This document shows, piece by piece, positions 1 to 64,000 of a stretch of 64,000 nucleotides of DNA (its first letter is position 1; the number at the start of each line of letters is the position of its first letter). The position numbers were made by a program, and so were the translations under genes. The notes under the pieces are model-generated. The model did no database searches. It saw nothing but the letters and a program-made list of their open reading frames with translations, and was not told where the DNA came from. The DNA lies in assembly GCA_016187335.1 (NCBI GenBank), contig JACPJW010000001.1, positions 224,001 through 288,000 on the forward strand, in the 5' to 3' direction. The DNA comes from Candidatus Aenigmatarchaeota archaeon. Lineage in GTDB: Archaea; Aenigmatarchaeota; Aenigmatarchaeia; GW2011-AR5.

Positions 1-234
1 TTCTTCCCAAACAGGGTTTACATTATCTATATACTTGTCTTTTACCCTTCCGATGCCTATAATGCCCTTTACCGGGCTTGTTGCGTAAAACCATATAAAA
101 TCTCCAACATTCAAAGAAGAAAAGTCTGATTGATACCTCGGCTTCAATCCCCATAAAGGTACAGGATGTGAAAGTGCAGTTTCCCAGTTCTTAATTACTC
201 CGATAACTAACCAATTATTGAATTCTTTATTCAT
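1..234 (-). CDS. EVE (PUA-like) domain protein, truncated by window edge
   Basis: Not in ORF track; manual translation MNKEFNNWLVIGVIKNWETALSHPVPLWGLKPRYQSDFSSLNVGDFIWFYATSPVKGIIGIGRVKDKYIDNVNPVWEE shows the EVE pattern WL..NW..WG..GD...FY...GI.G.G.V..Y.D...W. Confidence 0.7.
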   Translation of the reverse strand, partial: MNKEFNNWLVIGVIKNWETALSHPVPLWGLKPRYQSDFSSLNVGDFIWFYATSPVKGIIGIGRVKDKYIDNVNPVWEE

Positions 235-264
235 GCCATATAAGTTATTTCTAAAGCTTAAAAA

Positions 265-495
265 CTATCTTTGAATTTCATTACATTCAGGACATCTAAA
301 GAATTTATAACGTGCCTTGAAGCCGCAGGAGAGGCATTTCATTTCTTCTCTGGAAGGTGGTGCGATTTCTATATCCCTTTCTTCCATCATATTTTCTGGT
401 CTAACCATAAGTTTACTAAATGAGTATTTGCTCATATGCATTTTTTGTCTTTGTTTCCTATTAGCAGCTCTTGATGCTATGCTTTTTCCACCCAT
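265..495 (-). CDS. Small basic protein with C-terminal CxxC...CxxC zinc ribbon
   Basis: CLSC...CPEC; directly downstream of hsdR on the same strand. Confidence 0.55.
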   Translation of the reverse strand: MGGKSIASRAANRKQRQKMHMSKYSFSKLMVRPENMMEERDIEIAPPSREEMKCLSCGFKARYKFFRCPECNEIQR

Positions 496-503
496 AATAA
501 CAC

Positions 504-3500
504 CTATTTACTAAAATTGAAAATACTTTCTCCTTCGCCATAATAATTATCAAATACGTGTTGAAAAGCTATTTCACATTTATTTTGATAATCTTTTTGG
601 TTATATGAAGATTCTGGAAGTCCTTTATCAAGCTCTATCTCAATCTCTCTTTTGACTTTGGCACGTGTTTGTTGTTTTTTTCTCCAGTCGATTGCAGCCA
701 GTCCGTCATGTTTTAACTTATATAAAAGTTCTTTAGCTACATTCTTTACTTGATTCTTGTCTTTTTCTGTGAGCTTTGGCTTTTTGAGTTTGTCAAATAG
801 CGCAAGTTCTTCCTGTGTGAGACCTTCGACTACGGCTCTTCTGTCTTCTTCTTCTAGGTTGTTGCTGAATTTGACGAGTTCTTCAAAGAATCTTTCTTGG
901 TTGAGTGAGCCTGAATTGTATTCGTCTATGAGTTGTTGGAATCTTTCTTGATAGTCGATTCTCATGCTGTTGAGACGTATCATTTCTTTGAGTTTAAATG
1001 TTAGGATGTTTTTGAGTCTTTCAATATCTGCGTTATTCTTTTTCTTTTCAAATTGTTTTTTCAAGGCTTCAAAGTCTATTTTGCTCAAGTCGATGGTTTT
1101 TGTCTTGGCTGATTCTTTGATGACATAACCTTTGGATGCGATTGATTTGTCAAGAACTAGTTGGATGTCGTGCATTACCGCTGTGATGTTTACTTCTGGG
1201 TCGAGTGAGCATATTTCTTTAATCAAGTCTTGATATAGTGCAATGTCTGTGCTAAATTCTGATGCGTCTTTATGTGGAAGAATTGCGCTGAATGTTTTAA
1301 TGGCGATGTCTGCTTTTTGCAAGAAGTTCTTCTTTATGTTATCATTTATGACGAGAACTGATAGTGCTTCATCAAGGAGTGCGTTCTTTGCAAGACCTTT
1401 GGCTTCTATGATTTTGTCGTGTTTGACTCCTTGGTCTATCAAGAAATTGTTGAGTTCCTTGATGTAGTCTTTCAAAGCTGCTACGAGCTTGTCTTTTGAT
1501 TGGATTGGAAGGTCTATTTGGCCGCCTACTGTTGGTGCAGCATAGATTGCGAGTGCTTTCTTCAAGTTCCTAAATACGTTGATGTAATCGACGATGAATC
1601 CTGCTTGTTTCTCTTTGAAGACTCGGTTTGCTCGTGCGATTGCTTGCATGAGCGTGTGGTTCTTCATTGGTTTGTCAAGGTAGATTGTTGATAGTGATAG
1701 CACGTCAAATCCTGTCATCCACATATTGCAGACAAAGACTATTTTCAACTCACTGTCTGCATCTTTGAAGATGGTTGCAAGGTCTTCATTAACCATTCGT
1801 TTTCGGTGTTTAGAGATTTCAAGGCCTTTTTCTTTGAATTTCTTAACTTCGTTCTGCTCTTGGCTGATGACAACGGCCATGTCAACCTTCTCGAGAGCAG
1901 CAATTTTCTCTCTGAGTGGTTTGACATCTTCGTATTTTGCCTTTTCTGCTTTCTTTTTGAGCTTGCCAACGTATTTTTTCCAATAATATTGAACTTTGTC
2001 ATACATCTTTACTGTAGTGGACTTGTCAATTGACACTATCATGGCCTTTCCTTCGTAACCTCTGTTGATGAAATGGTTGACAATGTCTTCTGCGATTGCA
2101 TTGAGACGGTTTTCTCTTGTGATGATATGATATTCTCTGGCAAATTCCTTTTCAAGTTTCTCTTCTTGCTGTTCATCCAGCTCTGCATTTTCGATGGTGT
2201 TATAGATGTCGTCATTAAGTTCTGGATTGATGAGATGCATTTCTGGAACTCTATTTTCATAGTATAGCGGGACTGTTGCTTTGTCTTCAACACTGGCTCT
2301 GAAATTGTAGATACTGACGTAATCGCCAAAAACTTCTTTTGTTCTTTCTTCTTTACCATAAGGGTCAAGTGGCGTTCCAGTGAATCCCAAGAATGCGGCA
2401 TTTGGTAATGCATTTCGCATATTTAGAGCAAGAATGTCGTATTGTGTTCTGTGAGCTTCATCTGTAATGATAACAATGTCGTCTCTATCCGAGAGCTTCG
2501 GATAGGTCTCTCCTTTTTCAGTTCCGAACTTGTGAATGAGCGTGAAAACAAGTCTGTGGTCTTCTTTCAAAAGCCTCTTCAGATTCTCTCCACTCTCCGC
2601 CTGTACTTTTTCTTCTGTGACAACCCCTGAATTTTGGAAGTTTCTGTAAATCTGTGTATCAAGCTCTTGACGGTCTGTAACAATGACAAAAGTGAAGTTG
2701 CCTTCAAATTTTCTCAAGACTTTTTGAGTGAAGAATATCATGGAATAGCTCTTTCCAGAGCCTTGCGTATGCCAGAAGACACCAAGCCTTCCCTTGTTCT
2801 TCTTCCTGTTTTTGAATGCTTCAATAGCATTGTTGACACCTAAGAATTGGTGGTTCTTAGCAATTATCTTGACTTGTTTGCTTTCGATTGTTGAGAAGAG
2901 AATGAAGTTCTCCAAAAGGTCAATGAGCCTGTTCTTCTCGCAAGTTCCATTGATGATTCTATCCAAAGAAACTATACCTATTTCCTTCTCTGTATCAACT
3001 TTCTTCCATTCAGAGAAGTGCTCGTAGCCACTAGTGATGCTTCCTATCTTTGCCTCTCTGCCGTTGCTGATGATGATGAAAGCATTGTACCAGAAGATCT
3101 GCGGGATAGTATCCTTGTAATCAGTGATATTATCATCAAATGCCCTCTTGACATCCGCACCACGGGCTTTGAGCTCTATCACAACAAGAGGTAGGCCATT
3201 CACGAATAAGATAAGGTCAGGCCTTCTCGTATAGACTTCGCCGGTGACCCAGAATTGTGAGGCAAGGAAGAAATCGTTCTTCTCTGGATTGTTGAAATCA
3301 ATAACTTTAACTGTTCTGTATTCATACCCGCCCTTCTTGTTCTTTGTCTTGATTTTCACACCATCTTTCAAAAGCTTGTGCACTTCATGATTCGCTTTCA
3401 CCAAAGACAGCCTGCTTCTGTCCTGTAACAATTGAGCAAGAACATCCTTCTTCGCATCATCAGACAAGCCATCATTCAATTTTTCAATAGCCTCTGACAA

Positions 3501-3653
3501 TTTCTTGACAAGCACAACATCAGACTTTGTATCCCTCCCCAAGGTCTGCGGGAACTTTTCCTCATAGCAATTTAAATGCTCAATACCCAAATCCTTCACA
3601 AAAACGTCAATAGCGGACTGCTCAACCAAAGCGTCCTCTGAGTACTCGGTCAT
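504..3653 (-). CDS. hsdR: Type I restriction enzyme R subunit
   Basis: PDLILFVNGLPLVVIELK nuclease motif, HTQGSGKS Walker A, DEAHR, FTGTP, QAIARANR. Confidence 0.97.
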   Translation of the reverse strand: MTEYSEDALVEQSAIDVFVKDLGIEHLNCYEEKFPQTLGRDTKSDVVLVKKLSEAIEKLNDGLSDDAKKDVLAQLLQDRSRLSLVKANHEVHKLLKDGVKIKTKNKKGGYEYRTVKVIDFNNPEKNDFFLASQFWVTGEVYTRRPDLILFVNGLPLVVIELKARGADVKRAFDDNITDYKDTIPQIFWYNAFIIISNGREAKIGSITSGYEHFSEWKKVDTEKEIGIVSLDRIINGTCEKNRLIDLLENFILFSTIESKQVKIIAKNHQFLGVNNAIEAFKNRKKNKGRLGVFWHTQGSGKSYSMIFFTQKVLRKFEGNFTFVIVTDRQELDTQIYRNFQNSGVVTEEKVQAESGENLKRLLKEDHRLVFTLIHKFGTEKGETYPKLSDRDDIVIITDEAHRTQYDILALNMRNALPNAAFLGFTGTPLDPYGKEERTKEVFGDYVSIYNFRASVEDKATVPLYYENRVPEMHLINPELNDDIYNTIENAELDEQQEEKLEKEFAREYHIITRENRLNAIAEDIVNHFINRGYEGKAMIVSIDKSTTVKMYDKVQYYWKKYVGKLKKKAEKAKYEDVKPLREKIAALEKVDMAVVISQEQNEVKKFKEKGLEISKHRKRMVNEDLATIFKDADSELKIVFVCNMWMTGFDVLSLSTIYLDKPMKNHTLMQAIARANRVFKEKQAGFIVDYINVFRNLKKALAIYAAPTVGGQIDLPIQSKDKLVAALKDYIKELNNFLIDQGVKHDKIIEAKGLAKNALLDEALSVLVINDNIKKNFLQKADIAIKTFSAILPHKDASEFSTDIALYQDLIKEICSLDPEVNITAVMHDIQLVLDKSIASKGYVIKESAKTKTIDLSKIDFEALKKQFEKKKNNADIERLKNILTFKLKEMIRLNSMRIDYQERFQQLIDEYNSGSLNQERFFEELVKFSNNLEEEDRRAVVEGLTQEELALFDKLKKPKLTEKDKNQVKNVAKELLYKLKHDGLAAIDWRKKQQTRAKVKREIEIELDKGLPESSYNQKDYQNKCEIAFQHVFDNYYGEGESIFNFSK

Positions 3654-4942
3654 GCTCCCACCTCGGACACCTTGATATCAAGCTCAGAAACGTCCAAATC
3701 GCCGGAAATTAATTTAGGAAGAAGAAGGTCACGAGTGGTAGCAAGATTTTGATTCTTCAGTTGAAGATTATCTATATCCTGATACATGCTTGAAACTATT
3801 TGAGAATACACCTCAATCGTTTTCTGATCTGGCATCACAAACTTATATTCACCAATTGGTTCAGATTTTAAATGCAATACATTGACGCCATTTGCAAATT
3901 CTTTTATGGTGATACCAAACGAAGAATAATTCAACAAACCAAAAAGCCAAGATTTGTCGAGCCCGTTCTTTGGGTTCATCTTGACTACATCCATAGAAAT
4001 TATAATTGTGTTCTCTTTCAATTTTGGGATTCTTGCAGCTCTTGCAACAATTTCTCTATTCTGGGTCATGTCTGTGACAGCAAGAACAATATCCCCGCAC
4101 TTCACAATATGCTTCTCCTTGAAGTCACCTTCAAATCTCTTCACGCCGTCATACCGGAATCCACCACCTCTCTCAAAACATTTCAAATTGACAAAAGCGA
4201 TTTTCCCATCATCAACAAGATTTTCACTTTTATAACTCAAACCCTTTTGAATATCAACAATATCGTAGACCCTCTTCACTTCCCATCCTTCTGGTATATC
4301 TCCGAGATCAGACTTAACCATCTTCACTTTCTCATGCCCAGGGAACTTGAACTTCACAAACCACTCATCATAAATGAGCTTTGCCATGGATTCAAGAAGT
4401 TGGATGCGACGAGAATTGTTTTCAAGTAACTCGTAGTAACTTGAAGCAATATTTGCAATCTTTTCTTGGGACGCCCTATTAGGAAATCTAATTTTAATCC
4501 TTCTAAAATCTTTAAGAACAACTCTGGGAATAGCAGCTCCGGTTGTAAACGTGTTTTTCATGTATGATTTTGTTGTATAACAATCTAAATAGAAATATAG
4601 ATATTTTGGACTTATTTTTTTAGGATCTGGTCTTATTATAGCAACTGAGGATAGAAGAACAAAGTGTGGCTTTGTTTTAAGAAAGCAAACTGTGTCTATT
4701 GCAGTAGCGCCATCCTTAGAGATTAATATATCTCCTTTTTCCGGTTGGCAACCTTGTCTAATTAACTTTTTGAAATCATCCTCAGATATTAACCTACAAG
4801 ATGGGATACTAACTCCAAAACTATTTAGGTCTTTTACTGAGGCCATTGGAAATCCTGTTTCAACACTTTTTGGACTAAAATGTGAACCGTCAGTAATTCG
4901 TTCACAAACTTCCTCTAAAGCAGACTCTTCAAACATTTTCAT
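3650..4942 (-). CDS. hsdS: Type I RM specificity subunit
   Basis: Two TRDs with conserved spacers (P..SQEKIA; [13 protein letters not shown]...G.IPEGW; [11 protein letters not shown]). Confidence 0.95.
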
Positions 4943-6440
4943 TCTCCAATAATTTATTCACATTCTCCGATATTTGTTCTTCAAGCTTGTGCGCTTCCTC
5001 ATTCAGCTCTTCGAGCTCTTCATTCATCTCTTCGAGTTTTTCTTTAAAATCATAGTCATCTTCTTTCTGTTCGGTCACGCCAACGTATCGTCCAGGATTC
5101 AAAGACCAGCCTTGCTCTTCGATCTCTGCAAAAGATGTAATTTTGCAAAGACCTTGAACATCTTTGTATTTCTTTGCTCCATTTTCTTTGCGATAGCTTC
5201 TTACGATGCCTGCAATTTGGTCTATTTGTTCTGGCGTGAATTCCCTGTGTGCCCTGTCAATCTGCTTGAAAATGTTTCTGGCGTCAATGAAAAGAATCTT
5301 TCCTTTCCTGTCTGTTTTTGCTTTGTTTTTGTCCAAGAACCATAATGTGCACGGCAAAGTCACCGTATAGAAGAAGTTTCCTGAAATCGCAATCATCACA
5401 TCTATTGCGTTCTGCTGAATTAGTTTCTTTCTGATTTCTGCTTCTGCACCGCGGGCATCGGCTGCGGAGTTGGCCATGACAAATCCTGCACGGCCTTTCT
5501 CGTTCAATGCAGAATAAAAAAGCTGAATCCAAAGATAGTTTGCATTGTCTGTCGATGGCAAGCCAAAAGGCCAACGCGCGTCTCCTTTGACTTTTTCATA
5601 ATCAACCCTATCTACGTTGAACGGCGGATTAGCCATGACAAAATCGAACTTACCGACGACTTTATGAACATCTTCATAGTAGGTATTGGCTTCTCTGATG
5701 TCTCCAGACAATCCATGTACTGCAAGGTTCATCTTGCACAATTTGACTGTTCCAGTTACCCGCTCTTGACCGTAGATGGATAATTCTTCTGAGGGATTCT
5801 TCTTTCTCTCTTCAACGAAGTGAGCACTCTGCACAAACATACCTCCTGAACCACATGCTGGGTCAAGAAGCTTTCCGTGGAATGGCTCAATAACTTCAAC
5901 AATTAGTTTGACCAGTGATGTTGGTGTGAAAAACTCACCACCTTTCTGGCCTTCTTTCATAGCAAATTTGCCAAGGAAATACTCGTAGATTTTACCGAAA
6001 GCATCGCCTTCTGTTACTGCAAGCTTATCAGGAGAAAAGGCTTTGAGGAGTGTGACGAGTAAATCATTTGTGAATTTGGAATATCCTCTCGGAAGTGTTC
6101 CTTTTAAATCAGGATTGGCTTCTTCGATGGAATCCATAGCACTGTCAATAGCTTGACCTATATCGCTGCCTTCTGATAAACCCAAGAGATATGAATATCT
6201 GGCTTTCTCTGGTAGATAGAGGACACCTTCTGCCTGATAATCGAGTTTACCAACCTGTCTCCGTGAACCTTGTCTTTTGCCTTCTAACTCTTTTTGTTTC
6301 TTGGTGAACTTGAAATCGGCATGACGGAGGAAAACTAGGCCAAGGACTGGGGTAGAATATTCGGCAGAACTCAATTTGGAGTTGGCTCTTAAATTATCTG
6401 CAATATCCCAAAGCCTTTTTTCTGTTTCGCCGTTAGTCAT
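4929..6440 (-). CDS. hsdM: Type I RM m6A methyltransferase
   Basis: [19 protein letters not shown] motifs. Confidence 0.97.
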
Positions 6441-6452
6441 TTTATCTCCTCG

Positions 6453-7148
6453 CTATATAACGCCTGTTTCTTTCATGCTTGTATAGCCTTTATTTCCAAT
6501 TATTATATGGTCCAAAACTTCTACACTCATCACAGTTCCTAGTTTTCTCATTTGATTTGTTAATTGTATGTCTTCATCGCTTGGGGTTGGGTCTCCAGAG
6601 GGGTGATTATGAATAAATATTACGGCGGCAGCCGATTCAACCAGAGCCTCTTTAAAAATCTCTCTTGGATAAACGGCATTAGAGCTAATGGTTCCTGTGA
6701 AGATACTCTTACATTTCAATAAGTTATGTCTAACATCTAAAAACAATACATAGAAATGCTCCTTTTTTGAGCTCCGGAGCCTTTTCATCAATAATTTCGC
6801 TGCATCAGAGGAGGTTTTGATTTTTTGTATTTTCTTGTTTGAATACGTATCAAACCTTTTCATGAGTTCGAAAACTGAAACTATTTGACACGCTTTAGCG
6901 TCTCCAATACCGTAAATATTTTTTAATTCAGTCACGCCTATTTCTGAGAGTTTACTTAAATCGTATTTAGCGAGAAGCTTATTGGATAATTCCAACACAT
7001 TGTCTTGTTTTGTACCAGTCCTAAGGAGTATTGCTAATAACTCACTGTTATTGAGCGATTGGGGCCCAAATCTAATAAGACGTTCCCTTGGTCTTTCAAA
7101 TTCAGGCATGTCTTTAATCCGTATTTTATAGAACATTTTTCCTTTCAT
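6453..7148 (-). CDS. radC: RadC/UPF0758 JAB-domain protein
   Basis: ERPRERL, ELLAILL, HNHPSGDPTPS.ED, LDHIII. Confidence 0.95.
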   Translation of the reverse strand: MKGKMFYKIRIKDMPEFERPRERLIRFGPQSLNNSELLAILLRTGTKQDNVLELSNKLLAKYDLSKLSEIGVTELKNIYGIGDAKACQIVSVFELMKRFDTYSNKKIQKIKTSSDAAKLLMKRLRSSKKEHFYVLFLDVRHNLLKCKSIFTGTISSNAVYPREIFKEALVESAAAVIFIHNHPSGDPTPSDEDIQLTNQMRKLGTVMSVEVLDHIIIGNKGYTSMKETGVI

Positions 7149-7795
7149 CTATGCACCTTTCTCTCCCTCACATACTCACAAAGCCCGCATTCTTTATTAG
7201 GCTTAGGCTCCTCCCCTTCCAAACACTTAACAGCATCCTTGAAAACTTTTAACGCTTTCTTCGGGTCGGTTTTCACCTTCACAGCATGCACCCTAAACGG
7301 TATTCCTTCGTGGAGTTCGCCAAAATCAGGATAGTAATAAACTATGTAGCCGACGCCGTTGGTCTGGTGCCCGTTCTCGTTCAGCAGCAGCGAGTAGCAG
7401 TCCATCTGAAGTTGGTAGGCATCGTTCATTTCGTTCCCGGACTTTAGGGCAAATCCTTTTGTCTTGTGATCCAGCGGCGCGTGGTCGCCGTCATCAAGAA
7501 CCAAGCATTCATCCAATCTGCCACTCAAAACATTGCCGCCTATTTCTGCTTTGAGTGATTTTGGTAAGAATTCTATCAGTTTGCCGGGAACCTTGCCTTC
7601 CAAGAACGGCGGTATTTTTCCGTGCGGCCTGTAGCGGTTCATGTATTCTTTTATCACGCGGTCAAGGCCGTTCATGATGGTTGCCATCGGTGTGCCGGGA
7701 GTGTCTATGACCTTGTTCATGGACAGCCAGAAGCAGAGCGGGCAGTTGAGGAAGAAGTTCAGGGAGGTGGGGGAGAGTTTGATCATTTTCATCAC
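7145..7795 (-). CDS. RecB/Cas4-like PD-(D/E)XK nuclease
   Basis: LSPTSL..F..CP, GRLD..LDHK, QM..Y, C-terminal CxxC; overlaps radC start by 4 nt. Confidence 0.8.
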   Translation of the reverse strand: MMKMIKLSPTSLNFFLNCPLCFWLSMNKVIDTPGTPMATIMNGLDRVIKEYMNRYRPHGKIPPFLEGKVPGKLIEFLPKSLKAEIGGNVLSGRLDECLVLDDGDHAPLDHKTKGFALKSGNEMNDAYQLQMDCYSLLLNENGHQTNGVGYIVYYYPDFGELHEGIPFRVHAVKVKTDPKKALKVFKDAVKCLEGEEPKPNKECGLCEYVRERKVHR

Positions 7796-7804
7796 TTAAC
7801 ATTT

Positions 7805-8257
7805 TTAACTTTCTTTCTTATCAAAAAAGTAATCCCATTTATCTCTATATTTATTTTTTAATTTCCTTAATCTGCTTAATTCTACAACTGTTCTATTCCC
7901 TTTTGGATTTCTGTAAATTATAGATTTTTCGCCAAGTTCTTTATGTTCATTTTCTAACTCGGTGGATGGAACTATATATACTTCTGGTAAACATTTTAGG
8001 TCATTTATTTTATTCAAGAATGAAATAAAAATCAGAAAATGATTTTTGTGTTTTCTATTCCAATTATCTATTGGGAAATTACTCGTACCTCTAAGACCTT
8101 TTACATCTGCTGTTAATGTTTCACCGTTTTTATCAATAACGATATCTATAGATTTTTTATTACCTAATGTAAGATATGCATTTACATTCATTCTATATAA
8201 TATGGAAAGGACATAGTATTCTGATGCTAAGTTTGTATTTTGTCCCGTATCTCCCAT
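7805..8257 (-). CDS. Putative PD-(D/E)XK-fold endonuclease
   Basis: SEYYV...IDI...DVK pattern. Confidence 0.6.
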   Translation of the reverse strand: MGDTGQNTNLASEYYVLSILYRMNVNAYLTLGNKKSIDIVIDKNGETLTADVKGLRGTSNFPIDNWNRKHKNHFLIFISFLNKINDLKCLPEVYIVPSTELENEHKELGEKSIIYRNPKGNRTVVELSRLRKLKNKYRDKWDYFFDKKES

Positions 8258-8285
8258 TAAATCACATCTTTCTTAGCTATTAAGC

Positions 8286-8990
8286 TCACCTAGCTCTATT
8301 AATTATGAATTTTTTTTCTTCTAACCGTAAGTTATATTTTTCCTTGTTATGCCTTTCTATTTCTTTGCCTTTATTGATGCAAAGACTATTGAGAAACGAG
8401 TTTATACTTCTTTTACTAGATTTTGGTTTTTTTCTTAGAAAATCTTTCAGTTTTTCAATATATTCGTCGTACACTTTTGCTTTCAACTCATCGCTCATGA
8501 GTTTATTATACCACATTGTAAGCAAAATTCTAGAAACTGCATTGGTTTCCTTCCCAGAGTAATGGTCTCGTTTTATAAAATCTTTTGCAAGTGATATCGA
8601 AAGTTCTTCTAGCAACTCTTTTAATTCCTTTTTCTCGATTCCGGAATTGTCAAATTCTCTATCAAACTTGTCTTTATGATTCCATATGTCTACAACAAAA
8701 ATTTTTTTTATTGTTTTAGGCATGTTTAACTCATCAGCAAAGGTACCGGAAAATTTTTTTCCAATTATATTCATATCTGAAATTAGTTTTCTAACGCCAT
8801 TCTGATGTATCCAATTTTTACAATTAATTATTAGAGTTTCTTTTTTATTAGAAGCTAAGACATCTATGTCTGACCAACCAAATTGTTTTTTACTTTCACG
8901 TTTAATCCTTAAAGGGAAATTACGCTGCGTTAGATATCCATTATTTCTACACCATGCTTCAGTAATATCTTCAACATAAGAAAATACCAT
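8286..8990 (-). CDS. Putative PD-(D/E)XK-fold endonuclease
   Basis: VE...NGY...DIDVLA...INCK pattern. Confidence 0.55.
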   Translation of the reverse strand: MVFSYVEDITEAWCRNNGYLTQRNFPLRIKRESKKQFGWSDIDVLASNKKETLIINCKNWIHQNGVRKLISDMNIIGKKFSGTFADELNMPKTIKKIFVVDIWNHKDKFDREFDNSGIEKKELKELLEELSISLAKDFIKRDHYSGKETNAVSRILLTMWYNKLMSDELKAKVYDEYIEKLKDFLRKKPKSSKRSINSFLNSLCINKGKEIERHNKEKYNLRLEEKKFIINRAR

Positions 8991-9093
8991 TTTTTCACCT
9001 CTACAACCTCTTCCTCAATCATTATTACAATTTCATAGTCTCACCACCTTTTACTGACCTCTCGAAAAATTGGAGTCTTTCGAGATGAAGACT

Positions 9094-9603
9094 CTATTTT
9101 ATCGGAAATAATTTAATTACTGAGCCGCTTGCACGTCGCTGACGCGCCGGATTATCTAATTTTGAAACAGCAACGGCATCTTTACCATTGCTTAAATATT
9201 TTAGATTTTTAAATGGAAATACGAATGCACGTAATGATCCATCTTTATTTCCAACAACTATTCCTATCCAAGCATCAGTTTTCCATGCTTTCATGGAATT
9301 TTTTATTTGTTTTGATCCTATAGGAATCGTGGGTACAAATTTTTTATATGTTTTTGAGATTCTTGCCTTCACTGAAATACCAATAATTTTATTTTTCTGA
9401 AAAATTTTTCCTCTAGAATCAATAGCAAATAAATCAAAACCGATGTTACGTGCTCTTACTACATTAACGCCTTTTTTAGATAACAAATAAGTTATAAAAC
9501 TTTCTCCAAAATCTCCAGAATGAATTGCTTCGCTACCTATATTTGGATTATTCTTCCAAGCTTTTTTACCAGCAATGGACATTTTGTTTTTCATACTCTG
9601 CAA
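9094..9603 (-). CDS. Putative Hjc-like PD-(D/E)XK endonuclease
   Basis: GDFGE...GFDL...ISVKAR pattern. Confidence 0.55.
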   Translation of the reverse strand: MQSMKNKMSIAGKKAWKNNPNIGSEAIHSGDFGESFITYLLSKKGVNVVRARNIGFDLFAIDSRGKIFQKNKIIGISVKARISKTYKKFVPTIPIGSKQIKNSMKAWKTDAWIGIVVGNKDGSLRAFVFPFKNLKYLSNGKDAVAVSKLDNPARQRRASGSVIKLFPIK

Positions 9604-9639
9604 CCGATTTCACAATCTTCGCTCAATCATATTACGATT

Positions 9640-10290
9640 CTATAACCTCGCCACCCTGCCCGCATCAGTAAGCTGGTAGCCCTTGCCTTCTGCGACTTCT
9701 ATGAGGCCCATGTCCTTCAGCGCCTTGATGCTGCGGTATGCCATGGCGCGCGTGATTCCTAATTTGTCTGCGAGCTCTGCAACGTTCTGGTTGTCCTCTA
9801 TTTCTTCTAAAATTCGGAGCTGGCTTTTTGTGACTTTGAAGGGCAGTATGGGCAATATAACAGGGTTTTTGCTCTCCCATGGAACATAAAATATCTTCTT
9901 TATGCGGTCCCAGCGCTTGTAAGCCGCGAGTAGGACGCCGAGGGCTTTCGGCTTCTTGCCTGAGGTGATGTTTATGTAAATCTCATCCTTGTTCGGGATG
10001 GCATCAATAAGCTCCACGACCTCTGTTGCAGATGATACGGCGTCCAGGTGGTCAACGGATTTTTCCTTGATCTCGATGACCTTGCCGAGCGTTCTCTTTA
10101 TCTCAGCCACGGACTTTTCCTGCAAATCATCCTCGGGCTTTCTGTCCTTGATAAGGTATATCCTGTCGGCAGACAGCTTGTTCGCAAGAAGAAAAATGGA
10201 GTCGGATGTGTGCACAGTACTGACCAGCACCCTTGCCATATCCTCGTCTTTTTCCTGAACGCTTATATCGTTTACAGTATAATTTTCCAT
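9640..10290 (-). CDS. CARF-domain + winged-HTH transcriptional regulator (Csa3-like)
   Basis: Rossmann-like N-terminus with INITSGKKPKALG; C-terminal HTH NVAELADKLGITRAMAYRSIKALKDMGLI. Confidence 0.75.
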   Translation of the reverse strand: MENYTVNDISVQEKDEDMARVLVSTVHTSDSIFLLANKLSADRIYLIKDRKPEDDLQEKSVAEIKRTLGKVIEIKEKSVDHLDAVSSATEVVELIDAIPNKDEIYINITSGKKPKALGVLLAAYKRWDRIKKIFYVPWESKNPVILPILPFKVTKSQLRILEEIEDNQNVAELADKLGITRAMAYRSIKALKDMGLIEVAEGKGYQLTDAGRVARL

Positions 10291-10352
10291 GATATTGTAT
10301 ACTATTTTGATATATCTTTAAATATTTCGGTATACATTAACTACGTGGGGGT

Positions 10353-10583
10353 TTGATGGCTTCGGCAATGGCAGTGCGGACATCGGAAAACAGGATAAGC
10401 AGTCTGCAGGCGGAAAAGAAGCGGCTCATGTGGCACAATCACAGGATATACTGCTCTGAATGCAGAAAGTATTATCCCGAAGGCAAATGCAAAATAAGGA
10501 TAAATTTCGGGGAGGGCGGCTGGTGGTTCGACGATATTGAAGCGAAATGCCCGAAAGGCCATTCATTCATCGTGCATGATTAG
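10353..10583 (+). CDS. Small Cys-rich hypothetical protein
   Basis: CSEC...CPKGH; divergent from the CARF gene. Confidence 0.45.
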   Translation: MMASAMAVRTSENRISSLQAEKKRLMWHNHRIYCSECRKYYPEGKCKIRINFGEGGWWFDDIEAKCPKGHSFIVHD

Positions 10584-10674
10584 GTGATTTCATGCAGCCC
10601 TGAAGCCAAAATATTATGGGGCGCAAAGCACGGGCCGAAAAGAAAGATGCTCATGTTGGCGGTGTGGTGATATT

Positions 10675-10893
10675 ATGATATGCGCTCTTTGCCCGAAAGG
10701 TAAAAGAGAAGTTATGGATGACAGCACTAACGTGGACCCTCGCGGCAGAAACCATATTCATGTCTTGCAGGTAAACAAGAAAGGCAAGATCGTCTGGGGA
10801 ATGTGCTATCTTGACAAGTTAGTGCCTTTCAGCAGGTTTGAGGATTTTACTGCTGATGTTTCCTGTCTGATTAAAGAAACCAAGAAAAAATAA
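10675..10893 (+). CDS. Small hypothetical protein
   Basis: 72-aa ORF ending next to the tRNA fragment; no recognised motif. Confidence 0.35.
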   Translation: MICALCPKGKREVMDDSTNVDPRGRNHIHVLQVNKKGKIVWGMCYLDKLVPFSRFEDFTADVSCLIKETKKK

Positions 10894-10984
10894 TGGACTG
10901 GTCGGGACTTTCACCAACTTTGCTTCCTCTTTTGATCAAACTTTGGAGCAGCAAAGTTTGCTTTGAACCCGAAGCCTCCTGGCT
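10894..10984 (-). pseudogene. Orphan 3' half of an Ala-type tRNA with an intron at 59/60
   Basis: AGCCAGG-AGGCT-TCGGG-TTCAAA[intron]T-CCCGA-CCAGTCC-A; acceptor strand identical to tRNA-Ala; no 5' half adjacent. Confidence 0.75.
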
Positions 10985-10996
10985 ATAATGTCGCAT

Positions 10997-12379
10997 CTAT
11001 TTCACAAAGCCCTGCTTGATATCGCCGATGTCAAAAAGCAGTACATTGTTTTCCCTGATTCTTTTGCTGAAACTCCTGGCAAAGACGGCATAGTAGTCTT
11101 TTCTGTCTTTTTTGAAAAGCTCAACCTGCTCTGATTTTTTCTTTAAGCCGCTTATTACAGCGTTAGGATCAGCATTGTCTTTCCATTTGCATTCGCAGAA
11201 CAGCATTTCTTTTGTTTTTTTGTTGAAGGCTACCATGTCCATTTCTTCCTGCCTGCTCCACCATCTGCCTATATTTGTGGCGCTGAAAGGGAGCCTGCCC
11301 TTTGCATTGGCTTCTATCAGAAACTCCCTGCATACGCCTTCGAATGCCTTTCCCACAAATGCCGTGAAATTACTCCTTACGCTTTCCGTTACAGGCCCGG
11401 AATTCTCTATTTCCAGATAAGACATGTTAGGGTACACAAAACGGAACCAGAAATTGAAGAAATTGTCATTTATGAAATAAAGGGTCTTCTTGCTTTTCGG
11501 CTTCATCTCTGTGACAGGATTTTCCTTCTTTATGAGCCCCATGCCTTTTTCAAGCACGTTCAGGAAGTAACTGAGCGAGGTCTGCTTTATGCTTATCATG
11601 TCGGCTATCTCATTTGTCTTTGTCCTTCCTTGTGCTATTAGCTTCATTATATTGAAGTATGTCGCAGGATTCGGAAGCTCTGTTCTTATGAGCATATCAG
11701 GCTCGTTGTAAAGCGCGCCTCTTTTTGAAAGTATGCTCGCCTCTATGCTTTTTATCACATCCACCTTCGCATCCGCTTCCAGGAGATATTTTGGCGTCCC
11801 TCCGAATACTGCATAGATTTCCACTAATTTTTCTGCCGGAACAGAAGGGAACCATTCGAACAAATGCCTGAATTTGAGCGGCTCCAGGTCTATCTGGCCT
11901 GTGCGCCTGCCGTAGAGCGGTGCCGAATACTCGAAAAGCTTGTGCATCATTCCTATCGAAGAGCCCATGACAGCAAGGAAAACTCCTGATTTCTTGTGGT
12001 GGCTGTCTATCTGCTTCTGAAGAATCGAGGGTACAGATTTGTTTATAGTCAGGAATCGCTGGAACTCATCAATCACGATAACAGTCCTTTCCTGCATTCC
12101 AAGCATGCGGTCGAAAATCTCGTCCCATGCCGGCTCTCCAATAAAACTCAGTCCGAATTTTTCGTTAAGGTTTCTTGCAAAAATCAGCCTGAGCTCCTTG
12201 TCATCTATGTCAGGCACAAAGAAGTAGAGCGCTTTCTTTCCTGATATGAACTTTTCGATAAGGGCTGTCTTGCCGACACGCCTCCTGCCTATTACTGATA
12301 TGAACCTGAAGCCATCGTTCTTGTGCTCTTTGGCAAGAAACCCCAGCTCGTCCGCCCTGTTTATAAACTTTATTGTCAT
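10997..12379 (-). CDS. Archaeal AAA ATPase with HTH and DUF234/PD-(D/E)XK C-terminus
   Basis: FINRADEL, GRRRVGKT, IDEFQ, GGTP.Y, EMD...ECKW; start moved to MTIKF. Confidence 0.88.
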   Translation of the reverse strand: MTIKFINRADELGFLAKEHKNDGFRFISVIGRRRVGKTALIEKFISGKKALYFFVPDIDDKELRLIFARNLNEKFGLSFIGEPAWDEIFDRMLGMQERTVIVIDEFQRFLTINKSVPSILQKQIDSHHKKSGVFLAVMGSSIGMMHKLFEYSAPLYGRRTGQIDLEPLKFRHLFEWFPSVPAEKLVEIYAVFGGTPKYLLEADAKVDVIKSIEASILSKRGALYNEPDMLIRTELPNPATYFNIMKLIAQGRTKTNEIADMISIKQTSLSYFLNVLEKGMGLIKKENPVTEMKPKSKKTLYFINDNFFNFWFRFVYPNMSYLEIENSGPVTESVRSNFTAFVGKAFEGVCREFLIEANAKGRLPFSATNIGRWWSRQEEMDMVAFNKKTKEMLFCECKWKDNADPNAVISGLKKKSEQVELFKKDRKDYYAVFARSFSKRIRENNVLLFDIGDIKQGFVK

Positions 12380-12431
12380 GACAATTATTGTGATGACAAT
12401 AATATTTAAAGCTATCGTACTCCCGGCGAGC

Positions 12432-12547
12432 ATGTGAAAAGAACTTTGTCTCCACCACATAAATGTGGTGGCTTCATTATTACCAAAGTTCTTTTACACG
12501 CCACATTCCACCTGTATTACCACCGTTTAAAAACGGTGGAATGTGAG
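12432..12547. repeat. Two nested long hairpins, with a core resembling IS200/IS605 subterminal palindromes
   Basis: Minus strand GAAGCCACCACATTTATGTGGTGGAG inside AAAAGAACTTTG...CAAAGTTCTTTT; CCACCGTTTTTAAACGGTGG inside CACATTCCACC...GGTGGAATGTG. Confidence 0.5.
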
Positions 12548-12555
12548 TGTTTCAA

Positions 12556-12856
12556 TGGACTGGCTGGGATTTTCAGAACTTTTCACCGTTTTCCTCGAAG
12601 AACATCAGTTCTTCGGGATCTCGGAGAACTATCGTTCTCCACAGATGATCAAACTTTTGTGAAAAGTTCGTTTGAACCCAGAGCCTCCTGCTATCTTGTT
12701 TGCCTCTTTTGATCGAACTTTGGAGTAGCAAAGTTCGTTGCAAAGCAGGCGATCTTCCTTCTCCGAACCCTTTTTGCTTCGCAAAAATCGTTCACGGAAA
12801 AACTTCTTTCCGTAGACGCTTTCTTTTTAAGAAAGGGTCTGTTGATCTACCAGCCC
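12556..12856 (-). tRNA. tRNA-Ala(UGC) with three introns (D-loop, 37/38, 59/60)
   Basis: Exons GGGCTGGTAGATCAAC / GGAAGATCGCCTGCTTTGCA / AGCAGGAGGCTCTGGGTTCAAA / TCCCAGCCAGTCCA; G3-U70; BHB TTCA/TGAA at the T-loop intron. Confidence 0.92.
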
Positions 12857-13019
12857 GTGGCTAAAGCATAATATCCTAGGGCTTAAATAAATTGGTTTAA
12901 AATTGCCTGAAACAGCATCATATCCTTTAAATATTCACCCAATACATAGGACATCCTATAAACTTTCTTAAAAGAGAATTAGAGAATTTAACCAAAGAAT
13001 CTGTATTCAAAGTGATACC

Positions 13020-14300
13020 ATGGTAAAACGCCTCATTGTTCATTTCAAGGACGTGTTTTCCCCGCTGCGGCTGCGCGACCTGCGGCTTTACTGGCTGGGG
13101 CAGGTCATATCGCTCATCGGGATATGGATGCAGGCGACCGCGCAGTCGTGGGTCGTCTGGACGCTCACTGGAAGCACCGTGGACCTGGGCGCGGTCGCGA
13201 TGCTGGGCCTGCTGCCTTTCTTGCTCCTCGCGCCCTTCACTGGTTCCATCGCCGACAGGGTCGACAGGAGGAAGCTGCTGATACTGACGCAACTGGTGGC
13301 GATGACGCTCGCCTTCGTCCTTGCCTGGCTTGTCCATACCGATGCCGCCCAGCTCTGGCACATATACGTCCTCGCGCTGCTGCTTGGTATTGTGAACTCC
13401 TTTGACAGCATCGCCAACCAGGCTTTTGTCAGTGACCTGGCCGGCAGCGAGGTCAGGAAGGCCGTTATCATAAACAACATGCTGTTCCAGCTGAGCAGGA
13501 TGCTGGGCCCTGCGCTGGCCGGCATTGTCATCGCGGCGGCCGGAGCGGCTGCGGCTTTCTGGTTCAACGGCGTGACGTTCCTGGCGGTCATAGCAAGCCT
13601 GCTCGCGATAAAGGCCCACCAGCAGGTGCGCGTCGAAAGCAAGGGAAAGGCATTGGACGATTTCAAGGAAGGGCTGCGCTTCCTGCGAAGCAGCCCGGTG
13701 CTGACGGGCCTTGTATGGATAGTGACCATAACGACTTTCTTCGTCTTCCCGACAATGTTCATCCTGCCCGCTGTAGCGACTAATGTGCTCGGGGGCGACG
13801 CTTCCACTTTGGGCCTTTTAATGGCTTCTTCCGGCGCGGGAGCGCTCGTCGGATCGTTGTTCATAGCGCCGCTCGCGCAGAAGATAAGAAGAACCGGCCT
13901 GATGCTGGCCGCGGCTTCTGTATGGGCCGGGCTGTGGCTGACCGTGTTCTCTTTCAGCAATATTCTCCAGGTATCCATGATAGCATTGTTCTTTAGCAGC
14001 CTGCTGATACCTGTAATATTCACGACAGCCAACGCGCTGCTGCAGCTCATGGCGCCGCCTCATATGAAGGCGAGGATGATAAGCATCCTCATGCTGATAG
14101 GCCTCGGCATGCAGCCTGTGGCTTCGTACCTGCTGGGATATTCCGCAGCCATTCTGGGCATCCAGGCAGCGCTGCGGCTCAACGGATTATTGATGATAAC
14201 AGCTATTGCCGCCCTTCTTTTCTTTGATTCTGAACTGCGGAAATGGGAAACTGAAATCACGGTCGAGGGAAAAGGACATCCTGCCGCGGCAGGGCATTAA
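13020..14300 (+). CDS. MFS transporter (12 TMS)
   Basis: GSIADRVDRRKL motif A; many hydrophobic helices. Confidence 0.93.
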   Translation: MVKRLIVHFKDVFSPLRLRDLRLYWLGQVISLIGIWMQATAQSWVVWTLTGSTVDLGAVAMLGLLPFLLLAPFTGSIADRVDRRKLLILTQLVAMTLAFVLAWLVHTDAAQLWHIYVLALLLGIVNSFDSIANQAFVSDLAGSEVRKAVIINNMLFQLSRMLGPALAGIVIAAAGAAAAFWFNGVTFLAVIASLLAIKAHQQVRVESKGKALDDFKEGLRFLRSSPVLTGLVWIVTITTFFVFPTMFILPAVATNVLGGDASTLGLLMASSGAGALVGSLFIAPLAQKIRRTGLMLAAASVWAGLWLTVFSFSNILQVSMIALFFSSLLIPVIFTTANALLQLMAPPHMKARMISILMLIGLGMQPVASYLLGYSAAILGIQAALRLNGLLMITAIAALLFFDSELRKWETEITVEGKGHPAAAGH

Positions 14301-14376
14301 GTTTTGAAAATTCTATATTTGTATTTTTGCTTCCATAATTTTTACGTGATTGCATGGCAAAATTCCGCGGCGGTGA

Positions 14377-15189
14377 TTGAAAATGAACATTCCTTCTGTT
14401 GTTCTGAACAGCGGCGCAAAGATGCCGCAGCTCGGCTTGGGAACATGGGACCTCCGCGGCTCTGAATGCGTTCGTGCCGTGAGGGATGCGCTGGACGCGG
14501 GTTACCGCCACGTAGACACCGCCTCGCTCTACGGCAATGAAAAGGAAGTGGGTTTAGCAGTGAAAAAAAGCGGCGTGCCGAGAAAGGATTTGTTCATTAC
14601 CAGCAAGATATGGAACGATGAGCATGACGACCCCGAAGCGGCCCTGGAGGCGTCGCTGAAGCGGCTTGGAACGGATTACGTTGATTTGTACCTGATACAC
14701 TGGCCTGTTCCAGAAAGGAACGAAACGTGGCGCGCGTTTGAGGGCTTTCTTAAAGACAAACGCTGCAGGTCCGTAGGCGTGAGCAATTTCACGGTGCGGC
14801 ATCTTAAGGAATTATTGAATAAAAGAAACGTTGTCCCCGCCGTAAACCAGATAGAATTTTCCCCGTTCCTTTACCAGAAAGACATCCTGCAGTTCTGCAA
14901 CGAAAGTAAAATACGGCTCGTGGCGTCAAGCCCGCTCACGCATGGCAGGAAGCTGAAGCATGCCGTGATTGCTGCTCTGGCGAAGAAATACAGCAAGACG
15001 CCTGCTCAGATAGTGCTGCGCTGGCACATCCAGCACGGCATCGTGCCGATACCGAAATCAAAAAGCAGGGAACGGATAGAAGAGAACGCAGCGATTTTTG
15101 ACTTTTCAATCAGCAGGGAGGACATGGCTTTGCTGGACGGCTTGGACGAGGGCTACCACTATTATGCCGACCCGGGCGACGAGCCTTGA
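14377..15189 (+). CDS. Aldo/keto reductase
   Basis: GLGTW, GYRHVDTA..YGNE, FITSK, DLYLIHWP, GVSNF, IPKS. Confidence 0.95.
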   Translation: MKMNIPSVVLNSGAKMPQLGLGTWDLRGSECVRAVRDALDAGYRHVDTASLYGNEKEVGLAVKKSGVPRKDLFITSKIWNDEHDDPEAALEASLKRLGTDYVDLYLIHWPVPERNETWRAFEGFLKDKRCRSVGVSNFTVRHLKELLNKRNVVPAVNQIEFSPFLYQKDILQFCNESKIRLVASSPLTHGRKLKHAVIAALAKKYSKTPAQIVLRWHIQHGIVPIPKSKSRERIEENAAIFDFSISREDMALLDGLDEGYHYYADPGDEP

Positions 15190-15794
15190 GGGCTGCATCT
15201 TGTATATCCTCCGCTACCGAAAAGGGTTTTAATCCTGTTTTTCAAGAAAGTTGCATGAAAAAGCAGGTTCTGAAGCGCATGCCTGAAGAAACGCAGAAAG
15301 TGCATGCCGCTGATTTTGAAAAGGAAAAGAAGAAACTGGAACAGAGCTTCAAAAAGAAAGAAATGCCCTTCCGCCTGTTCTGGGTGAAGTGAAAATATCT
15401 ACTATTTCTGTTAAAACCTGTAGATAGCTTCGGCTAAATCGTATCGATAAAAAAATCCAGCTTTCTTTGCGTTTTGGAAAAAATAGCGCGCAAAGGTACA
15501 GGTAGTTCCGGGTTACGTCCCGGAACTCACGGAGCCGCAGCTCCGATGAATTGGCATTCTATCTCATGGCCCTCTTTTGATGAAACTTTTTTGAAAAGTT
15601 TCAGAGGAAAGCACACTGACTGTCGCAGAACCCTTTCGGATTCTTTTGATAAAACTTTTCTTGAAAGAAAAGTTTTTAGGAGGTGATCCAGCCGCACGTT
15701 CCCGTACGGCTACCTTGTTACGACTTAGCCCTCCTTGCAGACAATTGATTCGACTTATTCAGCATAAGCCTCACCAAAAGTCCACTCGGATGGC

Positions 15795-15826
<32 letters not shown>

Positions 15827-15840
15827 CATTCAGCGAAAGA

Positions 15841-16030
15841 TTCCACGATTATGAGATCATCATAGTGCTGCTTCTACTCGACCAAAGACATCCGCCCATA
15901 CTTTTAATCACCAGACCGCTACGGATTTCTTTCCGTAGACGCTTTCTTTTTAAGAAAGGGTCTTCATAGTCAAGCACTTCTTCTGTCTTTGATTTTGTAG
16001 CGCCAAAAAATCATTTGGATCTCACATCCA
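15841..16030 (-). other. 16S intron, 190 nt, near E. coli position 1363
   Basis: BHB with central helix TCAT/GTGG; splicing restores GCGAAGGTCATCATCTTTCGC. Confidence 0.8.
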
Positions 16031-16389
16031 TGATGACCTTCGCTTACTAGGGATTCCGGCTTCACGTGGGCGAATTGCAGCCCACGATCTGAACTAGGCG
16101 CCGGTTTGAGAGATTGGCTTCACCTCACGGTGTTGCATCCCATTGTCCGACGCATTGTAGGCCGCGTGTAGCCCCGGAAATTTAGGCCATACTGACCTGC
16201 CGTAGACCGCTCCTTCCTCTGGCTTAGCGCCAGCGGTCCCGCTAAAGTGCATGCCCTGCGTACAGGACATTCGCAACTAGCGGCACGGGTCTCACTCGTT
16301 TCGTGACTTAACACGACACTTCACAGCACGAGCTGACGACGGCCATGCAGCACTTCTCAGTTTGTTAGGTAACCCCTTTAGAGTGACCC

Positions 16390-16962
16390 TCATTCTACTG
16401 TCTTCCCGGGTGAGGTCTCCAGAGAGGAATCCTCATATTTCCAAAGAATGCGTTTGCCTTCATTCTTTCTTGCCACACTACGCGCGGATTCAAGGTCGCG
16501 CAATGTTTCCCTTATTGTGCTTGGCATCAATCTTAATCCAAGGCACAATTCTCCTATGCTCCACCACTTATCATTTTTTCTGATCAACGCAACTATCTTC
16601 TCTTTCGTTGAAGCTTTGTTGCGCATGAAGCCGCCTTTCATCCCTTCTCTTTCCAAGAGAAGCTTCGCCCATTGATTCTTAATCGGTTCCGCAAATTCCC
16701 CTGCAATGGAATAAATCTCCCTGAAAGCATTCCTATGCAGCTTGAAGCCGATGTTTTCTCTTTTGACGAACTTTTTGCTTGCCCAGCCATGCGCTTTGCA
16801 GACCTCAAAAATAGTGTTAAGCTGATTTCTGTTTCTGCTTGACTGAACAAGCACAGGCGACTCTTCAGCTATAAAGCTGAATTCAAACTCGATTAGTGGA
16901 AGGAGTATAGAAGCTGTAAGTTTTTGCCTTTCTTTGCTCGCTCGTAAACACTTATCATCCAT
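16390..16962 (-). CDS. Intron-encoded divergent LAGLIDADG-like protein with C-terminal wHTH; no stop codon inside the intron
   Basis: ASILLPLIEFEFSF resembles the LAGLIDADG helix; WSIGELCLGLRLMPSTIRETLRDLE HTH; reading frame runs into the exon. Confidence 0.6.
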   Translation of the reverse strand: MDDKCLRASKERQKLTASILLPLIEFEFSFIAEESPVLVQSSRNRNQLNTIFEVCKAHGWASKKFVKRENIGFKLHRNAFREIYSIAGEFAEPIKNQWAKLLLEREGMKGGFMRNKASTKEKIVALIRKNDKWWSIGELCLGLRLMPSTIRETLRDLESARSVARKNEGKRILWKYEDSSLETSPGKTVE

Positions 16963-17015
16963 AGTACTGTATACTTTGGATGATTTATTGGTTTCCGTAC
17001 TCGAGTATTCCTCTT
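16417..17015 (-). mobile_element. 16S intron, 599 nt, at E. coli 977/978, ORF-containing
   Basis: BHB CCAG/CTGG, outer helix AGAGGAAT/ATTCCTCT; splicing restores CAACGCCAGGAACCTCACC. Confidence 0.9.
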
Positions 17016-17035
17016 TCCTGGCGTTGAATCCAATT

Positions 17036-17075
17036 TTCGGCCCAAGCCAATGATATACGTTTCACTGAACTCGGT
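17036..17075 (-). other. 16S intron, 40 nt, at 957/958
   Basis: BHB CGGT/GCCG; splicing restores GCGGTTTAATTGG. Confidence 0.85.
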
Positions 17076-17114
17076 AAACCGCAGCCTCCACCCCTGGTAG
17101 TGCTCCCCCGCCAA

Positions 17115-17726
17115 TTAGGGGAAAGTAATCCCATCATTTAGCAGCTTCAATCTGAGCTGCTTATCCTTGTGCCAACTTCCGATGTTTTTGCAGAAGTATA
17201 GAAGATTGTTCTTCCTTGTCAGCCTGAATTCCCAGACATTACCGCAAAAGGTAATGTTTGTTGGCTGGCAACTTTGATCAATCAAAACCTGTCTAATGAA
17301 TTCCAAAGATTCCCTGTTTTTCTGGCTGAACGAGATGTATTTCTGTTTCGCTGTATCTGGTTTCTTTGGAAGTCCTCCTTCTGCATCAAAGAATCCTTTC
17401 AAATAGTGAATTTGAATTTTCACTTTCTGTTCCTTTATGCATTTTGGAGTATCCCAGAATTCCTGCGGTGTTTCGAAATCGGATATATCGAGAATTTTTT
17501 CAACATAGCTTCTTCCGTTAATCCTCAGTATTTCCGTTCCGTTTGCATGTTTTGTTATGGTGCCGCGAGCTTCAAACTCTTTATGGAAAAGAGTTTGCAA
17601 AAGGCGTAACCATGATGTCTCTCTTTGTGCTATTTTAATTTCGTAGTTTTTTCCTTTCCTGACATCTATGGATGCGTCTCTCATAGCACCTAACAGATAC
17701 GCAAGTTCTGGGCTGACAGGCTTCAC
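17115..17726 (-). CDS. Double-motif LAGLIDADG homing endonuclease
   Basis: LAYLLGAMRDAS and YLKGFFDAEGG motifs; SQKNRESLEFI. Confidence 0.88.
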   Translation of the reverse strand: MKPVSPELAYLLGAMRDASIDVRKGKNYEIKIAQRETSWLRLLQTLFHKEFEARGTITKHANGTEILRINGRSYVEKILDISDFETPQEFWDTPKCIKEQKVKIQIHYLKGFFDAEGGLPKKPDTAKQKYISFSQKNRESLEFIRQVLIDQSCQPTNITFCGNVWEFRLTRKNNLLYFCKNIGSWHKDKQLRLKLLNDGITFP

Positions 17727-17778
17727 TCTATAACTTTGGCAGCAGGGATATTTAAGTGTGGTATCGGGGTTACTTTCT
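17115..17778 (-). mobile_element. 16S intron, 664 nt, at 919, with homing endonuclease gene
   Basis: BHB AGGG/CCCT, outer helix GAAAGTAA/TTACTTTC. Confidence 0.9.
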
Positions 17779-17908
17779 TTCCCTTAAGTTTCAGCCTTGC
17801 GGCCGTAATCCCCAGGCGGCCCGTTTAACGCCTTCGCTTCGGCACCACGGATCCACGAAGGATTCGTGACACCAAACGGGCAACGTTTACAGCTAGGACT
17901 ACCGGGGT

Positions 17909-17990
17909 CTTTAGGACCCTTTTGCGATTTTATTCGCGGTAGCGTGATTTCCGTAGACGCTTTTACGCGCTTGCATGCGTAAAAGGGTCT
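17909..17990 (-). other. 16S intron, 82 nt, at 793/794 (repeat motif A)
   Basis: BHB TTAG/CTAA; splicing restores GGATTAGATACCCC. Confidence 0.88.
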
Positions 17991-18002
17991 ATCTAATCCC
18001 GA

Positions 18003-18036
18003 ATGAACTCGACTAAGATTTTCGTCTTAGTTCGAT
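18003..18036 (-). other. 16S intron, 34 nt, at 781
   Basis: BHB GAGC/GTTC; leaves a 12-nt exon (17991-18002) before the next intron. Confidence 0.75.
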
Positions 18037-18090
18037 TCGCTCCCCTAGCTTTCGTCCCTCACCGTCGGACCCGTTCCAGCCAAGCGCCTT

Positions 18091-18134
18091 ACGTGGAAAC
18101 TTTTCCGTTTTGATTGAATTTTTTGAAAAGTTCA
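18091..18134 (-). other. 16S intron, 44 nt, at 727/728 (repeat motif B)
   Basis: BHB GTGG/CCAC; splicing restores GTGGCGAAGGCG. Confidence 0.88.
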
Positions 18135-18338
18135 CGCCACAGGTGGTCCCCTACGGATTAAAAGATTTTACCCTTACCCGTAGAGTACCCTTGGCCTCTC
18201 CCGGTCCCAAGCCCGATAGTATCTCCAGCAAGCCTTACAGTTTGCTGCAAGATTTCACCAAAGACACATCGAGCCGGCTACGGACGCTTCAGGCCCAATA
18301 AACGTGACTACCCCTCGTGGCGCGGTTATTACCGCGGC

Positions 18339-18389
18339 ATCCAGATCCTTTTCCGTCAACGCTTTTGCGTCTTCAGACGTAAAAGGGTT
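18339..18389 (-). other. 16S intron, 51 nt, at 523/524 (repeat motif A)
   Basis: BHB CCAG/CTGG; splicing restores GCCAGCCGCCGCGG. Confidence 0.88.
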
Positions 18390-18428
18390 GGCTGGCAACC
18401 GTCTTGCCCACCACTTATTCCTCCACCT

Positions 18429-18483
18429 ATGTAATCCTTTCTTCCGTTTCTTTCGCAAGCGTTTTCTTTTCGAAAGAAAAGGC
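18429..18483 (-). other. 16S intron, 55 nt, in the helix 17 loop
   Basis: Relaxed BHB GTAA/TTAC; splicing restores CCACTGTAAAAAGGTGG. Confidence 0.75.
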
Positions 18484-18550
18484 TTTTACAGTGGAGAAAA
18501 GACAGCGCTAAGCGCTGCCACTCAGGGTTCCCTTGTCAGGCTTTCACCCA

Positions 18551-18600
18551 GTTTGCGAACTTTTCAGTTCCGTTTTGATGGAACTTTTCTGAAAAGTTCC
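18551..18600 (-). other. 16S intron, 50 nt, at 374 (repeat motif B)
   Basis: BHB TTGC/GCAA; splicing restores TTTGCAATGGG. Confidence 0.88.
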
Positions 18601-18606
18601 TTGCAA

Positions 18607-18639
<33 letters not shown>

Positions 18640-19339
18640 CGTTCATGTCTCAGAACGCATCTCCGGGCTATCGCTCTCACGACCCGTACGGATTACAGCC
18701 TTGTTGAGCAATTATCTCAACAACAAGCTAATCCGCCGCAGTCCCATCGTTCAGTGCATTGCTGCTTTCAGCGAAGATGCCTTCCAGCAATTATCGCCTA
18801 TCGGGTATTATTCCCACTTTCGCAGGATTATCCCCGTCTGAACGGCAGGTTAACTACGTGTTACTGAGCAGTGCGACGAGGTCTTGCACCTCACGTCTCG
18901 CATGGCTTAGCCGAACCCTGATAAAGGTAGTCTCCGGCGGGATCAACCGGAATTGTGCGGGAAAACACAAACCCTTGTGGTTATGTGTCCCTACCATTTG
19001 ATAGAGTCTTGCCTACCCATACCTTTGTTCACTTGTAAGCATGCTTACCAGCTCATATTTATCATGCAGCGGAAGTGTTTCTTCACGAAAAAGGCTGTTG
19101 CCTTAAAATCCGAAACGACGCCTTGCTGTCATGAATAATCATTTCAGTTTTGACTCATCCGCTTTTTACAGCAGAATGTGCCGCGTAATTATTATCCAGT
19201 CAAAAGCGTTCGTAAGAACTGCTTCGCTTTAACGAGCAAGCCAGCTAGCTAGAAGTATAGTTGCCAAACTATGCCCGTCTCAATACTTTCAAGGCACGAT
19301 TCTTAGAACCGCACCACACCATCAATAAATAAAGAAGGG

Positions 19340-19358
19340 AACTATTAAAAGGTTTTTG
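19340..19358 (-). promoter_or_regulatory. Putative BRE/TATA promoter of the 16S transcript
   Basis: Minus strand AAAAACCTTTTAATAG about 390 nt upstream of the 16S 5' end. Confidence 0.45.
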
Positions 19359-19514
19359 GTTGCCCGAGCCAGAACAAGTTTTGCAGCGGCATTATCCCGC
19401 GGATTTTTCTCAATAAATTGGGGACAAAACCTCTTATACTTAACTTTTTCAGCGGAAGCATTTGGTATAGTTAGGTTTTTATTCTTGCGTTAAGGAATTT
19501 TTTTGTAAGCACAA

Positions 19515-19557
19515 ACCTGGTGATGAAACCGGAGAAACAAATCGGGTTCTGAAACAG
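19515..19557 (+). ncRNA. C/D-type kink-turn hairpin
   Basis: GTGATGA (19520-26), internal stem AACC..GGTT, CTGA (19549-52), CTG/CAG closing pairs. Confidence 0.35.
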
Positions 19558-19713
19558 TGAAGCGGATAAATAGGAATATATAATTATAACTTGTTTCACA
19601 TACATGGAGAACTGAGGGTTCTCCTGTATAGCTGCTCGTGGCGTAAGGCGCCTTATAAGGTTATTTACCTGGCGGACAAAGAAAATCTGTGTGATGGCTG
19701 ATGGTGTTCTGGC

Positions 19714-20028
19714 ATGGAAGAAGAAATGCTGCTTGAGATAAAGAAAGCGGAGGAGAAAGCGGAGGAAATAGTGAGGGAAGCCGAGAAAAGAAAGGGTGAA
19801 ATGATAAGGGAAGCCGGGCTTGAAGCGGCAAGGTACAGGGAACGGGAGATAGAGAAATTAAAAAAGCAGTCAGAAGAGCTCATAGCCAGGGAATCGGAAA
19901 AAATTTCCGCCAGAAGCAGGGCAATGATAAAAAAAGCGGAGGAAGACGCGAAAAATCTGGGCCCGGACAAAAGGAAGTCGGAGGAAGCGAAAAACTACCT
20001 GAAAAAAGAATTCAGGGACCTGTTTTGA
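19714..20028 (+). CDS. atpH: A-type ATP synthase subunit H/G
   Basis: Charged coiled coil EIKKAEEKAEEIVREA; first gene of the operon. Confidence 0.85.
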   Translation: MEEEMLLEIKKAEEKAEEIVREAEKRKGEMIREAGLEAARYREREIEKLKKQSEELIARESEKISARSRAMIKKAEEDAKNLGPDKRKSEEAKNYLKKEFRDLF

Positions 20029-20037
20029 GGAGAGAAG

Positions 20038-21873
20038 ATGTTTTACCCGGAAAGGATGTCAAAAGTCACCGTAGCGGCGTCGAAGGCCCACATAAACGGC
20101 GTGATAAACACGCTCTACGAACTTAGGGCCCTTCATATCGAGGAATACATGCCGCGTAAAGAGGGGGACCTTCCTATAGGCTCGCCCCTGGAGGACGCCG
20201 AGCAGATATCGGAGCTTCTTGTCGACATACACTCGCTGAAAAGGATTTTCCCTTACGCCGCGGGAAAGAAAAAAACCCCGGGCAGCCTGAAGAAATTCGC
20301 AGCCTTTGTGAAAAAAATAAAGTCTGGCGCCGATTCCGTAAACCGGAAATTAAGGGAGCTGGATGAAAAAATAAAATCCAACGACAGGGAAATGGAAGAC
20401 CTGGAGTTCCTCTCAAAATGCGGCATAAACGACCCCGAGATTCTCACGGAATACAAAACGCTGCAGATGGTTTCCGGGTATGTGGGCAATCCGGAAAAGC
20501 TTTCCGTCAGCGGGGCCGCTGTTTTCCTCGGCAATGACCGCAAGAATGCGCCCGTCGTGGTGTTTTTCCGGAAGGAAAACAGGAGCGGGGTTGCGGAAGC
20601 GCTGGAAAAGGCAAGGTTCAATGAGTACAAAATCAGGTCGAAGCCGGCTGGCGGCGTGAAAGCGGCGCTGGACGCGGCAGGAAAAAAAAGAAGAAGTTTT
20701 TTGGAGGAAAGAAAGAAGCTTCTGGATGACCTGGAAAGCATCGGAAAGAAAAACTCTTCTTTTCTTAATGGCATAGAGGAAAGCCTGCTCTCGATGATAC
20801 AGCGCGCGGAATCGCCGCTCAAATTCGCAGCGGGCAAATATGTCTTCATAGTTCAGGGATGGATTCCCGAAAAGAACGCGGGAGCGCTCGCTGAAAGGAT
20901 AAGGGAAATAAGCCCGAACATTTACCTCAAGGTCGAGGAGCCCCGTGGCGACCACGGCGCTGAAGCTGCGCCGACAAAAATGAAGAACCCCAAGATTGTG
21001 AATTCGTTTGAATTTTTCCTTAACCTGTATTCGCTGCCGAAATACGACGAGATCGACCCGAGCTTCCTTATATTCCTCACGTTCCCGCTTTTCTACGGCA
21101 TGATGCTGGGCGACATAGGCTACGGGATTGTGCTTCTTGTCATCGCATCGGTCCTGCGCTTCCGAGTCAAAAAAATCCGCGCGCTGATGGACGTGACCAT
21201 ACTGTCTGCGCTGTCAACGATATTTTTCGGCTTCATCTTCGGCGAGTTTTTCGGTTCGGAGCAGGTTTTCGGGTATCACCTTGTTCCCTACCTTCACAGG
21301 CTTGAGAACGTCAACGGGCTCATCGTTGCTTCAGCGGCACTGGGCTTTTTTCACGTAAATGCCGGCATCATTCTTGGATTTGTCAACGAGCTCAGAAGCC
21401 ACGGCGCCGTGAAGGCTGTGACTGCAAAGCTGTCCTGGCTTGTGTTTGAAGCGGGGCTGATTATTTTTGCCCTCAACTCCATGAAGTTCATAGAGGTCAA
21501 TGCATACATCCCCGGGGCTCTCATGGCCGTGTCTGTTATAGGCCTGCTGAAAGGCGAAGGGTTCCGCGGCATCATAGAAATACCGTCCCTGATAGCCAAC
21601 ATTTTGTCGTATTTGCGGCTCACCGCAATAGGGCTTGCCTCTGCGTCGCTTGCCATTGTCGTGAACAAGATGGCGGGAAGCATGTTTGCTGCGGGCGGGT
21701 TTTTATTTTTTGTCGGGGTCATCGTGCTTGTGATCGGCCATACCATAAATCTCGCCCTGGGCATAATTGACGCGTTCCTGCAGTCGCTGCGCCTTCATTA
21801 TGTGGAGATGTTCACAAAATTTTACCACGGCGAGGGAAAGCCCTACAAGCCGTTCGGGGCTGGAAAGAAATGA
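20038..21873 (+). CDS. atpI: A-type ATP synthase subunit I (a)
   Basis: LYSLPKYDEIDP, FYGMMLGDIGYG, SYLRL, LRLHYVEMF. Confidence 0.95.
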   Translation: MFYPERMSKVTVAASKAHINGVINTLYELRALHIEEYMPRKEGDLPIGSPLEDAEQISELLVDIHSLKRIFPYAAGKKKTPGSLKKFAAFVKKIKSGADSVNRKLRELDEKIKSNDREMEDLEFLSKCGINDPEILTEYKTLQMVSGYVGNPEKLSVSGAAVFLGNDRKNAPVVVFFRKENRSGVAEALEKARFNEYKIRSKPAGGVKAALDAAGKKRRSFLEERKKLLDDLESIGKKNSSFLNGIEESLLSMIQRAESPLKFAAGKYVFIVQGWIPEKNAGALAERIREISPNIYLKVEEPRGDHGAEAAPTKMKNPKIVNSFEFFLNLYSLPKYDEIDPSFLIFLTFPLFYGMMLGDIGYGIVLLVIASVLRFRVKKIRALMDVTILSALSTIFFGFIFGEFFGSEQVFGYHLVPYLHRLENVNGLIVASAALGFFHVNAGIILGFVNELRSHGAVKAVTAKLSWLVFEAGLIIFALNSMKFIEVNAYIPGALMAVSVIGLLKGEGFRGIIEIPSLIANILSYLRLTAIGLASASLAIVVNKMAGSMFAAGGFLFFVGVIVLVIGHTINLALGIIDAFLQSLRLHYVEMFTKFYHGEGKPYKPFGAGKK

Positions 21874-21940
21874 TATTTTTGATGTTTTTTGATGTTTTTT
21901 GATTAAACTTTTTTCGAAAAAGTTTAGGAGGTAGAAAAAA

Positions 21941-22156
21941 ATGGTTGAAACAATAGCGGCGGTCGGGGCGGCGGTTGCAATAGGCGTGACGGCTCTGGCT
22001 GCGGCATGGGCGGAGAAAGAAATAGGCACAGCGGCCATAGGCGCGCTGGCAGAGAAAGAAGAGCTATTCAGCAAGGTGCTGATACTTACGGTAATACCTG
22101 AAACTATCGTAATTTTCGGCCTTGTTGTTGCGCTCCAGATATTGAGCGCTGCCTGA
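21941..22156 (+). CDS. atpK: A-type ATP synthase subunit K (c), single hairpin
   Basis: AWAEKEIG...LTVIPET. Confidence 0.93.
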   Translation: MVETIAAVGAAVAIGVTALAAAWAEKEIGTAAIGALAEKEELFSKVLILTVIPETIVIFGLVVALQILSAA

Positions 22157-22264
22157 TGCGGCAACAAGCTTTTTGTTGTCCGCATTCTGAAAACCGGAGG
22201 TTTTCAGAAATCTCAGGAGTATCTGCTTTCTGCAGATTTAGGACACTTTTGGCAGCAGTAGAAG

Positions 22265-22831
22265 GTGATTGAGATAGAAATCCGGAAGGTCGTGGAAGAG
22301 GTCATAAGCGAAGCGAAGAGAAAAGCCGAAGAAATACTGGAAGAAGGCGGCAGGGAAAGGGAAAGGATCCTCTTCGAGGCGAGAAAGGAGGTTGAAATGA
22401 AAAAAGATGAGATGCAGAAAGAGGCAGACCTGGCTGTAAAAAAAATTGAAACGATCGAGGCGACAAAATCCAGGATGGACTCAAAGGAAATACTGCAGAA
22501 GACCAGGATGAAAATAATAGAGGACATTTACAGGGAGTTCTACGGCGGGCTGGATGTCGAAGGCACGCTGAAGTCGATGCACAGCATAGGCATCAAAAGC
22601 ATAAAGAATGCGGGGGCTGTGTACGTATCCGAAAATGACTTTGAAGCCGCGAAAAGGATTTTCCCGGACGTGAAGAAAAGCGGGATAAAAGGCGGAATCG
22701 TCATAGAAAGCGCCGACGGCAGGGAGAGCGTCAACCTGAGCATGGAAGTCATTGACGAGATTTTCAGGAACAGGACGTTCCCGGGCGTTTATGAAATTCT
22801 TTTTGGAGAGAGGAAGGCGAAGGCAAAATGA
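22265..22831 (+). CDS. atpE: A-type ATP synthase subunit E
   Basis: Coiled N-terminus, KGGIVIESADG; operon position. Confidence 0.88.
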   Translation: MIEIEIRKVVEEVISEAKRKAEEILEEGGRERERILFEARKEVEMKKDEMQKEADLAVKKIETIEATKSRMDSKEILQKTRMKIIEDIYREFYGGLDVEGTLKSMHSIGIKSIKNAGAVYVSENDFEAAKRIFPDVKKSGIKGGIVIESADGRESVNLSMEVIDEIFRNRTFPGVYEILFGERKAKAK

Positions 22832-23895
22832 TCAGAAAAGCGCCGCCCGGGAAGAAGTCCGGAGGAAAGAAAAAGGGCGCGAAGCTGAGATTCGGGACAT
22901 ACCCTTACACGGCAGTGAGGGTTCTTGCCATGAAGTCGGCGCTTCTCGGGAAGGACGATTACATGAGGATGCAGAAAATGGGCATGAACGAAATCATAAG
23001 GTTCCTTGCCGAAGGCGAATACAAAAGCGAGATAGAAATCCTTTCAAAGAGTTTCCGCGGCATTGAGCTGGTGAATTTGTCGCTGAACCTGAACCTTGCG
23101 GCGACCGTCAACAAGCTCCTGAGGATATCCATACATGACGAAGTCAAGGGGATGATAAGGCTCTACTCCAACAAATGGGTCGTCAGCAACCTCAAGACCG
23201 TCTTGCGCGTAAAGATGAACGCCCTTGACAGCGGTTACATAAGGTACGGGATAATACCAATAGAGCCGGCAACTTATGAGTTCTGCAGGGCTCTTTACGA
23301 ATCCGAGCCGAGGGCAATGGCAAGGGAGATTGAAAAGATAATGTTTATTGACGCTTCAGAAACTGAAAGCCTGCTGCAGGAAGGAAACCTGATGTCCCTG
23401 GAAAATGCGCTTGACAGGGAATACTACAAAACGCTTTACGCTGCTTCAAGGAACGTGAAGTCAAAATTCATAAAGGAGTTCCTGCAGAATCTTGTTGAGC
23501 TCATGAATATAAGGAACGTCGTCAAGCTCAGGATATCCGGTGTTGACAGGAAAACCGCCCTGGATTTCGTTATCGGCGACAGGAGCAGGCTCGTATCAAA
23601 GCTTCTTGACGCTTCTGATGCAGAAAAAATCAGGGGCGTTCTCGGGGAAAGCAGGTACTCCGCGCTGAGCAAAGGAATCGAGGAGGACATTGCGAACCTT
23701 GAAAATAACCTGGAGAACTTCCTGCTCCGGTATTCGTCAAAGCTGCTCCATTCAAAGCAGATGTCGATATCGCCTATATTCGGCTACCTGCTCGCGAAGG
23801 AGATAGAAATCCGCAACCTCAGGCTGATGCTCAACTCGCGCGATGCCGGGCTTGAGGAGGATTTCGTGAATAAAAACCTGATAATTTCCGCGTGA
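22828..23895 (+). CDS. atpC: A-type ATP synthase subunit C
   Basis: YPYTAVRV.AMKS.LL, GYLLAKEIEIRNLR. Confidence 0.92.
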   Translation: MIRKAPPGKKSGGKKKGAKLRFGTYPYTAVRVLAMKSALLGKDDYMRMQKMGMNEIIRFLAEGEYKSEIEILSKSFRGIELVNLSLNLNLAATVNKLLRISIHDEVKGMIRLYSNKWVVSNLKTVLRVKMNALDSGYIRYGIIPIEPATYEFCRALYESEPRAMAREIEKIMFIDASETESLLQEGNLMSLENALDREYYKTLYAASRNVKSKFIKEFLQNLVELMNIRNVVKLRISGVDRKTALDFVIGDRSRLVSKLLDASDAEKIRGVLGESRYSALSKGIEEDIANLENNLENFLLRYSSKLLHSKQMSISPIFGYLLAKEIEIRNLRLMLNSRDAGLEEDFVNKNLIISA

Positions 23896-23927
23896 TGATT
23901 TTTGTTAAAAAGTTTGGAGGGTATGAT

Positions 23928-24233
23928 ATGGAGATAGCCGTAATCGGAAGCGAGAGTTTTATTTTGGGCTTTCATATAGCGGGCGTAAGCAAGGGCTTCG
24001 TCGTCGAAAAGGACACGGCAAACAGGACGTTCGAGTCTGTAATGAATACCGAAGGGGTGGGCATCGTTGTGATGGACAAAAGCACTTTTGAGATGCTGAG
24101 CGAAAGGAACAAAGAAACGGCAATGACGAAAGTCAAGCCGACTGTCGTGACATTGTCGCACGACGTCGGGGGGGAAAGCAACCTGCGCCTGATGATAAAG
24201 CGCTCCCTTGGCGTCGACCTGTGGAAAGATTGA
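23928..24233 (+). CDS. atpF: A-type ATP synthase subunit F
   Basis: IAVIGSESFILGFHIAGV...IKRSLGVDL. Confidence 0.92.
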   Translation: MEIAVIGSESFILGFHIAGVSKGFVVEKDTANRTFESVMNTEGVGIVVMDKSTFEMLSERNKETAMTKVKPTVVTLSHDVGGESNLRLMIKRSLGVDLWKD

Positions 24234-24242
24234 GTGGTGATT

Positions 24243-25967
24243 ATGGCAAGAATATACCGCGTTTCCGGCCCTGTCGTGATAGCCGAAGGCCTTGACGCAA
24301 AGATGTATGACGTGGTGAAAGTAGGAGAAGGCAGGTTAGTCGGCGAGGTCATCCAGATAAAAGGCGACAAGACGACCATCCAGGTTTATGAAGACACATC
24401 CGGCCTTAAACCAGGCGAGCCTGTCGAAAACACGGGCCAACCGCTTGCTGTTGAACTCGGACCGGGATTGCTGAGAAGCATTTACGACGGAATACAGCGG
24501 CCGCTCCCGGCGCTGCAGCAAATGATGGGTGATTTCATCTTGCGCGGTGCGTCCGTGCCGCCTTTAGACAGGAAAAAGAAATGGCACTTCGTTCCGAAAA
24601 AGAAAAAAGGCGATGAAGTAAAGCCCGGTGATATTCTAGGCGTCGTCAAAGAAAGCGAAGTCATTGAGCACAGGGTTCTTGCGCCGGGTGTTTCAGGAAA
24701 GCTTGCAGAAATTAAAGAGGGGGATTTCACTGTTGAAGATGCTATCGCCGTTGTTGATGGCAAGGAAATAAAAATGTACCAGAAGTGGCCGATAAGGATC
24801 CCGCGAGCAGTGAAGGACAAATTAATGCCTAATGAACCTTTGCTGACAGGCCAGCGCATCATAGATGGTTTGTTTCCTGTTGCTAAAGGCGGCACTGCTT
24901 CAATGCCCGGTCCTTTCGGCGCGGGAAAAACGGTAATGGGTCATTCCCTCGCGAAGTGGAGCGATGTTGATGTTTTCGTTTACATAGGATGCGGGGAGCG
25001 CGGCAACGAGATGACGGAAGTGCTGAAGGATTTCCCTGTCCTTGTTGATCCTAAATCAGGCAAGCCGCTGATGGAGAGAACAGTTTTGATAGCGAACACT
25101 AGCAACATGCCTGTTGCCGCAAGGGAAGCGAGCATATACACCGGCATCACTATTGCCGAATACTTCAGGGATATGGGCTATGATGTCGCGCTGATGGCCG
25201 ACTCAACTTCGCGATGGGCCGAAGCGATGCGCGAGATATCATCGCGCCTGGAAGAAATGCCGGGCGAGGAAGGCTATCCGGCTTACTTGTCTGCGCGCCT
25301 GTCGGAGTTTTATGAAAGGGCCGGCAGGGCTGTCCTGCTCAACGGGAACAATGGTTCAGTAACGGTCATAGGCGCCGTGTCGCCGCCTGGCGGCGACTTG
25401 TCAGAGCCCGTCACCCAGGCAACGCTGCGCGTCACAAAAGTTTTCTGGGCGCTCGACGCAAGGCTCGCAAACCGCAGGCACTTCCCTTCAATCAACTGGC
25501 TGAATTCCTACAGCCAGTACGAGGAAATGATAAACGAATGGTACAAGAAGAACGTTGCAATTGACTGGCCGGATTACGTGAAAGAAATCAAAAAAATCCT
25601 CACGGAAGAGGAAAAGCTGCAGGAAATCGTGCAGCTTATAGGAAGCGACGCCTTGCCGGAAAGAGAACAGCTGACGCTGGACATCGCGCGCCTGATAAGG
25701 GAATTCTTCCTGCAGCAGAGCGCGTATCATGAGGTGGATTCGTACAGCGACCTGAAAAAGAGCTACAGGATCATGAAATCAATAATGTATTACGCCGAGC
25801 AGGCAAGGCTCGCGCTCAAGGCGGGCGTGCCGGTCAAGCAGCTGCTGGCAATAAAGGCGAAGTCAAAGATCGGCGAGGCGAAATTCAACAAGGATTACGA
25901 GAAAATTCTGGGCGGCGCCGAAAAGGAAATCAGCTCAGAGGTTGAAAGCCTGATAAAGAACAAATAG
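24243..25967 (+). CDS. atpA: A-type ATP synthase subunit A
   Basis: [29 protein letters not shown]; no intein. Confidence 0.98.
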
Positions 25968-25975
25968 CGGAGGTT

Positions 25976-27364
25976 ATGATTGTGGACGTTGAATCGCTGA
26001 AAGAGTACAGGACTATTGCAAGCGTAGCGGGGCCTTTGATATTCGTTGAGAAAACGCATCCCGTCGGCTACGGCGAGCTTGTAAGCATAACAATGCCTGA
26101 CGGCGGAAAAAGACTAGGGCAGGTTCTTGACACGTCCAGCGATATTGTAGTTGTCCAGAGCTTTGAGGGGACAAGCGGCATAGACAGGACTGCAAAGGTG
26201 CGGTTTCTCGGCGACGTCATAAGGCTCAAGGTGGGCGAGGAAATGCTCGGCCGCGTCTTTGACGGGACAGGAAAGCCGGTTGACGGAAAGCCCGAGATAA
26301 TTCCCGAGGAAGAGTCAGATATAACAGGCAGCGCGATAAACCCGTACTCCAGAGCATCGCCGGAGGAGTTCATACAAACCGGCATATCGACAATAGATTT
26401 CATGAACACGCTTGTCAGGGGCCAGAAGCTCCCTATTTTCTCCGGTTCCGGCCTGCCTCACAACGATATAGCGCTGCAGATAGCAAGGCAGGCAAAAGTC
26501 TTGGGCCACGAAGAAAAGTTCGCCGTTGTCTTTGCGGCTATGGGCATTACCAACGAAGAGGCGAAAAAATTCATAGCAAGCTTTGAGGAAACAAACTCGC
26601 TCGAGCGCGTCGTTGTGTTCCTTAATCTCGCTAACGACCCGGCCATAGAAAGGCTGATAACGCCGCGCCTCGCGCTGACAGCCGCGGAATTCCTGGCTTA
26701 CAAAAAGGGCATGCACGTGCTGGTTATACTTACTGACATGACAACTTACTGCGACGCGCTGAGGGAAATAAGCGCGGCAAGGGAAGAAATACCCGCAAGG
26801 CGCGGATATCCGGGGTATATGTACACGGACCTCGCGACGATATACGAGCGTGCGGGCATGATAAAGGGAAACAAGGGGAGCATAACGCAGCTGCCTATCG
26901 TTACCATGGTGGGCGACGACATAACGCATCCGATTCCCGACCTTACGGGTTACATCACTGAAGGGCAGATTGTGCTTTCCCGCGAACTGCACAGGCGGGG
27001 AATTTATCCTCCTATTGACGTGCTGCCTTCTTTATCACGCCTTATGAACCAGGGCATCGGCAAAGGGAAGACCAGGGAGGACCACAGGCAGGTAAGCGAC
27101 CAGCTGTACGCGTTTTACGCCGAGGGCCGCGACCTCAGGAGCCTTGCATCCATCGTGGGCGAGGAAGCGCTTTCGGAAAGGGACAAGAGGCTTCTTGCGT
27201 TCGCGGAACAGTTTGAACTGCGCTTCGTCAACCAGGGAATAAGGGAGGACAGGAGCATTGAGCAGACAATGCAGCTGGCATGGCAGTTGCTGTCAATGCT
27301 TCCGGAAGAGGACCTGACAAGGATTTCTTCCGAATTCAAGGCGAAGTATTACCCGAAAAAATAA
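25976..27364 (+). CDS. atpB: A-type ATP synthase subunit B
   Basis: [28 protein letters not shown]. Confidence 0.98.
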
Positions 27365-27380
27365 ATGGTACGGGAAAATT

Positions 27381-28010
27381 ATGGCAGCAATGAACGTGAA
27401 GCCGACCAGGTCCGAGCTTATCAAGCTCAGGAAAAGCATAAAGCTGGCCGAGTCAGGGTACAAGCTCCTGAAAAAGAAAAGGGACGGCCTTATTCTGGAG
27501 TTTTTTAACGCATTGAAGGACGCAAAGGACGTGAGAAAGGAGCTGAACGAAAAATACAATATTGCGTACAAAAAGCTGCAGCATTCCATAGCTTTGGACG
27601 GGATCGTGGAAATAAAGACGCTGTCAATGGCGCTGAAGGAAAGGCCGTCGGTGGAATTGGAAGTAAGGAACGTGATGGGCGTCAGCATACCTGTCATAAA
27701 GCACGGGACCATAAGGAAGAGCCTGATGGAGCGCGGATACGGCCTGTTCTCGTCGTCAATAAGGATGGAGGAAACTGCCAAGTCCTATGAAGAGCTTCTG
27801 GAGCTTATTGTGAAGACCGCGGAAACGGAAACAAAGCTGAGGAATATTCTTATTGAGATAGAAAAAACGAAGAGGAGGGTGAATTCACTGGAGTACATAG
27901 TGATTCCCCGTCTGAAGGAAGCTGCCGCCTTCATCGCCTTCCGCCTGGAAGAACTGGACCGTGAGAACATTTTCAGGCTGAAGAAAATAAAGCAGAAGAT
28001 AACCGTTTGA
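27381..28010 (+). CDS. atpD: A-type ATP synthase subunit D
   Basis: VKPTRSEL, KTKRRVNSLE. Confidence 0.96.
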   Translation: MAAMNVKPTRSELIKLRKSIKLAESGYKLLKKKRDGLILEFFNALKDAKDVRKELNEKYNIAYKKLQHSIALDGIVEIKTLSMALKERPSVELEVRNVMGVSIPVIKHGTIRKSLMERGYGLFSSSIRMEETAKSYEELLELIVKTAETETKLRNILIEIEKTKRRVNSLEYIVIPRLKEAAAFIAFRLEELDRENIFRLKKIKQKITV

Positions 28011-28028
28011 TGATTTCTGGATGATATT

Positions 28029-28412
28029 ATGAGCCACGGGAAATTCGCCACTGCAATCAATTGCATAGACGGGCGATGCCAGGTTCCTGTATCTGCCTGG
28101 ATGAAAGAACATTTTGGAATTGATTATGTCGACAGAATAACCGAGCCGGGACCGGACAAAGTGCTTTCAGGCGGCTCCGCGGAAAATATAGAATCAATAA
28201 AGCGCAAAGTGATGGTTTCCGTAAATGCCCACAAATCCCGTGTAATTGCAATTGCAGCCCATCACGACTGCGCGGGCAATCCCGTTTCCATGGAAGACCA
28301 CTGGGAACAGCTGAGAAAATGCGTCGTGATTGTGAAATCATGGAAGCTTCCTGTGAAAGTAGTCGGTCTCTGGGTAAACGAAGAATGGAACGTAGAAGTT
28401 GTTGATGCCTGA
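28029..28412 (+). CDS. Putative beta-class-like carbonic anhydrase
   Basis: NCIDGR ... HHDCAGN (Cys-x-Asp / His-x-x-Cys zinc ligands). Confidence 0.75.
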   Translation: MSHGKFATAINCIDGRCQVPVSAWMKEHFGIDYVDRITEPGPDKVLSGGSAENIESIKRKVMVSVNAHKSRVIAIAAHHDCAGNPVSMEDHWEQLRKCVVIVKSWKLPVKVVGLWVNEEWNVEVVDA

Positions 28413-28454
28413 AATTCAAAGATAAATTAAAACGTAAGCAAGCCGTTTCCTGGT

Positions 28455-28859
28455 TTACGTCAGCAATTTCTTTTCCAGCAGTTCCTTTACGTAAATGTCC
28501 ATATTTTCCAGTTTTTCCAGTTCGTTGTATGAAACCCACCTGAATTCTGTGTTGTCGTCGTTGAGCTTCGGTTCGCCATTAATTTTCCCTAAATACGTTA
28601 ACCGGACAACATGCCTTCCCGGCACGCGCAAAATATCCTGCGCAGCAATCAATTTAGGCTCCTCTTCAAGAACAAGCCCTGTCTCTTCCTTTACCTCGCG
28701 CTTTAAGTTCTCTAAAAGCGTCTGGCCGGGATTGATTCTTCCGCCGGGAATGTCCCACCTTGCGCCGACTTCGGGGTATTTGTCAGCAGATCTTTTTACT
28801 ATCAGGTATTTTCCTTCCCTGTTCTTCAGCAGTATCTTGACGCCGACTTGCAGTTCCAT
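28455..28859 (-). CDS. NUDIX hydrolase
   Basis: WDIPGG...GQTLLENLKREVKEETG. Confidence 0.92.
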   Translation of the reverse strand: MELQVGVKILLKNREGKYLIVKRSADKYPEVGARWDIPGGRINPGQTLLENLKREVKEETGLVLEEEPKLIAAQDILRVPGRHVVRLTYLGKINGEPKLNDDNTEFRWVSYNELEKLENMDIYVKELLEKKLLT

Positions 28860-28937
28860 GACATCACAACCCTTTTGTTCACTTCGTTCACAAAATCCTT
28901 GCAAACAGAATCGAAAGATTCTGTTGCACAGCAGAAC

Positions 28938-29477
28938 TTAGTTCTGTTTGTGACGGAAAAGTTGCTTCACAACCTTGTAATGAAGCTGCACTTCATTTTT
29001 GGATAATTTTTTTATTTCAATGAAACGCAGCTTTGCCTCAAAATCTGAATCAGCAAAAAGCCTTATTCCCTTGCCGAGGACAACAGGCTCCACATCAAGG
29101 TAAATTTCGTCAACAAGCCCTTCCTTCATGAAAGAAGCGTTGAGCGTTCCGCCGCCGCCTATGAACGCTGTTTTGAATCCTTTTTTTTTCAAAAACCGCA
29201 AAACCTCTTCCGGCTTCTTATTGGTAAAAACGACTTTATCGCCCCATTTGTTTTCTATTTTTTGCTTTGTCATAACAACGTTAAAGCAAGAATAAGGGAA
29301 AGTGCCGTCCTTTACGCTAATCTCATATGTTCTTCTTCCTATAATCATATTGCCGCATTTTTTCATCAGTTTTTCAAAGCTTTTCCAGGAATTCTTAGAA
29401 ACAAACCATACGTCATCGTCTTCTTTGGCGATTAAGCCGTTAGCGGTCATCGCCATGTATAAAATGACTTTCATCAA
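28938..29477 (-). CDS. Dihydrofolate reductase / RibD C-terminal family protein
   Basis: MAMTANGLIA, IIGRRTYE, GGGTLNASF, LGKGIRLF. Confidence 0.88.
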   Translation of the reverse strand: MMKVILYMAMTANGLIAKEDDDVWFVSKNSWKSFEKLMKKCGNMIIGRRTYEISVKDGTFPYSCFNVVMTKQKIENKWGDKVVFTNKKPEEVLRFLKKKGFKTAFIGGGGTLNASFMKEGLVDEIYLDVEPVVLGKGIRLFADSDFEAKLRFIEIKKLSKNEVQLHYKVVKQLFRHKQN

Positions 29478-29478
29478 A

Positions 29479-29751
29479 TCACAGCTTTACGTCAAATCCC
29501 TTGAAATTGCCCAGAGCCTCTTCCCATGTAACGCTGACGTCGTCTATCTTCGCCCTCGGGGGGCCCTGCCTTATTTTCTCCACCAGCTGCTCTATTTTAT
29601 CTTCATGGCCTTCCACAATCACTTCCACCCTGCCGTCGTCCAGGTTTTTCACAAAGCCGTTTAAGCCGAGCAGTTCAGCGTTCTGTTTCGTAAAAGAGCG
29701 GAACGAAACGCCCTGAACCCTTCCGCTGATATAAATGCAGCATCTCTTCAT
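29479..29751 (-). CDS. acyP: Acylphosphatase
   Basis: GRVQGVSFR, GFVKNLDDGRVE. Confidence 0.95.
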   Translation of the reverse strand: MKRCCIYISGRVQGVSFRSFTKQNAELLGLNGFVKNLDDGRVEVIVEGHEDKIEQLVEKIRQGPPRAKIDDVSVTWEEALGNFKGFDVKL

Positions 29752-29835
29752 GGAATAATGTTGCAGCCGAAAACATAAAAACGGAAGAAAGAATTTGAGG
29801 AGCTGCTCGGGTTGCTTCCAGCGATTGCAGTGAGA

Positions 29836-30135
29836 CTAAGCCTGTTTTCTCTTTTTCCTCTTGATTTTTACCGAGCCGTCTTCAACCTTAACTTCAAGCT
29901 CATCTGCCTTGACGTTTTCTGGCAGCGACATGCTTCGCCTGAATTCTTTCTGGAACGCCTCTTCTTTGTAAAAACCTTTTCTCTTCTCCACTTTCCTTCC
30001 TTTCTTCTCCGCTGAGATATTGATGAAGCCCTTGTCTATTGAGACCTTTATCTCGTCCCTGCTGAATCCCGGCGCCGCTATGTTTATCTCCTCGGGCTTT
30101 TCTTCCCAGTAGAATCTGAACGGCTTCTTTGCCAT
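29836..30135 (-). CDS. Hsp20/alpha-crystallin family protein
   Basis: APGFSRDEIKV...FRRSMSLPENV...DG.VKI. Confidence 0.85.
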   Translation of the reverse strand: MAKKPFRFYWEEKPEEINIAAPGFSRDEIKVSIDKGFINISAEKKGRKVEKRKGFYKEEAFQKEFRRSMSLPENVKADELEVKVEDGSVKIKRKKRKQA

Positions 30136-30229
30136 AAAAACACCAGAAAATATTCTTGAGGATAAAAATAAATTGTTATTTTTGGTCAAACTTTCCTTCT
30201 TTGATTAAACTTTCTTTTAAGAAAGTTTA

Positions 30230-30400
30230 TGCGGGAGACGAGATTCGAACTCGCGAAGCGAATCGTCACCTTTTCCGTGCACGCTTTTGCACAGCAAAAG
30301 GGTGCTAACGCACTACCCGTTTGCGAACCTTCCCTTTTGATTGAACTTTTGGGAAAAGTTCACCTCAAGGTAGCCCCTTTGGCCGCTTGGGTACCCCCGC
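30230..30400 (-). tRNA. tRNA-Leu(GAG) with two introns (37/38 at 30319-30362; variable arm about 30261-30305)
   Basis: GCGGGGG/CTCCCGC-A acceptor; CTACC-TTGAGG..GGTAG anticodon arm; GAGTTCGAATCTC T-arm. Confidence 0.9.
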
Positions 30401-30471
30401 AATGCATTAAAATTATTTAAGCTCCCTTTGGATGCAAAAGTATTTTATGGCAAAATACAAAAGTATGATTA

Positions 30472-30816
30472 ATGAGCGATTTAACCGCTACATTAGAACC
30501 GCCTTATAGGATGAAAGAGCCTGAAAAAAAAATAGAAGCGAAATTCCCGTATGAAACCGTGATTGGGGGCAAAACAGTAACGGTTGTGGGGGGAACAGTG
30601 CTGGGTGAACATGGTGGATACAGAAGGGTAAGATTGTATATAAGAGGGTGGCATGATATTGACTCTCTCGCAGTTATGCATAAAGGTCATACTGGGGAAG
30701 AAACTGTAATTGAAAGATATGTATTAGTACCTGTTCTGACTGTTAACGTATTGCCTGTGCTGCCTGTTGAATGCCCTGTTATTGGAAAATTATACGAACC
30801 TGCTGGCAGAAGATAA
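30472..30816 (+). CDS. Hypothetical protein (AT-richer than neighbours)
   Basis: ORF with upstream TATA-like element; no recognised motif. Confidence 0.5.
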   Translation: MSDLTATLEPPYRMKEPEKKIEAKFPYETVIGGKTVTVVGGTVLGEHGGYRRVRLYIRGWHDIDSLAVMHKGHTGEETVIERYVLVPVLTVNVLPVLPVECPVIGKLYEPAGRR

Positions 30817-30857
30817 AAACATACGTAATAAAAACAGAAATCATGAGCAAATTTTTC

Positions 30858-31001
30858 TCAGCACTTCTCGCACATCGTGCCGCAGTGCATGCCTGATTTG
30901 CTTGATTTGTAGCCGCAGTGCACGCACATGTACATATCCTTCGGCTTCGCTGCCTTTCTTGATGCTTTCCTTGCTTTGGATGCCTTTCTTCTCTTTGCCA
31001 C
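30858..31001 (-). CDS. 47-aa basic Cys-rich microprotein
   Basis: Not in ORF track: MAKRRKASKARKASRKAAKPKDMYMCVHCGYKSSKSGMHCGTMCEKC; SD AGGTGA before the GTG start. Confidence 0.6.
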   Translation of the reverse strand: MAKRRKASKARKASRKAAKPKDMYMCVHCGYKSSKSGMHCGTMCEKC

Positions 31002-31084
31002 CAGAATCACCTTGAAATAAAATTGGAAGAAATCTTCTTAAGCGGGAATTTCAAGGAAAGGTATCACTCGGAAGATGTGAAAAA

Positions 31085-31264
31085 TGCTCCCGCCGGGATT
31101 TGAATGCCCGGATCCTTTCAATCTCTAAAGGATCTCCCGGGTCTCCGGCTTTCTTTGATATCATTACAAAGCGTTTCTGCTTTGCTCTAACCTTTCAAAG
31201 ATCGGCTGATTTTTCATGCCGTCGCGAAAGGCCGGAATCCTTGGCCGGTCTAGACTACGGGAGC
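31085..31264 (-). tRNA. tRNA-Glu(UUC) with two introns (37/38 and 53/54)
   Basis: GCTCCCG/CGGGAGC-A acceptor; CCGGC-CTTTCG..A-GCCGG anticodon arm; BHBs CTTT/AAAG and CCCG/CGGG. Confidence 0.92.
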
Positions 31265-31461
31265 ATTTTTGTCAAAATAACATGCTCTAATATGAATCCA
31301 CGTTTTTAGTCGTGGATTTTTATGTGCATGTTATCTCAGATACGCTGTATTTTATCTACCGTCTAATTCATGGAGAGCGAAGCTCTCCTGAATTTCTCAT
31401 AGGACTTCATGAGAAGTCCTTTGCAGAAAAGACGGTAGTTTTCAACGTATCTGAAGATAAA

Positions 31462-31875
31462 CTATGGAGAAACGTTTTTAATATGCTTGCGGGCGGCCTT
31501 TTTCTTCTTAAGAAGCGCCTCCTGTTTTTGTATGAGCACCTCTTGCTTTTTCATCTTCTTTTTTATCAGTTCCTCCTGCTTTCTGATCCTTTTTTCCATC
31601 AGTTCGGCCCTTTCCTTCAGCCGCTTGGCCGTGATTTCGCCCAGTTCCTGCGTCTTTATCAGGGTCCATGCAGCAAGCATGACAAGAATAGTGACAATGA
31701 AAGCTGTCATGAACTTTGCCGACACGCGCTCGCTGGGGGGTATTATTGTCTCTATCCCGCTTCTCAAGGCATCGTTCCAGAACAAGCCTACGACAAACGC
31801 CAGGGCCGTGATTATGGCGCTGGTAAGCATCCCGTGTATATCGCGCTTCCGTGCATGCTCTTCCAGAGTTGCCAT
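31462..31875 (-). CDS. Small membrane protein (DUF5654-like) with coiled-coil tail
   Basis: ITALAFVVGLFWNDALR; two TM helices. Confidence 0.7.
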   Translation of the reverse strand: MATLEEHARKRDIHGMLTSAIITALAFVVGLFWNDALRSGIETIIPPSERVSAKFMTAFIVTILVMLAAWTLIKTQELGEITAKRLKERAELMEKRIRKQEELIKKKMKKQEVLIQKQEALLKKKKAARKHIKNVSP

Positions 31876-31897
31876 GATTATTCCTTGCGGCGCTTGA

Positions 31898-32491
31898 TTA
31901 AATGCTTTGCTGCCGTACTGCTTCCGTAATGTGAGCCGCGGCTATTCTTGACCAGTTCTCAAGGTTGTGCTTCTTCAGGCCTTCCAGAGGCACCAGTTTT
32001 CCTTCCAGGATGTCTTTTTCCCTGACGGCAATCTTGGAGCTGCCTTTGACAACATAGCATACGCCAAAGTGAACCTTGCCCACGTCGTTGCTGTCGTCGT
32101 TGATAAAGCCAAGGGGTTTCGGGCTGAAGCGGCCGCGATAGCGGACCTCTTCAAAGAATTCCCGTTCCAGGGCCTTGCCAATTATTTCAGAAATTTTGCC
32201 GTCCTCTTCCCTTATATGCCCGCCGACGCCGATGCTGTACAAATTGTGCAGCCTTGCTTCGCCGCTGTTTTTCAGGCGCTGCATCATAAAAACCCTGGTT
32301 CCGTGGATAAAAATAATGTAAGGTATTATCTGCTTCAGTGAAGGGTCTTCTTCTACTTCATCCCTGTTTTTGAAGAAAGCATGCCTTTTGATTTCCTCAA
32401 GCAATTTTTCGTTCCCTTCGTAAGGAATAAACCCCTGGAAATCCTTCTTGAGCAGGAATTTCCTCGGGACGACCATTATTTTTTCTTGCAT
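31898..32491 (-). CDS. NUDIX-fold phosphoesterase
   Basis: EEDPSLKQIIPY, GEARLH..YSIGVGGHI, REFFEE, VGKVHFG; start moved to MQEKI. Confidence 0.85.
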   Translation of the reverse strand: MQEKIMVVPRKFLLKKDFQGFIPYEGNEKLLEEIKRHAFFKNRDEVEEDPSLKQIIPYIIFIHGTRVFMMQRLKNSGEARLHNLYSIGVGGHIREEDGKISEIIGKALEREFFEEVRYRGRFSPKPLGFINDDSNDVGKVHFGVCYVVKGSSKIAVREKDILEGKLVPLEGLKKHNLENWSRIAAAHITEAVRQQSI

Positions 32492-32575
32492 ATTTTTCCG
32501 CCAGCGCTTTATCTCATAATATTTTTCTTTCCGTGCACGCTTTTTTTGATGAAACTTTTTTCTAAAAAGTTTCAA

Positions 32576-32822
32576 TGGGTCGGGGCGGATTCGAACCGCC
32601 GGCTTATGCCTCTCATACCCTTGTGACAGTATTTTCCGCCAGCGCTTTTTTGATCAAACTTTTTCTAAAAGTTTGAAAGGGCTGTAAGGGCATCGTCATC
32701 TGTGGTTCGTAGTCTGCGAACCAAGATCTCAAAGACCTACGGTCTTTGCAGATAACCAATTTCTGAACTTTCTTTTGATAGAACTTTTCTTTCTAAGAAA
32801 AGTTCTCTAGACCACCGACCCA
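32576..32822 (-). tRNA. tRNA-Val(UAC) with three introns (two in the D-arm region, one at 37/38 at 32612-32682)
   Basis: GGGTCGG/CCGACCC-A acceptor; GGCGGTTCGAATCCGCC T-arm; ATGCC/GGCAT stem with one extra C in the anticodon loop. Confidence 0.8.
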
Positions 32823-32824
32823 GT

Positions 32825-33267
32825 CATAAACGCATCGCTAATTTTATTTCTTGCGCTTTTTCTATCCATAAAGGTATGCTACCAAACGAGAACTTTTTAT
32901 TATAGGTATTATCCGAATCCGATGAAACCGGCAAAACCCATTCGAATTTGACATTCTCGTCGCTCAATTTAATAGATGACATTTCGGTAGTAGCTAAATA
33001 AATGACACCTATCCTTATTTTCTTATCCCAAAATTTTGCGATATCGACATAAACAGGATAAATTTCATCTGGAACTATTTTTGTTTCTTCTTCGACTTCA
33101 CGTAAGATCGCCTGTTCAAGCGTTTCACCTAGATGTACTTTCCCGCCCGGCAGGTCCTAGGTGCCGGATTTATGGCCATACTTCTTACCTGCCTGAAGCA
33201 GCAGTACCTTGTCATTCCTGAATATCACGATTTTCTGAAACACGCCGTCTGGGATGAATTCAGCCAT
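32825..33267 (-). pseudogene. NUDIX hydrolase pseudogene
   Basis: TAG at the Trp position of WDLPGG plus a 1-nt frameshift before VHLGETLEQAILREVEEET. Confidence 0.8.
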
Positions 33268-33269
33268 GC

Positions 33270-33830
33270 TTATTCCTCGTGAAGGTATTTGTCAAGCGGA
33301 TGGTGCTCTTTTTCATAGTATTTCAGTGCTTCCTCTATAATCGAGATGTCCTTGGCTTTGGCGCCGCTGGAGAAAAATTCAACAATGAAAGATGCCGCCT
33401 CGTCCGCGTCCGCGGCGACCTTGTCGCATGTTAGTTTGACAAAGGGATGAATCCAGTCTCTGAATACCTTGCCCATGATTTTCTTTTCATGCCTGTTGAA
33501 GCGTCCTCCTTTAGGCGCTATGCCTATCAGAGGCTTCTTGAAATGCTTTGCTATAAGCATTTCCTGCGAGGCTCCGATGCCAATGTCGTCTGCAAGGTTT
33601 ACAATTACTATGTCTGCGGATTTTATCATGAACGCATCCCTGCCCACAACGAACCGCTCGTTATTGTCGTCAAAATAAGAACCGTCGTGGTATTTCGAAG
33701 GGTCTAGATTGATTATTTCGAAGCCCGTCTTCTCCGTGAGCTTTTTGCATAAGCTGTCACGCCAGTCATGCGCACCTTCTTCCGGCTCTGTTATGCTTCC
33801 TGCGACGTAAATCTTTATTTTTCTTGTCAT
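33270..33830 (-). CDS. Nucleoside 2-deoxyribosyltransferase-like / N-glycosidase
   Basis: IYVAGSI...WR, D..MIKSADIVIVNL, GASQEM. Confidence 0.75.
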   Translation of the reverse strand: MTRKIKIYVAGSITEPEEGAHDWRDSLCKKLTEKTGFEIINLDPSKYHDGSYFDDNNERFVVGRDAFMIKSADIVIVNLADDIGIGASQEMLIAKHFKKPLIGIAPKGGRFNRHEKKIMGKVFRDWIHPFVKLTCDKVAADADEAASFIVEFFSSGAKAKDISIIEEALKYYEKEHHPLDKYLHEE

Positions 33831-34285
33831 AATTCCCTTACCTCGTGTTTTAGCAGCTTTTTCGCGTCCTTGTCGAAATAAAAGCGCCCGTGGAATTTCC
33901 TGCCGCTGAGCATCAGCGGCATCCAGACGGCGTCGTCCGGCCACATGTCCTTGTACGGCACTTTGCTTACTGGAAACCATTTGGGCGCGGCTTCCTTTGT
34001 TTCCTTTTCAATGCCGTCGTAGTCATCGGCAACAAAAACATGGACATGCCAGTTTACGACATCATACTGCCCGAAGAAAAACTCCAGTTCGCCTGCTTTT
34101 CTGGGGTTGTCCGGGACTATGCCTGTTTCTTCCAAAACCTCGCGCGACGCCGCTTCCGCTATATCCTCGTTCATCCCTACCTTGCCGCCGGGGCCGTTCC
34201 ATTTGCCGGCGCCGAAGCCGCGCTTCTTCTGTATCAGCAGCACCTTGCCGGCCTTGATGACGTAGCATAACGTAGCAGTTGTCAT
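33827..34285 (-). CDS. 8-oxo-dGTP diphosphatase-type NUDIX (MTH1-like)
   Basis: KKRGFGAGKWNGPGGK, REVLEETG, MWPDD. Confidence 0.9.
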   Translation of the reverse strand: MTTATLCYVIKAGKVLLIQKKRGFGAGKWNGPGGKVGMNEDIAEAASREVLEETGIVPDNPRKAGELEFFFGQYDVVNWHVHVFVADDYDGIEKETKEAAPKWFPVSKVPYKDMWPDDAVWMPLMLSGRKFHGRFYFDKDAKKLLKHEVREL

Positions 34286-34289
34286 AGCA

Positions 34290-34616
34290 TCACTCCGGTC
34301 TTTTATGGAATCCTCCATCATCAAGCCTGCGATTCACTTTCTCGTATTTTTCCAACAGGATTTTTTCCGGGTCAGCGCCCAGCTCGGAAAGCAGCAGAAA
34401 GCCGAAGGTTATCACGTCGGCTGCTTCTTCCGCAAGGTCTTTGAAAAACTCTTCCTTGCTTATGGGGTCCCCTCTCTTCAGCTTTTTGACATTGTTGAGC
34501 ACCTCGCCCGCTTCCCCGCCCATTGCTATGGAGTAAAATTCCCAGTTGAACGCCTTGTTCTTGTCGTGCTTCCTGTCCCTTTCGTGAGCAATCCTTGCGA
34601 ACTCGTTTATGTGCAT
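34290..34616 (-). CDS. MazG-like NTP pyrophosphohydrolase
   Basis: GEAGEV...KKLKR...EEAADV. Confidence 0.82.
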   Translation of the reverse strand: MHINEFARIAHERDRKHDKNKAFNWEFYSIAMGGEAGEVLNNVKKLKRGDPISKEEFFKDLAEEAADVITFGFLLLSELGADPEKILLEKYEKVNRRLDDGGFHKRPE

Positions 34617-34617
34617 A

Positions 34618-35466
34618 TCAGACCACACTCCCAAGCCATTTTAGCACCGCTGCGCTTAATTCCTTTTCCCTGCCTTCAAAGCTGTGGTTGGCGCCTTTGA
34701 TTATTTCCCATGCAAATTTTCCGGACCTGGTCTTGCCGGCAAGTATTTCCATATAAGTTTTAACGGGCTTTACTGCGTACTCTTCCTTTGAGCCGAAGAC
34801 GGCAAGCATCGGTATCTTGATTTTGGAAAATATTTTCAGGCCGGAGTCGTAATTGAACAGCTGTGCTTCCGTGTTTTCAGGGTCTGCAAAACTCAGGAAC
34901 CGCTTGGGTGCGAAGCCCCAGAATTCTTTCAAAAGAACTTCTTTACCAGTCATCTTTTTTGCCTTTTTTACAATCTTATCGAAACCCTTTCCTGCCTGCT
35001 TTCTTGCTATGTTGTAATCATCGGCAGGCGCAAGAAGAACCAGTGCCTTCACATTCTTGTCCTTGGTTTTGTATTGATAGAAAGTTATCTTCTGGCATCC
35101 CGTGCTGTGCCCCATTAAGATGATATTTTCATATCCAAGATCTTGCACAGCCTTGACCGAGCCCTTTATGTCGTGTATGCAGTCTTCAAACCTTTCCTTT
35201 GCCGTGCCGAAATACAGGCTTTTTTTGCTGCCTTTTTTGTCAAAACGAAAAACTACTCCCAGTCCCCGGTTACTGGGTAGAAAAAGGTCAAAATTATTTT
35301 TCTTTATTTCATTTACCATGTCTTCGGTTATTGACCATGCAAAGAAACTGTCTGTCATCCCGAATACGTTTATGATTACATTCTTCGTTTTCCTGCCTGA
35401 TTTGAACAGCAAACCCGACAATGCAAGACCGTCCGACGCGTAAAACTTCACGAGTTCTGCTTTCAT
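34618..35466 (-). CDS. Alpha/beta hydrolase (DUF1749-like)
   Basis: GHSTG nucleophile elbow, GSKEEY, GANHSF. Confidence 0.85.
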   Translation of the reverse strand: MKAELVKFYASDGLALSGLLFKSGRKTKNVIINVFGMTDSFFAWSITEDMVNEIKKNNFDLFLPSNRGLGVVFRFDKKGSKKSLYFGTAKERFEDCIHDIKGSVKAVQDLGYENIILMGHSTGCQKITFYQYKTKDKNVKALVLLAPADDYNIARKQAGKGFDKIVKKAKKMTGKEVLLKEFWGFAPKRFLSFADPENTEAQLFNYDSGLKIFSKIKIPMLAVFGSKEEYAVKPVKTYMEILAGKTRSGKFAWEIIKGANHSFEGREKELSAAVLKWLGSVV

Positions 35467-35469
35467 GAG

Positions 35470-35670
35470 CGCTGGGAGAGGGAATTTCCCGACCCTTTCC
35501 ATAATATTTTCTTTTCCGTCGACGCTTTTCTTTCCAAAAGAAAAGGGTCGCTTTGAACCCTCGCGGGCTTTCGCCCACAGGATGTTTACAAGCCTTTCCG
35601 CCAGCGCTTTTCACGTTAGCAAAAAGGGCTGTAGCAATCCTGCGCCGTAACCAGGCTTGGCTATCCCAGC
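35470..35670 (-). tRNA. tRNA-Ser(GCU) with two introns (37/38 at 35584-35631; 59/60)
   Basis: GCTGGGA/TCCCAGC-G acceptor; CAGGA-TTGCTA..A-TCCTG anticodon arm; long variable arm GGGCGAAAGCCC. Confidence 0.92.
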
Positions 35671-35771
35671 TTCTAACCTCATTTCCTTCTTAATATTTTT
35701 AAAGAGGCTTTGTGACACGACTTTTAAGCAAAAACAGCCAGACATCTTTATATTCATGTTAAGCGTATATT

Positions 35772-36086
35772 ATGCAAGGTGATGGCATGGCCATAAACGT
35801 GAAGAGCTATTCCGAATTGACCCGCAAAGATGTTTTTACTGACAAGGGCGTTTACGCCGGCAAGGTCGTTGACGTTGGTCTTGACCTGGAAAGGTTCCGG
35901 GTGCGCTCCCTGGTCGTTGACGCCGTGCGCGGCTCGTTTCTGGCTAATTTGGTAGGCGACAAGAAAGGCGTCGTGATTCCTTTCACGATGGTCAGGAGCG
36001 TCGGCGACATCGTGCTGATAAAGCACATACAGCCGATGATGGAAGAAGAGCAGCCTGCAGCAGCAGAAGCAACGGCAAGGGCTTAA
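35772..36086 (+). CDS. PRC-barrel domain protein
   Basis: KDVFTDKG.YAGKVVDV...IPFTMVRSVGDIVLI. Confidence 0.88.
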   Translation: MQGDGMAINVKSYSELTRKDVFTDKGVYAGKVVDVGLDLERFRVRSLVVDAVRGSFLANLVGDKKGVVIPFTMVRSVGDIVLIKHIQPMMEEEQPAAAEATARA

Positions 36087-36217
36087 GTTTTTTCTTTGAC
36101 CTGATTTATCTATGCGTATCGCAGGTTACGTCCAGATCTGCGTAGGTTCCCCCCAGTCTGGGATTTTGCGCTAAAATCATGCTATCTTTTAATACGTTAA
36201 CCAACAAAATATGCACG

Positions 36218-36745
36218 ATGACTAGTTTTCTTCTTTACGGCCGGGGCGGGCAGGGAGTTGAAACGGCTGTGCGGATTCTGGGCAATGCCCTGCATTCTTC
36301 TGGCATGAATGTCCAGGACTTCGTTCTTTCCGGCATGGAGAGGCGCGGCTTCCCTGTGGAAGGTTACGTGAAATCCGAGAAAGTCCCTATAATTTCAAAG
36401 GACGTCGCGAGCCCTGATTTTCTTCTTGTCTTTGATACCACGCTGCCTCTGGACAACATGCTGAAGCAGTGCAACGAAAAGGCTGCTGTAATTTTCAACT
36501 CAAAGGACCATGTAAAGAATCCGCTGCTGAGAAAGCTGCCGGTAAAAACCTATTTTGTGAATGCCAGCGAAATATCCTACAACTACATGAGGGCAATAAT
36601 GCCCAACACCGCCATGCTGGGCGCGCTGGCGAAGATAAACCCGAAAATAACCTCGAAGAGCCTGAAAAACGCGATGCAGCTGCCCATGCAGCAGGAGAAC
36701 TTGAAAGCCTTTGACGAAGGCTACAGGAACCTGAAAAGGAACTAG
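36218..36745 (+). CDS. porG: 2-oxoacid:ferredoxin oxidoreductase gamma-like subunit
   Basis: GRGGQG, ERRGFPV, NTAMLGA. Confidence 0.85.
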   Translation: MTSFLLYGRGGQGVETAVRILGNALHSSGMNVQDFVLSGMERRGFPVEGYVKSEKVPIISKDVASPDFLLVFDTTLPLDNMLKQCNEKAAVIFNSKDHVKNPLLRKLPVKTYFVNASEISYNYMRAIMPNTAMLGALAKINPKITSKSLKNAMQLPMQQENLKAFDEGYRNLKRN

Positions 36746-36829
36746 TGAACTTTTCAGAAAAGTTCAATCAAAACGGTAGAACTTCTCAGAGTTCTATCGT
36801 GCTCGGAATGGACAGGATGCGTGCTTGAT

Positions 36830-37105
36830 ATGAAAAGTGAAAATGAGATGAAGTACGACGAGAAGAAGCTGCCGGTAGGCGAGGGCATGGAAAAACCCAG
36901 TGTCGCTGAATGGCGGCAGTTCACGCCCAAAATTGACCTTAAGACGTGCACGAAGGATTACAGCTGCGTTGTTTTCTGCCCGCACAACGCCATCAGCATC
37001 AGGAAAGACGGGTTCCCTGAAATAGATTACGACAGGTGCACAGGCTGCCTGATATGCCTGAGGGAATGCCCCGTTTCTGCGATTTCTGAGGAGAAGAATT
37101 TGTAA
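36830..37105 (+). CDS. porD: POR delta subunit (ferredoxin-type)
   Basis: WRQFTP.ID...CTKDYSCVVFCP; CTGCLICLRECP. Confidence 0.88.
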   Translation: MKSENEMKYDEKKLPVGEGMEKPSVAEWRQFTPKIDLKTCTKDYSCVVFCPHNAISIRKDGFPEIDYDRCTGCLICLRECPVSAISEEKNL

Positions 37106-37117
37106 AGAGGATGGATT

Positions 37118-38191
37118 ATGAGCCCGTTGCTAAGCTATTACGAAGCAGCAGCGCATGCCGCCGCGCTTTCTGCTGTTGAGACCGTCCCTGTATTGCCCGC
37201 GCCGCTGGCAGCCGAAGCTTTCAAAGCAATGCGAAAAATACACCAGTGCGATTACGTTGACGTTGAATCGCAGAGCGCGATGCTCGCTTATGCCATGGCT
37301 TCCACCATAGCTGAAAGGCGTTCCTTCACAGCCTCTTCGAACATTTACGCGCTCAACGAAGCCCACCAGGCGTCTTTCATGAGACTGCCTCTGGTCGCAA
37401 CGAACTTTTCGCGCTCTCTGGGAACCTTCACGACAAGAAGCGATTTGACGGATTTATTTTCCTTGCGCGACGCGGGCTGGCTGCTGTTCATTGCCGAGAG
37501 CCCGCAGGAACTGCTTGACACGATAATAATGGCTTACAGGGTATGCGAGGACAACAAGGTGCTGCTGCCGGCTTTGGTGAACGTGGACGGCATAGCCAAC
37601 ATGCGCGAGGTTGTGAATGTCCCGAACAGGAAAATCATAGAAAACATGCTCCCTAAGCTGCGCCTCCCGAGAAAGCTGAAGGACAACAACGTTTTCGGCC
37701 CTCCTGTTTTTGACGAATACCAGGAATTCCGCGAGCAGCAGCAGCTGGCGATGATGAATGCAAAAAAGATGATAAAGACCGCAGGCGAAAAGTGGAAAGA
37801 AAAGTTCAAAAGGAATTATGGCCTTGTTGAAAAATTCTACGCTGATGATGCGGATTATATTCTTGTCACAGCAGGCTTCTATTCGTCATCAGCAAAAAGC
37901 TTTGTTCTGAAAGCAAGGCAGCAGGGCGAGAAAGTAGGCTTGCTGCGCATTCGCGTCGCGAGGCCTTGGCCGTCCGAGGATGTTGCCGATGCCGTGAAGA
38001 ACGCGAAGAAAGCAGCTGTGATAGACAGGGGCGTGTCGCTGGGCTCAACGGGCTTTATGCACAACGAGGTGCGCGCTTCGCACGGCTTTGCTTCTTCATT
38101 TGTCAGCTACAAGCCGCTGGCGGAAAAGGACTTCGCCGACGTCCTGGCAAAACTGAAGAAGCAGGAAAAGCCCGAGACGGTTTGGTTCTAG
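37118..38191 (+). CDS. porA: POR alpha-like subunit, degenerate active site
   Basis: RLPLV..N.SRSL, RDAGW, KVGLLRIRVARPWP; YPITP and ESE motifs altered. Confidence 0.8.
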   Translation: MSPLLSYYEAAAHAAALSAVETVPVLPAPLAAEAFKAMRKIHQCDYVDVESQSAMLAYAMASTIAERRSFTASSNIYALNEAHQASFMRLPLVATNFSRSLGTFTTRSDLTDLFSLRDAGWLLFIAESPQELLDTIIMAYRVCEDNKVLLPALVNVDGIANMREVVNVPNRKIIENMLPKLRLPRKLKDNNVFGPPVFDEYQEFREQQQLAMMNAKKMIKTAGEKWKEKFKRNYGLVEKFYADDADYILVTAGFYSSSAKSFVLKARQQGEKVGLLRIRVARPWPSEDVADAVKNAKKAAVIDRGVSLGSTGFMHNEVRASHGFASSFVSYKPLAEKDFADVLAKLKKQEKPETVWF

Positions 38192-38811
38192 CGGAACTTC
38201 GAACTGTACTTAATAGGCAATACAGGTACTAGCTGTTTTGCGACATGTTGGGCTTGTGGAAGCGTCCTATATTTTACTTCAGGTGAATAGTTTGTTGTGG
38301 CATCCTGCGTTGGATTAAGAACAGTTAAATCGTATTGGTCGGACAATTGCCAGCGGTGATTGCCAGGCCAAACCCATTCTGCAGATCCTCTATTTACAAT
38401 CTTAACGAGCGGATATTCAGATGCTTTATCATAGCCTCGCATCTTCGAGAAACCGAACTGTACGATATCCAATCCTGTCATCCCGTCAAAATTTAATCTT
38501 ACTATTGGATAACGATTTTCAGGTCTGGCTGGATCATTTAAATTAACAAATTCGCCAGCATCAACTTTAACACTATGGCCAGCTATTAATTCAGTTCTTA
38601 TCCCAAGGATATCAGAAAGGGCTCTTCTTAAGTAGGGCTCGAAAACTTTCATCCTTTCGACTGGAAATACATAATATCGGCTGTAATGCAATTCTATTTC
38701 TTCGATACCTCGCAACACATCGAGAACTTTAGCTGTTTCCTCTGCTCTCAGCGTTGCGTCAAGTTGCCACTCGTCTCCTATCAACTTTTCACGCTGCTCC
38801 AGTCTTACCAT
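38188..38811 (-). CDS. Hypothetical protein, AT-richer, convergent with porA
   Basis: 207-aa ORF; no recognised motif. Confidence 0.6.
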   Translation of the reverse strand: MVRLEQREKLIGDEWQLDATLRAEETAKVLDVLRGIEEIELHYSRYYVFPVERMKVFEPYLRRALSDILGIRTELIAGHSVKVDAGEFVNLNDPARPENRYPIVRLNFDGMTGLDIVQFGFSKMRGYDKASEYPLVKIVNRGSAEWVWPGNHRWQLSDQYDLTVLNPTQDATTNYSPEVKYRTLPQAQHVAKQLVPVLPIKYSSKFR

Positions 38812-38893
38812 ACAAAGTCTATTGACAAAACCTTTTTAAGGCTAAATCTCTGAAATCGGTGCATTACCTTATGAATACAATTTAATTACGTCC

Positions 38894-39328
38894 TCATAAG
38901 TCAGCTTCCTTCATTTTTTCGGAGAAGCCCCTTATCGTCTCGAACATGCCTCTTATTCTCTTGCGAAGCACTTCCTCCTGCCCGGAAATGAAGTACCACG
39001 TGGAATATTCGCCGAATTTCCTGTCAAGAACATACCGCTTCACCGGCTCTCCCCGCTTTCCGCTTATCAGGAACAGCTCGTTGTGCTTGGGAAAGCTGTT
39101 TTTCAGTTCAGCAGCCGGCAGCGGCCCTTTTTGCTGCAGAAAGGAGAGAAAATCCGTGACGTTGCCGGCTTCAGGCTTCCTGAGCCCTTTGACCCAGTGG
39201 TAGACGGCAGAATAAGAAATATTGAGTTTTTCAGCTATTTCCCTGACGCTCTTTCCTTCTTCGTGAAGCTGCATGGCCCTTTCGTAATTCCTGTCGTAGA
39301 ACTCCTTTCCCCGGCGCATGCTTTTCAT
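38894..39328 (-). CDS. HTH-domain protein
   Basis: GKSVREIAEKLNISYSAVYHWVKG. Confidence 0.8.
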   Translation of the reverse strand: MKSMRRGKEFYDRNYERAMQLHEEGKSVREIAEKLNISYSAVYHWVKGLRKPEAGNVTDFLSFLQQKGPLPAAELKNSFPKHNELFLISGKRGEPVKRYVLDRKFGEYSTWYFISGQEEVLRKRIRGMFETIRGFSEKMKEADL

Positions 39329-39363
39329 ATGTACACTTGATTTTTGGTTTTGTTTTGATGAAA

Positions 39364-39431
39364 GCGGCTCAGGAGCTACCCGTGGTAATCATCGCTTTCG
39401 CGTCAAACTGGGACAGTCTCTTCATTGCCGC
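39364..39431 (-). ncRNA. Box C/D sRNA; D' guide predicted to target 23S G2251
   Basis: GCGGC-A-ATGAAGA-GACTGTCCCAGT-TTGA-CGCGAAAGCG-ATGATT-ACCACGGGTAGCTC-CTGA-GCCGC; TATA-like element about 25 nt upstream. Confidence 0.8.
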
Positions 39432-39514
39432 TCCTAATTAGGGCAAGAATGCTTATATCTTTAAGGGCAGAGCTCTGCTTCTCTTTATAAATTTTCTTTC
39501 CCAAGAGATGCTTC

Positions 39515-40339
39515 ATGGACGGGGAAAAAAGCGCCGCGCAGAAGGTGGCTCCGCAGCTTATCCGCGACGTATTCGGTGTGGGCACTTCTTGTCCCGGATG
39601 CGGCGAGCAGCTCGGCCTTAAGATTGCTTTGCAGGCCTTGGGCAGGTGCATTTTAGTGAACAGCAACGGCTCCGTGTCGCTGCTGGCAAAATACCCCAGG
39701 ACTTCTTTTAACGTGCCCTTCGTGAACTGCGGCATGAACGCAGCGGCAGCTGCTTCTGCCATTGCCCGGGCGCAGAACAGGCCGGAAGTGAAAAATCCTG
39801 AAAAAGTCGTCGTTTACGCAGGCGATGCCGCGACGTCAATGCATCTCGGAGACGTCATTGCCGCGGCGGACCGTGGAGACAATGTTATCTACATCTGCTA
39901 CAACAACAAGGGGTCCGGCTCTGTTAACCACGCCAGCAGGGTGGAAAAAAGCATAACGAAAAGCGTTGCATTAAGCTGCGCTTATGCAGCAACAGCTTCC
40001 ATGGCGTTCCCTGACGATTATGCGGCAAAGCTGGCGAAGTCGGCAGCAATGAGCGGATTCAAGTTCATTGAGGTGCTTACGCCGTGCCCTGTTTCCTGGT
40101 CTTTTGACCCCTCAATAACCGTTGAAGTCGCCCGCCTCGCGGTAGAAACCGGCGTGTGGCCTGTTTTTGAAGTGGAAAATAAAAAAGTTTCGCTGACAAG
40201 AAGGCCTCTGAGGCTGGAGCCTGTGGAAAAATACATTTCTTTGCAGAAAAGGTTTTCCTTCAGTGAGGAGGAAATGACAGCAGTGCAGGAAGCCGTGAAG
40301 AAAAACTACAGGATGCTTTCCGAGGGAAAACTTGCCTGA
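39515..40339 (+). CDS. porB: POR beta-like subunit, degenerate TPP motif
   Basis: SCPGCG, GDAA in place of GDG, YICYNN, PCPVSW, LAVETGVWP. Confidence 0.8.
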   Translation: MDGEKSAAQKVAPQLIRDVFGVGTSCPGCGEQLGLKIALQALGRCILVNSNGSVSLLAKYPRTSFNVPFVNCGMNAAAAASAIARAQNRPEVKNPEKVVVYAGDAATSMHLGDVIAAADRGDNVIYICYNNKGSGSVNHASRVEKSITKSVALSCAYAATASMAFPDDYAAKLAKSAAMSGFKFIEVLTPCPVSWSFDPSITVEVARLAVETGVWPVFEVENKKVSLTRRPLRLEPVEKYISLQKRFSFSEEEMTAVQEAVKKNYRMLSEGKLA

Positions 40340-40464
40340 AATGCGCGGGCCCTTGGATATTCTTTCCTCTTGCCGGAATTTTTGCCAAGAATAAAATCAA
40401 AACCAGAAACAGGGCATAATTGGTTAAAATTATAAAAAATAAAAAATAAATTACTCAGATTTTC

Positions 40465-40491
40465 TTATTTCCTTCTTTTCTTCTTTGCCAT
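40465..40491 (-). CDS. Possible 8-aa basic micropeptide MAKKKRRK
   Basis: Strong SD AGGTGA 6 nt upstream of ATG; TATA-like TTTAAATA upstream. Confidence 0.25.
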   Translation of the reverse strand: MAKKKRRK

Positions 40492-40720
40492 TTTCAATCA
40501 CCTAATTATTTTCTTGATATATGTTATTTGTTGACCTTATTTAAATAATTTGCGCAATTTTTCTGTGAAAACAGCGAAAATTTTCTTTTTTCACCCGTTT
40601 GGAGAAAGCAAACCGCCTGTTCGTTCTGTTTTGCAAACACAATCCACCTTCCAGAGAAGTGCTTCGTAAGAAAATACTCGTGGCAAAAAAGTATTTATAC
40701 CGATGAAATAAATTAAATCT

Positions 40721-41125
40721 ATGCGACAAAAAGGTATAACTCCCGTCATAGCGATAATCCTCCTTCTGCTGATAACAATATCTATGGTAGGCTTCGCTTT
40801 TGTATGGTTCACGCGCGTGTCCCAGATATCTTCGGAGAGGACGGAATCGCAGCTCACGGAGCAGCTTACGCAGCAGGAAAAGAAGATAAGGATTGACAAT
40901 GCAAAAAGCAATACGGTGACGCTGCGAAACATCGGGACGAAGGATGTCGCTTCCTCGGAGCTGGGATTTTTCGTTGACGACGCTCAGGCTTCACTTACAT
41001 CAGGATGCGCGACGCTGACCGTGGGCGAAGTCGAGACGTGCACCATAAGCGTCTCGTGCGTAGCCGGAACCGGCAAGATAAAGGTAACTGCCCCGGGCAA
41101 CCAGGACGTCGTGATATGCAAGTAG
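40721..41125 (+). CDS. Archaeal type IV pilin-like protein
   Basis: Class III signal peptide QKG|ITPVIAIILLLLIT. Confidence 0.9.
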   Translation: MRQKGITPVIAIILLLLITISMVGFAFVWFTRVSQISSERTESQLTEQLTQQEKKIRIDNAKSNTVTLRNIGTKDVASSELGFFVDDAQASLTSGCATLTVGEVETCTISVSCVAGTGKIKVTAPGNQDVVICK

Positions 41126-41243
41126 AAGGCAAAACAAACTCCAGAAAATTTGCTAAAGCAGCAGCCTGTTCTTTCTTTTATCGGTATTTGTTTGTTGTTT
41201 GAGCATGAAAGAAAACGGGGCTTCCTTTCTCGCTTTGGTTCTT

Positions 41244-42395
41244 TTACAGCCCTGCTTCCTTCCTCAGAACATCAGCTAGATCCGTCTTTTCCCATGTGAA
41301 ATCAGCGTCATTCCGTCCGAAGTGCCCGTAGCACGACGTTTTCCCGTATACCGGCCTTCGCAGCTTCAGGTACTCTATTATCTTTGCGGGCCTCATGTCA
41401 AAGTGCCTGCCTATCAGCTCTAAGATCTTCTCTTCGGGGATTTTTGCCGTCCCGAAAGTGTTGATGTTGACGGAAACGGGCTTCGCGACGCCTATTGCGT
41501 AAGCAAGCTGCACCTCGCATTTTTCAGCGATTCCGGCGGCTACTATGTTTTTCGCTATGTGCCTTGCCATGTACGAAGCCGAGCGGTCAACCTTTGTCGG
41601 ATCCTTTCCGCTGAAAGCGCCGCCGCCGCTTCCGCCCATGCCGCCGTAGGTGTCAACAACCGTCTTTCTTCCCGTGAGCCCGGAATCCGCAACAGGGCCT
41701 CCGAGAACGAAGCGTCCTGTCTCGTTTATGAAGAATTTTGTTTCGCTGTCTATCCAGGCTCCGCACACGGGCTTTATCACTTTCTCGATTATTTCCTTTC
41801 TTATGTCCTCGCTGCTCACTTCAGGATCGTGCTGGACTGCGATGACAACTGTTTCTATCCTTCTTGGCTTGCCGTTCTCGTATTCCACGGTCACCTGCGA
41901 CTTGCCGTCGGGCCTTATCCATTTTATCTCGCCGCCCTTGCGCGCTTCGGCCATCCTCTGCGTCAGCTTGTGTGCGTACGTTATCGGGAACGGCATCATC
42001 TCCGGCGTCTCGCTGCATGCAAAGCCGAACATCATTCCCTGGTCGCCTGCTCCCTGCTCGTGCTCAGCTGTAGCTGTCACGCCCTGCGATATGTCCGGTG
42101 ATTGCTCATGCAGGGATACAAGAACGGTGCAGTTGTCAACGTTGAAAAGGTATTCCGGCTTGTTGTACCCGATTTCCCTGATTACCTTTCTTACGGTTCC
42201 CTGGACATCAACGTAGCCTTTGGTCGTGACCTCGCCGGCAACGACAATAAGGCTCAGCGTTGTCAGGACTTCCACGGCAACCCGGGAATTTGGGTCCTGC
42301 CTTATCAGGTCATCCAGCAGCGTGTCCGCTATCTGGTCGGCTATTTTGTCGGGATGACCTTCGGTGACCGATTCAGAAGTGAAGAGTCTTTTCAT
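41244..42395 (-). CDS. metK: S-adenosylmethionine synthetase, bacterial/eukaryal type
   Basis: [35 protein letters not shown]. Confidence 0.97.
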
Positions 42396-42498
42396 AAAAT
42401 CATCTCATGTATTTCCTGCTCTAATTTCTTAAACGTATAAATCGCAAAAGCTTTAATACCGAATTATTTCTTCCTTCATTATTCCAGTAAGAATAAAA

Positions 42499-43353
42499 CT
42501 AGCAGTCCGGCTGAGGCGTTCCTGCTGACCAGTCAGCAGCGATGTCGCTGTCGTTTAGAGCTTTTCTTGCCAGCGATTTCCCCTGCTTTGCTGCTAGGTC
42601 CCATGCCGGATAAGCATCGTTTGCGCCTTTCTCCCACGCCACGAAATCAATTTCATTGCCGCTGCCATCTTTTAATGTCAGCTGGTCTCCGTCGTTATTG
42701 AGCGTCCTAGAAAAACCGCTGACATGCGGAGCGCAGTTGAAAGACTGCTGGAATGCCGTGGCGTTCTTCGCTATAACCAAGTAAGATTTTCTGCTGATCG
42801 TTATGTCGCTGAATTTCCACGTCCGGCTGTTGTCGCTTATAGTCCATCCAGCAAGGGAAATGTCCGCGCCGGAGGGATTGTACAGTTCCAGCCACTCGTC
42901 CTTCTCGCCGCTCGTGCTTGTATCATACATGATTTCCGAGAAGATAACGTGGTTAAGTTCATGCCCGGAGCATGACGGTGTGCATGCTTCGCAATTTCCG
43001 TTGATGCAGGTGTTATTGCAGCTTGCTATGTAGGAATCCGGGCACGTTATGCTCGTGACGCCGCAGTTCCTGCCTGCGCATAAATCTGCAGCAACCCACG
43101 TTCTGTTTTCTGTCGCCGGACTTATATCTGCCTCGTTCGTTTCTTCCGGTTTTGTTTCATTAATGCTCTCGTTAATGCTTTGGTTTCCTTCCGTTATGCT
43201 TTGGTCCGTAAAATTGATTGCCGCAGTGCCCTGATTATCATTCGAAACGTTCTTGCCTGGAAAATCCTCTGCTGATGCGCTTTCCTTTGCAATATACCCC
43301 GTGCATCCGTTTGCGTAAACGACAAGAAGGAGAAGGACAATCCATTTGCCCAT
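42499..43353 (-). CDS. Secreted/lipo-protein with Cys-rich linker and lamin-tail (LTD) domain
   Basis: Signal peptide ...ANGC; VIFSEIMYD...EWLELYNP...LNNDGDQLTL. Confidence 0.8.
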   Translation of the reverse strand: MGKWIVLLLLVVYANGCTGYIAKESASAEDFPGKNVSNDNQGTAAINFTDQSITEGNQSINESINETKPEETNEADISPATENRTWVAADLCAGRNCGVTSITCPDSYIASCNNTCINGNCEACTPSCSGHELNHVIFSEIMYDTSTSGEKDEWLELYNPSGADISLAGWTISDNSRTWKFSDITISRKSYLVIAKNATAFQQSFNCAPHVSGFSRTLNNDGDQLTLKDGSGNEIDFVAWEKGANDAYPAWDLAAKQGKSLARKALNDSDIAADWSAGTPQPDC

Positions 43354-43403
43354 TATGAATTTTTGGTCGCATGTCTTAAATAATTTGAAACATTCTCATT
43401 ATC

Positions 43404-44099
43404 ATGTTCGTGACGAATGAAAGGGCAATGGTGCTGGGAAACAAGCTTGTAATCGCTGATATTCATCTGGGCATCACGCTGGAGATATACAAATCAGGCG
43501 TTTCGCTGCCGAGCCAGGTCAGGCCGATGCTGGACAGGATACACAAGCTAAAGAATCTCACAAAGTCAAAGGAACTGGTGCTTTTGGGCGATGTCAAGCA
43601 CAACATACCAAACATAACTTTCCAGGAGTTGAGGGAAATCCCGCTTTTCCTGTCGCTGCTTGATTTTGACAAAATAACAATAGTCAAGGGCAATCACGAC
43701 GGAAAAATAGAGTCTTTGATTTCGGAACAGGTACGCGAGAAGGTCCGGGTAAGGAAGTCCATGGTCATTGGTGATTACATTCTTACGCATGGTCACCGTT
43801 CTGTAAAGACGAACAAAAAAATAATAATAGGCCATAACCATCCTAACGTGAAATTTGTTGACGCAATAGGCAACACTTATGCGGAGCCTGCATGGATAAA
43901 AAGCATGATAGGAAAGCAAAGAGTAATTATAATGCCTGCTTTCAACGAATTATCAGGAAGCATGATCGTGAACGACGCAAGGTCCAGCAGCAAAGGCTAC
44001 AAGCCGTTTTTAGGACCGGTAGCAAAAAGGATGAACAGAAACAGAACAAAGGTATTTCTCCTTGACAGCACCGACCTCGGGTTTTTAAATGACTTGTAG
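43404..44099 (+). CDS. Metallophosphoesterase (Lhr-associated MPE type)
   Basis: DIHLG, LGDVKH, GNHD, THGH, GHNHP, MPAFN. Confidence 0.9.
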   Translation: MFVTNERAMVLGNKLVIADIHLGITLEIYKSGVSLPSQVRPMLDRIHKLKNLTKSKELVLLGDVKHNIPNITFQELREIPLFLSLLDFDKITIVKGNHDGKIESLISEQVREKVRVRKSMVIGDYILTHGHRSVKTNKKIIIGHNHPNVKFVDAIGNTYAEPAWIKSMIGKQRVIIMPAFNELSGSMIVNDARSSSKGYKPFLGPVAKRMNRNRTKVFLLDSTDLGFLNDL

Positions 44100-44116
44100 G
44101 CTGCGAAGGTGTTTAC

Positions 44117-46903
44117 ATGGTATTCAAGCTGTTTTCAGAAAAACTGCAGTCCCTGATAAAGCAGAAGGGCTTTTTAGAGCCCACGTTGCCGCAGGTGCTG
44201 GGCGTGCCCGATATTATTTCCGGAAAGAATGTCCTGATAATCGCGCCCACGGGTTCGGGGAAAACAGAAACGACTTGCCTGCCCCTTTTTGACAAGATAT
44301 ACAGGGAGCAGTCAAAGCCCATAACAATGCTTTACGTGAATCCGCTGCGCTCGCTGTCCCGCGATTTGCTGGACCGCCTTGTATGGTGGGCTGACAAGCT
44401 GGACCTGGGCATAGCGGTGCGCCACGGAGACGTGTCGGCAAAAGAGCGGACGATACAAAGGGAAGCGCCGCCGCACATACTGATAACGACGCCGGAAACT
44501 TTGGGCGCAATCCTAACAGGGAAGATAATGCGCGAGCACCTGAAGAACGTCAAGTATGTCGTTGTCGACGAAATCCACGAGCTCGTAGAAAGCAAGCGCG
44601 GCGTGCAGCTTTCGCTGATTCTGGAAAGGCTGCGGGACATTGCGGGAGATTTCCAGAGAATAGGCCTGTCCGCAACCGTGGGCAATCCCCAGACAGTCGC
44701 TGACTTTCTCGGCAGCGATGTAAAGATCATCCGGGCGGAGATGACGAAAAAATACATCATAAAAGTTGAGAGCCCGAAGGCGGGGCTGAAGGACAGGGCA
44801 ATAGCCGACGACCTCGCAATAGGCGCCGAGACAACGGCTCGCCTGAGAAGCCTTCATGAAAAGATACAGAGCCACAATAGCGTTCTTGTTTTTACGAACA
44901 CCCGCGAGACCGCAGAAGTTCTTTCCTCGCGCCTGCGTTCCCTGGACCGCAGCCTGAAGCATGACGTCCACCACGGGTCTTTGTCAAAGGAAAGAAGGAT
45001 ACGCAGTGAGCAATTATTCAAGTCGCAGCAGCTGAAATCCCTGATATCTACCAGCAGCCTGGAGCTTGGCATAGACATCGGCTCCATAGACCTTGTCGTG
45101 CAATACCTTTCCCCGAGGCAGGTGACAAAGCTAATACAGCGCGTGGGCCGTTCCGGGCACAATGTCGGCCAGACAAGCAAAGGCGTCATCCTGTCCGGTG
45201 ACGAGGATGTTTTTGAATCATCAGTCATCGCAAACAGGGCGATGAAAAAGCAGCTGGAAGAGCCGCGCATCCATGAGAAAGCCCTGGACGTCCTGGCGAA
45301 CCAGATTGTGGGCATCACCATGGACAGCAACGACGCGAGCGAGGAAAAAATTTATGCGCTGGTCACAAGGGCGTATCCGTACAGGTCCCTGAGCAGAAAA
45401 GAGTTTGACGATTTCATGAAATTTCTCGAGTCGCTTCACCTTTTCTGGATTAACCGCGGCGTCACTTCATATACAATCCGCAGGAAGAAGCGGTCCTTTG
45501 ACTATTTTTTTGAAAACCTGTCGATGATACCTGACACGCGCCAGTACAGGGTCATTTCCATAATAGAAGGCGAGCCCATCGGCAACTTGGACGAGGCTTT
45601 CGTCGCAGAGCACGGCCATACCGGCGAGAAATTCATCTGCAGCGGCCGCGCGTGGAGGGTCATTCAGGTGGAAGACAGGAAAGTCACCGTTGAGCCTGTT
45701 GATGACATAGAATCGGCAGTCCCGGCGTGGGAAGGCGAGCTCATTCCGGTGCCTTTTGATGTTGCGCAGGATGTCGGCCGCCTGAGGAAATATATTGCAG
45801 ACAGCATGGAAAAGGGCGCTGCAAAGAATCTGCGGGCGGAATACAAAGTCGATGAGAACACGGCTGAAACGATGGTCAGTGTTGTAAGAAAGCAGAAAGA
45901 AACCCACGTCGTCCCGGATGACAAAAAGTGGCTGATGGAAAGCTACAGGGACTTCGTCATCATTCACAGCTGCTGCGGCTCGAAGGTCAACGACACCATA
46001 GGCCGCTACCTCGCAGCAGTTATTACAGAAAAAAGCGGCGTGTCCGTCAACATGAAGAACGACCCATACCGCATCATACTGCAAACAATGTACAAGCCGG
46101 AAAAAATAGAGGCCCTGCTGAAAAGCGGCGGTGAAATAGAAGAGCTTCTGAAGGAAAGCATCTCGCGCTCGTCGATGTTCAAGTGGCGCTTTCTGCACAA
46201 CGCGAAAAGGTTCGGCATCGTGTCAAAAAAAGTGGATTACGAAAGAATAAACATGAAAAAAATCATGGAGCAGTATGAAAACACCCCTGTCCACGAAGAA
46301 ACGATGCGCGAGGTGTTCCTGGAAAAGATGGACGTGAAAAAAGCGGGAGAAATTCTTTCAGCAGTTTCAGAAGGCAAAATCAAAATAATAACGCAGCCCG
46401 GGCTGAGTTATCTGGGATCTTTAGGCCTTACCCACCAGTTCGCCGAGGTCATGAAGCCGCTCATGCCGGAGCAGGAAATATTGCGGGCTTTCAGGAAAAG
46501 GTTGCTCAATACAAGCGTGCGCCTGGTATGCGTAAACTGCGGGGAATACATGAACATAAAGCCCGTGAAAGCCGTGGACGACCAGCCGGAGTGCCCGAAA
46601 TGCGGCTCAAGGCTTATCGCAGCAGTGAGAAGAAGCTTCCGCTCCGCTCCGGATATTGTGAAGAAAAGGATAAAGAAAAAGAAGATGAATGACGAGGAAA
46701 CGAAGGAATTTCTCGGCATAAGGAGGTCGGCGGACCTGGTCATGGTTTACGGCAAAAAAGCCGTCGTCGCCCTGGCCGGGCGCGGCGTAGGCCCGCAGAC
46801 GGCTGCGAGGATTCTGGCGATGCTGCCCGAAAAAAAGAAGCTGTTTGCGGAAATCCTGAAAGCCGAGAAGGAATTCGCAAGGACAAAGAAGTTCTGGAAG
46901 TAG
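44117..46903 (+). CDS. lhr: Lhr-family DEAD/DEAH helicase with C-terminal zinc finger
   Basis: APTGSGKT, DEIHE, SLELGIDIG, QRVGRSGH, CVNC...CPKC. Confidence 0.95.
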   Translation: MVFKLFSEKLQSLIKQKGFLEPTLPQVLGVPDIISGKNVLIIAPTGSGKTETTCLPLFDKIYREQSKPITMLYVNPLRSLSRDLLDRLVWWADKLDLGIAVRHGDVSAKERTIQREAPPHILITTPETLGAILTGKIMREHLKNVKYVVVDEIHELVESKRGVQLSLILERLRDIAGDFQRIGLSATVGNPQTVADFLGSDVKIIRAEMTKKYIIKVESPKAGLKDRAIADDLAIGAETTARLRSLHEKIQSHNSVLVFTNTRETAEVLSSRLRSLDRSLKHDVHHGSLSKERRIRSEQLFKSQQLKSLISTSSLELGIDIGSIDLVVQYLSPRQVTKLIQRVGRSGHNVGQTSKGVILSGDEDVFESSVIANRAMKKQLEEPRIHEKALDVLANQIVGITMDSNDASEEKIYALVTRAYPYRSLSRKEFDDFMKFLESLHLFWINRGVTSYTIRRKKRSFDYFFENLSMIPDTRQYRVISIIEGEPIGNLDEAFVAEHGHTGEKFICSGRAWRVIQVEDRKVTVEPVDDIESAVPAWEGELIPVPFDVAQDVGRLRKYIADSMEKGAAKNLRAEYKVDENTAETMVSVVRKQKETHVVPDDKKWLMESYRDFVIIHSCCGSKVNDTIGRYLAAVITEKSGVSVNMKNDPYRIILQTMYKPEKIEALLKSGGEIEELLKESISRSSMFKWRFLHNAKRFGIVSKKVDYERINMKKIMEQYENTPVHEETMREVFLEKMDVKKAGEILSAVSEGKIKIITQPGLSYLGSLGLTHQFAEVMKPLMPEQEILRAFRKRLLNTSVRLVCVNCGEYMNIKPVKAVDDQPECPKCGSRLIAAVRRSFRSAPDIVKKRIKKKKMNDEETKEFLGIRRSADLVMVYGKKAVVALAGRGVGPQTAARILAMLPEKKKLFAEILKAEKEFARTKKFWK

Positions 46904-46934
46904 CTATTTAATTCCTTCTTCGGAAATTATATTT

Positions 46935-49283
46935 ATGCGCTTCTGCCTTTTGGACGCTGACTACGACGGAACAGAAATAAAAATGTTCGGCGTGGACGAG
47001 CATGGAAAGTCCGTGCTCGTCGTTGACGAATACGGACCCTACATTTACGTTGACGCCAAAAACAAATCAGCCATAAAAGAAAAGTTGAAGAAAAGCAGGC
47101 TTGTGCTGAAGATAGAAGAAGTGAAGAGAAAAATCGGCTTGGAAGAAAAACTGCTGCTGAAGGTTTTTGTCGACCTGCCGCAGAATTTGTCGAGGGTTCG
47201 TGATTTGATAAAGCACAATCCCGCCGTCGCTGACGTTTTTGAGTATACCATACCCTTTTACAAGCGCTATCTTATAGACAAGAAAATCTACCCTTTCTCC
47301 TGGATTGACGTCGACGGAGAGGAAATAAAGGAAAAAAGCGGGTACAGCCATGCCGTAAAATCCAATAAACTTTCCGTCCTTGATAAAAAAACACTGCCGA
47401 AGATGCGCGTTCTTGCCTTTGACACGGAAGTGGTTGACAAGGAAATAATAATGATTTCTTTGGTTTCCGGAAGCTACAGGAAAATACTGACGTACAAAAA
47501 ATGCAGCGCTGCGCATTGCGAAGTCCTGAAAAGCGAGAAGGAAATGCTGCAGCGCTTTATTGAGCTTGTTAATGAACAGGATCCGGACGTCGTTGTCGGC
47601 TTCAATTCCGACGAGTTTGACTTCCAAGTGATCAGGGAGCGCTGCGACTTCCACAAAATAGAAGCAAAAATAAACCGCGACGGCTCCTCGCTGCGCACAG
47701 TGCGCCGCGCCCACATATCCGCCGCGAAGCTGCGCGGCCGTCTGCATATTGACCTGTTTAATTTTGTCGAAAACATTTTAGCGCCGCAGATGCAGCTTGA
47801 GGCAATAACGTTGTCGGAGGTATCAGAAGAACTATTGGGAGAAAGCAAGCTTGAGATTTCCTTTGAAGAAATCCTAGATGCCTGGAAGAAAGGAAAAATA
47901 GATTACCTGGCTGAGTATTGCCTGAAAGACTCCTTGCTCACTTACAGGCTTGCGGAGATGATGCTCCCGCAGATTACGGAAATTTCAAGGGTTTCCGGCC
48001 AGCTTCCATTTGATACTTCCCGGCTCACCTACGGGCTCCTGGTGGAATGGTTCTTTGTCAGAAGGGCATCAGAAAAAGGAATCATATCGCCCAACCAGCC
48101 GCACTGGGACGAAATCCAGCGGCGCCGGCTTCAGCGGCCTTACAAAGGCGGCTACGTGATGGAACCAAAGCTGGGTTTGCATGATAACATAGCCGTGTTT
48201 GACTTCCGGTCCCTCTACCCGAGCATCATCGTAACATTCAACATCTCGCCTGAGACGCTGAACTGCTCCTGCTGCAGGAAAAACGGCCACAAAGTCCCGG
48301 GCATGAAATATCATTTCTGCAGGAAGCACCACGGCTTCGTTTCTGATGTGGTCAAGGAAATAATCGAAGAGCGGGTGAAAATAAAAAATGAATTGAAAAA
48401 GCACAGGGAGAACAGCGAGGAATTCAAGCAATTAAATGAACAGCAATACGCCGTGAAGATTCTGGCCAACGCATCCTACGGCATTCTTGGCTTCGCCGGC
48501 GCGCGCTGGTACTGCCGCGAATGCGCTGAAAGCAGCTCGGCCTTCGGCAGGCATTACATAAAGCAGACCATGGACAAGGCAAAAAAAAGCTTTGAATTGC
48601 TTTACGGCGACACTGACTCGCTCATGGTTTCTTTCAGGAATGAAAAAGACGTTGAGCAATTCCGGGAAAAGACAAACAAGGAACTGCCCGGCATCATGGA
48701 ACTGGAGCTGCAAGGATTGTATTTAAGAGGCATTTTCGTCCCCCAGAAGCTCGGCACATACGTGGCAAAGAAAAGATATGCCCTCATCGACAAAAAAGGC
48801 GTTGTCACAGTCCGCGGCTTTGAAGCCGTTCGCAGGGACTGGTGCGACCTCGCGAAGAACCTGCAGCACGAAGTGTTGCGGCTTGTCTTGAAAGGAAAGG
48901 AAAAGGAAGCTGCCAGCAAGGTCAGGGGAGTGATAAGAAAAGTAAAATCCCGCAAGGTATCTCTTTCTGACCTGGCAATACGCACCATGCTTGGAAAGGA
49001 GCTTGAGGAATACAAGGCGACCGGGCCGCACACAGCTGTCGCAAAGAAGCTGGAGAAAGAAGGCCATGTCGTCAGGCAAGGCATGGTTCTTTCTTACGTT
49101 ATCACAAAAAGGAAAGGCTCCGTATCAGAGAAAGCCGAAAGCATAGAAAAGGTTTCTCTGAAAGACTACGACGTTGATTATTACGTGAACAAGCAGATTC
49201 TTTCGGTCGCCCTGCGCGTCCTGCAGGTCCTGGGTTACAAGGAATCCGATTTCATGAACGGCCTGAAGAAGTTTGCGAAGTAG
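46935..49283 (+). CDS. polB: Family B DNA polymerase
   Basis: FDTE exonuclease motif, DFRSLYPS, KILANASYG, YGDTDS. Confidence 0.97.
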   Translation: MRFCLLDADYDGTEIKMFGVDEHGKSVLVVDEYGPYIYVDAKNKSAIKEKLKKSRLVLKIEEVKRKIGLEEKLLLKVFVDLPQNLSRVRDLIKHNPAVADVFEYTIPFYKRYLIDKKIYPFSWIDVDGEEIKEKSGYSHAVKSNKLSVLDKKTLPKMRVLAFDTEVVDKEIIMISLVSGSYRKILTYKKCSAAHCEVLKSEKEMLQRFIELVNEQDPDVVVGFNSDEFDFQVIRERCDFHKIEAKINRDGSSLRTVRRAHISAAKLRGRLHIDLFNFVENILAPQMQLEAITLSEVSEELLGESKLEISFEEILDAWKKGKIDYLAEYCLKDSLLTYRLAEMMLPQITEISRVSGQLPFDTSRLTYGLLVEWFFVRRASEKGIISPNQPHWDEIQRRRLQRPYKGGYVMEPKLGLHDNIAVFDFRSLYPSIIVTFNISPETLNCSCCRKNGHKVPGMKYHFCRKHHGFVSDVVKEIIEERVKIKNELKKHRENSEEFKQLNEQQYAVKILANASYGILGFAGARWYCRECAESSSAFGRHYIKQTMDKAKKSFELLYGDTDSLMVSFRNEKDVEQFREKTNKELPGIMELELQGLYLRGIFVPQKLGTYVAKKRYALIDKKGVVTVRGFEAVRRDWCDLAKNLQHEVLRLVLKGKEKEAASKVRGVIRKVKSRKVSLSDLAIRTMLGKELEEYKATGPHTAVAKKLEKEGHVVRQGMVLSYVITKRKGSVSEKAESIEKVSLKDYDVDYYVNKQILSVALRVLQVLGYKESDFMNGLKKFAK

Positions 49284-50427
49284 CAACCCTGCGCTGGAGT
49301 TCCGTCATGTTTTGGTAACCGCCTCTTTTCATTCTTAATAAGACGCCGTACATCAGCAGCTTTGCAAGCCCAAGTCCGTAAAATGTGTAAGGAGTGTAGC
49401 CTTCAACCATGTTCACTTTTTTGTCATCGTCCCTGAACAACGTGTAAGCAAGGTAAGGGTCAAATATACCGCCTGTAGCGCTTATCACCGATTCAGGAAA
49501 TTCTCTTCTTAGGTCGGTAACAGCTTTTATCATATAACCTGTTAAGTCTCTCCCGCTCCTGCCTGCAGAACCATAAGGCCAGTTCTTCGGGACTTTCAGT
49601 GTGTTGACGACCGTGAAGCCGTCACCGCCTCCTTTCATCCATGCTTCTGCAAGCCTGAAAGATTCCTTTCTTTCTTCTTCTGTCCTGTAAGGTCCCATCT
49701 TGACTAGCTTGAGTATATCCTCTCCAGCCATCTCGTGGATAAATCTTGCAGTTGCTTCGAAATGTTCGGGGGTTCTAAGCATCTGCAAAGATGCGGTGTT
49801 AGGAGAAAAAGGATTCCATTCAAAACCGTCAACATAGGGCAGAAGATTTGCAATAAGTATTTCCATTTCTTTGTACGCTTGGTTCATTTTGTCAGGCGAC
49901 GGCGGGATTCCGCAAATGCTGGCATATACTGGCTTCCTCACGCCTCTTGGAAGTTCATTCTGCCTGTACAGAATGAGTTTCGCCAAAAAATACTCAAGCC
50001 CTTCGCTGGGAAATCCCTGCGCATTATCAATATTTTCAAGTACATGATCAACATCTATGCGCGGCGCCTTATTGCCTTCCCTATAAGGCACAACAACCGT
50101 TCCGGGTTTCAGAAAGCCGAAGACTCTTGAAAACGGCTCAAGAAGATCCCCATTCTTGTCAAAGCCCGCAGCAGGCCCAAACGGAACAAATACACGGCCC
50201 TTCACTTCAGTTTTCATGTCATCTATATCAAATTCTTTAAACCGCCTTTCCAGGATGTCCAGATTCGCGTTAAGAAACCTTGTTGCATCGTTGTGCACGA
50301 TTTCCGCTATATTTCTGCTGGCTTCTCCATCCACGCTGAGATAAGCCTTGAGGTAAGCATCGAAGTAAGCAGCCGTCCTGAGAAAAAGCCTGAAAATTAG
50401 AGGCTCGTCAATGCCTGCCTCGAACAA
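49252..50427 (-). CDS. pyrD: Divergent class 2-like dihydroorotate dehydrogenase
   Basis: PFGPAAGFDKNG, NAQGFPSEG, NPFSPNT, GGIF. Confidence 0.75.
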   Translation of the reverse strand: MFEAGIDEPLIFRLFLRTAAYFDAYLKAYLSVDGEASRNIAEIVHNDATRFLNANLDILERRFKEFDIDDMKTEVKGRVFVPFGPAAGFDKNGDLLEPFSRVFGFLKPGTVVVPYREGNKAPRIDVDHVLENIDNAQGFPSEGLEYFLAKLILYRQNELPRGVRKPVYASICGIPPSPDKMNQAYKEMEILIANLLPYVDGFEWNPFSPNTASLQMLRTPEHFEATARFIHEMAGEDILKLVKMGPYRTEEERKESFRLAEAWMKGGGDGFTVVNTLKVPKNWPYGSAGRSGRDLTGYMIKAVTDLRREFPESVISATGGIFDPYLAYTLFRDDDKKVNMVEGYTPYTFYGLGLAKLLMYGVLLRMKRGGYQNMTELQRRVATSQTSSGRS

Positions 50428-50496
50428 TTGTCTGACAATCGGATTTCTGTAATCCAGATGAACCCTCTCTTAATTACGCGCTCAAGAATAAAAGCC

Positions 50497-51030
50497 TTAC
50501 TTGTGGTATTTTCCCCACACCTCGACGAAGCGCTCGAAATTTATCAGCACTGTTCTGCCGTCGCCGCCCAGTTCCGGGTTGAAAGCCACGCCGAAGAACG
50601 GCTGCTGGAGGTCCATGATGACCTCGAAAGGATACTTCGCTGAAGACGCCATGACGGCAAAGTTTTCCGGCGCCTCGTTTATTGCGTATCTGGAATCTTT
50701 CATCACCACGAACATTCTTTTCATGTCAAGCAGCAGCGGACACGGCTTCTTCAGGGAAACCCTTTCCTGCCTTGCCGGCTTTGTTTCTGTGACTGATGCG
50801 CCGAAGGCGGCTGCAAGGTAAGCCGCGCCAAGGCCGATGCCGAGCAACGGCCTGCCGGAGTCGACGAGCTTTTGCGTATTTTTCTGCGCGTCCCTGTTCA
50901 TGGTCCCGTCGCTGAGGATGTAGGCGGATGCATTGTCCGGCAGCTTTTTCGGGTCGGCAATGGCGTTTTTCATCCTTATTGACCTTGAAATCTCTTCCGC
51001 GCCCTTGCCGTTGTTCACGATTACTATCAT
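50497..51030 (-). CDS. Class I glutamine amidotransferase-like protein lacking catalytic Cys and His
   Basis: PLLGIGLGAA (normally GICLGHQ); GVAFNPE (normally QFHPE). Confidence 0.78.
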   Translation of the reverse strand: MIVIVNNGKGAEEISRSIRMKNAIADPKKLPDNASAYILSDGTMNRDAQKNTQKLVDSGRPLLGIGLGAAYLAAAFGASVTETKPARQERVSLKKPCPLLLDMKRMFVVMKDSRYAINEAPENFAVMASSAKYPFEVIMDLQQPFFGVAFNPELGGDGRTVLINFERFVEVWGKYHK

Positions 51031-51185
51031 AATATCTAATATGAAATTAAGGAAAAAGTTTATTAAGTTGTCGCAGGGAATTTTCCGGAAAGTTTTCGTG
51101 AAAGTTTTAAAAGACTATCATGGCGAAAGGAAAAGCCGGATAAATTCCCGTAAAAACGGATTCTTGGCAAAATTCCGTTTTTGCT

Positions 51186-52067
51186 TTACTTCGTCGTTAT
51201 CAAAGGCTCGTCCCTGACGATGACAGTGTGCTCGTATTGCGCGACCTTGCCGCCGCTTTTTTCTTTGAGCACGGGGTATTCATAGACAGCCCCCCGCTGG
51301 CTGAGCTCGCGCAGGGCCATTCTTGTGTTAAAGAGCGGTAATGGTATCCACCGCTCCGCAAAAGGCAGCCCGCTGAACACCGACGCGAAATTCATTATCT
51401 TCCTTGCGTCAACGCTTCTCACGGGCTTTCTCTCGTGAATCATGAAAATGAAAACCGTCTCCGTGTCTTTTACAGCCCCTTCGCCGTCGGTTGCAAACGG
51501 CTCTATCGCCAGAACCTGGTCTTCCTTCAGAACATAAGAAGAATTGTTTTTTACGTTGGGTATTTCCGGCTCAGCATGTTCGGTGTAACGGTCCAGGCCG
51601 TGGCCTGTCAGGTTCCTTACAGGGTTGCAGTTGTGTTTCTTTATAGTATCCTCAATCCTTGCCGATATATCAGCAACCATTGCTCCGGGCTTGCACATCT
51701 TTACGGCTTCGTCCAGCGCTTCCTTCACCGCCTCAACGATATGCTGCTTTTCTTCGTTGAATGATACGGTGTAAGCAGTATCAGCTATGTATCCGTCAAC
51801 ATGGACGCCGATGTCAATTTTTACCATGTCCTTGTCGGCAATTTTCGTTTCGTCGTTCTTCGGCGGCGTGTAGTGCGCGGATATTTCATTCAGGGAAAGG
51901 TTCACGGGGAACGCGGGCTCGGCTCCCTTGCTGCGGATTGCTCCTTCAATCTGCTCGGCTAATTCCAGCAAAGGCTTGCCGACTTTGAGCCATGACCTGC
52001 TTTCTTCCCTGACCTCAGCAGCGATTTTGCCCGCTAAAAGATACTTCTCTTCGGCTTCCTTGTCCAT
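51186..52067 (-). CDS. map: Methionine aminopeptidase type II
   Basis: AFPVN, SAHYTP, DIGVHVDGYIADTA, GH, EPF, EHT. Confidence 0.96.
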   Translation of the reverse strand: MDKEAEEKYLLAGKIAAEVREESRSWLKVGKPLLELAEQIEGAIRSKGAEPAFPVNLSLNEISAHYTPPKNDETKIADKDMVKIDIGVHVDGYIADTAYTVSFNEEKQHIVEAVKEALDEAVKMCKPGAMVADISARIEDTIKKHNCNPVRNLTGHGLDRYTEHAEPEIPNVKNNSSYVLKEDQVLAIEPFATDGEGAVKDTETVFIFMIHERKPVRSVDARKIMNFASVFSGLPFAERWIPLPLFNTRMALRELSQRGAVYEYPVLKEKSGGKVAQYEHTVIVRDEPLITTK

Positions 52068-52119
52068 GCGATTACTTTCAAAAACAAGTTTTAAGAAAGT
52101 TATCAGGCAAGTTTGAGCG

Positions 52120-52554
52120 ATGAACATTCTGTCCAGGCTTCGCTCAAAAGGCAGGCTGATTCACGTGATTGCCTATGCAGCCCTGGGATTTGTTATTTTG
52201 ACTCCGTTCTTGTTGTCAGCCCTTCAGCTTTTCAGCTTTTATCAGGATGGGCGTTTTCCCCCTGCAGAGTGGTTCATACACTTGATACCGGGACTTATCA
52301 CCGGCATTTCTTTGTTCCTGCTGGCTGCCGCAAAGGGAAAGCTGGTTCCTGATGAACATTTGGTGGCAGGAGTCGCGTTTGCAGGCTTGGGAAGCCTTTT
52401 CATCGGCGAATCTGTTTTATCTGTTTTCAGCATTTTCAGGCTTTCGTTTGAAATGGATTATACCTTTCTGCTGATGCTGCTGGTTGAGCTAATCGCCGGT
52501 TTGTCTTTTCTGGCTCTGGCCGTGATTAATCTCTTTGAGAAAAAAGGAAAATAG
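52120..52554 (+). CDS. Hypothetical 4-TM membrane protein
   Basis: Four hydrophobic segments. Confidence 0.6.
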   Translation: MNILSRLRSKGRLIHVIAYAALGFVILTPFLLSALQLFSFYQDGRFPPAEWFIHLIPGLITGISLFLLAAAKGKLVPDEHLVAGVAFAGLGSLFIGESVLSVFSIFRLSFEMDYTFLLMLLVELIAGLSFLALAVINLFEKKGK

Positions 52555-52564
52555 AATTCATCTG

Positions 52565-53050
52565 CTATCCGATGTAGTCGTCCTCAGATATTTCTATGAG
52601 TTCCAGCCCTTCGTAAGCAGGATGCCCGCCGGGATGCATGACCAGCGGCAGGAACTTGTTCATATCCTTCGCAAGCTCCGAAGAGACGTGGTGCTTTCCG
52701 AGAACCTGAGTGCATATCCGGTATGTGAGAATTCGCGTGGTTCTTTCATCCAGATAGCCCAAAGAGTGCAGGTATTCGTGGAGCAATATAGTGAAAAGGT
52801 ACGGTTTCAGATAATCCGGGTCGGTCTGCGTTATCCTTCTGATTGCTGACTTGTTCAGCACAATGATGTTGGAGCCCACGGGGTAGAAGGCGTTTGTAAT
52901 CCCGTTGCTGCTGTTGCCCAGTTCCATGAACCCTAGGTTTATTCCAGCCCGCGATTCGCCCGTAGTTTTCCTGACTGTTTCCTTCACCAGGTCAAAAACG
53001 TCCTCAAGGTTCTCTGCTTTCTCCAGGTCCTCGGATATTTTCGGAATCAT
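52565..53050 (-). CDS. Putative zinc metallopeptidase (HExxH)
   Basis: LLHEYLHSLG. Confidence 0.65.
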   Translation of the reverse strand: MIPKISEDLEKAENLEDVFDLVKETVRKTTGESRAGINLGFMELGNSSNGITNAFYPVGSNIIVLNKSAIRRITQTDPDYLKPYLFTILLHEYLHSLGYLDERTTRILTYRICTQVLGKHHVSSELAKDMNKFLPLVMHPGGHPAYEGLELIEISEDDYIG

Positions 53051-53152
53051 GATACCACAACGGATTTGTTTTCAAAGTAACTTTCAAAGCCGTAAGCATT
53101 AGTTCTGTTTATTCAGCCTGAATTTCTGCTCTGCTATCTTCCGCTTTGATTC

Positions 53153-56100
53153 TTATCCCGTGTACGACACTTCTTCATCTATCTTCTGCGCTTTGCGCTT
53201 TTTCAGCACCGAAGCGTAGAACTCGTTCATGTCGTCGCTGACCGAGGGCTTGACTTCCCTGAACGCCGAGTCGAAGTCGCGCTTAGTTATCTCGTCCGCC
53301 CTGTCGACGTCCTTGCGCATCGCGTTCATCGCCGCTTCCCTGCACAGCGCCTCTATGTCCGCTCCGCTGAATCCTTCCGTTTCCTTTGCCAGCTTTTTCA
53401 AATCAACGTCTTTTAGCGGCATGTCTTTCGTATGGACCTTCAGTATTTCATGCCGCGCCTTTTCGTCCGGGGTTGTGGTAAGAATCTGCCTGTCAAGTCT
53501 TCCCGGCCTCAGGAGGGCGGGGTCTATTATGTCGGGCCTGTTGGTTGCGGCAACCACGACAACATCGTGCAGGTCCTCTAATCCCGATATTTCTGCAAGC
53601 AGCTGGGAAACAACCCTTTCTGTGACGTTGCTGTCGCTTGAGTACCCCCTTCTGGGCACCAGCGCGTCGATTTCATCAAAAAATATTATTGACGGAGCTA
53701 CCTGCTTCGCCCGGCGGAACACGTCCCTGATATGCTTTTCGGATTCCCCCACCCACATTGACAGCAGCTCGGGCCCTTTGACGCTGATGAAGTTTGCCCC
53801 GCTCTCGTTGGCCACGGCCTTAGCCAGCAAGGTCTTGCCGCAGCCCGGTGGTCCGTAAAGCAGGATGCCCCTTGGCGGGCTGATGCCAAGCCTTTTGAAA
53901 GATTCCGGGTGCTCCAGTGGCCATTCCACGACCTCCCTCAGCTGCTGTTTCACTTCCTCAAGGCCGCCGATGTCGTCCCATTTCACCTTTGGTATTTCTA
54001 TCAGCACTTCCCGCATCGCTGAAGGCGCGACCATTTTCAGGGCGTGGTCGAAGTCCTCCTTTATTACAATAAGCTTTTTTAAAATGTCTGGCGGCAGCGG
54101 CTTGTCTTCCCTTAATTCCGACAAGTCAGGCAGCACCCGGCGCAGCGCGTGCATCGCGGCTTCCTTGCAGAGCGCGGCAAGGTCCGCTCCCACGTAGCCG
54201 TAAGTTATCTCCGATATTTTGTCAAGGTCGATTTCTTTCGCCAGGGGCATCCCCCTTGTGTGTATCTGCAATATCTCTTTTCTTCCTTCCTTTGTCGGGA
54301 CGCCTATTTCTATTTCCCTGTCAAAGCGGCCGGGCCTGCGAAGGGCGGGGTCAATGGAGTTTGGTATGTTGGTAGCGCCTATGACTATGACTTTTCCACG
54401 GGATTTCAGGCCATCCATCAAAGTGAGCAACTGCGAGACCACGCGTTTCTCCACCTCGCCCTTGACCTCCTCGCGCTTCGGCGCTATTGCGTCTATTTCG
54501 TCTATGAAAATTATCGCCGGCGAACTCTTCTCCGCCTGATCGAAGACCTTGCGAAGGTTTTCTTCACTGTTGTGCGCAAATATTCCGCCGAAGCCCGCGA
54601 CAAAGTTTTCATTAGGGTTGACGGAAACGTCGTATACGTTGCCGTCGTAATCGATTTCTTTCTTTTCCACAACTTTGTCCCAGACCAGTTCCGAGTCAAC
54701 AACGCGCCAGGCGTCCTCGTGCTTTTCCTTTTCCGGGTCGGTTTTCATCAGTTCTTTTTTCAAAATGTCCTTTCCTATTGTTTTGGAATTAGACCATGCA
54801 TTAAGCCGCTGGCTTGACTTAATCATTTCCCTCAATTCAGGCCAGATAGGTATTTTCTGCGTCTTGTCGAACTTTTTGGAATTAAGGTAGTTTGAAATTC
54901 TAGCGTTTCTTTTTTCGTCCAGAAATCCTATTTCCAAGAATTTTTTGAACCCTTCAGGACTTTGTATAAGAACCCGGTAGCAGAGCTTGCCGTTCTTTTC
55001 CGTCTTTACGCTGCACTTGGAGACTATCCCGAAATACAGCAGCGTGTACATCAGCGAGTTCGCAAGCTTCCTGCTGTGCGTGCTTCCTTCTATGGTATGC
55101 GCCATTTTCGGCGGATAAACGCTTCCGTCGCCCGTGAAATATCCGCGCAGCATTGGTTTGAGCAGGTTAAGCGGCATGGACATCAGCTTGGGCGTGATTT
55201 CCTTGTTGTCCGCGCCTGTTTTGATGCCAAGGATTTTTTCAAAAACAATTTTCAGCGGCTTGGAATTAAGCAGCATGTCGTCTTCGTATTCTGTCATGTG
55301 TATGCCGTATTTCTCGCAGAATCTTCTGACGACTTCCTTTGATTGCGGCAGTGAATTGGTTATCCTTATGGCATCTTTTGTGGTATACGAACCCTCCGCC
55401 AAGAACAATCCGACGAGGGTTGCGAAGTCCTCGTCCATGGTCATTTTTGCTGGCAGTTTTCCTGCGTTCTGTTTCGCTACGATGTCAACTTTCTCGTAAT
55501 CAGCCGGGATGCCGCTTTCTTCGGCAAGTTTCAGAAATTCCTTTATACTCACAGCCACGTTTTTGCCGTAGATGTCGTAAACGTATTTTTCCTTTACATC
55601 GAGAATTTGAGCAGCCCTTTCAATGCCGGTTTTCTTTACAAATTCCTTTATCTGCGGGCTTCTGACGGACAATTCTTCGCTGCCGGAAAGTTCCTTTAGT
55701 ATGTCTATTTCCTTGTAAGTTTCCGCCGCGGGCAGCCTTGAAGGCACGGCAAGGTAAGTATCGCCGGCTGTTATGTCGCTTGTTTTTACATCAGAAATTT
55801 TTCCGTCCTTGAGCGCGAACAAGGAATGGTAATCCGTGACTTTTATTTCCCTGCCGGTCGACGTCCTTATCTTGTATATCTTCTTGCCCTTCTGGAACGG
55901 ATGCTCGATGAAGCTTTTTATCTGCCCTTTCTGCACCCTGCCTTCTTCGTCAAACTCCGCAACAGAATCAGCTGATTTCGACTTAACAACTTCCCCTATT
56001 TCCTGCACGGACGCAAGGCCATTTTCCACGGTGAATATGCTTTCGTCAGGCGTGAGCGACTCCCCGTAAAATTTTGAATTGTGCAGCACTACAACAGCCG

Positions 56101-57391
56101 GATTACCTCCGATGAAATTAGAATAAGGATTTATTGCAAAATCAAAAACTTCTCCTTCGCCCAATTCTTCTATGGAGTTGACAGAAGCAAATTCCAATCC
56201 ATTTTCGCCTATCACGGCTGCCTGCTCTTTCTCTCTTAACTCCGTAATACGAACCCATTCGTTTCCGTCGTTTCTTTTGATTAAGAACGGCTGGTTGTAC
56301 GATGCCCTTACTTCTGCGCCGTTTGATAGTTTCACCCTGTATATTTTTGATTTGAGCTTGAAGGCATGGTGTATCCTGTCTTCAACTATTTTGTTTTCTT
56401 CGTTAAGGGCATAAACAAAGAAATCTTTGTCTGGTATAACGACTTCCAGATTTTCATGCCTTTCAGTAACTTTGCCGCTTTTCTTAACATCTTCATAAAG
56501 AGATTTTGCAGTCTTTACGCCTTCTGTGGTTTTTACTTCAGTTTCCCCGTCAACACACATTACCTCCGGACCGTTGATGACAAAAAACTTCGCGCCGCTC
56601 TCGTTGGCGACGGCCTTGGCAAGAAGGGTTTTTCCCGTGCCCGGCACCCCGTGAAGCAGTATGCCCTTGGGCGGCTCGATGCCCAGCCGCTCAAAAAGCT
56701 CAGGGTGCTTCAGCGGCAGCTCTATCATCTCCCTTACCTTAATGACCTCCTCGTGAAGCCCGCCCAAATCCTCGTAGGTCACCTCGGGTATTTTTTCCTC
56801 CTCAAGCGGCTTCGTCGCCTGCGGCAGCAGCTCAACGTCGGTCGCCCTTGTGATTCTTATGATTCCCTTGGGGTCAGCCGCCACGACAACGAATTTCTCC
56901 TCGCCAAAAGGCGTGAAGAAGAACTCGCCGAAATCCACGCCGAAGAACTGCTCAAACAGCGTTGTCTGGTTCCTCCTGTCCTGCACGACGGGGTTGGGTA
57001 TGATTATGTCTCCTAACAGAACAGGCCTCATGAGCAGGTTCTGCTTTATCAGGTTCGAGCCCATGTGTATGATGATGCCCTTGCGGGCAGGCGCTATTGT
57101 CACCGATTTTGCTTCCTTCGCATCCGCCTTCCTTATTGCAACGGGCTCGCCTATGCCCGCGTTGCAGTTCCTCCTGACCAGGCCGTCCATCCTGATGATG
57201 TCCAAGCCAACATCAGCAGGATAAGCCCTGATTACTATGGCCGCCGTCTTCCGCTTGCCCTCTATCTCGACAATGTCGCCTTCGGTGATGCCCAGCCTCT
57301 TCATGTCCTTGGCGGACAGCCTGACAATGCCCCTTCCAAAATCCGACCTTTCAGTAAGCTCGCCGACGCGCAGCTTTATCTCTTCTGTCAT
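53153..57391 (-). CDS. cdc48: CDC48/VCP-family AAA+ ATPase with two inteins
   Basis: N-domain, two Walker A motifs ([16 protein letters not shown]), [16 protein letters not shown]. Confidence 0.97.
54569..56059 (-). mobile_element. Full intein (497 aa) with LAGLIDADG endonuclease in CDC48 D1
   Basis: SKFYGE|SLTPDE...IFAHN|SEENLRK; [10 protein letters not shown] and [10 protein letters not shown]. Confidence 0.9.
56078..56557 (-). mobile_element. Mini-intein (160 aa, no endonuclease) in CDC48 D1
   Basis: PEVM|CVDGET...VVLHN|SKFYGE. Confidence 0.88.
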
Positions 57392-57531
57392 GTTTCCACC
57401 TGAATCATAATGGAAAGAATATTTCCGGTTCTGTCTTGATTCTGCTTAAAGCCAAAATTGTGTTCCATTCCGGCCTTGGCATCCGTATTCCTTTCACTAT
57501 CACCTTTCTTTTTGATTATTAAAAAAGCTTT

Positions 57532-57876
57532 TCACCCCAAACCAGACCGGCGCATGAAATGCGTCATCAGCTTGTCAAAATCCTTCATCATTACCTCTAT
57601 TGTATCGTACTCAACCTTCTCGTCCCACTCGTCGAAGAACTGCTCGACCTGCTTCATGTGCTCCATGGCGACAATAAACACGGAATCCGCCACCTTCATG
57701 TGCGGCACCTCGTCCAGCAAGCCGGCGCGGTGATACACGTATTTCTTGTTCTCTCCCGGCACCGTCTGCTTCCACCCGTGCAGCTCCTTGAAGAACTTCG
57801 CTCTTTCATAAACAGAGTCAAAGCGGTCGCTGTTTGTCCTGAAACGGATTATGATGCAGCGAGGCATTCTAAACAC
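57532..57876 (-). CDS. Small hypothetical protein (possible ferredoxin-like fold)
   Basis: 114-aa ORF with core-like codon style. Confidence 0.55.
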   Translation of the reverse strand: MFRMPRCIIIRFRTNSDRFDSVYERAKFFKELHGWKQTVPGENKKYVYHRAGLLDEVPHMKVADSVFIVAMEHMKQVEQFFDEWDEKVEYDTIEVMMKDFDKLMTHFMRRSGLG

Positions 57877-58011
57877 CCCGGAATCGGGTTAGTGTATTTG
57901 CGACGCTAAAGTATTTAAGTCTTTAGGGTAGCAGGCGACACTAATTCAAGAGCCTTTACGAGAAGGCGTTTCCTGATCTGGTTTTCTTTGTGGAGAAGAA
58001 ATGGAAATAAC

Positions 58012-58692
58012 TTATTCTAATGTAGGAGAATGGTAACCTCGATCAAAAACGATGCTAAACTTAGAATCAGAAAGTATTCCTATTCTTTGTAATTCTTCAT
58101 TTATTATCTGTTCAGCTCTTTCAGAACTTAGATTTTGCGAAGGAACAAATTTGATAAACCATTCCTCTCTTGGGTAAATAGGAGCCAAAATATGTACCCA
58201 TCCTTCATCTATATTGAAATGTACCATGAGACGATCACCATTGATAGCCATATGTTTTGGTGAACCTGCCCATGCACTCTCCTTTGTCCAGTAGTCATCG
58301 CTTACGTTAAAATTAACATTTATGTAATCATATACTGGGTATATGTAATCCCCGCCCTTGCATCCGCCGTCTGGCAGTGGATTTTTACAGTCTGGTGGTT
58401 TTATTTCAATTCGGATTGCATAACCTTGATTTTTCGCATTTTCAAGAACATTTGTTATATTGTACTGTACTTTATTAACAAATGTATCGTAGTGTAAGCC
58501 GACTTCCATGTTTATAAAATGCTTTTGTTTTTGATTTTCTTCTCCTGTGATGTTACCCCCTTCATATCTCAAAATGAAAATTAATAATGAAACCAAAATT
58601 ACTATGGTTGTAAATAATAATGGATTTTTCATTTCAGCACCAATGAAGTTTAGTAGAAATATTTTTAAACAAGTTGATTGGGTGTCTATCAC
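58012..58692 (-). CDS. Hypothetical membrane-anchored protein (AT-rich island)
   Basis: TM helix in MKNPLLFTTIVILVSLLIFIL; true start probably downstream of the listed one. Confidence 0.6.
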   Translation of the reverse strand: MIDTQSTCLKIFLLNFIGAEMKNPLLFTTIVILVSLLIFILRYEGGNITGEENQKQKHFINMEVGLHYDTFVNKVQYNITNVLENAKNQGYAIRIEIKPPDCKNPLPDGGCKGGDYIYPVYDYINVNFNVSDDYWTKESAWAGSPKHMAINGDRLMVHFNIDEGWVHILAPIYPREEWFIKFVPSQNLSSERAEQIINEELQRIGILSDSKFSIVFDRGYHSPTLE

Positions 58693-58739
58693 CCTCTACG
58701 CAACACCCCTCCTGCAACACCCGAGAATGCAATAGTAAC

Positions 58740-58883
58740 ACACAGGACTTGATAAATGCTTATCGGCTTTACTACAACTTCATTCGTGTACATCAAGGAT
58801 TAGGTATGACACCTGCGGAAAGGGCAGGATTGATGACGTTGGAAGGAAACAGATGGATTGAACTGTTAAAAATATTTCAATAA
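58740..58883 (+). pseudogene. C-terminal remnant of a DDE (IS6/IS1-like) transposase
   Basis: YRLYYNFIRVHQGLGMTPAERAG. Confidence 0.65.
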
Positions 58884-59101
58884 AATTCATCTTCAGGTTT
58901 TTTAGATTGTTTTATTATATGTCTTATAATAGTTGGTTGTATTTCTGGACGATGACTAACCATAGTAGTTAAGACTTCTGTATCAGTTTGTTTTCTGAAT
59001 TTCAAATGGCGTCCCTTTACTACTTTAACTTGCTGAAATCCATTACTTTGTAGTATTTGGATAATTTGTTTTCTTGGAAGTGGATGTAGTTTACCTTGCA
59101 T
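58877..59101 (-). CDS. hicA: HicA-family toxin
   Basis: IIQILQSNGF...KGRHLKF...II+QS. Confidence 0.75.
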   Translation of the reverse strand: MQGKLHPLPRKQIIQILQSNGFQQVKVVKGRHLKFRKQTDTEVLTTMVSHRPEIQPTIIRHIIKQSKKPEDEFY

Positions 59102-59113
59102 TAGAAATAACCT

Positions 59114-59509
59114 TCAGCATACTTTCACTATCTTATTGTTTTGAGCAAATTTATCGATAGGAAGATTTATTGGAATAGTTTTTACTTCTACTTGCAGTAT
59201 AGTTTCAACTTTTGGTTTCTTTGTATATGGGTCTGACATGTAATCGTCTATCATATCAATTATACTTTTAATGGCTTCTTCTTGTGTTTCTCCTTGTGCA
59301 CAAACATCAATTAATGGTGTAGTTGCAATCCATTCATTATTTTCTTTAAATATTGCTATAGGAAATTTTATTTGTATTGCAGATTTCAAACCCTGTTTTA
59401 TTAATTCTTGCATAGGTTGTGGTAATCTTTTGACATCTGGTAAATTACCAATTTCTTTTATAACATCTTTCAATTTAAAATCAGTCTTCTTCATATCCAT
59501 CCTAACCAC
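59114..59509 (-). CDS. hicB: HicB-family antitoxin
   Basis: WIATTPLIDVCAQGETQEEAI. Confidence 0.78.
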   Translation of the reverse strand: MVRMDMKKTDFKLKDVIKEIGNLPDVKRLPQPMQELIKQGLKSAIQIKFPIAIFKENNEWIATTPLIDVCAQGETQEEAIKSIIDMIDDYMSDPYTKKPKVETILQVEVKTIPINLPIDKFAQNNKIVKVC

Positions 59510-59581
59510 ACCCTTTTATAAGGTTAGGACTAAAAGCATATAAGTCAAGTTTCGGTATATAAAGATTTTTTATTGGGCATT

Positions 59582-59618
59582 ATCAGCTGCTTGGGACACC
59601 TATTACCTATCAGCCGTA
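59582..59618 (+). repeat. Direct repeat, copy 1 (core TTGGGACACCTA)
   Basis: atcagctgcttgggacacctattacctatcagccgta. Confidence 0.55.
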
Positions 59619-59789
59619 TATGGGACAATGCCAGAATTCGCGTTCTGTCGAAGATTCGGTTGGTGGATTAAATAAAATAGATGCTTTGTTAAACGGCATT
59701 GCTTCTGTCGTTTTTGGAAAATTGTTCCACATTCTCTTCTTTTAAGTCACTTTTGCCCTCTTATCTGCCTTTTGAGGAGGAGTGAGTAA

Positions 59790-60086
59790 GTGATAGCAAG
59801 CAACCAAAGACCCCTTAAAAAGCCCCAGAATATACAAAATATGATGGAACAAACAAAAATGTTGGTCTTCCCCAACAACTATATAGATAGAATCATAAAA
59901 CTCTCTGGAGCGACTGTAGAAAATAACCTCATAGTCTATCGGGGCAGACGAGTTAAGTGTGAAGGCTGTAAGAAGCCAATTGAAAGGAAACATCTCGGAA
60001 GCGTAATGTCTCATTCGGAGCACTTCTTCTGTGACAATCCAGCCTGTTTCTCATCGTTTGTTAGGAGATTCAAATTGAAGAAGTGA
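59790..60086 (+). CDS. Hypothetical protein with CxxC...C zinc-finger-like C-terminus
   Basis: CEGC...FCDNPAC. Confidence 0.5.
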   Translation: MIASNQRPLKKPQNIQNMMEQTKMLVFPNNYIDRIIKLSGATVENNLIVYRGRRVKCEGCKKPIERKHLGSVMSHSEHFFCDNPACFSSFVRRFKLKK

Positions 60087-60090
60087 TTTC

Positions 60091-60984
60091 GTGACAGAAA
60101 CTACGCTTATTCAATATATTCTTGAAAATATCTGGAATATATTGATGGCTGTTGGTGCAATAGGGACATTAATAGCTTACATATATTTTGAACAAAAACA
60201 CAAAAATAGTCCTGAAGCAATGGCAGTCAAAATTCAAACTCAACAACAAGCTCAACAAATCCAAGAATACAAAACGAGTGAACCTATTGTCGTTGTCAAT
60301 ATACTTCCACCTGATGACAAGATAGCGAAGCAGTTACATAAAAAAGAGCTGTATGGTTATGTCAGAACTGACCAAGCTGAACAATACAGTGTAATAGCGT
60401 CGCCGTCTCTTGATTACCAACATATTATCATTACCTTGAAAGGGTTTGTACCTAATATTGATTTGGACAACATTCTTGTCGCTAGTGGAATTGCACAGGC
60501 TGACAAGAATAATGATAGCAAACTATCTCAACAACTCTATCGTAACATGAAAGACCGCTTTGGAATAAGAGGAATACAAATCTATAACAGATTGATATCT
60601 GATAATTTATTTGAAAAACGATTATTGCCGAAGCTTCAGGATTTAATGAAGCAATATCCAACTGCCGACATGAAGACCATTGAAAAAGTGTTTAGTGAAT
60701 ATTATGAAACATTTCTAACAAAATTGGCGGATGTTACGTGGGTATCAAAGCACCAGAAAGAAAGTATTATTAGACGAAATCTTACATCTGGAATAGAAAT
60801 GGTTCGTAAGGCAGAACTTGATGTATTCTTGGTTTTCGGGAAAGGAACAACAGTAATTGACCGTATAAGAATAATCGCTAATGAAATATTGCAGATGGTT
60901 GACGGATTAGAGATGAAAGAAATAGCAGAGACAAATATTGGTGGCGAACCAGCAAGAATGTTTAGGATATACAAGAAAGCTTAA
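60091..60984 (+). CDS. Hypothetical protein with N-terminal TM helix
   Basis: 297-aa ORF; no recognised domain. Confidence 0.6.
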   Translation: MTETTLIQYILENIWNILMAVGAIGTLIAYIYFEQKHKNSPEAMAVKIQTQQQAQQIQEYKTSEPIVVVNILPPDDKIAKQLHKKELYGYVRTDQAEQYSVIASPSLDYQHIIITLKGFVPNIDLDNILVASGIAQADKNNDSKLSQQLYRNMKDRFGIRGIQIYNRLISDNLFEKRLLPKLQDLMKQYPTADMKTIEKVFSEYYETFLTKLADVTWVSKHQKESIIRRNLTSGIEMVRKAELDVFLVFGKGTTVIDRIRIIANEILQMVDGLEMKEIAETNIGGEPARMFRIYKKA

Positions 60985-61168
60985 TGAGTTCTCATTCTTT
61001 AGCCTTTTTCGCAGCATCCTGTAAAATATAAAAAACTTTTTCAAAATCGCCAGAATAAATAGTGAATGACTTGCTTTGCTTATTACTATTACATAGGCTT
61101 GCAAATTTCCAACCTTTAAATCGACAGCACGGAAGTACGATTAAATAACTTCTTTCTAAACTATTTCT

Positions 61169-61639
61169 ATGACAGAAATTATTTTTGGGTTAGACTTACT
61201 TGGCATTTTCAACTTAGTCGGCTCTTCTATAGCTATTTTTCTTGGAATATTAAAGATTACAGAATGGTTGGCTCGACCAAAAATAGAATTCGAAATTATA
61301 GATAAGGACTACGGTATATGGAAAGATGCTTGGCATTACATTTTTGCTAACATAAATATTATTAACATAGGTAAAAAAGATGCTCAAATAAAAAAAGTTG
61401 TATTTGAATTAACAGACCCGGAAGGTAAAAAGTTCACAAAAGAAATTCCAGAAAATTTTACTGTGTCTGCTGAAATGCCTGTAATGAAATATCAACGAGT
61501 GGACTTTACTCATACGCCAAAAGAGAAAACAGTGGGCAAGAAAACTACAAAAATAATCTACATAGATATACACAATAGAAAGTATACAGTTGATTTGGGT
61601 GAATTAGAATTTAGAGATTTCGAAAAATCAAATCCGTAA
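61169..61639 (+). CDS. Hypothetical membrane-anchored protein
   Basis: N-terminal TM helix then beta-rich region (INIINIGKKDAQI). Confidence 0.6.
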   Translation: MTEIIFGLDLLGIFNLVGSSIAIFLGILKITEWLARPKIEFEIIDKDYGIWKDAWHYIFANINIINIGKKDAQIKKVVFELTDPEGKKFTKEIPENFTVSAEMPVMKYQRVDFTHTPKEKTVGKKTTKIIYIDIHNRKYTVDLGELEFRDFEKSNP

Positions 61640-61765
61640 TTTCTTTCTATATTTAACCTACATATCAACTCTTTGCAACAAACAGTCGATAATGTTATAA
61701 AAAGAAAGCATGTTAATCGAAAGCTTCTTATAACAGAGATATACATCACTTTGAGAGAAGATTAT

Positions 61766-61903
61766 ATGAAAACGATTAAAAAAGTAAGAGAAGAATACAA
61801 ATGTCCACATTGTCATGAAAAGAATCTATCATTTCAAGCTGAAAATGTACATTGTTGGAATTGTGATGCCGATTCTGACATTGGAATGAAGAAGTGGGAT
61901 TAA
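61766..61903 (+). CDS. Small zinc-ribbon protein
   Basis: CPHC...CWNC. Confidence 0.5.
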   Translation: MKTIKKVREEYKCPHCHEKNLSFQAENVHCWNCDADSDIGMKKWD

Positions 61904-61937
61904 TCAGTCATTTGGGACACCTAACTAATCAGTCGTA
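61903..61937 (+). repeat. Direct repeat, copy 2 (core TTGGGACACCTA)
   Basis: atcagtcatttgggacacctaactaatcagtcgta. Confidence 0.55.
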
Positions 61938-61998
61938 CGTGGATTAGAAATCCAATAATCAATTAATTCTAACGCAATTTCTTCATCCATAGAATCAC

Positions 61999-62613
61999 TT
62001 ATTTACACTCGTCCTCTGTTTCATTAAAAATACAAAAAGAAATATTTGTATAGTAAGTTTTCTGGCAAAGAGTGCAATAAAAATGGATAGGTATAGTTAT
62101 GTTTCCCAATGGCACTATTTCTTTTTTGCATGAACTGTCTACTGAAGTGGAACAATAGTATATGCCTAAAGTTGTACAATTTCCTTCATGTGAAGGTATG
62201 TTACCAAAATAACTTGACAATACATTTACATAGAAATTAGTATCGGCATTATAGTAAATGCTTATAGGTCCTGTAGAAGTTTTACCTTCGTTTCTGAAAC
62301 ATATATCTGTATAAACCCAATCTTTTCTTCCTTCTTCTGTAATAAATCTGGTATTAGAATAATTATGATAGGAACCTGACTGCCAGATTGATAAATAAGG
62401 ACCTTCTAAGAGGGTTTCTCTTTCTAACAAATCATTTTGAGTTTTGACTAATTTATTTTGAGAATTAACTAGTTTATTTTGAGAGTCAACCAGCAACCAT
62501 GTGAAAATTGCAACGCCTATTGTTGCAATTGCTAAGATTATAGTAGCAATAGACAGTAGTTGTGTCCAGAATAGTTTTTTTCCTCTTTCTTCTCTTAGAT
62601 TTTTTATTTTCAT
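61999..62613 (-). CDS. Hypothetical membrane-anchored Cys-containing extracellular protein
   Basis: TM helix, short coil, Ig-like FRNEGK.STGPI segment. Confidence 0.6.
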   Translation of the reverse strand: MKIKNLREERGKKLFWTQLLSIATIILAIATIGVAIFTWLLVDSQNKLVNSQNKLVKTQNDLLERETLLEGPYLSIWQSGSYHNYSNTRFITEEGRKDWVYTDICFRNEGKTSTGPISIYYNADTNFYVNVLSSYFGNIPSHEGNCTTLGIYYCSTSVDSSCKKEIVPLGNITIPIHFYCTLCQKTYYTNISFCIFNETEDECK

Positions 62614-62703
62614 CAGATATTATATGTCGGGTAAGTTTTAAGCCAACTCTAGGGCGTGTTGCATACCGACGGATTTTAAATCCCTTCCACGTTTATGTAA
62701 TTC

Positions 62704-63366
62704 ATGCGCCTCGCGACCAACACGCCTTTGGACAAGCTCCTTGACGGCGGCATAGAGGACGACGTTATCACGAACGTCTACGGGCCCGCGGGCTCCGGCA
62801 AGACGAACATAGCGATTGCTGCAGCAATAAATTGCTCGAAAAAAGTAGTTTATCTGGATACCGAGGGCTCGTTTTCTCTGGAAAGGTTCGAGCAGCTTGG
62901 CGGCAGGAACCTGAAGAACATCATGCTCATCAACGTCCACGCATGGAAGGAGCAGTGCGAAGCCGTGGCAGGAATGGAGAAATTAGCCGAGAAGGGCGAC
63001 GTGGGGCTTGTTGTTGTTGATTCGCTTGTTGCTTTGTACCGCCTGGAGCTCACTGACAGGAACTACCAGACAATCAACAAGCAGCTGGCAACGCAGTATT
63101 CTGTCCTTTCCAAAATAGCCAGAAAATTCCATGTGCCCGTTCTTGTGACGAACCAGGTTTACAGCGCCGGCGACGAGATAGAGCTGACGTCCCGGGCGAT
63201 AGCAAAGTACTGGAGCAAGGCTTTGGTTGAATTGCGCAAGCTGGAAAAGGAGAACGTGCGCTTAGCAATTCTTAGGAAGCATAGGTCGCTTCCAGAAGGC
63301 AGGAAGATAGAGTTCGAGATAACCGGCAGCGGCATGAAGGCTCTGGGGAAGTTCTCTATATTTTGA
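62704..63366 (+). CDS. radB: DNA repair protein RadB
   Basis: YGPAGSGKTN, YLDTEGSF, VDSLVALYR, LRKHRS. Confidence 0.93.
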   Translation: MRLATNTPLDKLLDGGIEDDVITNVYGPAGSGKTNIAIAAAINCSKKVVYLDTEGSFSLERFEQLGGRNLKNIMLINVHAWKEQCEAVAGMEKLAEKGDVGLVVVDSLVALYRLELTDRNYQTINKQLATQYSVLSKIARKFHVPVLVTNQVYSAGDEIELTSRAIAKYWSKALVELRKLEKENVRLAILRKHRSLPEGRKIEFEITGSGMKALGKFSIF

Positions 63367-63408
63367 AGGGAAAGGAAGACCGGGTTGGCTTAATTAATTC
63401 AGCGTATC

Positions 63409-63795
63409 TCATTCCCATAATTTTATTTCTTTAACCCTTAAGAAATCGGCTTTGTTATCGGTAATTATTTCCAAATCATTCAGGATAGCTGTTGCAGCAA
63501 TAAGAATGTCGAAGTTGCCTATGAGTTTGCCTTCTTTTCTCAGATTATTTCTTATCTCGCCGAATTTCTGGCATATTTCTATATCTATTTCAAGGACAGT
63601 AACGCCGCTCAGAAAATCATCCAATGCGTTCATCGCCTTTTCTTTGTTTTTGGATTCTGCAATTCCTTAGTAAATTTCTGCAAGAGAAATTATGCTTACG
63701 TAAAGGCCCCTTTCAAAGAGGGATTGAAGGGCACCAACGGATTTATCCTTACCTTTCAGGTAGTCAATAATCCAGTCGGTATCGACCAAATACAT
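63409..63795 (-). pseudogene. vapC: VapC PIN toxin with internal stop codon
   Basis: YLVDTDWII...AEIY*GI (TAA at 63667-63669)...FDILIAATA...TDN. Confidence 0.85.
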
Positions 63796-63983
63796 CAGAA
63801 TTCCTTTTCTATAATCTTTCTGGAAGAGTAAATCTTTTTCTTCAGTTTTTCCGCATTGACGTTTTTCCAGGAACCTGCTGCCTTTACAAAGCGTGATTTA
63901 GAACGGGAAGTGTATAATCTTCTCTTAACTGTTTTGATTCCATTTCTTAGTTTTGCACCTATTTTTACAACCATACCAACCAT
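63795..63983 (-). CDS. Putative antitoxin of the VapBC pair
   Basis: KAAGSWK C-terminal motif; TGATG overlap with the vapC start. Confidence 0.55.
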   Translation of the reverse strand: MVGMVVKIGAKLRNGIKTVKRRLYTSRSKSRFVKAAGSWKNVNAEKLKKKIYSSRKIIEKEF

Positions 63984-64000
63984 TAATTTATTAAGAAAAG

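Follow-up and report, generated by a model that had tools for sequence, protein, structure and literature searches.

The DNA analysed here, a stretch of 64,000 nucleotides that we call the window, carries on its minus strand a 16S rRNA gene (15678..18953) and intron-containing genes for tRNA-Ala(TGC) (12557..12856), tRNA-Leu(GAG) (30231..30400), tRNA-Val(TAC) (32577..32821) and tRNA-Ser(GCT) (35471..35670). Two hairpin modules of 25-45 nt, A and B, recur inside these genes and beside them, and a third, smaller hairpin module, C, is also present. Modules A and B share one layout: a 5' arm X rich in pyrimidines, a 3' arm X' complementary to it and a single-stranded tail that is conserved. In B, a hairpin AACTTT..AAAGTT is followed by two variable nucleotides and the tail ATCAAAA; A reads CCCTTT-hairpin-AAAGCG-N4-CGGAAA and has the tail GCG-N4-CGGAAA. 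With at most one mismatch, B matches the window 16 times (mean of 100 shuffles, 0.46), and A matches it 12 times (0.92 expected from 100 shuffles). None of the shuffles reached either count, in keeping with the recurrence that the preliminary description noted. Copies of B lie on the minus strand at 10930, 12707, 15575, 15644, 18108, 18573, 21897, 30199, 30335, 32544, 32648 and 32773 and on the plus strand at 36759, with degenerate copies at 30180 (minus strand) and 12645; those of A lie on the minus strand at 12807, 15930, 17948, 18350, 30272, 32495, 32528, 32633, 35513 and 35595, with a degenerate copy near 18440-18480. Every copy listed in the preliminary description was found in its place. 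Across the 1.0 Mb genome there are 83 exact copies of B and 48 of A, looser patterns find about 136 and 66, and some modules form tandem arrays. Both stems covary. In B, Watson-Crick pairing holds at the two outer positions of the stem in 89 and 92 of 94 copies, with 3-4 pair types; in A, the three nucleotides 5' of CCC pair with the three 3' of GCG in 35-37 of 40 full copies. Neither pairing level was matched by any of 2000 shuffles. No covariance model of Rfam 15 covers the modules, either in the window or at eight loci of other taxa.

Ten introns totalling ~1796 nt interrupt the 16S gene, to which Rfam model RF01959 aligns from 1 to 1478 over 3276 nt (1072 bits); their limits were set by comparison with 14 relatives. 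They include a 50-nt B-type intron after E. coli position 374 (18551..18600), an intron of ~55 nt with the degenerate A module (18429..18484; 57 inserted nt in the Rfam alignment), a 51-nt A-type intron that follows position 523 and falls within the universal primer site 515-533 (18339..18389), a 44-nt B-type intron near position 727 (18091..18134), an 80-nt A-type intron near position 794 (17910..17989) and a 183-nt intron near position 1363 (15847..16029) with an A module at 15930-15962, all on the minus strand. Five or six of the ten contain modules in common with one another, with tRNA introns and with free copies. Run on the unspliced window, ARAGORN reported zero tRNAs; its calls for Val(TAC), Leu(GAG), Ser(GCT) and Ala(TGC) appear only once 11 inserts are removed. 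The tRNA intron sites in the window, likewise read on the minus strand, are the D-loop, 21/22, 37/38, the variable arm and 59/60. tRNA-Ala, whose spliced product ARAGORN accepts, has three introns: an A with an inverted A in the D-loop (12840-12759), a B with an 8-nt-loop variant at 37/38 (12738-12693) and a degenerate B with other hairpins at 59/60 (12670-12570). The 8-nt-loop variant of B also occupies the T-loop of a 3' tRNA-Ala-like fragment (10930..10960, minus strand). tRNA-Leu has a 44-nt B intron at 37/38 (30362-30319) and a 43-nt A intron in the variable arm (30304-30262). tRNA-Val has B in the D-loop (32806-32761), other hairpins at 21/22 (32752-32700) and, at 37/38, B nested in A (32683-32613), the internal-hairpin arrangement that had been noticed beforehand. 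tRNA-Ser has A at 37/38 (35631-35584) and A with a long tail at 59/60 (35551-35484); as first described, this T-loop intron shares its tail with the tRNA-Val trailer. Gene calls and the tRNA list were made in-house, and counts per site class are approximate.

Copies inside RNA genes differ in construction from free ones. Beyond the free form, intron copies carry three additions: a second 3' arm, X'', that pairs anew with X; a 4-nt adaptor perfectly complementary to exon positions -6 to -3; and two further nucleotides. Together with the flanking exon helix, these complete a bulge-helix-bulge (BHB), defined as a 3-nt bulge, a 4-bp helix and a 3-nt bulge at the exon-intron junctions. The preliminary description had proposed that a terminal stem plus local exon pairing would make this structure, and the adaptor supplies that pairing. 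The strict form (hBHBh') is present at tRNA-Ala 59/60; over all copies it occurs in 9 of 53 inside RNA genes, compared with 0 of 149 free or flanking copies, and a relaxed form with three of four central pairs is found at most other copies inside RNA genes. Canonical BHBs, each with an exon-complementary adaptor, lie at 16S-374 (inner helix 11 bp, central helix TTGC/GCAA with 4/4 pairs, outer helix 4 bp), at 16S-727 (central helix GTGG/CCAC), at a 23S site and at T-loop sites. The BHB layout is thus specific to copies inside RNA genes. The inserts fit the BHB intron class: their removal restores a canonical tRNA, and the 16S gene fits RF01959 with ~1800 extra nt. The genome encodes the endonuclease EndA (PF01974, C2:410532-410810, E 3.8e-28) and the ligase RtcB (PF01139, C2:765179-766423, E 5e-159).

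Most B copies are free, and the free form lies in sense at the 3' ends of open reading frames, tRNAs and 16S. Those in the window include two free B modules in the trailer of the 16S, of which the first begins 3 nt past the mature 3' end (15575..15676, minus strand), a free B joined by another, degenerate copy immediately 3' of tRNA-Leu (30180..30228, minus strand), a free B followed by two A tails in the tRNA-Val trailer (32495..32573, minus strand), and a free B with hairpin module C, in sense, between the genes for POR gamma (PF01558) and delta (Fer4) (36748..36797, plus strand), where B begins 2 nt past the stop codon. All of these free copies had been anticipated. The further claim that only one copy departs from transcript sense needs amending: that copy (21897..21925, minus strand), whose tail is repeated three times, is indeed antisense to the flanking genes for A-type ATPase subunits I and c, but so is an A arm at 12785-12800 antisense, forming the inverted pair within the tRNA-Ala D-loop intron. 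Genome-wide, orientation inside RNA genes is not random, with 51 copies in sense and two antisense.

The same intron bodies recur at different sites with different adaptors. The body of the tRNA-Leu 37/38 intron is 98% identical over 44 nt to a D-loop intron of a relative (G005) and matches two T-loop introns of this genome, each time with another adaptor; the 16S intron near 1363 shares an identical stretch of 37 nt with the D-loop intron of tRNA-Ala; and, overall, introns of tRNA and rRNA and free copies are connected by identical stretches of 28-43 nt. Unrelated RNA genes carry nearly the same intron at different positions, and close relatives differ in which sites are filled, as in the transposed intron clusters of Fujishima et al. 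(2010). Assembly contigs also join chimerically at A and B modules. Enrichment, covariation and identical stretches together uphold the view that one structured repeat family is common to unrelated intron sites and free sites. Module B was found in 25 of 41 relatives and A in 116 of 301 genomes of the phylum, patchily by family and with reversed-pattern controls near 0.

Comparison with intron-less alleles showed that introns have been gained, are absent or have been replaced between close relatives, as the earlier idea of a spreading element would lead one to expect. In the same-genus genome G001, the exons, variable-arm intron and trailer of tRNA-Leu are 100% identical to those in the window, and the 44-nt B intron at 37/38 is absent; tRNA-Leu(GAG) of four outgroups (G018, G011, G013 and G034) likewise lacks it, so that the intron was gained in this lineage. 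The 44-nt indel is unique, and neither flank is duplicated. G001 also lacks the D-loop B intron of tRNA-Val, has a full A module at the tRNA-Val trailer position, and carries B at the tRNA-Ser 37/38 site that is occupied by A in this genome. Among 16S genes, the 374 intron is missing from G012, the 523 intron is cleanly absent (0 nt) from G010, G011, G012, G029 and G033, and the 727 intron is missing from G004, G010 and G027, with exactly 44 nt skipped by a metagenome contig. Most relatives lack the 794 intron. In G028 an A-like intron bearing a compensatory GCC..GGG change fills this site, and in G033 four other 16S sites are occupied by A-type introns. Free copies also vary between genomes in orthologous spacers. 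No within-strain polymorphism was seen among assembled contigs. Where introns are orthologous between two species they are 100% identical and neighbouring protein genes are 70-79% identical, which indicates selection on the sequence itself or continual homogenisation.

We consider it probable, at roughly 70%, that A and B, with the smaller C, are dispersed structured repeats of transcribed non-coding DNA, that their intron form is made spliceable by the BHB, and that new introns are copied from existing ones. EndA and RtcB would excise a BHB-forming insert from essential RNAs, an existing intron body would be copied into a new RNA-gene site, and survival would be limited to copies whose adaptor fits that site. 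Candidate routes would be reverse splicing, exchange between RNA genes by recombination or gene conversion, and a DNA element acting in trans. Such copying leaves the site-specific adaptor unaccounted for at insertion into a single-copy 16S gene, and the conservation of module sequence, rather than pairing only, across archaeal phyla also counts against it. Nor is a mobilising enzyme at hand: a search for a cognate transposase or reverse transcriptase in the 91%-complete assembly found no transposase, TnpB or reverse transcriptase and no intact Y1/RAYT gene flanked by repeats, and recovered only the degraded C-terminal part of a Y1 transposase (45 aa with a stop codon inside; PF01797, E 0.005; C2:791846-791974). 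The preliminary description had envisaged a non-coding element spreading via RNA or as a MITE. A classical MITE is disfavoured: the Leu gain without a target-site duplication argues against it, the assembly, as far as it is complete, yielded no related autonomous transposon whose ends match, and the adaptors are complements of the exon, not exon repeats.

Conservation of the B core sequence across many archaeal phyla, together with the complete identity of orthologous introns beside diverged protein genes and the free sense copies abutting stop codons, leaves room for a different reading, which we regard as unlikely: the modules would be a host-functional RNA signal (a 3'-end, terminator or stability hairpin, or the site of an RNA-binding protein) kept by selection, and their presence in introns would reflect that function, for example recruitment of a chaperone or processing factor, rather than mobility. 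The start of B lies at most 2 nt from a stop codon on the same strand in 22 of 96 free copies, compared with 0 in the antisense control, and 1-3 nt past the mature 3' ends of tRNA-Val, tRNA-Leu and 16S; upstream of start codons supported by a Shine-Dalgarno sequence, no hexamers are more enriched than B words; and free copies between co-oriented genes are biased to sense (32:4 and 8:5). The nine antisense copies among the latter fit such a signal poorly, as do the tandem arrays, a copy number anywhere between 0 and over 80 in relatives whose core genes are the same, and congeners that differ at one site by presence or by A in place of B. A terminator role in particular is disfavoured by T-runs, which show no difference in length between intron and free copies.

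Bacterial REP, BIME and REPIN elements, which are mobilised by RAYT Y1 transposases, resemble the modules: they too are short intergenic palindromes whose flanking tail is conserved, they often follow stop codons closely, and they number tens to hundreds of copies, frequently arranged in tandem. The modules might accordingly be REP- or PATE-like single-strand DNA elements moved in trans by a Y1 enzyme (IS200/IS605 TnpA or RAYT), which recognises a hairpin and a short tail beside it, with the copies in RNA genes as rare spliceable insertions. The minus-strand excess of exact B copies (67:16) exceeds what sense bias gives, the B core also forms intergenic repeat families beside ordinary genes in other archaea and some bacteria, and the genome contains the Y1 remnant described above. 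We nevertheless judge this quite improbable. That remnant is the best Y1 match, no RAYT was found in the assembly, and doublets are mostly direct, not inverted. The gained Leu intron matches the splice boundaries exactly and there is no fixed target motif; site-specific adaptors would not come with a cut-and-paste element; and the strong sense bias and intron form inside essential RNA genes are unlike REP elements, the more so since the hairpin forms either way round.

The more ambitious version of the copying proposal, that the introns are mobile at the RNA level, strikes us as a long shot. The 4-nt adaptor of an excised BHB intron would pair with a matching exon tetramer beside a helix in another RNA, reversal of the EndA and RtcB reactions would insert it, and recombination would fix it in DNA; free copies at gene ends would be a transcribed reservoir, and the introns in tRNAs and rRNAs of DPANN and other archaea would stem from one ancient family. 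If true, proteins would here catalyse what group II introns achieve by retrotransposition; by analogy, these too pair a few of their nucleotides with exon sequence immediately upstream of the insertion point at every site. In contrast to group II introns, splicing here is protein-catalysed, with no ribozyme and no reverse transcriptase, and to our knowledge reverse splicing has not been demonstrated for BHB introns.

Spread by homology among RNA genes only, through conversion between tRNA genes with T-loop or anticodon-arm sequence in common or co-conversion with LAGLIDADG homing introns of the 16S and with free copies as unrelated look-alikes, is very improbable: near-identical T-loop introns do occupy one site in several tRNAs, one 16S intron here encodes a LAGLIDADG protein and, in Pyrobaculum, a hairpin intron is documented to have been co-converted along with a homing intron (PMC4496867), but the same bodies occur at sites without exon homology (16S-374, 16S-727, 23S, D-loops, variable arms and 37/38), 22 pairs of a free and an RNA-gene copy share at least 28 identical nt (11 with intron copies and 11 with flank copies), and the data suggest that module introns are equally similar at non-homologous and homologous sites.

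Comparable introns are known from the Thermoproteales. For their transposed tRNA introns, recent gain has been inferred with the mechanism left unknown (Fujishima et al. 2010, as summarised in PMC4090602). By comparison, the introns described here are hairpin-plus-tail modules with a separable site-specific adaptor, they extend to 16S and 23S, most copies are free at gene ends, and the host belongs to DPANN, with module B in many phyla. The 16S hairpin introns of Thermoproteales (Jay and Inskeep 2015; PMC4496867) resemble those in the window as BHB mini-introns, under ~50 nt, found at loci including 374 beside LAGLIDADG-encoding introns. Those at different loci, however, are less than 20% identical and not comparable (PMC4496867), whereas five or six of ten have common modules here.

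How tRNA and rRNA introns arrive in archaea is a question that a 2026 census of Asgard tRNA introns also met, reporting repeated gains and no route of arrival (bioRxiv 10.64898/2026.10.13.758758). The present genome offers a tractable case, with a defined module, a separable site adaptor, a dated gain whose empty site is preserved in a congener and four outgroups, a module swap at a single site, and copies that are not introns. There is a practical side as well: universal 16S primer sites, that at 515-533 and others, are interrupted by introns, and tRNAs escape ARAGORN in the unspliced window, so that such lineages are under-detected and under-annotated.

Two hairpin modules recur in the window far above chance. 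Module B, an AACTTT..AAAGTT hairpin followed by two nucleotides and an ATCAAAA tail, matched 16 times against 0.46 expected from shuffled sequence, and module A, of the form CCCTTT-hairpin-AAAGCG-N4-CGGAAA, 12 times against 0.92; no shuffle scored as high for either. All motif coordinates of the preliminary description proved correct on re-scanning, and the free copies (those outside introns) that it placed 3' of the 16S, tRNA-Leu and tRNA-Val genes and in the spacer of the POR gamma and delta genes were confirmed. Its claim of a single antisense copy stands for the B copy at 21897, which is flanked by the genes for ATPase subunits I and c, but an A arm at 12785-12800, one half of an inverted pair within the tRNA-Ala D-loop intron, is antisense too. 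The host assembly comprises 1.01 Mb in two contigs, with 47% GC and 91% completeness, and is contained in sequencing runs of groundwater metagenomes.

The only gene that Rfam found in the window is the 16S rRNA gene at 15678-18953 (-), with 3276 nt compared with a 1478-position model. Intron limits, taken from the Rfam alignment and comparison with 14 relatives, define ten introns of ~1796 nt summed. Those of B type measure 50 nt (after E. coli position 374) and 44 nt; those of A type 51 nt (after position 523, within the universal 515-533 primer site; both positions are our own reading of the numbering) and 80 nt. A degenerate A forms an intron of about 55 nt, and an A module resides inside one of 183 nt. 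Introns of 33, about 40 and 598 nt have no module, and one of 662 nt holds a LAGLIDADG ORF. The ORFs in the two large introns lie at 16390-16962 (-) and 17115-17726 (-); one encodes a LAGLIDADG_3 domain (E 1.5e-9), the other 190 residues with no Pfam match. The 23S rRNA gene, at 208273-212555 (-) of the same contig (C2), measures 4283 nt compared with a 2987-position model and contains at least one B-type and at least one A-type intron. ARAGORN called no tRNAs in the raw window and four once 11 inserts were taken out: tRNA-Val(TAC) with introns in the D-loop, at 21/22 and at 37/38; tRNA-Leu(GAG) at 37/38 and in the variable arm; tRNA-Ser(GCT) at 37/38 and 59/60; and tRNA-Ala(TGC) in the D-loop, at 37/38 and at 59/60. 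Of the 11 tRNA introns, 10 contain module A or module B (one is a degenerate B). A tRNA-Ala-like 3' fragment at 10890-10995 (-), whose T arm and acceptor strand are identical to those of tRNA-Ala at 12557-12856, lacks a corresponding 5' half and adjoins low-GC stretches (33-40% compared with 47%; noted together with 1-10000 and 58000-62000); one possible reading is an integrated element that carries a duplicated tRNA end.

Both modules are built alike: arm X on the 5' side, arm X' on the 3' side, and a tail that is conserved. The two outer pairs of the B stem are Watson-Crick in 89 and 92 of 94 copies, with three or four pair types, and in A the trinucleotide preceding CCC pairs with that following GCG in 35-37 of 40 copies; such covariation was reached in 0 of 2000 shuffles for either stem. 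The fourth nucleotide after GCG in A covaries as well, and a C-C mismatch is conserved. A triple helix in A was set aside, as the three-way covariation is matched at least equally by alternative pairings and the two are not separable. Compared with free copies, those in RNA genes have an additional 3' arm, X'', which can pair with X in its turn and is followed by a 4-nt adaptor and then two nucleotides. [quoted passage not shown] Under a strict definition (inner helix of at least 7, central helix 4/4, outer helix of at least 3), 9 of 53 internal copies form a BHB compared with 0 of 149 free or flanking copies. Relaxed forms fit most of the remaining internal copies; because 61 of 96 free copies also pass the relaxed search, we relied on the strict criterion alone. 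The earlier idea that the terminal stem plus local pairing forms a BHB is therefore borne out, and it can be sharpened: each intron combines an invariant body with an adaptor particular to its site. Genes for the splicing endonuclease EndA and the RNA ligase RtcB are both present.

Genome-wide, exact patterns matched B 83 times (16 plus, 67 minus) and A 48 times, and looser patterns requiring the 5' arm 136 and 66 times; all copy counts are sequence-pattern matches. Because Rfam tRNA matches passed the cut-off at only 12 loci, we wrote our own acceptor and T-arm finder, which gave an approximate list of about 40 loci, most of 100-340 nt; together with the 16S and 23S coordinates it defined the RNA-gene classes. 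Within RNA genes, as far as the approximate tRNA list allows, lie 53 copies, 51 of them sense; another 22 are no more than 130 nt away from the end of an RNA gene, and the remainder are free (96 B, 31 A). Between co-oriented genes, free B copies run sense to antisense 32:4 in minus-strand contexts and 8:5 in plus-strand contexts, and an overall minus-strand excess of B is additional to this bias. For 22 of the 96 free B copies, a same-strand long-ORF stop codon lies no more than 2 nt from the module's start, while the antisense control gave none; this codon often belongs to the B stem, and in several cases the next start codon follows just 2-13 nt past the tail. Thus, B often constitutes the entire intergenic spacer.

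Further elements accompany B. A third hairpin, C, directly follows B in seven instances; at 36778-36797 (+) its GACC/GGTC stem encloses TTCTCAGA, with 11 exact cores genome-wide, and it is found within tRNA introns too. One variant of B, whose 8-nt loop reads GCTGCTCC, is followed by the conserved GAGRYTNGTGGYGA and a start codon; it occurs at C2:606833-606910, C2:846243, C2:892627 and elsewhere, and may be a 5'-UTR element, since its CUCC loop could pair with the following GAGG. With the tail 5-13 nt from an ATG, the spacing is suggestive of B as a promoter whose hairpin would act as BRE/TATA. A terminator role was also tried: T-runs of at least 5 occur in 21 of 96 free compared with 2 of 23 intron copies, not a clear difference.

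Comparison with relatives pointed to intron gain. In G001, a same-genus genome (56% complete) with a contig syntenic to this locus, the tRNA-Leu exons, 43-nt A-type variable-arm intron and trailer start are 100% identical to ours, but site 37/38 lacks the 44-nt B intron, a unique indel with no flank duplicated. tRNA-Leu(GAG) is also free of any 37/38 intron in G018 and G011 (by ARAGORN) and in G013 and G034 (by eye). Given these empty sites, which the preliminary description had suggested seeking among orthologous alleles, gain in the present lineage is the simplest reading of the sequences. The intron body is 98% identical over 44 nt to an intron in the D-loop of another tRNA in G005, from a different genus, where it carries another adaptor, and is also close to two T-loop introns of the present genome, with adaptors differing again. 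Other sites vary likewise. tRNA-Val of G001 retains a near-identical 37/38 intron, has no D-loop B intron, holds 17 nt at 21/22 compared with 53 here, and bears an A module in the trailer where ours has B; the tRNA-Ser 37/38 intron is A-type here and B-type in G001. The 16S introns at 374, 523, 727 and 794 are cleanly missing in several relatives, G033 has four further 16S sites occupied by A-type introns, and the intron at 794 in G028 is A-like and shows a compensatory change. Free copies vary in orthologous spacers too, and within our genome identical stretches of 28-43 nt are common to tRNA introns, rRNA introns and free copies. Assembled Logan contigs of groundwater DNA runs contained intron-less 16S genes of relatives and chimeric joins at shared modules, and no within-strain empty intron site was seen in them. 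The preliminary description would have dropped its candidate mobile mini-intron system had the motifs been at chance level, randomly oriented or identical in occupancy among relatives; they are above chance, non-randomly oriented and variable in occupancy.

Beyond this genome, B is present in 25 of 41 same-order relatives, where it follows stop codons and lies in trailers and tRNA introns. Across the phylum, 116 of 301 genomes contain A; the number per genome ranges from 0 to 41 and is strongly patchy by family, and reversed-pattern controls were near zero. A stricter B pattern matched at least 119 loci in a set of one genome per prokaryotic species. Among the 80 matches listed, about half are archaeal by title, some in tRNA introns, and come from several DPANN phyla, Methanosarcinales, ANME-1, Methanocellales and Nitrosopumilaceae, among others. 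The remaining matches belong to families of intergenic repeats in Oscillospiraceae, Aminicenantes and Cloacimonadota. Among loci L195-L313, the B core followed by CTTT makes up these families and also, in a Methanosarcina genome (L308), a tandem array with constant 55-nt spacers. Judged by sequence, the bacterial repeats may be either this element or an A/T palindrome that arose by convergence. Their neighbours, like those in other archaea, are ordinary genes, with no IS elements beside them, and no Rfam family matches them or the modules in the window. Scans of viral contigs gave mostly single matches at chance level; a few look real.

Similar introns at different tRNA positions have been described in Thermoproteales, with the mechanism reported as unknown (PMC4090602), and short hairpin introns are known from 16S genes, those at different loci being reported as unrelated (PMC4496867). 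By contrast with the latter, modules here are common to introns at different 16S loci and to tRNA introns. In the literature and Rfam, we found no description of the modules, the adaptor layout or the sharing among tRNA introns, rRNA introns and free sites.

Several routes of spread were weighed. The evidence is against a classical MITE, the option raised earlier, as there is neither target duplication nor transposase, and against a retro-element, as no reverse transcriptase was found; the suggested search of this 91% complete genome for a cognate enzyme of either kind found none intact. A C-terminal remnant of an IS200-type Y1 transposase (~45 residues, with a stop codon) lies at C2:791846-791974 (L326:1847-1975), 1.8 kb from a free B copy. 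A DNA-level REP-like element is a candidate that the layout, the minus-strand excess and a degraded Y1 remnant would fit. An RNA-level or RNA-guided step is another candidate, consistent with the exact coincidence of the indel with splice boundaries, with the sense orientation of 51 of 53 internal copies, though the hairpin could form either way, and with adaptor-exon pairing at every site (strict BHB in 9 of 53, relaxed in most others). The modules may in addition serve the host, possibly alongside mobility: their sequence is conserved far above neighbouring protein genes, and free copies sit at the 3' ends of ORFs and RNAs. Most likely, A and B constitute a structured and dispersed family of repeats that exist both free and as introns, in which an existing intron body would be copied into a new RNA-gene site to give a new intron, kept only where its adaptor fits that site.

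Follow-up and report, generated by a model that had tools for sequence, protein, structure and literature searches.

The window analysed here is a stretch of 64,000 nucleotides (contig C2, positions 224001-288000) from the 1.01-Mb genome of an Aenigmatarchaeota archaeon, which is assembled in two contigs (C1 and C2), has a G+C content of 47% and is about 91% complete. A gene for tRNA-Ala(UGC) with three introns occupies positions 12556..12856 of the window on the minus strand, and in-silico splicing placed its exons at 12856-12841, 12758-12739, 12692-12671 and 12569-12556. Once the three introns were removed, ARAGORN identified a 72-nt tRNA-Ala(tgc) cloverleaf carrying the G3:U70 identity pair; intron removal restores a canonical tRNA, as is expected of bulge-helix-bulge tRNA introns. 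No tRNA was reported by either ARAGORN or Rfam in the unspliced window because the introns hide the genes.

Intron 1 (D-loop, 82 nt, 12840..12759, minus strand) begins with 37 nt identical to a stretch within a 16S rRNA intron. This stretch (window 15927-15963) lies in an insertion near the 3′ end of the 16S rRNA gene (window 15678-18953, minus strand), which spans 3.3 kb compared to a model of 1,478 positions and hence contains long insertions. Intron 2 sits at position 37/38 (46 nt, 12738..12693, minus strand) and consists of a single nucleotide, a 35-nt module that we term B-type (12737-12703) and a 10-nt 3′ adaptor. Intron 3, at position 59/60 (12670..12570, minus strand), is 101 nt long, so the first-pass annotation was correct in stating that the intact gene carries a different and longer intron at this site. 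It belongs to a separate whole-intron family, with members in the T loops of tRNA-Phe(GAA) at C2:411.9k (94% identity over 114 nt) and of a tRNA at C2:716.7k that we read as tRNA-Asp (89% identity). Across this family, the strand of the central helix that is contributed by the intron covaries with the T loop (UGAA/UUCA, UGGA/UCCA and CGAA/UUCG). The 141-nt spacer on the 3′ side of the gene (window 12415-12555, minus strand) forms strong nested hairpins (-53 kcal/mol), one of which has B-like arms (GAACUUUG/CAAAGUUC) around a different loop.

Approximately 1.6 kb downstream of tRNA-Ala(UGC), on the same strand, lies an orphan 3′ fragment of a tRNA-Ala gene (10984..10894, minus strand) that runs from about nt 38 to the discriminator at nt 73. 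Its exons (10984..10962 and 10907..10894) are separated by a 54-nt intron at position 59/60 (10961..10908, minus strand), which contains a further B-type module (10960..10926, minus strand). The last 30 exon nucleotides of the fragment are identical to those of a complete tRNA-Ala(GGC) gene (C1:28537-28682), which itself has no T-loop intron. Between the tRNA gene and the fragment, Pfam searches identified an ATPase_2 and DUF234 gene cassette with its own TATA-like promoter (10997..12416, minus strand). A defence-type island follows downstream of the fragment (window 504-10290, minus strand) and encodes hsdR/S/M type I restriction-modification, RadC, a PD-(D/E)XK nuclease and a CARF-like/HTH regulator.

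The first-pass annotation had described the 37/38 intron of tRNA-Ala and the 59/60 intron of the fragment as near-identical, and had proposed that one was recently copied or translocated between the two tRNA positions. The similarity is real and lies on the minus strand, where a 35-nt core (12737..12703 compared to 10960..10926) is identical at 32 of 35 positions, and two of the three differences make up a single compensatory base pair of a hairpin. This match is far above chance, since 81 sites in the genome match a 16-nt motif from the tail side of the core when up to 2 mismatches are allowed, and shuffled genomes contain none. Near-identity, however, holds for the core module and overstates the relationship of the introns, of which only 35 of 46 and 54 nt are common; outside the core the two are unrelated, with 10 nt on the 3′ side of one and 18 nt on the 3′ side of the other.

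BLAST of both loci against their own genome returned dozens of matches, and the core belongs to a dispersed repeat. In its generic form, the repeat is a 9-bp hairpin (NNAACUUUU, a loop and AAAAGUUNN) followed by AUCAAAA, and a structural pattern search recovered 115 copies in the genome, compared to 0.3 expected from shuffles. Thirteen of these fall in the window (e.g., at 21897, 30198, 32544 and 36746). The two basal pairs of the hairpin are paired in 106-107 of 109 copies, compared to 42-61 in shuffles, and involve several Watson-Crick types, a covariation indicating that the hairpin itself is maintained. The B-type unit is about 50 nt long and comprises a 9-bp hairpin (NNAACUUUG, loop CUNCUC, CAAAGUUNN), a single-stranded AUCAAAAGAGR tail and usually nUnGUGGYGA, with the G-C inner pair and the CUNCUC loop as hallmarks. 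Most B copies carry the full extension AUCAAAAGAGR-nUn-GUGGYGA, which is kept by the fragment intron, the D-loop intron of tRNA-Arg(CCU) and a tRNA-Leu trailer but not by the Ala 37/38 intron. The fragment intron also retains the GGUGAAA motif found at the 3′ end of the unit.

Fifteen B-type copies were identified in this genome, and the search pattern matches 12 here and 5 in the sister genome. Three are located in tRNA introns (Ala 37/38, Ala-fragment 59/60 and the D loop of tRNA-Arg(CCU) at C2:455.4k), two follow the acceptor stems of other tRNAs at a distance of 3 nt, and the others, which are most of the 15, lie between protein genes. All five copies of the sister genome are intergenic, three of them 0-2 nt after a stop codon. 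When 44 genomes of the family were searched, the B core was found in this genus (g1) and in none of the 42 other genomes. Among 185,579 species genomes, real matches were again confined to the genus (sister genome, Aenigmatarchaeota groundwater MAG), and the remaining singletons were about as numerous as expected by chance; the one inspected, a single match in Woesearchaeota, had no tail and was taken as a chance match. Judged by sequence and distribution, the B type is a genus-specific subtype of a hairpin and AUCAAAA module that is found across the phylum.

Given this family of copies, the flagged pair could be compared with other pairs of the same repeat. Against its own proposal, the first-pass annotation had named the case that the similarity was no higher than between any two motif B copies, and this is largely what was found. 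Among 16 full copies (35 nt), the flagged pair differs at 3 positions, the median is 5, and 28 of the 120 pairs show 3 or fewer differences. The fragment copy has nearer relatives elsewhere, with 1 difference to the tRNA-Arg(CCU) D-loop intron and 2 each to the tRNA-Leu trailer and to two intergenic copies of the sister genome, and the Ala 37/38 copy is closest to the Arg copy (2 differences). A direct transfer of the intron between tRNA-Ala(UGC) 37/38 and fragment 59/60 in one recent event would be favoured by the position of the loci, which are 1.75 kb apart on the same strand and could engage in gene conversion, and by the 32/35 identity of cores that both end in AAAAGAGG. Such a transfer is nonetheless improbable in our view, as the common part is restricted to the 35-nt core, each copy has a nearer relative elsewhere, the CUACUC loop variant of the Ala copy is common only to the tRNA-Arg D-loop copy, and the 37/38 intron position is old (see below). 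What stands of the original proposal is that the core was recently copied, as a genus-only subtype present at three tRNA positions; no specific event between these two sites emerged. Similar sequences do occur in different tRNAs and at different positions, as expected of transposed introns, both for the B core (Arg D-loop, Ala 37/38 and Ala-fragment 59/60) and for intron 3 with tRNA-Phe and a third tRNA. In terms of whole-intron similarity, however, the flagged pair differs in its 3′ parts, unlike intron 3, in which the whole intron is common to several tRNAs in the pattern known from Thermoproteales. The moving entity is a repeat unit that is normally intergenic, not a whole intron.

Relatives were used to place the 37/38 intron in time. 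Nine tRNA-Ala(UGC) genes were recovered, eight of which have an intron at 37/38, with contents ranging from an A-type hairpin followed by AUCAAAA (the layout closest to that of this genome) to unrelated sequences. An intron at 59/60 was present in only one of the nine genes, and this gene came from another family. The sister genome, which is the only other genome of the genus and is 56% complete, yielded no tRNA-Ala genes. By this comparison, the intron position 37/38 is of long standing and the core has been exchanged over time, which means that the flagged intron was remodelled and not newly inserted; the B core probably replaced an older intron core in tRNA-Ala(UGC). In one relative (L024, G024:C14), 16 nt duplicated from the 5′ exon of tRNA-Ala(UGC), together with the start of a D-loop intron, stand ahead of the complete gene and form a 5′ orphan fragment that mirrors the 3′ orphan fragment observed here.

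Intergenic modules start within 4 nt of a same-strand upstream stop codon in 20 of 84 cases, compared to 2.5 expected (maximum of 9 in 200 random placements), with open reading frames called heuristically. Behind tRNA 3′ ends, six of seven modules start exactly 3 nt past the acceptor stem and the seventh at 4 nt. An A-type hairpin and AUCAAAAG module starts 1 nt past the mature 16S 3′ end (…GGAUCACCUCCU; window 15575-15672, minus strand), with a second copy about 70 nt further on. In the intron copies inspected, in this and other genomes, the module begins 0-1 nt past the inferred 5′ splice site. These positions, together with the covariation that maintains the hairpin and the presence of the exact A-type sequence in 36 of 200 other genomes of the phylum, where most copies immediately follow the 5′ splice site of tRNA introns, are what would be expected if the hairpin and AUCAAAA served primarily as a functional RNA signal, showing a conserved factor where an upstream unit (exon, tRNA, 16S rRNA or open reading frame) ends, and had been spread by selection instead of selfish copying. 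We consider this account rather unlikely. Copy numbers are very uneven (73 exact A-type matches here compared to 1-15 in each of the other 36 genomes), the B subtype with its identical 6-nt loop is specific to the genus, and an orthologous gene junction in the sister genome has no unit, all of which favour amplification. Rfam contains no matching family at gathering or permissive thresholds, and we know of no factor that binds the module. A promoter function was rejected, as the B-type loops are not TATA-like and the next ATG lies 1 to 471 nt away. Readings as an integron attC site or a C/D-box sRNA were also set aside, the consensus not fitting on inspection, and a reading in which every module is a full mini-intron that uses AUCA to build the central helix was abandoned when no upstream UGAU was apparent by eye.

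Evidence for recent copying comes from a B unit at C2:892.6k, where a 53-nt segment (about 1497-1549 of the extracted locus, L056) exactly fills the interval from a stop codon to the following ATG. At the orthologous junction of the sister genome (L091, G001:C3), in a region that is 74% identical, the 53-nt unit is absent and the genes abut as TGA-ATG. Since the B subtype was not found outside the genus, the segment is best read as an insertion from this comparison. Both of its edges carry the 5-nt sequence TGAAT. Candidate mobilising enzymes were sought in the genome; PF01797 and PF07282 gave no match, so that neither a Y1 transposase nor TnpB was identified, and a reverse transcriptase was likewise not found. 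Mobilisation of the REP/RAYT, IS605 or retro-element kind was rejected on the absence of the cognate enzymes from the genome, so that copying, which would have taken place at the DNA level, is argued from the distribution of the sequences and one polymorphic site.

Whether the introns could be recognised by the splicing machinery was judged from their predicted folds. Intron 3 adopts the strict motif as its minimum-energy fold, with the T-stem, a UUCA/UGAA central helix, two 3-nt bulges and an 11-bp inner helix. For the fragment intron, a fold with the UUCA/UGAA helix, two 3-nt bulges and an inner helix of 9/10 bp is possible (-14.4 kcal/mol; not its minimum-energy fold), and this inner helix makes use of an extra copy of the hairpin arm located just before UGAA. 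In intron 2, the hairpin begins at the second intron nucleotide, and UUUG (nt 32-35) is able to form a helix with an intronic CAAG, which would leave the 3-nt bulges CA|A and AU|A. Its motif is relaxed, with a 15-nt linker between hairpin and central helix opposite the 5′ bulge (-15.2), and the thermodynamic model favours an alternative fold in which the tail of the module pairs with the 5′ strand of the anticodon stem. Two bulges flanking a 4-bp helix are found strictly in intron 3 and as possible folds in intron 2 and the fragment intron. The genome encodes both EndA and RtcB, the latter once. EndA (C2:410508-411113, L058) has 202 aa, is of the alpha type and comprises an N-terminal and a catalytic domain; a search for a second splicing-endonuclease paralogue gave none at E≤1. 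From these folds and genes, splicing of the introns is predicted.

The orphan fragment requires an explanation of its own. No decay is visible in it: the exons match the GGC gene without a difference, the T-stem is paired throughout, and the splice motif, which can form in the strict version, is intact. This state, together with a start at about nt 38, which is the commonest split point, and a genome completeness of about 91% that could leave a 5′ half unassembled, is what a working 3′ half of a split tRNA-Ala would look like, trans-joined to a separate 5′ half as in Nanoarchaeum or Caldivirga. Such a function is, on balance, improbable. Pattern and BLAST searches of both contigs returned only the two complete genes and neither a 5′ half nor a sequence complementary to the leader of the fragment, complete genes are present for all three Ala anticodons (CGC, GGC and UGC), the stop codon of the ATPase lies 12 nt upstream with no TATA-like box seen by eye, and on reading the sequence no central helix can form between the leader and the anticodon loop of the adjacent tRNA-Ala(UGC). 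The undecayed state also fits very recent truncation, gene conversion or retained function.

Three genomes from other genera contain, at unrelated loci, copies of the cassette gene and its promoter with a nucleotide identity of 75-88%. The copies in one of these genera reach 86-88%, which suggests that the transfer was recent. The cassette was probably acquired horizontally, because this cross-genus identity of 75-88% exceeds the 74% measured between orthologous regions within the genus. Its homology stops at the ATPase stop codon, 12 nt from the fragment. Considering that no 5′ half was found, that complete CGC, GGC and UGC genes exist and that the cassette homology ends so close by, the fragment is most likely a truncated tRNA-Ala gene, i.e., the dead 3′ remnant of a second tRNA-Ala gene that was recently cut short. 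An integrase-mediated island at a tRNA gene was rejected, as none of the 13 open reading frames near the locus has an integrase domain and the tRNA 3′ repeat is not the identical copy expected of an att duplication; its T-stem, anticodon stem and 59/60 intron all differ.

The assembly is of the metagenome type and the locus holds repeats, both of which could produce a chimera, but we regard an artefact of this kind as very improbable. The locus is embedded in a contig of 918 kb, neither the 141-nt spacer nor the flanks have a second copy in the genome, and the boundaries of the fragment coincide with tRNA landmarks. Scans of metagenomes for the fragment junction and for a parental gene with the T-loop intron of the fragment gave no match, with records of the genome itself possibly excluded.

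Taken together, the likely explanation is that both flagged introns hold copies of one dispersed B-type repeat, a joint reading in which we include splicing, replacement of the intron core and the fragment as a remnant. The B unit is normally intergenic, where it often follows directly on a stop codon and precedes the start of the next gene, and copies would have entered, or overwritten the core of, bulge-helix-bulge introns in the D loop of tRNA-Arg(CCU), at 37/38 of tRNA-Ala(UGC) and at 59/60 of the Ala fragment. In the pre-tRNA, the hairpin would begin one nucleotide past the 5′ splice site and form a helix beside the 5′ bulge, while the 3′ end of the intron would pair with loop bases (UUUG/CAAG in the anticodon loop and UUCA/UGAA in the T loop). 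The resulting 4-bp central helix and two 3-nt bulges would be cut by the splicing endonuclease, and the exons would be joined by RtcB. The second tRNA-Ala gene may have been truncated when the horizontally acquired ATPase cassette arrived, or afterwards.

A more far-reaching reading, which we put forward tentatively as one possibility, is that the intergenic B unit is a currently or recently mobile spacer and a donor of new tRNA intron sequence, with a conserved GGUGAAA 3′ end that is complementary to the conserved UUCA of the T loop. Owing to this complementarity, one insertion event at 59/60 would be enough to supply the central helix together with the two bulges, and the motif would be tightened by later changes such as the duplicated adjacent hairpin arm of the fragment.

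Several known systems resemble parts of this arrangement. Transposed bulge-helix-bulge introns have been described in tRNA genes of Thermoproteales (Fujishima et al. 2010, as presented in PMC4090602), and in that account the pattern is read as intron spread at the DNA level constrained by the splice motif. Compared to what PMC4090602 relates, the host here is a DPANN archaeon, a unit of 35-50 nt is common instead of whole introns, and most copies lie outside tRNA genes; sharing of a whole intron, as in Thermoproteales, is displayed by intron 3 of tRNA-Ala(UGC). In Caldiarchaeum subterraneum, a tRNA-Thr(GGU) fragment lies beside a mobile element (Sugahara et al. 2012, PMC3293823), and both cases involve an orphan fragment about 1.6-1.8 kb from an intact, intron-bearing tRNA gene with apparently horizontally mobile sequence in between. 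By analogy, our reading of the fragment would be in line with this precedent (PMC3293823). The Caldiarchaeum case consists of a 5′ fragment and a recombinase-encoding element (PMC3293823), whereas here a 3′ fragment accompanies an ATPase_2/DUF234 cassette without a recombinase, and the fragment matches the T arm of a different isoacceptor. A stand-alone 3′ half starting at about position 38 is also reminiscent of the split halves of Nanoarchaeum equitans and Caldivirga maquilingensis (PMC4090602), but here no 5′ half, complementary leader/trailer pair or evident promoter was found, and all three Ala anticodons have complete genes.

In its architecture, the B unit is comparable to bacterial REP and archaeal MITE-like repeats, which likewise combine a short hairpin with a conserved flanking tail, reach tens to more than 100 copies, are mostly intergenic and show tandem copies and lineage-specific bursts. 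It differs in that no RAYT/Y1 transposase or TnpB accompanies it and in that copies are oriented with the upstream gene and also form cores of tRNA introns for which splicing is predicted. ARMAN-2 has heavily interrupted tRNA genes and a three-unit epsilon2 endonuclease, and its two assayed introns are 13 and 25 nt long (Fujishima et al. 2011, PMC3239211). Both organisms are tiny DPANN-type archaea with many tRNA introns at non-canonical positions including 59/60, but here a single 202-aa EndA of the alpha type is combined with long, modular introns (PMC3239211 for ARMAN-2).

These results bear on the general question of how archaeal tRNA introns arrive. The present analysis defines the B subtype and shows that it is confined to one genus, ranks the flagged pair among all pairs of copies, compares an insertion with its empty site in the sister genome, and adds the extension that intron copies have in common with intergenic units, the link to stop codons and an account of the fragment. 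A young, genus-specific unit is present in several states within one genome, namely as a clean intergenic insertion, behind tRNA 3′ ends and as an intron core at three tRNA positions, which points to a pool of intergenic repeats as the source of intron sequence. The system allows gain, remodelling and gene fragmentation to be compared among close relatives and, if the B unit is indeed a mobile spacer, it would provide a concrete donor pool and route for the gain of archaeal tRNA introns.
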